DNA from: Ginglymostoma cirratum
Lineage: Eukaryota
Direction of reading: 5' to 3'
Assembly: GCA_024137785.1 (NCBI GenBank)
Contig: JAHRHZ010000013.1
Coordinates: forward strand, 28,539,003-28,603,002
DNA length: 64,000 bases
This document shows positions 1-64,000 of this stretch, piece by piece. Below the pieces are notes generated by a model. It was not told the origin of the DNA. It did no database searches and was given only the letters and a program-made list of their open reading frames with translations. How positions within the stretch are numbered: the stretch's first letter is position 1; each line of letters opens with the position of its first letter. Position numbers and translations under genes: made by a program.

Positions 1-710
1 TCATGGTCCAAGTCTAGTGATTACTAAGAATTATTGAAGAGCAAGCAACTTTACAAAAAACAACTTTAACAGCCTATGGAATATTGGTATTTATTTAAAG
101 AGGGCTGGAATACAAAAGAGTGGAAGTTTTAGCTGCATAATATTCTGGTTAGATCCTCTCTGGAATATTGCATTTCGTCCTGGGCGGCACAGCTCAGGAA
201 GGATATAATGGCTTCGCAAGGGGTGCACAGCAGGTACACTAGAATGAAACCCAAGATTAAAGGGTTACTGTACGAGGACAGGTTGCATAGACTAGGTCTG
301 AATTCCCTCAAGCACAGAAGATTAAGAGATAATCTAATTGAGGTGTTTAAAATGATTAAAGGATTTAATAGGGCAGATAGAAACTATTTCCTCTGGTGGC
401 TTAATCCAGAACAATGAGGCTTAACCTTAAAATTAGCATCAGGCCATGCAGAGATGATGTCAGGAAGTGATTCTTCACACAAAGTGTATTGGAAATTTGG
501 ACCTTTCTCCAACAAATGAATAGCTATTGAAGCTAAGTCAATCAAACATTTCAAAATAGCATTTGATATATTTTTGTTAGATAAGGGTATTAAGTGTTAC
601 AGAACAAAGGCAATAGATGGAAGTAAAGATGTAGAACAGCCATGATCTAGTTGAATTCAAAGGCTAGATTGAAGAGCTGAATAGTTTCCTCCCGTTTCTA
701 TGTTCCTAAT
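1..710 (+). mobile_element. CR1-clade LINE 3' fragment (ORF2 C-terminus + 3' UTR), decayed
   Basis: ORF 208-417 YEDRLHRLGLNSLKHRRLRDNLIEVFKMIKG matches the CR1 ORF2 C-terminal motif; ends in tttctatgttcct tail. Confidence 0.9.
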
Positions 711-2007
711 TGTTGTTTTAGACTACAAATTAAAAACCATCTGAACAATTAATACTCCTAGCCATTTCATCCGAGGAAATGCACCTGCATCAACCACTCA
801 TGTAACGGCAGCAGTTTTACTTGTCACAATTTGATATACGTTACTTTAGCCAAAGTATGGTTTAACCAAATTTTTAAAAGGGAATAATTCTCTTCTTTCT
901 TAAAAAAAAGGGATATTCTGTAACTCCACTCAGTTTGCATGCTTAAGATAGAAAATGTAACTCTCAAGACGACTTATAACTGAGAGACTAGCTTGTTTCA
1001 GCAGACACATTTTGTAAGTTTGTAACATTTCTCCTCTGTAAATGAGCTCAGAAAAATGAAGCTTTCCAATGAAAAGGAGCCCACAATAATGAGTACAACT
1101 CTATTGCTGTTGAGCCGAGTGACTTCCAAACTGAGAGAAATTGAATTATATCGAAGTTGGTCTTTTTTTCATTTAGTAATTCCCATAAATAGAGAAGATT
1201 TAAACGACAGATTTCTAGTTTAGGTAATACTTCATTGATACTCACTCTTGGATAAATTAGTAACTATCTGTATGTACACTGTATGGATTATCAAACAATT
1301 ATATATTTTGTTTAAAGCATAAATATAATCAGGTTCTCTATCCTAGATTATACAATGATTTGATCCAAACCTTTTAGTAATTTCTGGCAAATATTCCAGT
1401 TGCTTTGAGATTTCCCTCTACCCAAAGCAATGATGAAACCTTTAGCAACAACATAGGAATTAGAAGGAGTAGATCATTCAGTCCTTTGGGCCTGATCCAC
1501 CATTCAATAAGAACGGAGCTGATATCATTCTAATCTCGACTCCATCTTTTATACATAACACAAGCGTTATCTTTTGCAAGGCACCTGGCTGCCTGAGCGT
1601 AATAGTTATCTCGGTTGCGTTCTCAGTTTTGCTCAGGTCTGTCCCTGTACTTCCCCGCTTGAAGATAACTAATTCTGTGCCTGGCTGCAGTTTGTATCAA
1701 CAGGAACAAGTTGGGTTAGCCAGCTGCACAATGTCAGAATACAGAGGTCAACTCTTAGTCAAATGCATTTAGCCATTATCTTAAAGCCCCTCTGGAATCA
1801 CAATTCTATGACTACAATGGGTATATTATCAATAACACAACGCAAGTTCATTCAATGAGAAAAGCAAAAAAATGCGTGATATTGAGCAGTAGGCACATGA
1901 AAAGGAAAAGATTAGCAAGGGTTAATGTAGGCTCATTAAATGTGGGGCAGGCGAAGTTATAGTGAAGAAAAAGGAAATGAGAGAGAAACTAGACAGTCAC
2001 TTCACAT

Positions 2008-2222
2008 CTCAGTTCAGTTGGCTGAGCAGCTGGATTGCGAAGCAGTGATGCCAACAGCATGGGTTCAAGTCCATCACAGGCTGAGGTTACGATGAAGGAC
2101 TCTCCTTCTCAACCTCTCCCCTCACCAAGCTATAGTGGCCATTAGGTTAAATCACGAACAGTCATCTCTCTCTCTCTCTCGAATGACAGAGCAGCCCTAT
2201 GGTCTGGTACGACTATGGTGAC
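2008..2222 (+). mobile_element. tRNA-head SINE (~220 bp family), copy 1
   Basis: B-box-like gggttcaagtcc; body ctctccttctcaacctctcccctc..ggttaaa..ctatggtctgg shared with copies at 9436 and 46307; internal (CT)n. Confidence 0.75.
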
Positions 2223-2699
2223 AGAAAAAAATATCTTCATGAAAGAAGATAGAGAATATCCCAGAATTACTAGGCAGCTAATTGTCATATCACAGTTATT
2301 TACATTAATGTGCACTGTCAATTTGTTATTTTGTTACATGTGCAACATGAATTCAGATAAAGAGCCTTCAGTTTTGTCTTTAATCTTTGTAATATCGAGC
2401 CTTGATTGCTGATGTCTTCCTAGGCTATTTCTCTCTGTCCTTCCTTCTATTTTCTGATACTTATTTCCCAGATTACAATTTTCCTCCCTTATCATGTCTC
2501 TACTCTTTGATATACCACATTTTCTACATTTGAACACTTGTCCTAACTATCTAGTTTAAAACCCTCTATACTTCATTAAATGGTCATGTGGTTTGGAGGA
2601 TCTCTGGGCCCAGCACAGTTCATATGTCATCTATCGTAATGGTATAGCCCTCACTTTCCCCAGTACTGGTGTTAGTGGTTTAAGAACTAGAACCTACTT

Positions 2700-3330
2700 C
2701 CCTAATTCCTATGGAAAACTAATGGATACCACTTTCCATTTGAAAAAACACAGCCTTCACCTTTTGTATCTTGACACTGAGCCAATTTTGGATCCAACTC
2801 ACCACCCTCCCCTGTATCCCTGAATTTTTCTGATCAATCTGCCAGGTAGAAACTTTTAAATGCCTTACCAAAATCCATGTAGACTGCATCATAGCAGAAT
2901 CTTCATCAATTCTCCTTGTTACGTCTTCAAAAAATTCAATGAAGGTAGTTAGACATGACCTTCCCGAAACAAAACCATGCTGACTATCTCTGATTGTTCT
3001 CTGCTATTCTTAAAATCTTTCGTTGAAACAGTTAATCCTATTTCTCAAAATTGGTTCAGGTAAAGTGCCCACCACAGGAATCAGGCTGACCACACTATAA
3101 TTACTTAGAATACTTGAGAATAGTGGTGCAATGTTCACACACCTGCAATCCACTGAGACCTTGCCCAGATCTGGTGAGGATTGAAAATGATCCTTAAAGC
3201 ATCCACACTTTCCTCTCTAGCTCACTTTAACAGTCTAGGAAATACTTGGTGATTTATCTACCTTCAAGGAAGTCAGTCCTTCCAGTACTTTTCTTCTCAT
3301 TATGCTAATAATAGGTCATTTTTCATGCCT
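2700..3330 (-). mobile_element. Old CR1 LINE RT fragment
   Basis: Similar to the 4400-4950 segment of the adjacent younger CR1 (ccttaccaaaatccatgtagac, aaaaccatgctgact). Confidence 0.75.
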
Positions 3331-3339
3331 GTCTTTAAA

Positions 3340-6300
3340 GAACAAGAACAGAGAAAATTACAGCACAGGAACGGGCCCTTCAGTTCTCCAAGCCTGCACT
3401 GACATGCTGCCTGTCACAACTAAAAGCCCTTACTCTTCCGGCGACCATATCCCTCGATTTCAACCCTATTCATGTATTTGTCAAGATGCCCTTTAAAAGT
3501 TACTATTGTATCTGTTTCCACGACCTCCCCCAGCAGTGAGTTGCAGCACCCACCACCCTCTGTGTAAAAAACTTGCCTTATACATCACCTTTAAATTTTG
3601 CCCCTCGCATCTTAAACCTATGCCCCCTAGTAACTGACTCTTCCACCCTGGGAAAAAGCTTCTGACTGTCTACTCTGTCCATGCCCTTCATAATCTTGTA
3701 GACTTCTATCAGGTCGCCCCTCAACCTCCGTCGTTCCAGTGAGAACAACCCAAGTTTCTCCAACTTCTCCTCATAGCTAATGCCCTCCATACCAGGCAAC
3801 ATCCTGGTAAATCTTTTCTGCGCCCTCTCCAAAGTCACCACATCCTTCAGGTAGTGTGGCGACCAGAATTGAACACAATATTCCAAATGCGGCTTAACTA
3901 GGTTTCTATAAAGCTGCAATATTACCTGCCAATTTTTAAACTCAATGCCCTGGCTGATGAAGGCAAGCATGCCGTATGCCTTGTTGACTACCTTCTCCAC
4001 CTGCGTTGCCACTTTCAGTGACCTGTGTACCTGTGTACCCAGATCCCGCTGCCTATCAGTACTCTTAAAGGTTCTGCCATTTACTGCATATTTTCCATCT
4101 GGATTAGACCTTGCAAAATGTATTATCTCACAATTTTCTGGATTAAACTCCATCTGCCATGTCTCTGCCCGAGTCACCAACTGATCTATATCCTGCTGCA
4201 TCCTCTGACGGTTCTCATCACTATCCACAATTCCAACAACCTTTGTGTCATCCGCAAACTTACTGATCAGACCAGTTACATTTTCCTCCAAATCATTTAT
4301 ATATATCACAAATAGCAAAGGTCCCAACACTGATCCCTGAGGAACGCCACAAGTCACAGCCCTCCATTCAGAAACGCACCGTTCCCCTCTACCCTCTGTC
4401 TTCTATGACTGAACCAGTTTTTTTAATCCATCTTGCAAGCTCACCTCTGACCCCGTGTGATTTTACCTTCTGTATCAGTCTGCCGTGAGGGACCTTGTCA
4501 AAGGCCTTACTGACATCCATGTAGACAACATCCACTGCCCTATCCTCATCGATCATCTTCGTCACTTCCTCAAAAAGCTCAATCAAGTTAGTGAGACACA
4601 ACCTCCCCTTCACAAAACCATGTTGTTCTTGCTAATATGCCCAATTATTTCCAAGTGGGAGTATATCCAGTCTCAAAGAATCCTCTCCAATAATTTCCCT
4701 ACCACTGACGTAAGGCTCACAGATGTGTAATTAGCTGGATTATCTTTGCCAAACCTTCGTAAACAAAGGAACAACATTGGCTATTCTCCAATCTTCTGGG
4801 ACCTCCCCTGTAGCCAGTGAGGATATAAAGATTTCCCTCAAGGCCCCAGCAATTTCCTCCCTTGCCTCTCTCAGTATTCTGGGGTATATTCCATCAGGCC
4901 CTGGGACTTGTCTACCTTAATGTTTTTCAGGACCCCCAATACCTCTTTCCTTTTGATCTCAACATGAAGCAAACTATCTACACACCCCTCCTCAGACTAA
5001 TCATCCACCAAGTCCTTCTCTATGGTGAATACTGATGCAAAGTACTCATTTAATACCTTGCCCATTTCCTCTAGCTCCACACATCCCTTCCCTGCCCTTG
5101 AGTGAGATCACCCTCTCCCTGGCTACCCTCTTCTTCTTTATATATGTATAAAAAGCCTTGGGATTTTCACAGAATCCCTGCAGTGTGGAAACAGGATCTT
5201 TGGCCCAACAAGTCCACACTGATCCTCAGAGCACCCCATCCGGACCCATCCCCCTATAAACCATCTAATCTACACATCCCTGAGCACTACAGGTGATTTG
5301 GCATGGCCAATCCACCTAGCCTGCACATCTTTGTGCTGTGGGAGGAAACTGGAGCACCCAGAGGAAACCCAAGCAGACACAGCAAGAATGTGCAAACTCT
5401 ACACAGACAGTCGCCCGAGGGTAGAATCAAACCCAGGTTCCTGGTGCTGTGAGGCAGCAGTGCTCACCACTAAGCCACTATGCTGCCCTCCTTAATCCTG
5501 TTGGCCAATGACTTTTCATTACCCCTGTTAGCTCTCCTGACTCCTTTTTTTTGACTTTCCTTGTATTCCACCCTTGCTTCGTGTGTTCCCAGCCTCCTAA
5601 CTTTGATAAATGCTTCCTTTTTCTTTTTGATTAGGCTCACAATATTTCTTGTTATCCAAGGTTCCCTAAACTTGCCATTCTTATCCTTCATCTTTAAAGG
5701 AATATGCTGGTCCTGAGTTCCCAGCAACTTATACCTGAAAGCCTCCCACACACCATATGTTGATTTGCCCTCAAACATCTGCCTCCAATCTACATTCTTC
5801 AGTTCCTACCTAATATTGTTGTAATTAGCTTTCCCCCAATTTAGCATCTCTACCTGACAACTACATTTATCTTTATCCATCAGGAACTTAAAGATTACTG
5901 AATTGTGATCACTGTTCCCGAGCTGCTCCCCTACTGAGATGTCAACCACCTGGCCAGGCTCTTTCCCCAGTATTAGGTCCAGTACAGCCCCTTTCCTAGT
6001 TGGACTATCTACATACTGTTTCAAGAAGACTTCCTGGATATTGCTTACAAACTCTGACTCATCCGTGCCCCATGCACTAAGTGAGTCCCAGTAAATATAT
6101 AGGAAGTTAAAATCACACACGACAACAACCCTGTTACTTTTACATCTTGCCAAAATCTGCCCACATATCTGTTCTTCTGTCTCCTGCTGGCTGTTGAGAG
6201 GCCTATAGCAAACCCCAAACATTGTGATTGCACCCTTCCTGTTCCTGAGCTCTACCCATATTGCCTCACTGCATGAGCCATATGAGGAGTCCTCCCACAG

Positions 6301-6560
6301 TACAGCTGTGATAGACTCCTTAACAAGTAGTGCAACTCCCCCACCCCTTTTACATCCTCCTCTATCCTGCCTGAAACATCCATACACTGGAATATTAAGC
6401 TGCTGATCCTGTCGCTCCTTTAACCAAGTCCCTGTAATAACAACAACATCATAGTTCCATGTACTAATCCAAGCTTTAAGTTTATCTGCCTAATCTGTTA
6501 CACTTCTCGTATTGAAACGGATGCGCTTCAGTCCACCAGACCCGCATTGATCAGCAACCA
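3340..6560 (-). mobile_element. CR1-clade LINE with near-complete but frameshifted ORF2 (APE endonuclease + RT), interrupted by an HE1 SINE
   Basis: ORF 5806-6387 (RQDRGGCKRGGGVALLVK, CDFN, LDLIL, SDH) = endonuclease; 4389-4613 (CLTNL, DVSKAFDKVPH) and 3578-4357 (GVPQGSVLGPLLF, FADDTK) = RT; short tandem 3' tail near 3340. Confidence 0.96.
5167..5488 (-). mobile_element. HE1-type V-SINE nested in the CR1 LINE
   Basis: Reverse complement begins gggcagcatagtggcttagtggtgagcactgctgcctcacagc (tRNA-like head), has the V-domain tgtgtagagtttgcacattct and a LINE-like tail; splits the LINE sequence ggatttt|ccttaat. Confidence 0.92.
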
Positions 6561-6892
6561 TGCTAACCAGAGGGTCTGCGCCAACTTTCCCTTTAAGCTG
6601 TACTGCTGTGTGGTCAGATACATCGATGCCTTGTTTCTATTTATGGAAACCACTGCCACACATAGATCTGGGAAGTTCACACAGCAGAACAAAAATGAAA
6701 GGGTACATTGGTCGGAATCATCCGCTCCTTTGTAAGGACAGAAACAAATTACTCATTTAGTACCCTGCCTGCATCTTCTGTGTCCACACACAAGTTGCCA
6801 TGTGTATCTCTGGTTGACGCATCTTCTTTTCATCATTCTCATGCTCCTTGGTATTTCCTTAATTGTACTGGCTAACATCTTTTGGTACACAA

Positions 6893-7115
6893 TACACAAA
6901 GAACTGCAGATGCTGGAAATCCAAAACAAAAATAGGGCTACAGAAACATAGCAGGGCTGGAGAAACTCAGGAGGGCTGGAGGCATCAATGGAGAGAAAAC
7001 TGTTAACATTATGTCCATTGGCATGAAGGGTCATTACACTCAATACATTAACATCACTTTTTCTCTGTATAGACTGCCAGACCTGTTGTGTTTCTCCAGT
7101 ACTTTCTAGATTTGG
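6893..7115. mobile_element. Older Penelope-derived fold-back element (family 2) with decayed HHR
   Basis: gaactgcagatgctggaaatc leader; gctggagaaactcag... is mirrored by ...ctgttgtgtttctccagt; central catgaagggtcattacactcaatacattaac is a decayed core. Confidence 0.7.
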
Positions 7116-8269
7116 CACAACAAATCTTTCTTTGCGGGGATATGTCTACATTGTGCCCATAGAATCTCATTGTGAATCTCTTCAGTTGATTTACTGCTGA
7201 CTTTCCTCCAGTAGCTGTAACTAGACCACCAATCATTGGCAGATCATCTCGCAGTTTTGTAACAATTAACATCATCCAATTTGTAACCTTTACTCCTGTT
7301 CAATCTTTGTCTCTTTCCGTTGTGATGCCAAATCTAACAACATTATGATCACTATTTCTAAAATAGTCACCCACTTTTACTTTATCCACTGCCCAGTTTC
7401 ATTTCCTCAGACTAAATCTAGGATTTCACCCTCTCTTATTGGGCCTATTATGTTCTGGATAAAATAAAAAATCTTAAATGCAGTTCAAGAAGTTTGTCCC
7501 TTCTGTGCTTTTTATGCACTGTTCATATATTTGTTGTCATTCAGTCATTGAAGTCCCCAACAATTATTGCCTTGTTGATTATGCTGTTAAATTTTCCTAC
7601 GTATTTGCTCCTCCAACTCTTGCAAACTAATTAGGGATCCATTGTGTACACTTGGCAATACGGCTGCTCCTTATGTTTCTGAGCCCAACACATATACCCA
7701 TATGATTGTCCAGCCTGTCCACGATTCCCAGAATTTACCCAATTGCCCCAGGAGTCTGATGTTCACCTGCCTATACCACTTCTTTAGCTACATATTCAAT
7801 GGCTTAATTCTCCTTTCTGTATACTCACTAACGCATGTGATCAGGAAGAATCCTGAGAAAACCACTTTGAAGGTTCAACCTGTCATGTGCCTAGCTTCCT
7901 GTACTATGCATTCTGGACCTCATCCTTATTCCTACTTAAGCCATCAGTACCAACACAAGATAACAACCTCTGGCTGATCCCCCTCCCACAGAAGGATGGC
8001 CCAACACGAAGGAGGTAACAAACTGTCCTGGAGTTATGTCACAGTGACAGCAATACCTGTCCAATCATCTGACTGTGGAGTACCCTATCACTACCTATTC
8101 TACTTACAGACCCACACCCCACTCCAATATCACCACTACTGACACAGCTGAGCTGTCCATGCAGTCACTGAGATAAAAGGTACTGCAGATGCTGGAGAAT
8201 CCGAGATAACAAGGCGTGGGGCTGGATGAACACAGCAGGCCAAGCAGCATCACAGGAGCAGGAAAACTT

Positions 8270-8297
8270 GACGTTTCGGGCCTAGACCCGTCATCAG
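8270..8297 (-). ncRNA. Minimal hammerhead ribozyme motif, antisense arm
   Basis: Reverse complement reads CTGATGAcGGGTCTAGGCCCGAAACGTC. Confidence 0.7.
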
Positions 8298-8316
8298 AAC
8301 CCTCTTCCCCTCCCCC

Positions 8317-8352
8317 ATTTCTGATGAAGGGTCTAGGCCCGAAACGTCAAGT
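8317..8352 (+). ncRNA. Minimal type-I hammerhead ribozyme motif (Penelope-type)
   Basis: attt-CTGATGA-a-GGGTctagGCCC-GAAAC-GTC-aagt: core, stem II, self-complementary ACGU stem III, predicted cleavage after C8348, weak 4 bp stem I. Confidence 0.75.
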
Positions 8353-9435
8353 TTTCCTGCTCCTGTGATGCTGCTTGGCCTGCTGTGTTCATCTAGCCCC
8401 ACGCCTTGTTATCATGGAGTCCCTGATTTGGGTTTGGCTGCACTCTTCTGATCAAATCTTATCTTCACCCTCACTATCATCCACAATATCAAGAGTATTG
8501 ATTAGCAAGAATGATAGACCAAGGGCATTCCAATATTGCCCACTTGGTATTCTTAGACTGCCCAATAGTTACCCATTCCTATATTCCCAGTGTATCTTTG
8601 ACTTGCGGTGTGGCAGCCTCTGTAAAGTGCTATCTTTGTGAACGTCTGCCTCTTGGATGGACAACAGTGATGCCAGCCACCAAGGGATGTTCTGAAACCC
8701 AGAGGTCAAGCTTGTGCAACTGGTGACATTTCCTGCAGATGACTGCATCTGAAATGCATGACTTCATACATTCTGCAGGATATACAATCTATTTGGCCAA
8801 GCTGACCTGCCATCCCATTACTTTAAAAAAAATCTATCTATTACAAATGTAATTGAAAAAAAAGTGCCAGTTCTCAAAAATTTGTTTCTTCCGTTGTACC
8901 AAAGGAACAGCCAACTACAGCAGGCTAAAAGCAGCAGAAAAAGAAAGGAGACCTTGCTCTTGTCCCTCACCAAACTCCCTCATACCGAATTCCCATTTCA
9001 CATTCTGTACAGTCAAAACAGCACTCACTGCATACAGGCAGCACTGAGGGAGGTCTCTATTTATGCTTCCTGCAAACGACTGTTGCAAACTTCAAAAAAT
9101 TAGAATATACCAGCTATTAATTAACTCGCAACAGCTTCTCTCAGAGCTTGTAAACCCTTGAAATAAGGCAGCAATAAAACTTAATTTCTCTTAAGGTAGA
9201 GTGTAATGTTTAGTTAATTGCTAAATTAAAGGAAAAACTAGACTTCAGACAGAAAAAAAACCTTATGATTCTCACACAGTGCAGCTCTCAGTGCAGGTAA
9301 ACTCCCTGGATCTACTTATCGACTCAGAGAAATTAGGTCAAATACCTGGGGAGAGCTGGATAAGGAAAAACAACACATACAATAAATACTCACAAAGAAT
9401 TAAGCAAAATAACTCATTTATGTACATATATAACT

Positions 9436-9660
9436 GGGTTAGTTAGCTCAGTTGTCTGGATGGCTAGATTATGATACAAAGTGATGCCAGCAGAGTGGGT
9501 TAAATTCCCACGCTTTCTTAAGTTAGCCTGAAGGACTCCCCTTCTCAACCTCTGCCCTTGCATGAGGTGTGGTGACCTTTAGGTTAAACCATCACTGGGC
9601 CTCTCTCTCTGATAAGAGGTCAGCCTATAGTCCAGCAGGGCTATAATAACTTTGCCTTTA
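9436..9660 (+). mobile_element. tRNA-head SINE (~220 bp family), copy 2
   Basis: gggttagttagctcagttg (A-box-like) and gggttaaattccc; body similar to 2008-2222. Confidence 0.75.
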
Positions 9661-9712
9661 TAACAATTAATCAAAATTAGTGTATTAGGGATAAAAAAGC
9701 TTGTGGAGGGAT

Positions 9713-10079
9713 GTTGTGTACAGACTTCAGAACCCTGGAACAGGCTTGCGATGATGTCACAGTGGTGCACACCCATGAGCATAAATAGCGAAGTGTGGGT
9801 AGAACTCGATGATTCTACGCCAGGCTGTCCTCTGGTAGCAGCCTCATAGAGTGCATGCATATGAATACATGAAGAAGATAAACTACTCTTTACCTAAGGT
9901 AACTATAAGATCAATGCCCGGTGTAGCTATGATTACCAGACATAACGTAGTTTAGTAACAATAAATAGTGTTACTTTGAGGTCTAAGCCTGAAGACAGTT
10001 TTTGACTCTCCTTTTTCCTCAATTGGTCTGTCTTGAACAAAATTTCACAATGTCTCATCAAACCACAAGATAAAAATCA
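9713..10079 (+). mobile_element. Possible solo LTR inserted in CR1 sequence
   Basis: TGTTGTG...ATCA termini, TATA-like ataaatag ~9781, AATAAA ~9960; flanks resemble CR1; TSD only 3/5 match. Confidence 0.4.
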
Positions 10080-11660
10080 AGGCCCATTTGAAATAGAGGA
10101 ACTAAAAGAAATTACTGTTAGTAAAGGTAGTACTTCAAAAGCCAAATGGATTGAAGGTCGATGAATTCTCTGGACCAGATAAGCTTCATCCCAGAGAGTC
10201 GAAGGAAGTGGCTGTAGAATGTGGATGCACTCATTGGTGGTTATCTTTCATAATTCTGTAGATTGTGGGAAAGGTCCTGTGGACTTGAAAGTAGCAAATG
10301 TGACCCCACTACTCAAGAAGGGAGGAAGAGGGAGAGTGGAGAAGTACAAACCTGTTAGTTTCACACCAGTACTGGGGAAATTGCTAGAATCTATCATAAA
10401 GGATGTTATACTAAACATTTAGAAAGAATGGTAAAATTTGGTAGAGTCAACATGTATTTATGGAAGGGAAATCAAGTTTAACAAGCCTGGTTTTTACCTG
10501 AGTATATCACTTACAGCATTGATGAAGGAGAACTGGTGGATGTAGTGCATTTGGATTTACTGAAGGCTTTTGATGTGATCCCACACAGGAGGTTAATATA
10601 TGAAATTAAAATGCATGGTATTAGGGGAAATACACTAGCTTTAGTTAACAGAGATAACGTAGGGAGGAGGATTAAACAGATCAATTTCAGGATGTAAGGC
10701 TGTTGCTAATGGGTGCCACAAAGATCAGAGCTCACAATGACTGTTCACAATCTATGTATGTGACTTGGATGTGGGGAGCAATTGTTTCCAGATTTACTGA
10801 TGATACTAAACTGAATGGGAACGTAAGTTATGAGAAGAATGTAAGAGGCTTCAAAGGTCTGAGCTATGCCGCATGAATAGCCAAATGGAATATAATCCAA
10901 ATAAATGGTATACGGTTATTCACTTTGGTAGTAAAAGCAAAAAGCAAGAATATTTCTTAAATAGTGAGAGATTGGGTAACACAGGTGCACAAAGGGATCT
11001 GGATGTCCTTGTTCATGAGTCACCAAAAGTTAGTGTGCATATGCAACAAGCAATTAGAAGCCAAAGGTATGTTGGCCATCATCACAAGGGGATTGGAGTC
11101 TTGGACTAAAAATATTTTGCTGCAGTTGTATAGAACCTTGGTGAGACCTCATCTGGAGTATTGTGTACAGTTTTGGTCTCCTTATCAAAGAAAGAATAAG
11201 CTTGCCATTGAGGCAGTTTGATGGGGGTTCACCTGGGATGGTAAGCTTGTGTGATAAGGAGAAGTTGAGAAACTGGGTGTGCTTTCCTTCAAGTTTGAAA
11301 AAAATGAGCAATGACTTCACTGAAACTTGCAATATTCTCACAGGGACTGACTGGGTAGATGAAGATAAGATGTTTCTCCCAGCTGCTGAGTTTAAAACCA
11401 TAGGACATAATCACTAAGTAAGTGTTATTTCTTGATTCAGAGGATTTTTTTTTAATCCTCCACCTAGGAGGCCTGTGGAAGTTCAATCACTGAGCATGTT
11501 CAAGAGAGAGATCAATAGATTTCTGGAAATTAATGGCATCATGAGGATATTGCAGGTAAGTGGCATTAAGATAAATAGTCAGCCATTATCTATTTGATGG
11601 GCCAAACAAATTTGATGGGTTGACTAGCTTCTGCCTGTTCCTTACTTCCTAAGTTCTCTA
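10080..11660 (+). mobile_element. CR1 LINE 3' half, decayed
   Basis: ORFs 10219 (ANVTPLLKKG..YKPVSFTPVLGKLLESII) and 10964 (LYRTLVRPHLEYCVQFWSP). Confidence 0.92.
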
Positions 11661-12069
11661 CTGCTGATCTGGTAACTCCTTAAACTGAAAGCCAGCTTCA
11701 TCTTCATCACTTGTGTTTACTCGCCCGCACTGGCATCATCCTGATTTTAAAATTCTTAATTCTATTTACTAACATTAATTTCCTTCACTTCTCCCTTCCC
11801 AAAAGACCTTTATCTACCCAGCTTTTCTGGTAAGTTATTGCTGTTTTCTTCTGTAAAGATAGAACTACTATTGATGCTTAATTACTCTGCTAATTCCTTG
11901 TGCTCCATTATCAAATCTCCCATTTCAGACTGTAAAGAGCCTAGATATGTCCATTCTGAAGAATGATGCAAAGTCATCACTGAGGACTGTGCCATTCCTC
12001 TGGGTCCACACACAGATTATTTCTATGGTCCTTAATAGCCCCTACTCATTCCCTTTCTTGCTCTTTATA

Positions 12070-12972
12070 CATAGGTGCGAAGGCAAGTGGTGAAGATGAC
12101 ACAGAGACTGTAGAGAGGGATATAGACAGCAAAAAGTTGGCAAATGGAATATTATGTGGGAAAATGTAAAGTTATGCACATTGGCAGGAAGAATAGAGGA
12201 GCTGAGTATTAATTAAATGGCAAAAGACTAGAGAAACCTACAGAACAGAGGGACATGGGAGTCCTTGCATGACTCACAAAGTCTAGCATTTAAATTCAGT
12301 GGGTAATATGGATAGCAAATGGAATGCTGGTCTTTATTTCAAAGGGAACAAAGTACAATAGGAAGGATTTTTTTCTAAACTATACAAGGCACTGGTCAGA
12401 CCATAGCTGGAATACTGTGAACAGATTTAGGCCTCTTATCTAAGGAAATATATACTGGCATTGCAGGCAGTCCAGAGTAGGTTCACTGCTCTGATACTAG
12501 GTAAGCAGGGGCTTTATTACGAGGAGAAGTTGAGTAAGTCATGCCTGTACTCATTTGAATTTAGAAGAATGAGAATTGACCTTATTTAAACATACAAGAC
12601 ACTTAGAGGACTTGACAGGGTAGATGCGGTGAGGTTGTAGGAGAGTACTTGTGGGCAACTCTAGGACAAGGTGGCATAATCTCAAAATAAAGAGTCACAC
12701 TTTTAAGACAGAGAGAAGGAGGAATTTCTCCTCTCAGAGGGTAGTGAATCTGTGGAATATTTTTCCACAGGGGGCTGTTGAGGTTTGATCATTTAAGTAT
12801 ATTCAGAGCTGAGACACACTGGTTTTTAATCTAAAAGGGTATCAAGGGTCATAAGGAAAAGGCAGCAAAGTGGAATTGAGGATTATCATATCAGCCATGA
12901 TCTCATTGAATTGCAGAGCAGACCCAATGGGCTGAATGGCCTGCTTCTCCTCCCGCATCTTATGGTGTTATA
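12070..12972 (+). mobile_element. CR1 LINE 3' fragment
   Basis: tggcaaatggaatattatgtgggaaaatgtaaagttatgcac..ctggaatactgtgaacag..; 3' tail gaatggcctgcttctcctcccgcatcttatggt. Confidence 0.88.
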
Positions 12973-13808
12973 GCTCCGTTTCCTCTGCCTTCTAGATTCA
13001 CTTATTCTTGTTTTAACTTCTAAATCTATCTCAACTTCTCTCACTTCTGAGCGATGAATCTAGATCCCATTCCCCTGCCAATCTAGTTTAAATCCATCCC
13101 AACAACATTAGGATACCTCTCTTACAAGGGTGTTTGGCCATTAAGTATTTTTAAGGCAAAGGTAGATAAATTCTTTGTGAGCACTGAATCAAAAGTCATC
13201 TGTACTAGATGGGAATGTGGAATTCAAAACACAAACAAATCAACCATGTTTTATTGAATGTCGGAGTAGGATCAAGGGGCTTAATGATTTGTTTCTTCTC
13301 CTACTTTGTGTTTGTATGTTCATAGATTGCACTGTATCCCCTCTTCCCCCCTCACCGAGGTTACAAGGATGAGTATGAATGCAATCTTCTATCGTTTAGG
13401 TTCAGACTACAGAGTAGAGTGAATACTCTGTGAGTCAAGAGATAATGGAAACGTAACAAAAGGGATTTTGAGAATTATTTACTTCCTGAGAACATATGCA
13501 GGAAATTGGCTTAACTGATCAAGTTACAATCTATCCTGTGTATTTCTGTAAATCTATCCTGCGCTGTGTCGTTATGGCAGATGTAGCTCATGACACAATG
13601 CACCAACGGACCTCAATGCCTTTTCAAAATAAGTGGCAATAGTGATTTGAAAGAATCAACATAAATTCGGTTTCTAACACCCAACAAAAAAAACTTAAGA
13701 GGTTTTTTTGTTGTTTTCTTCCTACACTGTGAATGCTGTGCCTGTTTGTCAGCTGACTGTGCAATGTATGCAGGGTAAACATGCCATTATTAGTTTCCCC
13801 TTTTTCAG

Positions 13809-13879
13809 GAACATATCACACTCCATCTGGTGGCTCAGCTGTCAATTGACAAAGACCCCACTTTGTCAGCAAACTTCTG
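13809..13879 (+). other. Candidate internal exon (phase 0 to 2), EHITLHLVAQLSIDKDPTLSANF(C)
   Basis: Acceptor tttcccctttttcag|, donor CTG|gttagt, open frame, phase-compatible with 19765-19857; protein not recognised. Confidence 0.3.
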
Positions 13880-15495
13880 GTTAGTACTGAAGTGTCACTT
13901 GGGCATTCAGTACTTTACATTATCCAAATTCTGTACAGCTTTCATGCTCTATTACAAGTGTAAAGTCTTTGATTTACACCACAATAATCTCAGGTTCACA
14001 TCGCCTTACTTATAGTATGCTTTAAGACATAATTAGTGTTAAGATCTAGAAGTATTAATTTGTAACTACAGCACCTTGCAAGTATTCAAATTCATCAGTT
14101 AAGCACAATCAAACAAGTAACCACAATCATGTTGCTCCTCTTGAAAGCACTTTGATTTTACCCATTATCCTCATGTAAAATTCTTTTTTATTTTGTGAAC
14201 AAATTAGAAGACAGCTGTAATTATGATTGCTTTAGGGCTATAACAAATGTTCAGTTCAAGAGGAGCAGGGTTGTTATTAAAGGTGCCAAGGCTTTATCCT
14301 GTTGTTTAAAAATACCTGTTTTTACATGTTGGGTTTTTCTGAGAAACACCTGCACAGTCTTGTGAGGCATTCTCGTCAGCGAGTGCCTTCCGAAAATGCT
14401 TCATTCAGATCATGCCAGCGAGACCACAACTGGCAAGCCTGTGAAGTGATTAAGCTCATTCTCTCATCTGTTGTGGCGCCAGCTTGCTAGGTGCACAATT
14501 CTTTATAGGAACAGAACAGTCATGTGACAGGTCTGACCAGAGATTCCAGATGCTAATCATTATGGTTACTATAAATTATCTTTGAATTTTAGCCAAAGGC
14601 TAGTGACATTGATTTTGCAACAAAAGTATATATATTTTTTAAATCGCCTTGGTTAACCTTTGCTATAGGTTGTGCGAGAAGCCACCTCGTCCTCTTTCAT
14701 ATTTTCTTCAAACAATTTTGGGTTGATTTACGTGCTCCACACTGAACTTTAATTCTACCAACCCATTGCAATGTGATGCACAGCAATGTATGCCCATTTC
14801 AAATCCAGTTTCTTCCCGAAGTTGTAGTTGTGGAACTTTTATAACTGCTGGCAGCAACAACAGTTATGGGTGTTAGCATTTAAACAATGCAAATGCAGAT
14901 TGCTGGTTTGGGCAGGCTCCCTGCCTCCAAAATCGATGACTGCAACTTGCAGTTTAAAAATGAAACAAATTGCATAATTACAATCAACCCCAATTGATAA
15001 ATGATATTAAAACTACAGACTGGACCTAAAATTTACCTTTAATAGCACAGACTCCACAATTCATATTTTCTTTCAGGTTTTCTTTTTTTAATGGATTGGG
15101 GGAGCTCTGTCACCAAAGGTTCCGTATCCAAACAGCGTGAAAGAAAGAGAAAAGAATTGTTGCATTTATGTAGCACAGCTTCAGCGAGATTCAAATGGCA
15201 TTACGGTGAAATATGGTTTTACCTTAAGTTTGGTCACTGTCATAGCATAGGAGGCTTTGCTGCCAAACTGCACACAGCAAGGATTCCCAATTTATGAATT
15301 TGACATTGAATAGATCACTTGTTTTAGTGATGTGGGTTCAGAGCGAAATAGTTGATTGGGAAACTAGGGATCATTCCCTGCTGCAGACTGATTGGCTCTG
15401 GGATGTTTTACAACAGTATAAGTAAACTTAACACTTAGTCTGAAAGATAACACCTCTGACAATGTCACCCTTCCTCAGCAATGTGGTGAAGTATC

Positions 15496-15520
15496 TCTTT
15501 CTCTCTCTCTCTCTCTCTCT
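15496..15520 (+). repeat. (TC)n microsatellite
   Basis: ctctttctctctctctctctctctct. Confidence 0.9.
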
Positions 15521-15521
15521 A

Positions 15522-16780
15522 GCATATTGATAAAACACACATTTTCTCAAAGCTTTTTGTCTTGAACACATCAGGGTAATTCACAAGGGTATCAATTTAA
15601 GGAGAAATTTATATGAGAGGAGAGTGTTGATTGGAAAGTGTATTCTAATTGGTAGAGGTGCTGGTAAAGGAAATGCACCAGTTAATGATGATTTGCAGTC
15701 AACTGCCAAGCTTTATTTAAGTTTTAATTAGGTTGATCCTGAGTTGTCTGATTTTCCTGAGAAATGAACTAGTAGTAGATTTGGTTGTCAACATAATTCT
15801 TCATACATTCAACATTATGCACAAAATGTTAGCTCATTGCAAAATCACATCATGTATTGGACACTGCAAGTTTTGCAAGTGCAGGCTGGCTGGGTACAAA
15901 CAATATCTTGTTTGTTTCAACCAGTAAAAGAGATAATCTACCTCAGATTATCATGAAAGGGTAACCTCAAATTTAAGTAACAGATGATGAAGAGTCACAC
16001 TGGACTTGAAACATTGACTGTCTCCACAGATACTGCCAGACTTGTTGAGTTTCCCCAACACTTCCCATTTTTATTTCTGTTTCACACTGTTACTATGCAG
16101 TAGCAACATCAATGGTCGGAATACTACCATCAAGCCAAAATTATGTTCTTCCTATTACACAAATGAGTAATATGGTATATGAATTTCAGTGCTGCTGTAA
16201 TGCCAGGTATGAATGCTATATATCCCAAAGACTGGAAGTCTGTATAAAGCACCATATTCCTTCAGCTATTCACAGCAAGCAAAGTGCTGACCGTTCCCAA
16301 CTAATCCATGCTTGCAAATCTCTCAACACATATCAGATGTGACATTTGCTGCATACCCTGAGTGTATGAAGAATTACACCGAGAACCAATTTAAAATTGT
16401 CAGTTGGGTTTGGAATGTTCCACATTCTTTGCAAATAGAAGGAACATGGGCACACCCACCACAGTTGTTTCAATTCAATTCAACAAACTAGGTGTTAACC
16501 ATATACTTAACCAATCAAAGTCAAGCTGCCTGGTTTAAGATTCAAACATAGCCTGGTATTCAGTGGTAAATCATTGTTAACTGGTACATCTTCATGGTAA
16601 CACTGCTACCATTCGAAGTTTACTCGCCACCCAGTCAGTACTCTCTTCTCGTTCATTTTAAATACATGATTTTCTCACACATTGGTTTTTCCCTTAAACT
16701 ATTACTTCTGTGAATTGTCTTGATGAGTGCAAGATAAAAAGTTTTGACAAAATATGTCTTTTTTACCACATATTCAAGTT
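15522..16780 (+). mobile_element. Penelope-like element relic (family 3): GIY-YIG endonuclease fragment between inverted terminal repeats carrying decayed HHRs
   Basis: ORF 16112-16342 SNMVYEFQCCCNARYECYISQRLEVCIKHH resembles the PLE GIY-YIG motif VY.F.C.C...YVG.T...L..RI.EH; ~15525-15725 is the diverged reverse complement of ~16540-16775; ttgatgagtgcaagataaaaagtttt is a decayed core. Confidence 0.82.
15980..16085 (+). mobile_element. Family-2 Penelope HHR fragment nested inside the family-3 element
   Basis: gatgatgaagagtcacactggacttgaaacattgactgtctccacagatactgccagacttgttgagtttc. Confidence 0.7.
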
Positions 16781-16829
16781 GTGCACCACAAAATTATTAT
16801 TGTGTGAATATTCATGACCTCCATTGATG

Positions 16830-17420
16830 TAAAAACTGTCTTTAGTTGTATGATGCCCCTAATGTAATAAAATATCACAAAGCTCTTTATAATAGTGCAA
16901 TAATGCAAGATTTTACAATGAAATACGAAAGGAAATATTAGGGAAGAGGACCAAAAATTTGAGTTTTAGGAAAGATATAGGGAAGATGAAAGTTAACTGA
17001 ATGAAATGGATACATATGGATACATATTCCGTGCCAGGTATCAGACATGGAGCCTGATAATTTAAAGACAATTGAAAAGTTGGAAAAATAGTGGTGAGCC
17101 AGAGTTGGGTGTCATCAGTATCTATGTCACACTGTTTTAAGGTGATGTTGCAAAGTGATAACATGGAGATGAGAATAAATCCTTGATGCGGTCCCAAGAG
17201 GAGCAGATGATTGGCTGGAGAAACTATTGCAAATAATTTTCTGGCAATGGTTGGCTAAATAAGAATGGAACCAAATGTGAGCGGTTCTGAATGGAGAAGT
17301 ATTGGAGGAGGATGCTGCAGTGATGCAGGTCAAAGGCTACAGACGGAACAAGAAGGAACAAGTAGGGAAAGTTTTCTTTCATCAAAGTCATATAAGTTGT
17401 CCTTGCTGATTTTAATGATA
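16830..17420 (-). mobile_element. L2-clade LINE RT/3' fragment
   Basis: Minus ORF 17127-17333 WFHSYLANHCQKIICNSFSS followed by decayed PQG..L (ORF 16913-17197 PHQGFIL, DTDDTQLW). Confidence 0.7.
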
Positions 17421-17504
17421 TTCATATAAGTAATGACAAGGCCTTTTGAGAAAGAGAGTTCTGAAGATTCACAACTCTTTGAGAGAAAATAATTAACCTC
17501 ATGC

Positions 17505-18020
17505 ATACAGTTCACCCTGCTATAGGAAAGATTGCTTTAATTTGGAGAGGGTTCAGAAACAATTTACCAGGATGTTGCCAGGACTAGAGGGTTTGAGCTG
17601 TAGAGACAGGCTGGATTGGCTGGGAATTCAATTTCAATGGAGGTTGAAAAGTGATCTTATTGAGGTGTATAAAATCATAAGGAGCATAAGGAAAGTGAAT
17701 AACATGTCATTTCCCTGGAATAGGTACAATGAGGCATATTTTTAAGGTGAGAGGCGAAAGATTTAAAAGGGACCAGAGGGGCAACTTTTTCACAGAGAGT
17801 GGTTCGTGTGTGAAACGAACGGCCAGAGCCATTCGTGGATGGAAGTACAGTTACAGCACTTAAAAGACATTTGGATAGGTTCATGAATAGGAAATGTTTA
17901 GAGGTACCTGGGACAAACACAAGCCATTGGGACTAGTTTAGTTTGGGAAACTTGGTTGGCATGACGAGTTGGGCTGAAGGATCTGTTTCTGTGCAGAATG
18001 ACTCTATGACTCTATGACAG
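17505..18020 (+). mobile_element. CR1 LINE 3' fragment
   Basis: ORF 17542 ERVQKQFTRMLPGLEGLSCRDRL..DLIEVYKI; tail gactctatgactctatga. Confidence 0.92.
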
Positions 18021-18324
18021 AAGATAATTATAAAAATCCAGAAAAATACGATCTGTTAGCTTTGCAGATTGTCTAGGAAATTGCATGCATTACATTACAA
18101 TACAGAAGTTGCAGGAGTCTAAAGTATTTTCAAAGTAATTGCCTATTCACTTTTTACTAACCATGTACACTTCAGATTTAGCACAGAATCCAGACTCTTC
18201 AGTGTCTAGCCATCATCATGTGATCTATTATATCATTAGCAACATACTTTCCATTTAGACAGTCAAGTGTTAATCCTTTCTCGATTGGGATAGATTTAAA
18301 AAGCAGTAACACATTCAAGGAACT

Positions 18325-18455
18325 TCAGAAGATATGTCACTGGACTTGAAGCATTAACTCTGCTTTCCCTCCACGGATGCTGCCAGACCTGCTGAGTTTC
18401 TCCAGCAATTTCAATTTTAGTTTCAGCTTTCCAGCATCCACAGTTATTTGTTTAG
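18325..18455 (+). mobile_element. Family-2 Penelope HHR fragment
   Basis: ggacttgaagcattaactctgctttccctccacggatgctgccagacctgctgagtttctccagc..ttccagcatccacagt. Confidence 0.75.
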
Positions 18456-19438
18456 TTTTAGTGTATAACATATTCAAAGACTTCAGAAAAGAAAGGGAGG
18501 TTAAGGATGGGGTAACAGTTTGCAAGGAGCATGGAGTCATAGGGCTTTGTTTGAGCAGAGACTTGCTAACAGCAGATTTGAATGAGACAGGGATAGTACC
18601 TCAATAGAAACAATTACTCAAATCAACAGCTGATGCGGAGACCAGAAGCAGAACTTGGATGGTTGGCAGTTTAATAAGAATAGTTTCAATAAAGCAGAGG
18701 TGGGTCTCAATGATGAGTGGATCAACGAGCTGACAAGCAAGGCTCACAGCAGTCGCACAGGTTCTAGAGGCCACAGGGAGTGGGAGAAATGGACAGGGTG
18801 GAGGCGGTGAAACTGCCTGATCCAAGTGGCAGCCATCTGAGAATGACAGGTATATCATTGTGGTAATAGCCTATAACAAGGTGTGAACTGTAGATTGAAG
18901 CAGTTCAAACTGCTCAAAATAGTCAGCGCACTTTATATATTTTTTTCAAATTGACATTTATGATGAGGATAAATGCTTTGTGCAATTTATACAATGTATA
19001 GATATATGTATATACTGAATAATCTCCTTTATTAAGCACTTGGTGAGTCGAGACAAATTGTCACCTTCAGTAAAAAAAACCAGCTTAGAGGGCAGGCAAG
19101 AATTGGAACTGGACATCCAGGTACAATATAGGTCTCATCTCGCAAGTTATGAATTCTGTCCTCTTTATACTCTGACAAGAAAGTTGACAATTACAGCTGA
19201 TCCTTTAATTTGCAGAGCTCTGCATATAAATGTTAGTACAAACATAGGGGAACGAGTTGCTACAAAATGTTGGAATGTACTTGCATTATTCAATATTGCA
19301 ATATTAAACATTGTTTTGCACATTGAAAATCATGGGGTGCCCACCTACTATTTCCCAATATGCGCTCCTAGTGGGCAGGGCTTCCTACTGGTAATACACT
19401 TTGAGAAATTCATCCAAACCAAGTACATTTTATTCTCG

Positions 19439-19662
19439 AGATAGTAGGAACTGCAGATGCTGGAGAATCTGAGATAACACGGTGTTGGGCTGGATGAACA
19501 CAGCAGGCCAAGCAGCATCAGAGGAGCAGGAAAGCTGACGTTTCGGGCCTAGACCCTTTTTTTTTTTCTGAAGAAGGGTCTAGGCCCAAAACTTCAGCTT
19601 TCCTAATCCTCTGATTGCTGCTTGGCCTGCTGTGTTCGTTCAGCTCTACACCTTGTTATCTC
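19439..19662. mobile_element. Penelope-derived palindromic HHR element (family 1), copy B
   Basis: Arms 19471-~19558 and ~19574-19662 around a poly-T spacer; perfect 14 bp TSD acattttattctcg at 19425-19438 and 19663-19676; + core ctgaagaagggtctaggcccaaaac is mutated. Confidence 0.92.
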
Positions 19663-19764
19663 ACATTTTATTCTCGTTGAGGTACAGAGTGATTGTCATT
19701 TACTAAGAATGTTATCCAGTTATCTACTGCTGGATCTCAGTTTGTTTTTACCTTTGCTCCACAG

Positions 19765-19857
19765 CAATGTAACCTTGTGTGAGTCATCAAAGAATGTTAA
19801 CTTGCTTCCTGTCAAAGGAAAACTCACTATATGTTTTGGTTTGGAAGCAAGAGAAAG
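19765..19857 (+). other. Candidate symmetric 93-nt exon (phase 2 to 2), NVTLCESSKNVNLLPVKGKLTICFGLEARE
   Basis: Acceptor tttgtttttacctttgctccacag|, donor AAG|gtatga, only one frame open. Confidence 0.38.
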
Positions 19858-19984
19858 GTATGACCTGACCTAGAATATTATTTATCTATTTCTTCCTCTC
19901 CATTTATAGCCTGAAGGCACTGAGTCACGCTAAAGTACAAGACCACAGGTGCTTGCTGCTCTTCAGTACGAGTGTCATCCTACA

Positions 19985-20560
19985 ACAAAAAAGCAAAATG
20001 TTGCACGTTTTAGATCAAAATAAAAGCTGCAAATTCTGGAATCACTTAGCAGGCCAGGCAAGATATAAAGGAAAAGAAAGTCAGGTTAATGTTTCAAATT
20101 TGTCTGTTTGGTTGGAATGGGAAAATAATGGTGAGCATTAAAAAGCAAAACAGCCAAGGAAAAATGACCCAGGATAAAAATTAAAAAGAACTCCATGATT
20201 AGGTGGAGGATGAGGTGACATAAAGAGATAATAGTGTAAAGCAAGAGGAAATGGTAATGAGACCATTTGAAAAATAAAAGATATGCTTGAGATCCAAGGG
20301 TGCCGAAGAATACAAGAAAGGGAGAGAAGCCTGGAAATCTAATGAAATAGTAAAATTACAGTGACCCCCAAGCCTAGTGGGAGGGAAAGGCTGGTAGACC
20401 AGAAAATTGAGGGCTTGATTGTCATTCTGAGCACCAGTCTACAACTTCATTCACTACAGAAAGCATTGGTGTTGCCATCCAACAAGAATTGGTCATTCTT
20501 TATTCTAACTCTGGATGGGATGAAAGTGTATGGTGAACATATACACTCAGCTTTCAGATC
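19985..20560 (-). mobile_element. Old Penelope-like remnant
   Basis: Family-2-like terminus (aagcaaaatgttgc..ttagcaggccaggcaag..gttaatgtttcaa) followed by a purine-rich tract. Confidence 0.45.
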
Positions 20561-22047
20561 CATCACCTCAAATTCAACTTAAATTCTTCTCAGTTTGCTG
20601 GCTTTTATGGGTGTTATACGAAGACAATGTGGTAGTGTCTTCCCAGTGCTTAGTGGGCATGGGTCCACGACAGAATCTGCCACATACACTGCACCAAATT
20701 TGCAATTTGACAAGATGACTGCACTCAGAAATCAATGACCATGTTATTTCAGTTGGTAGCAGTGCAATAATGTTTTGTTCTAAAATCTAGCTGCCATTGC
20801 TGATCAAGGAGTGACTTAAATGAAATGCTTCATTCCCCGATAAACATCCCAGTCTTTTCTTTCCAGAAATTCTAAAACTAAATTAAAATTGTCGATTCAA
20901 GTTTTGCAGATCCCTTCGTTGCAATGTATAATGTAAAGTAAATAGATAATGTAGGCAATAAATTGTCAAAGTCATGCAACGATTGTAATGCTAAAGTAAT
21001 CATCCAGAGATCTGGAGGAAAATTCATTGGTGTGGCCCTGTTTTTCCAATTTCCCAAGGGCGGACACTGCAAGTGGCCACTGCCTGTACAGCCTGCTCAG
21101 TGCTCTTCATTGATATCAGTAAGGAAAGCTACACAGGCCATGCAAGTAGTAGCTAGCACATTGTCAATGCCCAGGGAGTCAGAAGAAATCTGTAAAAATC
21201 TACCCTCTTAGACTTAAAATTCAGGGAACATGAGTTCAAATCTCACTGTAGCAGTTTGAATTCAGTTTTCAAATACAGCTATGGTATTCTACATCCAAAC
21301 ATCTAAAAACTGAAATTGGCCAAAAATTGATATTTTTTCTTACAACACACGGAAAATTGTAAATAAAGAGAAAAAAATGACCAATTGCAAGCTGATTTAA
21401 ATACAATATGCAGTTAAATGAATGCTTATATAAATCACATCCTTGAAGTCATTTTGCAATATTTTTGGCATCCTTACTCTGAAGCTTGGATGTTAAAGAT
21501 GAGAATGAAACACAACAGACTCACCTCCCTGAGGATACCACACAAGTTCATGTAGATGTCCAAGAAGGAGGGATTGCTGACCTTGGAAGCAGCAGCTGGA
21601 TCAGCATGAAACTAGCTCATATTGAAATTAAATGTTTGTCATTATCATCGGCCTGTTCTCATTTGTTATGGCAGGTAAATTAGAAATCCTGGAAAATTGG
21701 AAATTCGGCACAGTCTCATTTCCAAGGCTCCTGGTTTTGAGAGATGGTAAGTGTGTTTGAAACTAAAATAAAAGCTGATCTTTGTAAGAGTGATCATGAG
21801 TTTGTCATAGTTAGAAGGGCAGAGGTTGTACACTAGACTGGAACAATAGAGAAGAATACAAAGCAGAATTCTGAGGTAGAACAGATTAAAGACTAAACTT
21901 TAGGCCAGGTTTCCCTGGGAATGGCAATCTCATTCAGACTGTCACAGTGGCCCTTTTCTTTTGGGAAAGAAAGGAGCTCTCCATTTCTTAAAACCTCCTC
22001 ACTGTGAGGGGATTTTGGGTTAATCCCAGTTGGGGTAAGGTGGGGTA

Positions 22048-22360
22048 GGGCACGGTGGCTCAGTGGTTAGCACTGCTGCCTCCCAGCACCAGGGATCTGG
22101 GTTCAATTCCACCGGGTGACTGTCTGTGTGGAGTTTGCACGTTCTCCCTGTGTCAGCGCAGGTTTCCTCCCAGTGTTCTGGCTTCTCCCACAGTCCAAAG
22201 ATGTGCACGATAGGTGGATTGGCCATGCTAAATTGCCTGTAGTGTTCAGGGATGTGTAGATTAGGTTGGTTATAGGGATGGGTCTGGGTGGGATGCTCTG
22301 AGGGTTGGTGTGGACTTGTTAGGCTGTAGAGCCTGTTTCCACACTGTATGGATTCTATGA
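22048..22360 (+). mobile_element. HE1-type V-SINE
   Basis: gggcacggtggctcagtggttagcactgctgcctcccagcaccagggatctgggttcaattcc..tgtgtggagtttgcacgttctccctgtgtc..gcctgtttccacactgtatggattctatga. Confidence 0.95.
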
Positions 22361-22559
22361 GATTTCACTGAGAGCTCCCTCAGATGTGGAGCTGTACTTC
22401 CAATCTGACAGCTCCTTTGAAGCACAGAACTGTCAGAGGAAGGCAAGCCATGCAGCCCTTTCACACAAATCAGATGATCAGGAGCTAGGCTGGCAGGGGT
22501 ACAAGATCAGATCAGTAGGGTGTTGGATGCCAATTTAGTAGTGTGCCCTTAGTGAAGGT

Positions 22560-23160
22560 ACATTGGGTGGGGATAGGTAGGGTGCCAATGGTAGGATAGT
22601 AGATGGGTAGGGGAAGGATGCCAAGTAAGTCAAGTAACAGGTTGCTAGAGTTTCAGTAACCAGTTAAGTAGGGTCCATGCTGGCTATGCCTTAGTGTGCC
22701 AGGTGGGTAAGATGCCAAGTGGGAAGGGTCGCAGGATGCAAAATGGTTAGGTAAGTGATGCGATGTTCAGAGTGGATCATGGTGAGTGGGAGAAATTTGG
22801 TCCAATGGGGACAGAATCAGGTTGGATCAGCTTCAATGAGGAATGGTGGGGGTAGGGGTCATTCGGATCTGGCAGCGGGGTGGGGGAAGTGTTGGGACGG
22901 GTCTGGCATGGGATGGTGCTGTGAACTAGGATCTCACTGTGAGGGTGTTTTGGGTTAATCCCATTTGGGGTAAGGTGGCGTTGGGGTTAGGGCCAATGTG
23001 GGAGGCACTCAGGTTCAGTGGGTTAGGGTGGGGAGGCTGCCTGCATGGTAGTAGCCAGGTAGAAATGGGGTTGGGTCCAACAGGGGTGAAGGGAAGTCAG
23101 GTCTGGGGAATGTTATGTCAGGGTCTGCAGGTGTGTAAGTGACCTGTGTTGGGATGTAGT
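22560..23160 (+). repeat. G-rich low-complexity tract
   Basis: Many GGG/GGGG runs and ggtag/gggtg motifs with strong G-over-C skew. Confidence 0.7.
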
Positions 23161-24810
23161 TGGCAATGTATGTGCAACTCTTATAGATGCTGGCATAATG
23201 ACTGTCTGGACAGCAGTAAGAAGGTGGGACATATTTGAAAATGATTAGATTTATTTATTTAATATATTGTCACTTGTACCTTGTTAAAGTGAAAAGGGAT
23301 AACGTGGCCACAATCTGCTGCCATCTTGGATTGCTGAATAAATAACTGAATACATTGTATAAATGGTAAAATACTCAATAAACTAATGTTAAATTGATAC
23401 TACTAAAACTGAAATAGTTTCAAAAGTTCATCTTTCCCTCTCCGTAGCCTTCACCTTCTCTGCTCCTCCGGTCGCCACCGTCTGACTTTGTCCCCAGGGT
23501 CTGTGCAATGTACTCCTTTTCTGCTGCCACCGGATCTATCGCTTCCGCTTCCACTGCCTCAGGGCTAGAGATGGTCATGCTGCACGGGTCCTCAACCTCC
23601 TCTAATGATGGGGTCCTAGCTCCGGGTCAACCAACAGGATCCTGGCCCATCTTCCAATGCTGCCACCCCAAATGGAGATGTGATGGAGACACACGGGGCC
23701 CTGGCCTCCCACAGGAAGAAATCAGGAGGCGACCCCAGCGCAACCAAAACAAGAAAAAGGTTACCGCTTATGAGAATTATGAGATTGAGGAATATAAGGG
23801 CATGGAATTTCCTGTCAGATTATATCAAGAAACCAAGAGAAATTGAATATGTAGGAAGGAAAATAAGTACAAAACCATTCTACAGGCTCTCCCTTTCCAA
23901 AGTCATTTTAGCATTTTACACCAGATAGAACATTGGGAATATAATAAAACATTTTAAATTAGTAAGGGACATACTGGTTCAAATTTCCAGCCAAAATAAT
24001 AGAGATGCTGATCGGGCTGGCTGCTACTTTTGTATAAATGGTTCAGGAATCTCAGGAGAGGACAACGTAATTGTGCTGTCTGCCTTCCTATTCAAATATA
24101 TTGAATGCCATGGAGTTTCAGCACTTATATGATAGATATAAAATCACCTTATTGCACAGAACCAAGCCATTCCAAAACTAAGTACCCTTTTTGACAATGT
24201 GTAAGTGTTAATTAATGGTAGTCAACCCCTCTGGCATTGAAAATTCACAATGAAAAGTGTTGAATCTTACTTCAGGTTTTAATTGTTACCATTTTTGCTT
24301 CAAATTTCTTCTTGTTTCTTTTATTTCTCACTCTTAGTTCAATTTCTAACGCTATCTTTGTTTCACTTTCTTTACCTGATTGGACACTGTACTCAAAACT
24401 CTAACTTACTCTTGTTTGATCAAACCTTATGCCACTAATTCACAATAATTCAATCTGATTGAATAAAGATCAAATCTAAAATGTTTGCTCTGTTCCCCAG
24501 AACCAAGGCAGTCAATATAGCACCATTGCCAACTCATACTTCCAGGAACTTGCAGAACAAAATATTGCAGGGATGCGGAAACCTAACCATCAGCACTAAT
24601 TGTTTGTCAGTTCATAACAATAACTTTTGGACCTTCACAATTAGAAATGTGTGAAATATACACCATCTGGAATGCTTTCCTAACTTGATTAGCATTAGCA
24701 ATGTCTTGGCATCCTTGGTATATATTACTGTTAAAGAATCTTGGAAGAGGGTTTAAAACTTCACCAATATAATTAACTGAATTCTGAAAACACAAATCAT
24801 ATGCCAAGCT

Positions 24811-25055
24811 GCTAAAAAAGAAGAGACATTTTGTCAAATCTCCTTGCTCTCATCAGGACACTTCATAAGGATTCCAAATTAAAGGGGAAATTAAGAGATG
24901 CCTCTATCAATCAGATTTCACTTACCAAATGATCAACATTCTCCTTTCACGCAGTATCAATGCCGGTTTCCCCCATTCCCAAATTGGCATTCTTGCAACT
25001 TGCCCTGATGAGTGCAGATAAACCATATTCAACAAAATGTGTCTCTTTTTTAGCA
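24811..25055. mobile_element. Family-3 Penelope terminal-repeat palindrome with decayed HHR cores
   Basis: gctaaaaaagaagagacattttgt..ctcatcagg (minus core 24849-24856) mirrored by ccctgatgagtgcaga..acaaaatgtgtctcttttttagc (plus core 25005-25012); similar to the ends of 15522-16780. Confidence 0.78.
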
Positions 25056-27282
25056 ATGTTCAAGCTTTGTGCCATCAAAAAAAGTACTACCTTGTTTTTT
25101 TCTTCTCCTGGCACCACATGCTGTCTTATGCTGTGGATAGGCATCATGCTGAATTTCCTTTCTTTGGGAAGGTCCCCATTCATGATAATTAAATGTTCCT
25201 GAATACCAAGACTGGCCTAGAGTCCCAGATATAAGCCAAGAGCAAGCAAATGTTTGCCCATTCATGATTTACTTCTCAGACAGCTCTAAAGAATTTTTGA
25301 ATTCAATTTTCCATGACAACATATTAAACTGCAGCAAAGCAGACCTAAAACCATTTAATTTCAATGAAAGATTGTATGCCTGACTGGCCTACTTTTTTCC
25401 CTAAAGTTGGACTCAGTAAAGAGAAGCTAAATATAATCTTATAAATTAGTATTGAGAAAAGCACTTTTAATCTTGCAGTATTTATCAGCTGCTAATTACG
25501 TGAGAAAAAACTAATGCTTTTCTTTACAGTTCTCACATAAGGAACACCATACTTCTTTATAATAATGTACTCATTGACTCAGATAGTGGGACACGGAAAA
25601 TATATTGATCTAATCAATGTAATCAATGCTTGATTTTAACGATAAAGGTTAGATACTTTTTTCCCAGCTGCAGATGTGTCAATTAACAAACTAAATTATT
25701 TCAACAGCTATTCAATGTGTAAAGTCCCTAAAGTGTAAGGGTAAGTTTTCAAATGTTTATTCAAAAATGCTAGTCACTGTGCTTCAAAAACATGGAAGTA
25801 TTTAATAAATAGGTTTATTGTCAAAACTGGCATGCATTATTAATAAAGTGGTGATAATGAAATAGCGTACAACTCAGATAGATAGATTAGGATTTATTGG
25901 CCAGGAACCAGTGAACAGTTTTATCAAAAGCCCATGCCTATGTGACGTTTGTTCCGCAATAAATCATACAGCAGAAATCTATATAGTGGACAGTATTAGT
26001 AGATAAATGAAGACAGGAGATGGGGGGTCATCAGAGATGTTTCAGTAATGTAGCTTGGCAATGTTGTAAATCCCCCATTAAAGTTTACAAATGATAGTTT
26101 TACTAACTAACTCTGTTCACATTTTCCATTTTGGTAAATATAACTTCCTAAATTACAACTAATGAGAACAACATTTTATAATTTCAAACAAAGTCAGGAA
26201 AGAGCAGTATTCAACATTGCTGTAAATTATAAAAATGCTTGGATTAAAAATAACAAAAGGTGTGACATGCAAGAAAAAATAGTGGTTAAATATATTAATA
26301 TTTTTCTAAGGAAGTGTTTGATCAGTTGTTCACTTGATATGTGTGGTGCACGTTAAGTAAGGCCCATACTGATCAAAACCTGTGACGTGTAGAAGCTCCA
26401 AGTGGACTGCCAATGATTTGGAATCCTGGAGCATGCATGTTAACCCTTTAAGAATGGAGATTATCATTATGAGGAAATATTACAAAGTGGGCACATATGG
26501 AGATTGAATTGTTTCAAAGTGTTGTTTGTGGCTTGCATTGATTATATGCTAAATTGTAATAATTTTGCCAGTTAGAATTCATGTGTAGACACGAAACAGT
26601 GATCTCAATTCTGGGAAGGGATGAATGGTGAGAAAGACAAAATTTGGATTTTGGTCACATGGAATATCAATCCCAGGAATTTGCATCTGTGAACCTATTT
26701 GCATTCCTGACTCTGCGATAAAAATCAAATTAGTTAGATGGAAAGAATAGTGTGAGCTGCAAGGACATGACATAGCTCACAATAGGCTTTTCTTCCCAAT
26801 TCTGGGCTCCTCATTTGAACAAATCATCCACACTAAGAGTCTGCTAGTAACTTCAACGGATTGTTTTCTGTCTCCTTGCATGGCAACTTCCCCGACCATG
26901 ACTCAGAGTGCCAGTTCAGCGAGGTGAAGTGTTTATCTGGACGTGAATTTCCACTTAGGTCCTCCATTTGTGGTGGGACAGGAAAGCCTTCCTTATTGGC
27001 CATCTCATCTTAACACCCCCATCAGGGACTATGGGGAGAGCAGAAGAGACCTAATGCAGGTTTCCATTATACCTCAGTGTTCCTTAATACTGTTTACCTT
27101 CGGTTCACACCAAGTTTAAAAGGACCTTTTTTTTCACTATTGGATGATATAAGATTCACTCACCAGAGCCTTCTCATTGTTTTTTTATTCATTTAGGGGA
27201 TGTCGGCTTCAATGGCTAGGATGAGTTGTCCTTGAAGAGTGATGGTCAGCTACCTCTTGAACTTCTGCAGTCCAATAGGCAT

Positions 27283-27284
<2 letters not shown>

Positions 27285-27319
<35 letters not shown>
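27285..27319 (+). repeat. (AC)n microsatellite
   Basis: acacacac.. tract of about 35 bp with one interruption. Confidence 0.95.
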
Positions 27320-27320
<1 letters not shown>

Positions 27321-27499
27321 GTTAGGGAGGATTTTGACAATAAGAAAATGACAATATACCTGCAAGTTAGGATAATGAGTGTCTTAGAGAGGAACTTGTA
27401 AGTGAAGGTGTCCACCACCTTGTTTTTCTAGATAGTAGTGGTGAAGAATCTTAAGATACTGTGTAAGGAACCTTGGTAAATTTCTGCAATGCAGCTTGT

Positions 27500-29220
27500 C
27501 AATGGTACATTCTTGAAAGTTCTGAATCTAATTTTTAGGCTGCATCTCATCATCCTAGATTACATGACCAGTGAAAATAGCTTCTCTTTGGCTAGCCGAT
27601 CAGTTCCCCTTAAAACCTTGGAAACTTTGATCAAGTCACCTCTTAATATTCAAATCGAGGAAATACATCCCTAGTTTAAATAATGTGCCCTCTTTATTTA
27701 AACTTCGGCATTCACGCTTCAATCTTGTAAATCTGTACTGAACTTCCTATAGGATCAGTGTACTTTTCCTAAAGTACACTGCTCATAAATGAATACAGTG
27801 CTCCAGGTATGGCCCAATCAGGACTTGACACAATTGAAGCTTGAGTTTTCATCCTATGTATCTTGATGTTCAAGAGATCACAGCATTCTGTTGAACTTTG
27901 TGAGTATTTTTGGCATTTGTTCATGATATTTTAATGATCTATATACATGGACCTCCAGATCTCTTTGGAAATCTACTGCTTCTTGGTTACTATTTAGGAT
28001 CTACTCTTATCAATCTTTTATTGGTGCCAAGTGGTCACCTTACATTTGGGTAGATTGGAATCTACTTGACAGAGTTCTCCTATTCACTTAACTTATCAAT
28101 TCCTCTATGTAGTTTTATGCTGCCATCTTCACTGCTCACAATGCAACCCTTCCTTATATCACTGGCAAATTTGGATATGTTACTCTTCATCCTGTCATCT
28201 GAATTATTGAAGAATGCAATAATAATAGGTGAAGCTTCAACACAAGTCCTTGGGAACAATAGTAACCTCCTATCAAGTAGACTACATGCTTGTTATTCCT
28301 ATTCTCTGCCTCTTACTGCTCAGCCAATCTGCTAACTAGGTCAAAGGCTTCCATTCGGTTCCACTACTTTCAACTTTAGTTAATAGGTTGTTCTGTGGGA
28401 CTTTATCAAACACTTCTTGAAAGCCATATAAAACAATACACACAATAATTATTCATATTTATATTATGTCAGTTCTGCAAAAGGTGATATTAGACATGAT
28501 CTTTACAAATGAATATAAAACAGGTCTAGCAGCATACAGAGAGAGAAAACAAAGTTAATGGTTCAAGACAAATATGATTCTTCTTCAGACTGGACCTTTT
28601 GCAAAATTCATAAGGATACTTCGATCAGCTGAAAAATTTCAAGATGTTCAGTCAATGTATCTTCAATTATAGACTCTAATTATTTCCCAACAACAGATGT
28701 TTGGCTAACTGGCCTATAATTCACTGGTTTTCCTCTCTCCCTTTCTTAATAACAACCTGACATGTAATTTGCCAATCTAAAGGACCAGTTCCTAATTAGT
28801 GAGAATTTTGGAAGATTATAGTTAGGGTGTCTGCAATTTTCTCATCTACTTCCTTTAATCTCTGGGATGAAAGTCATTTATAGTAGGAATTTGTCACACT
28901 TTAGTGCCATTATTTTCTTCATTATTGGTAATTTGCCTCTGTTGATTTTGATGAATTCTCACCCCTGCTTCAATATTAGTTTCTTTCGAATGTCCAATAT
29001 GTTATTCTCTTCCTTCACTATGAATACTAATACAAAATAATAATTTAACTTGTTCATTATTCCCTTATTTTCATATATAATGTCAACATTACCAATTCTA
29101 AAGGGAATTACATTGCTCGTAAACCACCTCCTTTTTCCTAATACATACGTTTTTGTTAACTTTTAGTTAATTTTGATATCCTTTCAAGTTTTTTTTTAAT
29201 AGTCCCTTTTTACCTCTTAA
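27500..29220 (-). mobile_element. Old CR1 LINE ORF2 fragment, interrupted at ~28515-28590 by a family-2 Penelope piece
   Basis: Similar to 3600-5150 (ggactttatcaaacacttcttgaaagccata; tatttcccaacaacagatgtttggctaactggcctataatt). Confidence 0.75.
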
Positions 29221-29336
29221 TGAATCCGAAGACACTTTATTGTAGTTGGGTACTTACTTGCTATTCCATTCACCAAAATCTGTGCTATATATTAATTCTT
29301 GTTTGCATTTCCATTTAGTTTTATGTTGTCTCTTAC

Positions 29337-29435
29337 CTCCTTTGTTGCCAATGATAGTCCTGACAGCAACAAGCATTTCACTGCTACTGAACACAAGATT
29401 GTGCAAGTACAGCACCATGGATGAATGATGTATAT
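29337..29435 (-). other. Candidate symmetric 99-nt exon (phase 1 to 1), IHHSSMVLYLHNLVFSSSEMLVAVRTIIGNKG
   Basis: Minus acceptor tttgttgttcatctcattag|, donor GAG|gtaaga, open frame (ORF 29254-29454). Confidence 0.35.
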
Positions 29436-30401
29436 CTAATGAGATGAACAACAAAGATTTGTGTAAGAAAACTCACTAAAGCTCACAGAGAGAAACCCTT
29501 CATGAAACTCCCCAAAACTGACATTTAGATGGCTTCTGGTAAAATTCAGACCTTGCTGTCCTCTCATAGGCGTGTGGGATATCAGTAGAATTGGTGGAGC
29601 AAATATAAACTGAACCCATTAACTCCTCGTGAACCATTACCCCATGCAACACCTCTCACTGATTTTCTAGCATTTTATCCATTGACAAGTTTGCCCAGCT
29701 TCCTGGGAACATTGTCTGTATCATTCCCTTACCTAAACCCAGGATAATAATAGCTGAATTATTTATCTCCCTATCAAATACGAAGGACAAAAAAACCCGC
29801 TTAGGCTGCCACCTGGGATGCATGAATTTCACTCAACACAGTTTGAGGTCCTTTCCAGATATTATGTCCTGACATATAATCCTTTTATGCTCCTATTATC
29901 TTCCTAGAAAAATAAATATGATGAGAACCAGGATCGGCCCAGCCAGCAACACCCACATTTCATGAACAAATCAAAAAATGATCTTGATCATCAACTGCAA
30001 ATTCTAAGTAGTTTTTTTTTGTATCCCTCAGCCCTCCATGCCACTGGTCCTGAATTACAACTAGTTTTTCTCCTAAATCCCATAAGTATCCTCTCCGGAC
30101 TCATCTAGCCCATGAGATCCACCTCTTATTTCATCTATCCCATTCACCGGAAACTACTGACAATCCAACATCTCTTTTAACTGCACTTTTCCAACGTTAT
30201 TTGCCCTGGAACCAACTGTTCCTCAAGTTAATTAGTAATTCTACTTCGAGCTGCCAATCCCTTCGCTTGTGGTCTCCAATTCACTGTTCATTCACCTCAT
30301 CCTTGTTCCTGCAAAGAGCTGATCATCTTTCCCAAATGCCTGCTCGCATTCATTTGGTTTCAATCACCCTGAAATAAAACTTGACAGTATTTTGCTTACA
30401 A

Positions 30402-30500
30402 CTTTGATGAAGAATCATCTAGACTTGAAACGTTAGCTTGCTCTCCCTCCATGGATGCTGTCTGATCCACTGTGATCTTGACCATTCGTTGTTTACAGTT
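30402..30500 (+). mobile_element. Family-2 Penelope HHR fragment
   Basis: ttTGATGAagaatcatctagacttGAAACGTTagcttgctctccctccatggatgctgtctg. Confidence 0.75.
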
Positions 30501-31715
30501 TTGCTCACAACTGTTTTGTCATCCATCATCACATATCTCTGGAGCACAGCAAGCATTTTTCAATCTCATTGACCATTGCCAATACTAGCTGTTTACACCT
30601 CCCTGTTACCTCTCTTAACTTCTTAATTGTCTCTGTCAGTCAGACTAGCATCCAGTTTTGGAGAAGCTGCAATTTTCTTCAAAGAAAGTTTGGGAGACCA
30701 AAACAATTGTATTCAAACACTACAGACTCCATATCCTCACCGTAAATTCTGCGCCACTCTGGACAGTATCAGGTTGGACAACTTTGATGTGGTAGTCAGC
30801 CCTCAGATGCTCTTTCAGTTTCATACTGTCTTCATCACAGGGTCACCTACTGTCATCTTCACGTTGGTTTCCTGGTGCATGCCTTCTTCAGCCCACTTGC
30901 CACAGGAATCCACATCCATGCTTTTGTTACTTCTAAATTTCATTATATTAATATCCTTGTGGCCATCTTTCATTTTCCATCCTCCACATGTTTCAACTGA
31001 TCAAAATCTCTGATGCCCCTTCCAAACTTGCACCAAGTCCCATTCATTCAACACCACTGTGCTCACCATCTACCAATGTTTTGATTTTAAGACTTTCATT
31101 TCAAGTTCAAATCTTTCATTCCTACCCAATTTTGAAACCTCTTCCATCTCTGCAAACCCCCAAGGACTCTGAGATATTTTTTGCATATCTCATCCCTTTC
31201 ATTTCAATGTTCAATCCATGCAGTTTCTAACTGTGAAGTGGGTACAGTGAGTGATGACAATGCGTAATTCATCACGGTTTGTAGTGGCTGAAATAGGGAG
31301 GACTGACACATCTAACAGGAGGCTTGATGCATACATGAGCAAGATAGGAATTAACGGATAAAGGAGACAAGGTGGAAAGAAATAATTAGACAGAAAGAAG
31401 CCTTATGTTGAGTATAAACATTGACACAATTCAGTTGTGTCAAATGGCTGTTTCTGTCCTTTTAAACCAATGTAATTTTCTCTTCATTAGCAGCCATACC
31501 TTTAACTATCTCCACCCCATTCTCTGGAAGTTCCAAACTTCTCCATCTCTCCACTTTTTATCCCACCTTTAAGAGACTCCTTAAAACCCATCACTTTGAT
31601 TGATTCTATCAATATTTCTCCTTGGGTAGAGTGTTCAGCTTTGTGTCTGATTATGCTTCTGGAGAATTTATTTGTGTTAAAGTCAATGCACAAATTCAAA
31701 TTATTGTTGTGTGGA
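30500..31715 (+). mobile_element. Decayed L2-clade LINE pieces, with a CR1 3' piece at ~31240-31480
   Basis: RT-like remnants in ORF 30627; L2-like tail tttgtgttaaagtcaatgcacaaattcaaattattgttgt. Confidence 0.5.
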
Positions 31716-32317
31716 TACAATAAATTGATTTGAATATCATGTAATACTGTAAAATATAAACTCAGATCTTGTATGAATTAGCAAAGTGGAGGAGTACGTT
31801 GTTGACGTGCCTAACTTTCTCATTGCCTGTAGCAGGGAGAGAGGTCAATCAGCAAGGCCCAGTTTCAGTGTCTCCACACCCTTTTTGATATCTCCAGCTT
31901 AAGACATGCACCTTGAGATCTTCCTTCACCTTAATAATAGTTCAATATTTTTAGTGACTTTTGTTCCCTTTCACCTCCTTTTAATTCCACCCAGTGGCCC
32001 CAGATCCTGCCAAGGAACCTCTGGTGCCCCTGTTTCCATTCCCTTCCCCCAAATACCTCCTGACATTAGTGAGAAAATGTGGGGTGTAGCAGATCCAGGG
32101 TTTCCAGGGGCGAGGTTGTTCCAAAGATGGAATATTTTCTATTTGACATTTGTTGATTTAAAGTAATACACTCCTGAGCAGGCTCTATGCCCGACAGGAG
32201 CAGCCTGGAATAAATCAGTATTAATATATGTTCTAAGATCAAGGAAATCAACCCTGGTTTACAAGCTGACAGGTCCTGGCCAGACAATCAGCATAGGCTT
32301 TCCCATTAAGACACATC

Positions 32318-32462
32318 ACAACGAAATAAAGCAAAGAACTATGGACGCTGGAGATCTGAAACAAAAAATAGAAACTGCTGTAAAAACTCTGTAGATCTGG
32401 TAACATCTGTGGAGAAAAAAAGACACAGTTAATGTTTCAAATCTAGTGACCTTTCTCCAGAA
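32318..32462 (-). mobile_element. Family-2 Penelope terminal fragment
   Basis: aaagcaaagaactatggacgctggagatctgaaac..catctgtggag..gttaatgtttcaaatctagtgacc (reverse complement of the HHR region). Confidence 0.75.
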
Positions 32463-34499
32463 CTGTTGTATCGTCACAACTTTGTGATTTGAGTATAATT
32501 GGGCTCCCTGTAACTTACAGTATGATTGCAGTTTTATTGCAGCCTCAACAGCAGTATATGTTTCTGTATCCACTACTATTGGGGTTTTGGGAACCATAAT
32601 ATCTTGGCCAATATCACACACAACATGATCTAAGTTGGCATATTTATCACACCTTAATGAATAATTGCACCAATTTGTCCAATTCTGCAAGGCTTCAGGT
32701 ACTGCTACTAAGCTTCTCGCTGTTTATATATCAATCAGGAATTGAATTTAGTGAGAATAAAACCTGCACTTATCTCAGTATACACTCATTGTCTGAAGTA
32801 AACAGACATGACTGTAACTGAATTTATGGCTATTTGATCTTTACCACACCATCTCTTTCTGATTTCTAGTATTTTAATGTATCCGAGATTTGAAATGAAG
32901 TTGATAAATTTGTATAGAAACCACAATTTGGATCTCAGCTGTATCAGATGTATGGAAATTTAATGCAATGCTAATATCAAACAGCAAGTGCTGGAGAAAC
33001 TCAGCTGGACTGACACCTCATGGGAGAGATAGTGGAACGTGTGATGAATCCAGATATGGGTATTCCAAGAGGGAAACCTTTATCCATTGTCTCAGCTTCT
33101 CAAAGGAAGGCTATTTGATAACTAATGGACAACGTATGTTCATGTTCCTCATTTTACAACAAACTGAAGAGAACAGATGTAAAAATCTCAGCCCTTTCTA
33201 CTTGAAGCCATAGTTGTAGAGATTATACAGGTATAGCAGGGTGCAGTGACCACTGTAGAAATACACAGAAAGAGTATTCTCAGGATGAGTGGCAACTTGG
33301 TAGTTGTCATGAGGGAGTGCACTGTTTGATATGGCTGATGCCTTTAACACAATAACCATTTCAGTGCAAACATCGGGGAATGTGATGTAGTGGACATGCT
33401 CATTGCCTCACTGTCTCACTGTTGTTTTATCATTAATGCTAGTTGAGGGTGAAACTTGCTTAGGCATTTCAGCTTTCACAAGGTGAGCACATCGGATCCA
33501 CATTCAAAAGGAGAAGTGAACATTTTATCGAAGGTAGTAATGGACAAGAACAGAAGGTTAAACTATTAGAAATGTGTGATACACAGGCTGAGGTCTGTCT
33601 ACAGACTGCTGGAATAAAACTATTACCAACAAATAAAATGCTTCCACACAGATCAGACATCCCGAAGATAGGAGGCCATAAGGTTCTCTCTCGCCTCTTG
33701 TGCTCTGTGGACTATTGCTCTGTCTTTCTCTTTATGGTGTTCCTCCTGGCCTACCATATCCTAACCTTCATCATTCTCTTCAGAAGATTCCTGTCTCTTA
33801 GTCATTACTTCCTCATCCAACACATTCCAGCTTTGGCAATCAGATTGAGGAGAGCACAACACATTACTATTGGTAGAACACCCTGACTGGGCTATGCCAC
33901 TTGGCATCACCTAACTGATCCAGGCATCAGATCTGCATTTTTAGGAGGCCTATGGTAAATAGTACCCCGTAGCAGATCTGCAAGGCTCAGACTGCTTTTA
34001 CGAGACTGCAAAAGCATATCCTTTTTTGCAGTTCTTACTATTGCAGTCATTTTGCGCATTCACTAGGGTCAGTTCAATGTTTTTTATTTCACTTCGGTTT
34101 TACTTTCAGTTTTACCTTGTCTCCGACTTCATTAGTTATCCATGTTTCTTGTTAAGGAAGTAATATTCTTGTCCCATAGGGGATAAACTGGTTCTGTACC
34201 ACATTATACTCTTCTTTTGAACACCTCCCATGGATCTTCTATCATTCTATCCATGAACAGATTTGTCCAGCTTACTATGGCAGTCTCCATCTCATTCAAT
34301 TGAACTAAGTCTTACTAACCTTAGTAGTTGTTGTCTGTTTCTCCTTTGTAAACATTTCACTGAACTCGATAATATTATGATTACCATTAGAGAAATTGTC
34401 ACAAACCAACAGCTCATTAACTAAATCTGGCTTATTATTAAAACTAAGGTGGCATGGCTATTTGTAACTTCTCAACGTGTTGTTGTAGAAAAGTATCCT

Positions 34500-35070
34500 A
34501 TGCACCACATTTTAAGGGGCATGTGAAAGTTTAAGATATGGAGTAAAGACAATTTTAAAAATGGGTTCCAGAGATGAGGGGCTTCTGTAACACAGGCAAA
34601 TCAACACTGGTGCAGAAGTTCTAAGGAAGGGTTACTCAACCCGAAACATTAACTCTGATTTCTCTCCACAGATGCTGACAGACCTGCTGAGCTTTTACAG
34701 CAATTTATATTTTTGTTTCTGATTTACAGCATCTGTAGTTCTTTTGGTTTTTATATCAAGACTGGTGATTGGAAAAGAGAAGTTAGAGAGGAGATTTGAA
34801 AGAGAAGCTCAAAATCATAAAGAGAATGGACAGAATAAATAGAAAGAATCAGTTCATATTGACAGCAGAGTAAAGAATCAGAGGTCACTAATTTAAGATG
34901 ATTGACAAAGAACCAAAAGTAACATGGGAAAGAAATGTTTTGTACAATGTGGAGTTAGGATCTGACTACACTGTCTGAGACCACGGTGGAGGTAAATTCT
35001 TGCAGAAAGTGAGCAGAGACATGACTGGCATAATTGCAGAATGGCCCTCTTCTGTGTTTATTCTATGAGT
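34500..35070 (+). mobile_element. CR1 3' fragment interrupted by a family-2 Penelope HHR insert (~34615-34755)
   Basis: gagaagttagagaggagatttgaaagag CR1 motif; insert ctaaggaagggttactcaacccGAAACattaactctgatttctctccacagatgctg. Confidence 0.75.
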
Positions 35071-36859
35071 TGATAATAATATTGCAAAACAAGATATTAC
35101 AGATGCTAGAAATCAGCAACAAACACAGAAATAAAATAAACTAGAAGTGCTGGAAATATTCAACGGTCCACTAGCCTTTCATCAAATTCCGTATCCTGCT
35201 CAGGAAATTCCCGACCATTGTGAAATGTTCTGGTTTGATTATCCTAATCCAGTTAGTATTCACCATGTAACACATTGCCTTTTACAACAAGTTTGTTTAT
35301 TCTTTGCTTTTATACAATTGAACACTTCACAGCTGCTACCAGTGGTCCTACCAATCCCACTACAGTATTAAATCCTTTTCTACTTCCTAATTCTACACAT
35401 TAACCTCTACTACCTGATTAGCCCTCATATATCGTCTTTTATCATTAACGTAATTTAATCGTCAATCACTAGGTTCACTCTACCATTATTTCCCATAACC
35501 AGTTCCATGTCCTGATCACTTTGCATCCACGTCTCAGTACAGCCTACCAGGTCATATACTCCAAATTGAATTCACACCTCTAATTAATTTAAACTGTTCC
35601 TTATATCCCATACTTCTTGGCACACAGCATAACCTGTCCTTCTGTTCTCATGTTTTACTTACATGTTTCTAGCTTATCTCTTTTGAATTAATTACATTGC
35701 AACTTTCAGATTTTGTAGCATTGAAAACATGATTTCTGACTGTTGCTCCACTCTCTTTGATCTGATCATAATGTCCTCGGATCACACTGCAGCTCAATAA
35801 TTCTGATTTGGAAAGAACTGAAACAGGAACATTTGCTGCAATGTGGTTGCTCAGAATGGTCACAAACTCCTGCACATTGCAGTCGAGACACACAACTGAT
35901 CAAATACATCTTAGTCTAGATTGCTTGCATTATTCATGTTTATGTTATAGTTTCTTCTAAATTTTGTTTTCTCTTTTTCTCTGGAGTTACCAGTCCTCTG
36001 CATGAAAACACTGGACAAAAACATTCACTTAAAACGTCCACAGCAAAGCCAGAATTTTATGCTGGGTCAGGTTGAGAGGGCCGGGGAAGCGGGAGAATTG
36101 GAAGACCTGGGAGGAAGGCCCACTAATGTGCACAGCAAATCCATTAAGGAAATATCCACCTTGAACATGACCAGCACCAGCTGTGAAATTACTAGGCTTC
36201 AAACTTGGTGCCAACCTTCCTAACTGCAGAGAAAATTGCAGCAGCAGCAGGAGGAAGCTCTTAAGTCACCATTAATTGTTCAAAGAAGGGCCTCCATAAA
36301 CTCAAGGGTGGGCAGGACTCCCAAGACCTGGCATGGGTAAATATACAGCAAGGCTCGGAATGGTGCCCATGTCACAATGCCCAATTTTACAGCACATTCA
36401 TGCCTGCCACCCTGCTGCCAGGGGTCTGTAAAATCTTGGTTCAAGTATTGGTGGAAAAAGCAGTTGCACCATCCTCTTTTACACTGAGTTTCTACCCCTC
36501 ACCCAATGACAAGCTTCCACACTCTGCTAACAATCATCCAGGATTCCAGCTTAAATCATCAATCAGACACTGTAGTAGAGGGTTTGAAGGGGAGCCAGAT
36601 TGAGATTGCATTCCATTGTGATGCCCTTCATTGTTGAATGAATGGTCCCTGGGGGACACTTTTGCATTCAGCTGTAAATGGGTGTGATGACAACAATGTA
36701 TAGCCCTCACCTACTGTGTTGGTGGGAAAGCCTTAAATCACTTCCAAGTTCAGCTTTCATTAATGTTTTCTAAATGAGCTGCAATTACTGACCAGGTACG
36801 ACTCTACAGCTCACCACCTTCTATAGGGCAAAATCAATGTAATAACAGGAAGTACCTTA

Positions 36860-36970
36860 ATAAAAGCAAAATACTGCAAATGCTGGAGATCCAAAAAGGA
36901 CTCAAAAAGTTAACGCTATTTCTCCCTCTGAGAGATGCTGAGAGATGTATTGAGTTTATCCAGCTCTTAC
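36860..36970. mobile_element. Collapsed family-2 Penelope fold-back fragment
   Basis: aaaagcaaaatactgcaaatgctggagatcc..ggactcaaaaagttaacgctatttctccctctgagagatgctg. Confidence 0.6.
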
Positions 36971-37747
36971 TATCGAAAAACAGGTGGGATGTTTTGGGTT
37001 TTGGGAACAGATTTCAAAACTGATGGGACCAATAACCAAGCTGAAAGCAGATTCTCCAAACTTTTTTGTGGGCCTTGAGAACATGTCTGCTATTCCTGGC
37101 CCAACAAAACTCATTTATGTTGTAAATCCTGGCACAAAATGGGAAAAGGAACTCAGCACCTGCTCCTTCAGACACACATATGCAGTTTCTCCATTATGCA
37201 CGTGATTCTTGTTAGAACCACTCTCAACCTCATCCTCATATCCAATCTCACTCCTGCCCATTCCCAAGCTATCTCCCACTTCCACCACACCTATTTCTGA
37301 CTCGCTTCCCCCTTCCCAGCCCATCTCCTGCCTCTTCCCAACACATTGTCCACTCTTGACTATTTGCCATTCCATTCATTGGGAAGTGCTTCTCCTCATG
37401 TCACAATGTTGCCAAGTGGAGCCAAAATACAAGTCTGCCCATTTTGGACTGACTACCTGTGGTAACTTTAAAGATTGCTGGTTAAGTATCTCAGTGCCTG
37501 AGGCATTGGACATGGCATGTGCTAGGCATATTTCAACCATTCCTCCTTGAAAGATCTAATCAGCTTCCTGCAACAGGTGTAGGATATTGATCTACATATT
37601 TAACTAACCTCAATGTCTGTTTAGGGCAGTAGCTCTGGTCACTCATTTAACTTATTGCAAGGCAAATGGAAGGCAAGGCAAATTTTCAACAGCTATTCAT
37701 TTTCCTTTTAGCTACAAATCAGGTAGCCAGCCATTAATACTCTTTAC

Positions 37748-37886
37748 CTGTCTAGATTCACAACAAAGCACTGCCACTTTTAGCAGTTGTATGCTGACAT
37801 CTGTCGAACCGTTCTGCTTGAGCTGGCAAAGTTGTTGGAGAAGATTGAAATGGAAGGACTGGCAGTGGTTGGAATCAGTATTCCAG
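37748..37886 (-). other. Candidate exon (phase 2 to 0), WNTDSNHCQSFHFNLLQQLCQLKQNGSTDVSIQLLKVAVLCCESRQ
   Basis: Minus acceptor catttttttatttgaaaacag|, donor CAG|gtaaag, single open frame. Confidence 0.33.
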
Positions 37887-50610: not shown

Positions 50611-53600
50611 CCCTGATCTAATGTGCTTGATATCTTTGTCTAGTACAAGGTGATCTCTGCCCTGAAATAATTCCAGTTTACTCTTCGGGAAATCTTTTGG
50701 ATTTCACCTTCCCTCAGCCCCTTCTTTCCTTAGATCGTAGCAGAATATCTGATACTCCAGATGACTATTCCATGAATGAATATGTACTGTATGGACATAT
50801 TATGAAACTGGGTTTGTTTTGAAAATAAATGTAGTTGCACTAGTAGTGTAAAAGTATCGGAACAGCACGCTATTTGCTCACATTCACTATTTCTGTACAT
50901 TCCTAATTTTTTTGTTTAAAAATTTGACAAGATCTTTGGCGGCAGAAGTATGGAAAAATGGCATTACTTCAGCAAGCCAGTAAATCCTGTTCCAAATCCT
51001 GCGAATGGAGTCATTTCATTAATCAACCAGGCACTTACAGTAACACAACTCAGAAACACAACTGCTGTAGAGGAGGAGTGCAGTGCAGCCCTGCCAGGAG
51101 TACCGCAAAAAAAGTGCCAAAAAGAAATCATCTTGCACAACTGATAATAAATGAGTCAGATGTTTTCTTAAATGTCACCTCTGGGATTGATGAATTTTTT
51201 TGTGTCCCAGTTTAGAGATCTGCAGGAGGCTGAGAAGGCTTTGGCTGCTCTCAGCATCCTCGAAGCTAGCTGTGAACATAGCAGCAGCAGGTTGATGAAA
51301 CATGAATAGTAAGGAAGTATTATGTGTGTTGACTCCTAATAATTTATCCAATGAGGCTTTGAAAGTCCACATAATATACTGGTGATTAATGAAAGCTATA
51401 TCATATGATAAAGGATGGCAACAAACCTTCTGCTTACTTAAATTAACATGAACTTCCATTATAAAGTTGTATGCTCTTCTTTGAATGGTCCTTTTGTTAC
51501 ATCAAATAAATATTTTTATTATACTGTTTGCTTCCAAATGGCACGATATTCCACAGATACCTCTAAGAATCATCTGAAAGATAGATTTTTGAATTTTGTT
51601 TGAAAAAACCATAAACTGTTCTTCCTAATTTATGCCTGGAATTAATCAAGTGAAATTAGGCCATCAGTTTAGGAGGAGGAAGTTCCCAAGTGTCTCTCAA
51701 TCAAATTATCTCTCCATGACAGTCTTGAACTGTGGGTGAAATATGTCTCCCACTAAAGATGCAATATGACTGTACCAGTATTAAAAAGAAACTAATTTAA
51801 CACAACTTTTCCTTATTAAAAATATATTCCCTACCACACGCTTTCATCATCAAAATCAGCACATATTATCTACTGACCCATTCTCCTCCACCAATTCATT
51901 GCTTTCAGAATATTACTGATCACACTTGATCCATACCCTATGCAATGTGTCTTTGCTGTTTCTGTTAAGACGGAAGCATTAGCAATGGGGCTAAAAAGAC
52001 TGAAGTATTTGCAATAGGGCTAAAAGTGCAAGTGCACAATTATTTTGAGATTCTTTGAGACCACTTTAATATCCTCATCCTCACTGTATGCTCAAAATGA
52101 ATCGGGGGAAATAGGGCCAGATACTTACCTCATGAATCGCACCACACTCCCACCTATTGCCAATTTATTTCTTGTGTTTCAGAATGTGTGTGAGTCATTT
52201 ACTGCAGACAGGGGAGGACCTCACACAAAGACTTACGGTGCAAGTAAGATCCCTATACGACCTTAACAAGTAGCTGTGTGTGTCTGGCTTAATGATGGGC
52301 TCGTCAAAGAAACATAGGATCAGGCATGGTCTCTATCTGCAATATAGAGATTCTATGATTCTATGACTAGTAGATATTCTTTGTAAAAATTATGATTTGG
52401 GTCCAGGAGGAGTAGGTGTATTTCTCCGCACCCCACAATGAAACCTTGGAACCATGGGTCCCCTGTATATTGACTTTACCTCCACCTCCCGCCAGGTCAA
52501 CAATCATCTTTGGATCCCCACAGCACACCAACGCAAGTGTCCAAAGCAGGCTGCTTGTATCCTAAGAAATACTGCCCACCTGAAATTTCTCCTACCTAAC
52601 CATCAGCCCCAGGAAGAATCTTCATTTCCAAATGGATTTGAGACCTAGAGCTTAAACAGCTAGCATTTTGAGGTGCAGAGAAGGCTGGGTTATGTACGGA
52701 TGTGGATAAACATCCTCGACCCACTTGATTCCACCCACTAAAACTGGGGCATTTTTTCATTAAATACTAATTCATTTGACTGCATTTCAAAGCATTTTCC
52801 ACTTATAAGACTTCAATATCAATTGTAACTTGCCTAGATGATTTACATTTATTAACATTCAAAAATCGTTCACAATTCTGAACAAGTGAAGACAACTTGG
52901 ATGGCTATGGAACATAACTTACTTAGGCTAGGAAGCACAAACCCCTTCCATTGCTGTTTGAGATTTTTATACCTGTTGCACAACAATGTAGTTAGTCTGG
53001 CTGTCATGCAGCAGTGCACTTGGAAAGACTGGCAATGTACGCTGGGAGTGTATTTAGCTGCCATACTGAATGGTTCTATGATGTGGTTTGAGCATGGCAT
53101 AAATTAAGCTGTCATTTTTTGGCAGCATGTGCAGTGAGGCGATTTTGCTGTACTGTAACATTTGAGATGACAATTTTCTGCCTTTAACAGTTACTGACAG
53201 ATTTGTGTGATACATGCTTGAAGTGTCTGCTTGAGGGGCTGCAGTTAGAAATTGCCCTGTAGGTAAGGTATTGCCTGCATGAGCTAATCAAGCAGCCATT
53301 CACTGAGATACTTGATGCTTTATCTTTTGTTATGTTCGTTCATCTTAATCAATTGAAGAAACATTTTTTCTCAAAGTGTTTTTCATTAAGGCTAGATTTC
53401 GTAATCAAAATGACGACTAGGTAACAAGCTTGAAAGTACAAATAGCCTGTCTACTACCACGCTGTATGCGCTTGTTTAATGTTATTTTTGGAAAAATATT
53501 TCTGCAACGATTATATCAAATACCATCTGGATCCTCCAGGAAAGTCCACTCACAGTCAATAGTAGTGTATAGAGAGACAGCATGACCTTTTAGCAGTATC

Positions 53601-53869
53601 TTAAATAGCCTCCTTTTTATACTTCATCACAGCTCTCGCTTATAAATGTAGGGTTATGCAGTTTATGGAAGGTGCTAATGTTTTATATTAGCTTAGGAGC
53701 CACATGGAGCTAAAGGAGTAGCTCTTGTAGGCAACAGGGAGTTAAGAACAAATAAGCAGGTACAGCGGAATGCCAAGTGTTACTGAAAGGAACTCATTTC
53801 TTGCTCCATGCGTTTAATTAAAAAACGCATAATAACGTTTGGTAACAGCAACAGTACTTTTCTCAAAAA

Positions 53870-53950
53870 ACAGAAGAAGGGGCCCAACTTTCCTGCTGCT
53901 CTGATGCTACCTGGCCTGTTGTGTTCCTCCAGCTCCACACTGTGTTATCT
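53870..53950 (+). mobile_element. Family-1 single arm with internally deleted HHR
   Basis: cagaagaaggggcccaactttcctgctgctctgatgctacctggcctgttgtgttcctccagctccacactgtgttatct. Confidence 0.8.
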
Positions 53951-54269
53951 ATGGAAAAGAAAGATGTATACCTGATAGAGGCTTCATTTAAAAATAACAG
54001 GAAGGACAGATGAAGAGGTGATTCCTCTTTGAGTAGAGTATTTTGAGTAGACAGTAACACACACAGGGAGCATAATATAGGTGCTGTCCAGGAGTTTCCA
54101 GCCATTAATTTTAATGTATACAAGATCATAGGCTGTTCACCCATGGAGGTGTGGGGCTTGGAGAGATGAGGTGTAATCTTCACCTTCTGAGCCTGGCAGT
54201 AATCACTCATCCATTTCAATCCATTGAGTTTAATGAGGTGAAAATTGGGTGGGTTGATATATTAGATAG

Positions 54270-55600
54270 GTGACTCCCTGATGTACACTCCCTTTGAACA
54301 ATACTACCCACTAGGAGGGTGGGCCCATGGAATCACCCCTTTATTCAAAGCTTCTGGTTTATGTAAAGTGGATGAAGAAATACAAATCTGTCTCCCGAAT
54401 ACACGTAAAAGGGAAAGAGAGACAAAACATTCTCTATTCATTTTTAAGCAGAGAGGTGGGGAACAATTTAATCATGAGAGACATTACAATAGTACGGATA
54501 TCATTTTCAATAGGCCAAAATTGAATCAGATGAAACAACTTGTAGATGGTATTGTTAGAACATACAAAGTATAGGGCAGAGTACTGAAAACATGATGCAC
54601 TACACAATGATTTGTGATGGTTGGACTACAAGATGAAAGGCTGTTGGAAAGGCTTCAGCTTGATTCTGAGTTTACACTTGAAAAGGTAATATAGAATGAA
54701 GCTGTTAAAATCAACAGGCAGTAGTTAGAAACCAGCCAAATGGGAAAATAGGTGGCCTGAAGGCAGAGGAAAGAATCTTAGCAGCCAAATTCCTCCTGAA
54801 GAAATTTGCAATAAACACACTCACAGATAAACTGGAAGCTGGGTTTGCATCTTGGCAAATGTTCTAATAGAGACATCACACACTAATTAGTAAAATAAAC
54901 ATTTCTACACAATATCCCCCCAAAACATTATCGCACTCAAGAAAATTGAACATGAAAATATAACTGTCCAGTGACAGGAACTTTAGATTAGAGGCAATGG
55001 GAATGGGAGAAGTAGATGACAGAGAAAAATATTCCAAACTGTTCCACAGTATGGGAATACCTTCTGGAAACATCGATCAATGTGAAACACAAGCACAAAA
55101 TTAATCCTATTCCTTGTTTCCAAGTGTAGAACTATTCCAATGCTACCAAGGGTTAAAGAGGAACTTGCCAGAATGGCATAGCTAGTTGTAGCTTCTGAGC
55201 TGGAAGCACCCACAAAACTGGCATGTTGACATTTTCATTGTCCCAAATCTAAAGGACACATCACAATGTTGCTTGGATTTGGCTCAGTGCAATGCAAGTG
55301 CATTTTGTCAGAAAGAGTGCCACCATCAGCAGACCAGACGACCAGACATTAAATCAGACTTTAATCCTGCTGGAAAGACCAAAAGTCTTTTCCAAACTAG
55401 ATGCCAATTCAAGTTTTTGGCTAACAGTAACTTTGTCAGCCCTGTTAACAATATTTATTGCAGTACTCATGCAATTTTGCTTCAAAAGGCAATCAGGATT
55501 TCCTCAACTTTGGCATCTTTTCAGAGGATGATGTTACGGTTGTTAGAAAGTGTGATAGATCCAGAATTCATCTTGTTTCAATTTAGTGGAATTTTATAAC
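54270..55600 (+). mobile_element. Decayed Ty3/Gypsy LTR-retrotransposon internal region (gag + RT start)
   Basis: Gag-like FKASGL..EEIQI (ORF 54281) and VMVGLQDERLLERLQLDSEFTLEKVI (~54610-54690); PMLPRVKEELARM (~55140); RT motif KVFSKLDANSSFW (ORF 55292). Confidence 0.85.
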
Positions 55601-55807
55601 ATCTCATTTTGTTTGCAACTTTCCTGACTATTGTAACCATTTAAAAAGCTTCTGTTAACTAAATTTTGAGGAAAGAAAACTCGCTTTTGCCTTTCTGAGG
55701 AGGGGGACATGGAGCAAATTGACACATGAGCTGAGAATTTCCATTTTCAGTGAAGAATGATGCAGAATGGCTTCAATAAAAATGTCAACCCAAGCAGAGA
55801 AAGGTAT

Positions 55808-56020
55808 CAGAGATAATAGGAACTGCAGATGCTGGAGAATCCGAGATAACAAAGTGTGGAGCTGGATGAACACAGCAGGCCAAGCAGCATCATAGGAGCA
55901 GGAAAGCTTGACGTTTCGGGCCATTTCTGATGAAGGGTCTAGGCCCGAAACGTCAAGCTTTCCTGCTCCTATGATGCTGCTTGGCCCGTTGGGTTCATCC
56001 AGCTCCACACCTTGTTATCT
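55808..56020. mobile_element. Penelope-derived palindromic HHR element (family 1), copy C
   Basis: Arms 55843-55922 and ~55941-56020; intact + core ctgatgaagggtctaggcccgaaacgtc (55927-55954); perfect 13 bp TSD cagagaaaggtat at 55795-55807 and 56021-56033. Confidence 0.93.
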
Positions 56021-56663
56021 CAGAGAAAGGTATGTTGAGACTGCACACTAGTGTCCTTGGTCAGCTGATTATTCATCAATTTTAATTGCAGTTTTGCTTT
56101 TCAGCAGCAATAACCTAATGGAGCAGAGTTGTCATCGATCCTGATTTCATTTGGACTGTGTCAATCTTAGACTTAAATCCCCTTTCCTGCAGGGATACTC
56201 ATTTGTCACAACTTTTTGCTGCAATTAAGGATGTTCCAACAAAAATGAGAGCCGGTAGCATAACATTTAGTAGTTCTGACACATTTTACTACATTGAAGA
56301 TGGTGTAAAATACCATCCTTTCACTTATATTCCTGTTGGTTAAGCCAGAGTTAGAGATTGGTGTCAATTTATTTGTCAGTTATCGTTGTCAATATTATGT
56401 GGTGTGGTCTGGAACTACTGTCTTTGCACTTAATGAAGTCAATTAATTAATTGTACGATAACTGCTTGAGGTGGCTTCCTTACTGCTCTTCAATTAGAGC
56501 TAAAAGATCTTAATCCATGTCCACAGAAATAAATGGTACTGGTGTAACTGATGTTTATTTACTGAAATATTGGGGAATAAAAAAAGATAATGAATAAAGC
56601 CAGCTAGACAGCTGGCAAAGTTCATGCTTTTCCTTTCCAGGGTTGGCATCATCAAATGATGAT

Positions 56664-57002
56664 GGGCAGCACGGTGGCTCAGTGGTTGGCACCACTGCCT
56701 CACAGCGACAGGGGCCCAGTTCAATTCCACCTTTGGGCAGCTGCCTGTGTGGGGTTTGCACGTTCCCACCGGGTCTGTGTGGATATCCTTCGGGTGCTCT
56801 GGTTTCCTCCCACAGTCCAAAGACATGCAGGTTAGGTGGATTGGCCATGCTAAATTGCCCGTAATGTCCAGGATGTGCAAGTTAGGTAGATTAGCCATGG
56901 GAATGTAGGGTTATGAGAGGGGTTGGGTCAGGTTGAGATGCTCTTTGAAGGTTGGGCTCGATGGGCCCAATGGGCTGCTTCCACTCTGTAGGGATTCTAT
57001 GA
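56664..57002 (+). mobile_element. HE1-type V-SINE
   Basis: gggcagcacggtggctcagtggttggcaccactgcctcacagcg.. with duplicated gttaggtggattggccatg unit and tail ctgtagggattctatga. Confidence 0.93.
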
Positions 57003-57664
57003 AACCAAGTGATACACTTCTCTCTAAAGCTCACTGGATAAGGCAGATTCAGAAGTGCACTTTTGACATGTTCAATATGTAAATAACCATCGGTTCAGTT
57101 GGAAACCTTACTGCTTTAAACACCAAGCAGTTCAACAACATTCCCACAACCGTCTTCTTGTTTGTCACTGTATTCAGTGGAATTGGTGGAATTTAGTCAC
57201 AGACTAAAAAGGCATCCTAAAAGCTAATGAAGTTGGACCAACATTTAATGGTATCTTGTTCTGACTTAGTTGTTTTTGATAAATGTAACTAACTTTCAGT
57301 GTTGCAATAGACACAGATCAGCCAATGACAATTCTTGTCAAACCTGAGAGAAAGTGAACAATCAAGCTATCTCCATATTGCTGCAGGGAACAGACCAAAA
57401 TTTGCTAATCCTGTTTTTGCTAAATTTCAACATATTCTGTCAGATTAGAGCCAAAGCATTCGTTTCTCATAGTTGGCTGAGACAGGTGACAAACAATTTA
57501 TACACCAGAACTTTTTTTGTAAGTTTCTGATTCACCTATTCTGTAGCAAACCAGAAGATGTTGGTCCTAAATAAAGGTCAGGAAATAGTGATTCAAGGAA
57601 AACACATCAAGATACATAAGCAAGTGCGGTGCAAATATCCTTAGATCCTTTAAGTAAAATTTAA

Positions 57665-60600
57665 TGCCACTTCATGTTTTATATCACAGCACATTTCACA
57701 TCATAAGATGCTGCAGTTTACATTTTATCACATTTCATGCTGTTTTTCCAATACACTTTTAATCACATCTCATTCTATGCCATATCACTTTTTTGTTTGT
57801 CATATTTTCCAAAGCATCATGTTCGTGATATTTAGTATCACTTTTTACATCAGATCGTTCCTTATATCACATTTTATACTATGTTAACATTTCCTTCATG
57901 GCACGTTTTGCAGCACATTTTTATTTGTTCATAGTACCATTGACAAAGATAGCAGTTGTTATCCATCAGTACTTGCCCTCCAGAAGGTGCTTGGGAGTCA
58001 CATTTTGAACTGATGCAGACCATGTAGGATAAGTTACACCCATTATGCTCCTAGGGACAGAGCTACTGGATTTGGCTCTGAAACATTGAAGGTTTGGTGA
58101 CATATTCCTATTTCCAGGATAATGTGGGAGCTTGCACATGGAGTGCAAAGAACATGTTTGAAAGAATTTGAAATGAGGCTTGAATTTCTCCAACCTTGCA
58201 AGACAGCTAAGATCTCTGGGAAGAACCTTCACAATGATGAATGGTTCTGGGATGACATGACTAGGCTGAGAAAGAGAATGAACAAAAGTGAACCCTTGGG
58301 AGCAAAGAATTACATAGCTCTGGTTCTGGGAATTTTGAGTTTACTTAAATCAAGTAGAAAATCTTCCTAAGAATAGTATCAGATATACTTAGAAAATGAG
58401 TTTTTTTAGTAGCTTTAAAAGTAAAAAGTAATGTTCTGTTCCGCAGTTTGAAATTTATGCTGTTTACAAAAGTAGTGTTTAGTTGACAGTGCTTTTAGTC
58501 TGCCTTAATAAAAGACTTGTGAAATTTTGTCATGTCATCTTTTGCTGCTTTGATTGGAGTTTTGAATTTCCTTTTAAAAGTTATCATTCTCTCCAGGGAT
58601 TATAACAATTCAACACATGTCATATTTCAAATCGTATTATGTTTCAATTTGTGTCAGCTTTGAAATTGCAAAATATTTTATATCATGTTTGTCTCACAGC
58701 AATTTTACATTGAATCATGTATTCTCTCATGTAATTTTATGTTGCATCATTTTTATGACACTTTAGGTCACAATGTCTCTTACATCAGGCCACATCACAT
58801 TTTCCATTGTGCTACATTTTGCATTATGGTTATGATTTATACTTGTTGTGTTTCCCATTGCATCCTATTTAATCTCATGTTCTCCTTTGTATCATGCTTT
58901 ACTTCACATCACACTTGATGGAAGATCAAGCTTTCTGTTACAAAACCTTTCATGTTCTATTTCACATCTTGTTCCGCATTATGTGGCATCTTTGCTCACA
59001 TTTTTTTTATATCACCTTATATGTTGCGTCATGTTTACATCACATTTTATAATGTGTCATGCTTTCCTTCAAGTCTAAGTTTATGGTGATCTCATTTTCC
59101 TTTTAGACATACTTTTTGTCAAGTGATGTTTTATAATGTGTCATGCTTTCCATCATGTCATGTTTGTCAGTGCATCACATTTTCCATTGAGACACCTTTC
59201 ACATCAAATTTCATGACATATTACTTTTCAAACAGTGTCACCTTTTATTTGGCATTGTATTTTGTGCCACATTTACATTTCATTGCATTTTATGTTGCCA
59301 TGTTTCCCTTGCATCTTATCTTGAAAGGCCTCATGATGTCCATTGTGATATGTTTATTCTCCATGTCATTGTGTCCTGGGTTCTATCATGTCTCATTTTC
59401 TAGAGGATCACACTTTTCATTGTAATACCTTTCACATCACTTTTCACACGGTGTCACATTTTACATCACGTCTTGTTTTAGATTGTGTTCACAATGTGCT
59501 ACGTTTTGTTAAGTTTTCTCCCTCAATACAAATTATGTCATGCTTAATGACATGCTGTCTTTGTACGCCACAAACATTTTCCATCACGTCACAGTGTGAT
59601 GCATTTAGATCATGTCACATATTCTGATACTTTATGCATCTCACCACATTTGATGTCACTCATTTTAAGGCATTTCGTATTTTCCATTGCAACACTTTGA
59701 CATCATGTTTTATATCATGTTTGACATCACATTACATTTTGCACCATTTCACATTTAATGTCACATTGTCTTTCACTACATCCTGCATTTCGCAGTCCAT
59801 TTCATTTTAAGAATGTCATATTTTACGTTGTCAGGTAACCTAGCCTGTTATGTATTCCATTGCCTCATATTTCATGTCATCTCTTTTAGGTCAAATCATG
59901 CTTTTTCTCATGTCATACTTTGAATTATGTCATACTATTCATTGTTTTAAGTCCCATTTTATGCTACATCTCATTTTCCTTCATTTAAATTTTCATCAGT
60001 TTGCTTGCTATGGTCATTTATTTCAAATTTTACACTGCTCCGTGTTTTTCATCAGATCATATTTTCTGTCACAAAATCTTTCACATCATATTTCATGCCA
60101 TGTTACATTTTAGCTCACACCAGGTTTTTTGTTATACAGATACAAATCTTGCCCTATTTTATATCCTTACATTTTTTAATACAAATGTTTTACGCCACAT
60201 CATCTTGTGTCAAATTTTCTGGTGAATCTCATTTTTCAGTCTGTCATATTTTCCATCAGATCATGGTTTCTGTTGTAATATATTTTATGTTGCATCTTAT
60301 TCCGCATTACATCTTAACTCAGAGCAGACTAAGAATTACTGGGTTGGATATCTCTAAGGTCTCCGACTCTAACTCAGTGTTGGAGGCTTTTGCAGAGGGT
60401 TCCAGATGGATGCTTGCTCAACAGAAGTTTCAACTTTCAAAACATTTCCAACACAAACAGCTGCTTTGGGACTTCCACATAGCCCCCATGTGAAACTGCT
60501 GTCTATGCTGCTGCAATACCCATCTTCCTAATCAGAAGATCTGGACCTGCATTGCACCATAATTTCAGGTTTTATGATGTGCAATGATTCACATCGTATT

Positions 60601-60800
60601 TCACTGTGTCCATTTTCCATAATTTTGCATGTCACTTTTCACATTTAGGTCATGCTACATTTTCAGGTCTGTCACCTCTTATGTCAAATAACACTTTATA
60701 TGGTGTTATATCTTGTCTCATTTTGCAGCTTCTCATTGTACCCATGCAACATATTTTAGATTATGTTGTATTTAACTGCATATTTACACTGGGACAATTT
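57665..60800 (+). repeat. Degenerate low-complexity satellite (catcacattt / atgtcacattt / tcatgttt motifs)
   Basis: Dense recurring (a/t)tcacatttt and tcatg motifs, T-rich and G-poor on +; interrupted at ~57935-58607 and ~60315-60550. Confidence 0.8.
57935..58607 (+). mobile_element. Probable solo LTR inside the satellite
   Basis: Abrupt change of composition, AATAAA ~58507, terminus ..ctccagggattataACA; left boundary and TSD uncertain. Confidence 0.5.
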
Positions 60801-60827
60801 GGCCTTTTTTTCTGCATTTTACTGTAA

Positions 60828-61122
60828 CATGGTGGCTCAGTGGTTAGAACTGCTGCCTTACAGTGCCAGGGACCCGGGTTTGATTCCACCCTTGGGCGAC
60901 TGTCTGTGTGGAGTTTGCACATTCTCTCTGCGTCTGCATGGGTTTCCATCGGGTGCTCCTGTTTCCTCCCGCAGTCCAAAGATGTGCAAGCTAGTGGATT
61001 ATCCATGGGAAATGCAGGGATAGGGTAGAGGGATGGGTCAGGGTGGGATGGTGTTCATAATCTTGGTCAGTGTGGACCTGTTGGGTCAAATGGCCTGTTT
61101 CAACACTGGAGGGGCTCTATGA
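60828..61122 (+). mobile_element. HE1-type V-SINE
   Basis: catggtggctcagtggttagaactgctgccttacagtgccagggacccgggtttgattcc..tgtgtggagtttgcacattctct..ggcctgtttc. Confidence 0.92.
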
Positions 61123-61279
61123 TTCAATGAATTATCACAAGGTTCTTGTAGCTTTGCAGCCTAACCCCCGAGAGGGGACATAAAAGGCTAAATTCACATT
61201 TTCTCCAGGATTCCAGTGCTCTCCTGTCTTGGTTCTAATGTTACAAAAGGATATTGTAAATATTTGCATGGGAATCCTG

Positions 61280-61592
61280 CGCCTTTAACCTCCTCCAGCC
61301 CTACAATCCTTCAAGAATTCTGAATGCTTGTAGTCCATCCTCCAGCTCACTTTCCTTCACCGTTGTCAGCTATACTTTAAACTAATTATTCCCTGAAGCT
61401 TTGAAATTCCCTCTGTAAACCTCTCAATCTTTCCACCTGTCTTTCCTCCTTTGTGATCCTTTGCAAAATCCAACAAGCTTTGCTTAACTGTCCTAATACC
61501 TTCTTATTAGACCCAGCATAGGTGTGATTATGCTCTTGTGGAGTGTTTTGGATGTCTTACTGTGTAAAAGGTGCTGCATAATTGCTCTTGTT
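61280..61592 (+). mobile_element. L2-clade LINE 3' end
   Basis: ctccagccctacaatccttc..gaaattccctctgtaaacctctc..tactgtgtaaaaggtgctgcataattgctcttgtt. Confidence 0.65.
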
Positions 61593-62659
61593 AATCTGCA
61601 AATTTACAAGAAGAAGAAGAAAATACAAACTGCCTTAGAAATAATCTAAAAAAGTAAATACCAATTTGCAACATGCATATTAGCATTCACTGCCTTGTTT
61701 TTGTTTTCTTTAAGAGCTTCCCTTATAACTAACTCTTTAACAACACTTTGGGTGACCTGGCCAAATAGTTCCATGGAGAGTATGGCTTGGATTACAGCTC
61801 TGTGAATCACATTTATTTCACTAAAGGGAGCTCGTAAATGCAGTGTGTTGCTGTTTAAGGCTCGGTATTAATTGAGGTTTCATGAAGACAAATTTCAGCG
61901 TTGAACCTTCTTTGATAAACATTTGATTTCAATGGTATTGCAAGTCCAGGAAAAAACATATTAAATTTTGCATGAAAATGCTCTCCAAAACTTTTCTGCC
62001 TAATTTTTCTGACCTACCAGTAATAACGAGGAGCTGCAAATACTGCTAGAATGTTCTTAAGATTGTACAGAAGGGTTACATAGAGGAAATTACTCACTTC
62101 TTGGGCTGAGTTCAGGTTGATGGCTCTTCATTTTCTTCCTGCTCAAGACGTGAAGATTAAACCAAAATGTTAGACTTCCCTACAAAAAAGGTTTGATAAA
62201 TAAGTGCAGCAGAAAATTCATAAGCATGGAATTCTCCTCCAGTTAATCAGTTGAACTTTATAAAGATTTATTATAAGTCGGAAAAAAGAATCCATTGATT
62301 AGTTTGATGCAGACAGACAATATATTTGGAACAAGTGTTCTGGAGGGGAGGGAACATTATCATTGATGAACCATCACTCTCTTGAACAAACTTCAGTAAA
62401 AAAATGATGTTGTGACTTAGAAAATAAGAATTAAGGAGGTCCTTTTGATAGTTGATTCAGTTTGGTTGGAACTAAGAAATTAAAAATTTGCCAGCCTTGA
62501 TCCTTGTTGTATATATATGAAACAGAGACTAGAATCTTCTATCTTTGGTATTTCCCATCATTCTTATATTATGTGCTTGAGTGAGTTTGTCATGATAATA
62601 TGGAACCTGTTAATTTTACTTCATTTAAGAGTTGCTGTGCTTACGGATAAGAAGGATTG

Positions 62660-63240
62660 AATTGGCACAATCAGAGAATCGATTGGGAGGTACGAGGCAG
62701 AGAGTGGAGATCACTAGTAAGTATTTCAATCATGAAAATGTGACGAATGTAATCCCTCATGAAGTCATATTGAGACTTCAGCATTTAGCTTATGTATCAA
62801 TACATTGCCAGAAGGTTTGGTGATAAAACTAAGCTGAAGTAACTCAGAGAATAGAGCAGATGGGGCCATAATGTTGCATAGAGACTTTAATGGAGGCCGG
62901 GACGTTGAATGTCTTCAAGGCAGAGATTGATAAATTCTTGATCTCGCAAGGAATCAAGGGCTACAGGGAGAGTGCGGGTAAGTGGAGTTGAAATGCCCAT
63001 CAGCCATGATTAAATGGCGGAGTGGACTCGATGGGCCGAATGGCCTTACTTCCACTCCTATGTCTTATGGTCTTATGGCCTTAATCAATCAAGTGACTGG
63101 GCAAACAGTAGCAAAATGGAATTCAATGTGGGGGAAATGTGAAGTAATCTATTTTCGACCCAGAAAAGATAAATCAGTATAGTCTCTAAATAGTGGGAAA
63201 CTAGGAATTGGATGAACTGGAGAAACAGAGACTTAAGAGT
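62660..63240 (+). mobile_element. CR1 fragments: young 3' end (~62890-63080) inserted in an older RT fragment
   Basis: cagccatgattaaatggcggagtggactcgatgggccgaatggccttacttccactcctatgtcttatggtcttatgg; flanks encode KWNSMWGKCEVIYF. Confidence 0.85.
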
Positions 63241-63244
63241 TTGT

Positions 63245-63336
63245 GATAACAAGGTATAGAGCTGGATGAACACAGCAGGCCAAGCAGCATCAGAGGAGCA
63301 GGAAGGCTGACGTTTCGGGCCTAGACCCTTCTTCAG
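63245..63336 (-). mobile_element. Family-1 single arm with intact minus-strand HHR
   Basis: Reverse complement reads CTGAAGAaGGGTCTAGGCCCGAAACGTC..; 10 bp TSD agagtttgtg at 63236-63245 and 63335-63344. Confidence 0.9.
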
Positions 63337-63419
63337 AGTTTGTGTTGTGTTTTGTGGACAACTAGAGGAAAATGTTTAAAAAAGCAAATGGAATCTTATT
63401 ATTTATCTTTCTTCTTACA

Positions 63420-63625
63420 CCTGCATTGAGCTTTACGGTAACACTACAGTAGGCCAAAGTGACAAATGTGACTGTGAAAGCAAAAGTTAAAATAGCAAGC
63501 AACCAGGAGCTCAAGGTCATGCCTGTGAGATGAGTGGAGGTGTTTCACAAAGCAATCACCTGGATTTTACATTTGGCCTCTCCAGTGAAAAAGAAGCTGC
63601 ATTGTCAGCAAAGAATGCAGTAAGA
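63420..63625 (-). mobile_element. Penelope GIY-YIG endonuclease remnant
   Basis: Minus strand reads YCILC*QCSFFFTGEAKCK..GDCFVKHLHS..LVACYFN (frameshifted), resembling PLE VYCI.C..C..LYIGETKR.LGDRF.EHL. Confidence 0.7.
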
Positions 63626-63631
63626 GCAAAA

Positions 63632-64000
63632 TACCATAAGAATATAAGGTAGACCATTCAGCCCATTGCATCCACTCTGCCAGTCAACAAAATCATAGCA
63701 GATCTGTTAATCCTCAATCTGCTTTGTGTCCTACTTTGCTGCCTTTTCCACATAAACATCAATTCCTTTAAGCATTAAAAATGTCTATCGCAGCCTTGAA
63801 TATACTTAAGAATCCAGCCTTGACAGCCCTCTGCAGTGAATAATTCCACAGATTCGCAATCGTCAGAGAAGAAATTTCTCCTCATCTCTGCCCTACATGG
63901 TTGCCCCTTATTCCAAGATTATGTCCTCTGGTCCTAGACTCTGCCACGAGGGAAAATAATATTTTTTGCATCTAACCTGTCAAGTCCTGGAAGAACCTTA
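63632..64000 (-). mobile_element. CR1 LINE 3' end, running off the window
   Basis: ccataagaatataaggtagaccattcagccc..aattccacagattc..gaagaaatttctcctcatctctg. Confidence 0.88.

Follow-up and report, generated by a model that had tools for sequence, protein, structure and literature searches.

Double priming as a candidate origin of a doubly truncated, head-to-head Penelope-like palindrome in the genome of Ginglymostoma cirratum

We describe a palindromic insertion at positions 8158-8426 of a 64,000-nucleotide stretch of the Ginglymostoma cirratum genome (hereafter, the window), and propose, with a probability of about 0.7, that it is a doubly 5′-truncated, head-to-head insertion of the pseudo-LTR of a Penelope-like retrotransposon, in which both target-site nicks are likely to have primed reverse transcription (RT) and the two cDNAs to have been joined end to end. 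This reading is drawn from genomic end products, and it builds on the observed identity of the arms, an empty site in relatives, a flanking duplication, a rule by which only one arm of a pair carries a tail, and the coupling of arm lengths within pairs. The family analyzed here bears on how Penelope-like elements finish integration and why they leave inverted copies with a one-sided tail, as it provides thousands of young, duplication-flanked products with statistics that favour double priming.

The sequence of the two arms bears out the geometry given in an initial annotation of this sequence. Inverted arms of 95 bp at 8205-8299 and 8319-8413, with mismatches at 8224 and 8290 only, enclose a 19-nt spacer (8300-8318), and the predicted hairpin reaches -217.4 kcal/mol (z = -27.9), a value equalled by none of 200 shuffles. 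The palindrome is flanked by a 14-bp repeat with two mismatches between its copies, the left one at 8158-8171 on the + strand (core 8159-8169, with the first C and the last GA common to the element ends) and the right one at 8413-8426, also on the + strand, where read placement puts the single copy of the empty allele. This allele, in which 8157 is joined directly to 8413, is found in contigs from two studies of a related organism (X1 record 1, X6 record 23), the X1 contig differing from the locus flanks at 34 of 946 bases, and a second organism (X13 record 9) also lacks the insertion and shows a further deletion of ~20 bp. The empty sites define a net insertion of 255 bp and make it a real and young one, either younger than the split corresponding to ~3.6 % flank divergence or polymorphic. 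The imperfect duplication and the single insertion originally postulated both stand.

The same evidence weighs on whether the palindrome could be a DNA-transposon MITE or the result of two independent head-to-head insertions. Long inverted arms, occurring at ~140 per unmasked Mb (98 in a random sample with 696 kb unmasked), would suit either possibility, but a single duplication encloses the pair and neither arm is present at the empty site, which argues against two insertions, while the duplications of the family vary in length (9-20 bp) and sequence, the ends are asymmetric, with a one-sided tail, and the arms belong to an RT-encoding element, all of which argue against a MITE. The variable duplications and the empty site refute both, and we give them next to no credence; the variation in duplications (12-17 bp) likewise upholds the original classification of the locus as a retro-mobilised carrier of a Penelope-type minimal hammerhead ribozyme (HHR) rather than a DNA-transposon MITE.

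In other copies, the sequence upstream of the spacer runs into a 3′ UTR and then into an ORF that encodes RT, followed by a CxxC linker and a GIY-YIG endonuclease. The spacer, correctly measured at 19 nt, is better described as the element's own 3′ UTR sequence upstream of the right-arm HHR (-23 to +2, with +1 at 8317), which meets the left arm through a 6-nt microhomology (8294-8299). The direct, tail-less arm extends over 8294-8413 on the + strand (element -23 to +97) and ends short of the TATA-like box at -31. The inverted, tail-bearing arm occupies 8205-8299 on the - strand (+97 back to +3) and is 5′-truncated within HHR stem I. An unpaired leader of ~33 nt had also been reported; it is present, and it proves to be the Penelope tail (8170-8204, - strand; element +98 to +132), carried by the left arm only. 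Two further palindromes of the family lie in the window (19438-19662 and 55805-56024), each with a one-arm tail, an exact duplication of 13-14 bp and a different centre, and solo arms and one diverged arm relative are present at 53889-53950, 63245-63337 and 6903-6955.

The ORFs located directly upstream of the arm span 703-890 aa and contain YIDD and YIGET motifs. Pfam detects GIY-YIG above cut-off and RVT_1 below it (E 9e-6), Atlas neighbours carry RVT_1, GIY-YIG and HTH_animal, and a C-x4-C-xx-C motif lies upstream of the endonuclease in L099. An RT query of the genome returned 57,142 candidates, and many of the 113 that were scored have open frames of 700-890 aa. According to PMC8557442, a CX2-5CxxC linker before GIY-YIG and a CCHH motif define Neptune, with the linker shared by Nematis. 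On sequence grounds, the arms are thus assigned to the 3′ pseudo-LTR of a Neptune-like, endonuclease-positive (EN+) Penelope element, the linker being common to Neptune and Nematis. The assignment brings together an RT and GIY-YIG ORF linked to a terminal repeat, an HHR-bearing pseudo-LTR, an inverted 5′-truncated copy and a tail at one end, and tails of 30-40 bp are described for EN+ Penelope-like elements (PMC11167929, PMC3846280, PMC8557442). Partial tandems of the element are present (L036, L093), and a complete 5′ end of the full-length element was not found among the loci examined. The ORFs of L097-L110 possess a variable Ala/Pro/Thr/Asp-rich repeat linker upstream of RT, with a number of units that differs between copies otherwise 99 % identical.

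Exact pattern counts, all of them lower bounds, yield at least 166,918 occurrences of a 27-mer of the arm in the 4.36-Gb genome, at least 64,762 intact 28-nt HHR cores and at least 5,860 instances of two head-to-head cores no more than 30 nt apart. By rough extrapolation from the density in random sequence, the genome would contain ~600,000 arms, older relatives included. Runs of N, exactly 100 or 400 long, occupy many palindrome centres (L174, L178, L185/L186, L259 and L266, among others), and the arms are often duplicated on either side of them, so the assembly probably breaks at hairpins and the counts are distorted.

The locus had originally been interpreted as a non-autonomous, retro-mobilised HHR element with a possible switch between self-cleavage and long dsRNA; on that view, the palindrome would be transcribed and would insert again as one unit. 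The abundance of short palindromes, their fixed outer ends and duplications, and a full transcript predicted to form a 95-bp hairpin hiding the HHR are compatible with such an element, but the centres of the palindromes are not. Among the 37 short palindromes with a readable centre in the 45 loci examined, 33 distinct centres were identified, and the centres of 50 listed loci with head-to-head cores are just as varied, their arms being joined by microhomology or through short templated inserts. Loci that have a complex centre in common (L290/L293, and this locus, L001, with L025) differ in which arm bears the tail and sit in unrelated flanks, which means that a master copy cannot be the source. 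Arm lengths, moreover, form a continuum from ~45 nt to 2.4 kb, in which ORF-length insertions are equally head-to-head, and sequence upstream of +1 is missing from most palindromes. The polarity result largely refutes propagation as a unit, which we now consider very improbable; the palindrome probably does not spread in this form, and each one seems to arise afresh from the end of an autonomous element.

The distribution of tails was assessed in 65 head-to-head pairs from loci not chosen for the tail (random stretches, pattern, promoter-region, ORF and centre matches, and the window), a set that excludes L001-L030 and L061-L070, omits loci with assembly gaps at the centre and does not chain pairs whose arms lie more than 120 bases apart, the interruption being mostly an N gap. 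Exactly one arm carries the tail in 59 of these pairs, with neither arm tailed in 4, both in 1 and 1 unclear. Given that about half of all arms are tailed (109/229), this one-tail rule departs from independence with p = 9e-13, and it is obeyed by seven further ORF-length head-to-head insertions (L091, L094, L096, L097, L098, L100, L104). Of the 65 pairs, 51 are flanked by a duplication of 9-20 bp (mostly 12-17, mode 14), versus 10/47 apparent solo arms scoring that high. Solo arms mostly lack a 12-17 bp duplication, some showing 5-9 bp or none. As a point against double priming, no partner was detected for 46 of 108 short arms.

Arm lengths are coupled within pairs (Spearman 0.64). The 43 one-tail pairs of the random and pattern sets divide into 29 short/short, 13 long/long and 1 mixed (p = 4e-10), and the arm reaching further 5′ is the tail-less one in 25 of them and the tailed one in 12, with 6 equal. 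Rare alleles common to both arms occur in 79 pairs 13 times, against 1.3 in shuffles that were not age-matched. Arm-arm discordance amounts to 10.4% at family-polymorphic sites versus 3.0% elsewhere, and 7/79 pairs differ at two or more such sites; this excess indicates that some pairs come from two templates or were converted later, and that a strict one-RNA model fails there.

These data allow double priming to be compared with self-priming, whereby the same element would generate the mirror arm from a hairpin of an antisense template (Arkhipova 2013) or by fold-back of the first cDNA, and endonuclease resolution would leave the tail. Self-priming has been proposed in print for head-to-head Penelope structures (PMC3846280), and the correlation of arm lengths, the rare alleles common to both arms and the many centres that resemble snap-back products agree with it. 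Fold-back from a tailed first strand, however, requires the tailed arm to be the longer one, and it is the shorter in 25/43 pairs; at this locus, the tail-less arm extends to -23 whereas the tailed one stops at +3. Simple fold-back is hence excluded in most pairs and at this locus. Arms that differ by more than 1 kb (L147, L229, L250), the excess discordance at polymorphic sites and in vitro starts on sense RNA (PMC11167929) also count against self-priming, and its antisense version explains the large asymmetries and the one-tail rule less directly. Overall, we deem self-priming unlikely.

The inner ends of the arms were read at the 5′ junction of 185/233 arms, the remainder adjoining N or the locus edge. 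They accumulate at -3 to +4 (53/185), with 59/185 lying beyond -30. Position +1 opens HHR stem I and has an initiator-like context, with TATTTAT starting at -31, in line with the TATA and initiator consensus. A non-templated G precedes +1 in 9/16 cases (p = 0.013), and extra T's are seen in 10/36 short arms versus 0/57 long arms; run-off over a capped 5′ end is expected, from work on LINEs, to leave such extra bases. We infer that the pile-up marks a transcription start, which would here be base 8317 on the + strand, though pausing of the RT ahead of the C-rich run may be its cause instead. A splice junction was rejected as its cause, there being no AG at -2/-1.

Under double priming, the GIY-YIG endonuclease would nick the two strands ~12-17 bp apart, and one 3′-OH would prime at the tail end (+132 to +140) while the other would prime at an internal site (~+97), with both cDNAs copied mostly from one RNA or from sister RNAs of one locus. 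Many templates would start with the opening base of HHR stem I (+1), and most cDNAs would consequently run off after 100-135 nt. The cDNA 3′ ends would then anneal through microhomology or short templated inserts, and each could template the second strand of the other; at this locus, the join would have used the 6-nt microhomology and a template reaching at least -23. With the tail-start enzyme trailing the internal-start enzyme on one RNA, the tailed arm would tend to be shorter, and the population rules would follow from two nicks that each prime one cDNA, one per site and mostly on the same RNA, and from the joining of the inward cDNAs. In vitro, two RT start sites bounding the tail have been demonstrated for the anole Poseidon element (PMC11167929), and the Poseidon protein nicks and extends both strands and is predicted to form a dimer, the later steps being left unvalidated in the accessible text. 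These supporting data pertain to another clade, in which the tail lies inside the ORF. At the insertion sites of the present family, the target beside the tail-less end often starts with AWGG (L001, L014, L015, L021, L024, L026, L003, L006, L007, L013), and targets at the tailed end often have 2-4 bases in common with the tail end; target-RNA microhomology or nick preference are possible reasons.

A precedent for the use of both nicks is L1 twin priming, in which both target nicks prime cDNA and yield a 5′ inversion joined by microhomology, with the two cDNAs copied from separate, non-overlapping stretches of a single RNA and the internal start site varying. The difference is that here both cDNAs would copy one segment from two fixed sites ~35 nt apart, which results in a palindrome. 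We tentatively extend the proposal to Penelope-like elements at large, with odds that we place slightly below even: a dimeric RT-endonuclease would use both nicks and one capped RNA starting at the first base of the hammerhead, with one subunit at the tail end and the other ~35 nt inside, and the cDNAs would prime each other, making a separate second-strand step unnecessary. If this were true, it would have left a direct fossil record in tens of thousands of copies within one vertebrate-sized genome, made up of the palindromes, the one-tail rule and the lag of the tailed arm. The intact ORFs and the 130-nt template that the family supplies make the integration mechanism testable.

Published work on Penelope-like elements already covers the architecture, the tail and HHR pairs on opposite strands, and the population statistics are our addition. 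In published EN+ insertions, an inverted, 5′-truncated pseudo-LTR is accompanied by a 30-40 bp tail (Arkhipova 2013, PMC3846280; Craig 2021, PMC8557442), and the present family resembles them in its head-to-head copy, a tail often at one end only, a single duplication around the unit and an HHR in the pseudo-LTR. It differs from the insertions described in those papers in that both copies are cut to ~100-130 nt, leaving a pure palindrome, and in that its copy number, in the tens of thousands, makes the one-tail rule, the coupling of arms and the 5′-end pile-up countable. In both sources, the tail is attributed to resolution by the endonuclease and the inversion to self-priming, the antisense form of which dates from 2013 (PMC3846280). 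The family also resembles Poseidon PAc of the green anole (Frangieh 2024, PMC11167929), where two RT starts bound the tail, both strands are cut and extended, and a minimal HHR lies upstream of the starts. The PAc HHR and tail overlap the ORF start, whereas here the reading frames opened by the two pseudo-LTR ATGs, as read from the sequence, end within the pseudo-LTR and a CxxC linker precedes the endonuclease; as far as its accessible text goes, the PAc paper does not derive the inverted structure from double priming. Non-LTR retrozymes (bioRxiv 10.64898/2026.07.22.740005; see also PMC7229834) are similarly non-coding, HHR-bearing derivatives of Penelope pseudo-LTRs, but they are described as head-to-tail tandem units, thought to spread through a rolling circle, in contrast to head-to-head pairs with a unique centre, and neither head-to-tail arrays nor descent from a master copy, with common centre and polarity, was found here. 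Our literature search, which lay outside subscription journals and paper supplements, retrieved no report of palindromes of this family, of such statistics or of Penelope double priming, and no occurrence of the term twin priming among the papers listed; the family may well be present in Repbase or Dfam.

The presence of an HHR core on both strands, CUGAUGA-N-GGGU(CUAG)GCCC-GAAAC-GUC, was confirmed by reading the sequence. The predicted minimal type-I hammerhead of the + strand (8317-8352) comprises a 4-bp stem I (8317-8320/8349-8352), the core 8321-8327, an extra A at 8328, stem II at 8329-8340 and a palindromic ACGU that replaces stem III, with the predicted cut after 8348. Its counterpart on the - strand (8268-8299) has C as extra base against the family's A, and a predicted cut between 8270 and 8269. 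Stem I, previously described as weak, forms only 2 bp in this second copy. All the hallmarks of minimal type-I hammerheads are thus represented: the two conserved cores (CUGANGA and GAAA), stem II, an extra base following A9, a palindromic stem III and a short stem I. The extra base had been considered a departure from the canonical core, but an extra base between 9 and 10.1 is typical of the metazoan Penelope minimal HHRs (Cervera and De la Pena 2014, PMC4209133), for which that paper also lists the absence of a stem III loop, a palindromic 15.2-16.2, a G10.1-C11.1 pair and a short stem I, as found here. The same source reports dual HHR motifs on opposite strands 100-700 bp apart in Schistosoma, stems II of 7-8 bp in minimal HHRs, compared to 4 bp here, and ~9,000 Xenopus motifs, termed remarkable, compared to our 64,762 exact cores, the two counts stemming from different search methods. 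In HHR searches of the kind that the initial annotation had suggested, a minimal-HHR descriptor produced 39 matches in a random genome sample and 0 in each of 5 shuffles, and an Rfam scan of the locus reported no hammerhead family and only miRNA hairpin models below gathering scores. Annotation of such palindromes as MITEs or miRNA hairpins should be avoided.

The suggestion that a transcript would fold into a ~95 bp hairpin that sequesters the ribozyme is supported in silico, since the predicted stem II pair probability is ~1e-19 in the full palindrome versus 0.02 and 0.58 in the two single arms, and the palindrome would thus bury the ribozyme in a read-through transcript. The cleavage/dsRNA switch postulated for this copy may be explained more simply as a by-product of insertion, the default reading given thousands of such palindromes. 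Without the -31 box and with its ribozymes presumably buried, the palindrome product is probably a dead end, and the locus by itself is an ordinary dead copy. As a genomic proxy for cleavage, junction matches at the HHR cut site numbered 209 (nominal pass rate 1/16), versus 454 at a control (nominal pass rate 0.32), which after scaling amounts to an excess at the cut site of at most ~2-fold, biased by junction composition; 16 of the 100 cut-site junctions listed are intact arms with a one-base insertion. Any second pile-up of arm ends near the cut is weak, with 20 of 185 ends at +29 to +39, 16 at +13 to +28 and 7 at +40 to +47. A role for HHR dimers as an RNA-pairing signal would be speculation, the modelled ACGU duplex reaching only -1.7 kcal/mol and the co-fold preferring stem II pairing. 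In run X17, which stems from another organism and is RNA only by guess, the repeat is covered via other copies and the flanks are almost uncovered. Several families coexist, and HHR variants of related ones feature a CUGAGGA core, a 5-bp stem II and a GUU cut triplet (L158:7172-7301, L197:1688-1774, L120 and the L019 flank), with stems I and II that still pair despite the base changes.

Follow-up and report, generated by a model that had tools for sequence, protein, structure and literature searches.

We analysed a window of 64,000 nucleotides from Ginglymostoma cirratum (GCA_024137785.1, contig JAHRHZ010000013.1, positions 28,539,003–28,603,002, forward strand). It contains three young palindromes, A, B and C, which are real single insertions of the end of a Penelope-like pLTR. 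Their parts, together with two solo copies of the same family (D and E), are as follows.

8158–8171 (+): left target-site duplication of A, 14 bp, differing from the right copy at 2 positions
8170–8412: palindrome A, whole unit
8170–8299 (−): long arm of A, with a 33-nt tail at 8170–8202 flanked by two TATCTC motifs
8300–8318 (+): C-rich "spacer" of A, native element sequence from upstream of the ribozyme and retained by the short arm only
8319–8412 (+): short (tail-less) arm of A, with a minimal hammerhead core at 8321–8348 and a predicted cut after 8348
8413–8426 (+): right target-site duplication of A
19425–19438 (+): left target-site duplication of B, 14 bp, exact
19438–19662: palindrome B, whole unit
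19438–19558 (−): long arm of B, tail at 19438–19470
19557–19567 (+): junction of B, a run of 11 T; one arm ends in TT, the other begins with TTT
19564–19662 (+): short arm of B, the most decayed of the six arms
19663–19676 (+): right target-site duplication of B
53885–53950 (+): E, decayed solo fragment
55795–55807 (+): left target-site duplication of C, 13 bp, exact
55808–56020: palindrome C, whole unit
55808–55922 (−): long arm of C, tail at 55810–55842; its ribozyme core is missing the initial 15 nt
55921–56020 (+): short arm of C, whose initial CC overlaps the long arm's end (microhomology of 2 nt)
56021–56033 (+): right target-site duplication of C
63242–63337 (−): D, solo tail-less copy carrying B's markers
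63232–63245 and 63331–63344: duplication of D, 14 bp, 1 mismatch, overlapping both ends of D

The target duplications thus measure 14, 14, 13 and 14 bp in A, B, C and D, while the flanks of E contain no convincing one. The score of A's inexact duplication was equalled or exceeded at 5 of 400 random position pairs. In a relative's single-copy contig, the alignment begins exactly at 8413, at A's right duplication; judging from where such contigs begin to align, the relative appears to have an empty A site. At about 210–240 bp, the insertions comprise the pLTR end alone, without a coding part. No full-length copy of the family lies within the 64,000-nt window, and none of its 17 open reading frames of at least 120 aa combines a telomerase-like reverse transcriptase with a GIY-YIG endonuclease; the two of the 17 that were domain-scanned contain RVT_1 and Exo_endo_phos pieces from another retroelement. 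The copies compared are those within the window, and contigs of relatives were compared at A only. A MITE, or a DNA transposon with terminal inverted repeats, was rejected because the ends are unequal, one being 33 nt longer, and because D is a solo single-arm copy with its own duplication. A metagenome scan with a 27-nt family motif gave no matches. A looser 20-nt motif matched 49 metagenome loci and 1 viral locus, and these 50 were dropped because none aligned over more than 33 nt to six family queries.

The pLTR carries a predicted minimal hammerhead ribozyme. The motif in A was identified by hand, using features given in the accessible parts of PMC4209133, and the same hand matching places minimal cores at 8321–8348, 8273–8297, 63312–63336 and 55927. 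According to those parts, minimal hammerheads of metazoan Penelope-like elements (PLEs) show a CUGANGA core, an unpaired base before helix II, a G-C closing pair, a palindromic ACGU and a short helix I, and the family described here has all of these features. An Rfam search of the whole window returned no match at the gathering score; at 8150–8450 there were 11 matches below it, none of them a hammerhead and the best being miRNA precursor models, which fit any long hairpin. When the six arms were folded singly, no arm outperformed its shuffled versions (z from −0.95 to 0.22).

In A, B and C, the tail is present on the long arm only, with the same polarity in three of three cases, and each arm contains sequence that its partner lacks: the long arm carries the tail, and the short arm carries 5′ element sequence. 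On A's coordinates, the arm starts (tailed / tail-less) are 8319 / 8300 or earlier in A, 8327 / about 8317 in B and 8336 / 8315 in C; the two arms of a palindrome overlap by 81–95 nt. Mapped against the hammerhead core, the breakpoints lie around the core start and all 5′ of the predicted cut. Ribozyme cleavage as the cause of the breakpoints was rejected, because all six arms extend 5′ of that cut. An earlier sequence-only reading had placed the arm motifs and the central junctions correctly, and the junctions do differ among the three palindromes, although what it called a C-rich spacer is native sequence 5′ of the ribozyme. The short arm of C matches 8315–8334 at 20 of 20 positions, and family contigs of relatives continue from 8300–8305 into the arm. 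The B and C junctions each show 2 nt of microhomology. Each of the three palindromes belongs to another subfamily type, and the junctions are therefore compared across, not within, subfamilies.

A profile search of the window identified three older inverted copies.

6891–7114: related head-to-head copy; tail arm 6891–7020 (−, model 23–141), tail-less arm 7018–7114 (+, model 9–105); both arms belonged to the profile seed
36862–36973: tail piece 36862–36896 (−, model 106–140, E 0.018), tail-less arm 36899–36973 (+, model 28–100); no arm overlap
50473–50610: tail piece 50473–50523 (−, model 95–145, E 0.0018), tail-less arm 50518–50610 (+, model 13–105); arm overlap about 10 nt; the plus arm belonged to the profile seed

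Head-to-head inverted, 5′-truncated copies therefore comprise all three young palindromes and these three. The tail arms of the older copies start at model positions 23, 95 and 106, and two of them barely overlap their partner. Two of the three tail pieces are weak matches, as their E values indicate (the best match in a reversed-window control had E 2.3), and the target duplications of the older copies are doubtful. The tail-less arm extends further 5′ in six of six inverted copies, three young and three older (p 0.03).

It had been proposed that the arms of each palindrome match each other better than they match other copies. Compared over the 78–79 columns common to the six arms of A, B and C, this holds for A and C and fails for B. 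Both arms of A carry cACaggag and ggaaAActtg, and both arms of C carry cATaggag and gaaagcttga; the arms of B share a C base and a 1-nt gap, with two changes beside the marker in the right arm. The arms of A differ at 1 column and those of C at 4, and differences among A, C, the long arm of B and D number 5–8. The arms of B differ at 10/78, the long arm being nearer to the long arms of A and C (6/78 each) and to D (5/77), and the short arm nearer to D (9/78) than to its partner. Pairing by locus is nonetheless the best of the 15 possible arrangements, with 15 differences against 20 for the next best, or 1 against 5 at the five informative columns; its chance of ranking best is 1 in 15. The B arms disagree at informative column 91, and two markers common to both are also present in D. 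Arms copied from two different templates would show such a pattern as well. In a tree of the six window arms, the A pair was supported (97/99) and the B and C arms were not resolved. Since any single-event model with two arms predicts matching arms, the match by itself is less informative on mechanism than had been hoped. The arms do inform on Penelope integration, through the polarity of tail and 5′ sequence and the variable junction more than through the matching itself.

We consider it probable that each palindrome is one 5′-truncated insertion of a Penelope-like pLTR, whose inversion was built during insertion by twin priming. Two priming events are needed because the tail is found only in the long arm and the additional 5′ sequence only in the short arm. 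An endonuclease would cut both target strands 13–14 nt apart, the stagger that the duplications record. The 3′ ends of both target strands would then prime cDNA synthesis on uncut sense RNA; one would start at the end of the tail and its counterpart 33 nt upstream, and a TATCTC motif precedes both sites. The two cDNAs would halt near the start of the hammerhead, and head-to-head joining would follow, using the 2-nt microhomology in B and C. Both arms would derive from one source element, probably from one RNA molecule, although concordant arms fit two RNAs of one active source equally well. With a single source, the arms would be identical at birth and drift later, like the LTRs of a provirus, and their divergence would date the insertions. 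The overlap between arms could reflect polymerase displacement, two sister RNAs, or an internal cDNA folding back to the tail cDNA. Over the first 7 bases after the inner site, the targets of A–D match the RNA at 15/28 positions (p 0.004), and at 11/24 (p 0.047) once the first base is set aside, since its match may arise by construction.

A broader proposal, which we put forward tentatively and regard as possible but doubtful, is that PLE integration routinely uses twin priming at two fixed sites, with one uncut RNA as the template. Both cDNAs would be started by a dimer, at two TATCTC copies 33 nt apart; partial pairing of target and RNA would help at the inner site, whose polymerase would always lead. 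If true, four features would follow from this single rule: the tail, head-to-head inversion, the further 5′ extension of tail-less arms, and arms that match. The antisense self-priming model would then be superseded, and arm divergence would serve as an LTR-like clock for dating copies.

The sequence-only reading had weighed an inversion made afresh from one template against arms homogenised afterwards. Homogenisation by gene conversion or hairpin repair, acting on arms that came from different templates or had drifted, strikes us as very unlikely. Close inverted repeats can pair, the arms of A are highly alike (2/95), and two states that both A arms carry, G at 8403 and C at 8399, fall outside the rows of the relatives' table, so that their family-wide status is not shown. 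The shared states open to testing are, however, common family variants. In related genomes the markers at positions 8365, 8352 and 8350 occur throughout the family (marker depth G/A/C about 8/25/67%) and are therefore subfamily states rather than private changes; in one table of the relatives' contigs, the 12 rows listed of 31 give no strand and were left out of the counts. Nor are the arms more alike than the target duplications (19/266 against 2/41 differences, Fisher p 1), or the A arms more alike than A's flank against the relative apparently without the insertion (4/188, p 1), in tests of low power given 41 duplication bases and one ortholog. All 16 single-arm core changes are confined to one arm, and clusters of them in the short arms of B and C stand uncorrected. 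With testable markers family-wide and arms no more alike than age predicts, gene conversion is needless, and we see no sign of it.

The same markers bear on whether the variants simply represent fixed palindromic subfamilies, each copied whole from a pre-formed palindromic master with subfamily-specific junctions or later centre deletions. The markers are indeed pre-existing subfamily states, and three junctions fit three masters because A, B and C are of different subfamily types. Unstable palindromes tend to lose their centres, and central deletion with microhomology occurs in palindromes; a literature search on palindrome centre deletion returned nothing. Yet D has B's markers without the inversion, A is young and already asymmetric, and centre deletion at a later time would not single out the tailed arm six times out of six. 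Among the matches listed in relatives there is no high-depth junction, a weak point as contigs show presence only; the two opposite-strand joints listed (1–4 contigs, depth 8.6–56 against 12.5–20 for single-copy flank) match none of A, B or C. Overall, this explanation is weakened, and we consider it unlikely. Less likely still is single priming followed by fold-back, in which a cDNA or antisense template snaps back and copies the second arm, as proposed for head-to-head pLTRs in the accessible parts of PMC3846280. Such self-priming accounts for identical arms, for a loop retained on one side and for the microhomologies at B and C, but a self-copy cannot contain sequence absent from its template, and here the tail is confined to the long arm and the 5′ extension, in sense orientation, to the short arm. 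The two older copies with little or no arm overlap also speak against it. Without a further template jump to provide the tail, fold-back is contradicted; it could at most complete the structure once two primings have taken place, a step that the twin-priming reading already contains. Formation afresh from one template thus remains the best-supported reading, in a form that plain fold-back is unable to give. Such short palindromic stubs look abundant in relatives. Because about 230 bp preserve the two priming sites together with the cut stagger and the junction, a single genome assembly could provide many cases for deciding between twin priming and fold-back.

The layout of A, B and C (minimal hammerhead, head-to-head arms, one-sided 33-nt tail, target duplication) is already published. 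In the accessible parts of PMC8557442, PMC3846280 and PMC8969392, PLE insertions have an inverted pLTR and a 30–40-bp tail; the tail is ascribed to endonuclease resolution and the inversion to self-priming, and arms are not compared by locus. The origin of inverted PLE structures is there stated to be open (PMC8557442). Rotifer Pen2a, as described in the available text, combines an inverted pLTR with a tail of 31 bp and a duplication of 9 bp. The family described here shares with published PLE insertions the head-to-head 5′-truncated copy, the one-ended tail, the target duplication and the pLTR ribozyme, and differs in consisting of the pLTR end alone (~210–240 bp), with no coding part, and in its 13–14 bp duplications. 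The accessible parts of PMC4209133 report Schistosoma opposite-strand motif pairs 100–700 bp apart and name no shark genome, whereas the hammerhead here comes from a shark and has no Rfam hammerhead match. A literature search, outside which most subscription papers lay, found nothing on Penelope hammerhead palindromes in sharks and, judged by title, nothing on twin priming in Penelope inversions, and the available text of a preprint (10.1101/2024.12.14.628481) added nothing on Penelope. The twin-priming reading of Penelope inversions may already be in print, in PLE reviews of 2005 and 2006 or supplements outside that search.

Two known systems resemble the proposed mechanism. In L1 twin or dual priming, as set out in the accessible parts of PMC2837659, two inverted pieces lie in one duplication, the second priming is internal, and junction microhomology may be present or absent. 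A, B and C likewise hold two inverted pieces of one element inside one duplication. L1, however, shows an internal deletion, poly(A) and a variable inner start, whereas the inner site here is fixed 33 nt from the end; pieces of the L1 form do not overlap, whereas the arms of A, B and C do and those of the copies at 36.9 kb and 50.5 kb overlap little or not at all. With overlapping arms and no internal deletion, A, B and C would work like twin priming without taking the L1 form. The Penelope-clade protein PAc (Poseidon, green anole) nicks and extends both strands in vitro, with two start sites bounding the tail, an uncut RNA as template and a predicted dimer (PMC11167929). The family described here would be alike in cutting and extending both strands, in its two tail-bounding start sites and in its probable uncut RNA template. 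PMC11167929 does not discuss inverted insertions, whereas A, B and C are inverted. It reports no difference in start site between the strands, and hence gives no expectation that every insertion would pair a long arm with a short one. The PAc start site is not homologous to the target, whereas the targets here partly resemble the RNA after the inner start site, which we take as a hint only.

Comparison of the window with itself recovered three inverted pairs of one family (8197-8421, 19466-19667 and 55840-56024), corresponding to palindromes A, B and C, and two solo copies, D and E. In each palindrome the long, tailed arm lies on the minus strand and the short, tail-less arm on the plus strand. 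Arm starts are given in A's coordinates:

8170-8412, palindrome A: tailed arm from 8319, tail-less arm from 8300 or earlier; target duplication 8158-8171 and 8413-8426 (14 bp, 2 mismatches)
19438-19662, palindrome B: tailed arm from 8327, tail-less arm from about 8317; target duplication of 14 bp, exact
55808-56020, palindrome C: tailed arm from 8336, tail-less arm from 8315; target duplication of 13 bp, exact
63242-63337, D, solo tail-less copy: target duplication of 14 bp, 1 mismatch
53885-53950, E, decayed solo fragment: no convincing target duplication in the same search

Among 400 random position pairs, the duplication score of A was reached five times and that of B or C once. The two duplication copies of A differ at 2/14 positions despite the young-looking insertion, and one change in the right copy equals the element's own next letters. 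The duplication of D (63331-63344) shares 7 nt with the 5′ end of the element, whose letter stands at the one mismatched position, a pattern that would fit a 5′ junction formed by annealing with one mismatch. In all three palindromes, the minus-strand arm carries a 33-nt extension bounded by two TATCTC motifs; on the plus strand, the arm ends at or inside the inner motif. The sense strand contains a CTGANGA...GAAAC core, which we matched by hand to the PLE minimal-hammerhead features in PMC4209133; an Rfam search returned zero matches to this core. Penelope membership is assigned from anatomy, since no element ORF was found among the 17 ORFs of at least 120 aa in the window.

The motifs and central junctions quoted in the sequence-only reading were found at all three loci. 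Its claim that the arms of a palindrome match each other better than they match other copies was partly confirmed. Across the 78-79 columns common to all six arms, within-locus differences number 1 in A, 4 in C and 10 in B; of the 15 possible pairings, the one by locus has the fewest differences (15, versus 20 for the runner-up), and the five informative columns alone give 1 difference versus 5. The claim holds for A and C but not for B, whose long arm is closer to the long arms of A (6/78) and C (6/78) and to D (5/77) than to its own partner. The arms of B disagree at column 91, its two markers also occur in D, and the tree of arms supports the A pair only (97/99). By-eye comparison with a D-like ancestor gave 7 private changes in B's short arm and 3 in its long arm, no significant excess (p 0.34). 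Arm matching is the expectation of any single-event origin.

We aligned contigs from four of 24 listed public runs of relatives (three of organism A, one of organism B) to 8300-8600; depth shares are sums over contigs and a rough guide only. At 8365, the caC/caG/caT site, G, A and C account for about 8, 25 and 67% of depth in run X3, with X10 and X1 alike, and for 9, 54 and 37% in X18. Dozens of contigs support each of the two states of 8352, and likewise the 1-nt gap at 8350. These three tested markers are pre-existing subfamily states; the shared states of A at 8399 and 8403 have no rows in this comparison. Subfamily make-up differs between relatives: in X18, possibly an RNA run, T accounts for about 79% of depth at 8352 and the C>T change at 8333 for about half, unlike organism A. 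If arms were drawn at random from the whole family, 8365 would match at all three loci in about 1.3% of draws (0.08 x 0.25 x 0.67). This concordance is compatible with one RNA as well as with two sister RNAs, because only few sources are active at once.

The palindromes may instead belong to fixed subfamilies, each with its own junction, and A, B and C do represent three subfamily types. Two opposite-strand joints are listed in relatives (8315/8353 and 8318/8354; 1-4 contigs, depth 8.6-56 versus 12.5-20 for the flank); neither is the junction of A, B or C, and no listed joint is a high-depth junction. This evidence argues weakly against fixed palindromes, because contigs show presence only and the positions lie where contigs of another subfamily get clipped. 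Later homogenization by gene conversion, which the sequence-only reading had also proposed, is disfavoured. All three organism A runs contain a single-copy contig that aligns to 8413-8600 with 4 other letters in 188, its start being the first base of A's right duplication; 683-1294 additional letters of these contigs do not fit the arm. Of the four differences two are unlisted and may be A's two duplication changes. An empty site predicts a start at 8413, because the bases preceding A's two duplication copies differ. From this start, organism A would carry the empty site, and A would have inserted after the split marked by about 2% divergence. The arms show no deficit of differences, at low power, against either the flank (2/95 in A versus 4/188; Fisher p 1) or the duplications (19/266 pooled, three being alignment end effects, versus 2/41; p 1).

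Formation afresh at each insertion is favoured, and the proposed plain fold-back is disfavoured. The supposed C-rich central spacer instead belongs to the upstream part of the element, in sense orientation, because the short arm of C is identical to 8315-8334 at 20/20 positions and relatives' family contigs continue from 8300-8305 into the arm (e.g. one spanning 8300-8393 with 9 other letters). Each arm has sequence absent from the other, and therefore neither is a fold-back copy of its partner. Antisense self-priming, an idea for inversions published in PMC3846280, does not by itself yield one-sided tails plus one-sided 5′ extensions. All six arms extend past the predicted ribozyme cut (8348) in the 5′ direction, and the template was therefore uncut there. 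At the junction of C, CC is common to both arms; at that of B, TT of one arm meets TTT of the other in an 11-T run; that of A cannot be judged.

A profile of nine related older copies (best match in the reversed-window control, E 2.3) identified three further inverted pairs; solo copies of an older related family also lie in the window:

6891-7020/7018-7114, older head-to-head pair: tail arm from model position 23
36862-36896/36899-36973, older head-to-head pair: tail arm from model position 106; weak tail piece, E 0.018
50473-50523/50518-50610, older head-to-head pair: tail arm from model position 95; weak tail piece, E 0.0018
15979-16086, 18318-18460, 20005-20099, 28519-28589, 30400-30506, 32322-32468, 32977-33032, 34612-34758 and 35088-35169, nine older pLTR-like solo copies, two with plausible 15-bp duplications

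The arms share about 10 nt in pair 50473-50610 and none in pair 36862-36973, and the duplications of both pairs are doubtful. In all six inverted copies, it is the tail-less arm that extends further 5′ (p 0.03). The tailed arm is also on the minus strand (left) in 6/6 (6891-7114, 8170-8412, 19438-19662, 36862-36973, 50473-50610 and 55808-56020), about 3% by chance, with solo copies on both strands; a host gene's orientation or chance could explain this. Other repeats in the window are:

5167-5488, 22050-22360, 56664-56887 and 60828-61013, four copies of a repeat of about 300 bp that resembles a tRNA-derived shark SINE, possibly HE1
3578-4402 and 5806-6489, minus strand, LINE fragments that match RVT_1 and Exo_endo_phos, unrelated to the palindromes and presumably CR1-like

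At 8253-8365 the palindrome gives sub-threshold matches to several miRNA precursor models; transcripts of such copies, if there are any, would fold into hairpins of about 95 bp.

The palindrome structure was already known; we favour its de novo formation at insertion. Past the left duplication the top strand begins at the tail end, and past the right duplication the bottom strand begins 33 nt further in. By geometry alone, both arms, read from the target ends, are antisense cDNAs. Both target strands would prime cDNA and the cDNAs would be joined head-to-head, and we consider it probable that the inversions arise in this way. The 6/6 polarity favours one RNA on which the inner polymerase leads, or an inner cDNA folding back to the tail cDNA. 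In A-D, the target matches the RNA just past the inner start at 15/28 positions (p 0.004; 11/24, p 0.047, once the first base is left out), a hint that contrasts with an in vitro report of no homology (PMC11167929). Our search, which fell short of most subscription papers and supplements, turned up neither a use of twin priming to explain Penelope inversions nor a comparison of their arms by locus.

In that in vitro study, an anole element, a predicted dimer, cuts and extends both strands, uses uncut RNA and has two start sites bounding the tail (PMC11167929); inverted insertions such as A-C are not discussed there. PMC8557442 and PMC3846280 describe a Penelope layout shared with A-C: head-to-head inverted pLTRs, a tail of 30-40 bp at one end only and a duplication. 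The older pairs with little or no overlap (36862-36973 and 50473-50610) share the shape of L1 twin priming as presented in PMC2837659.
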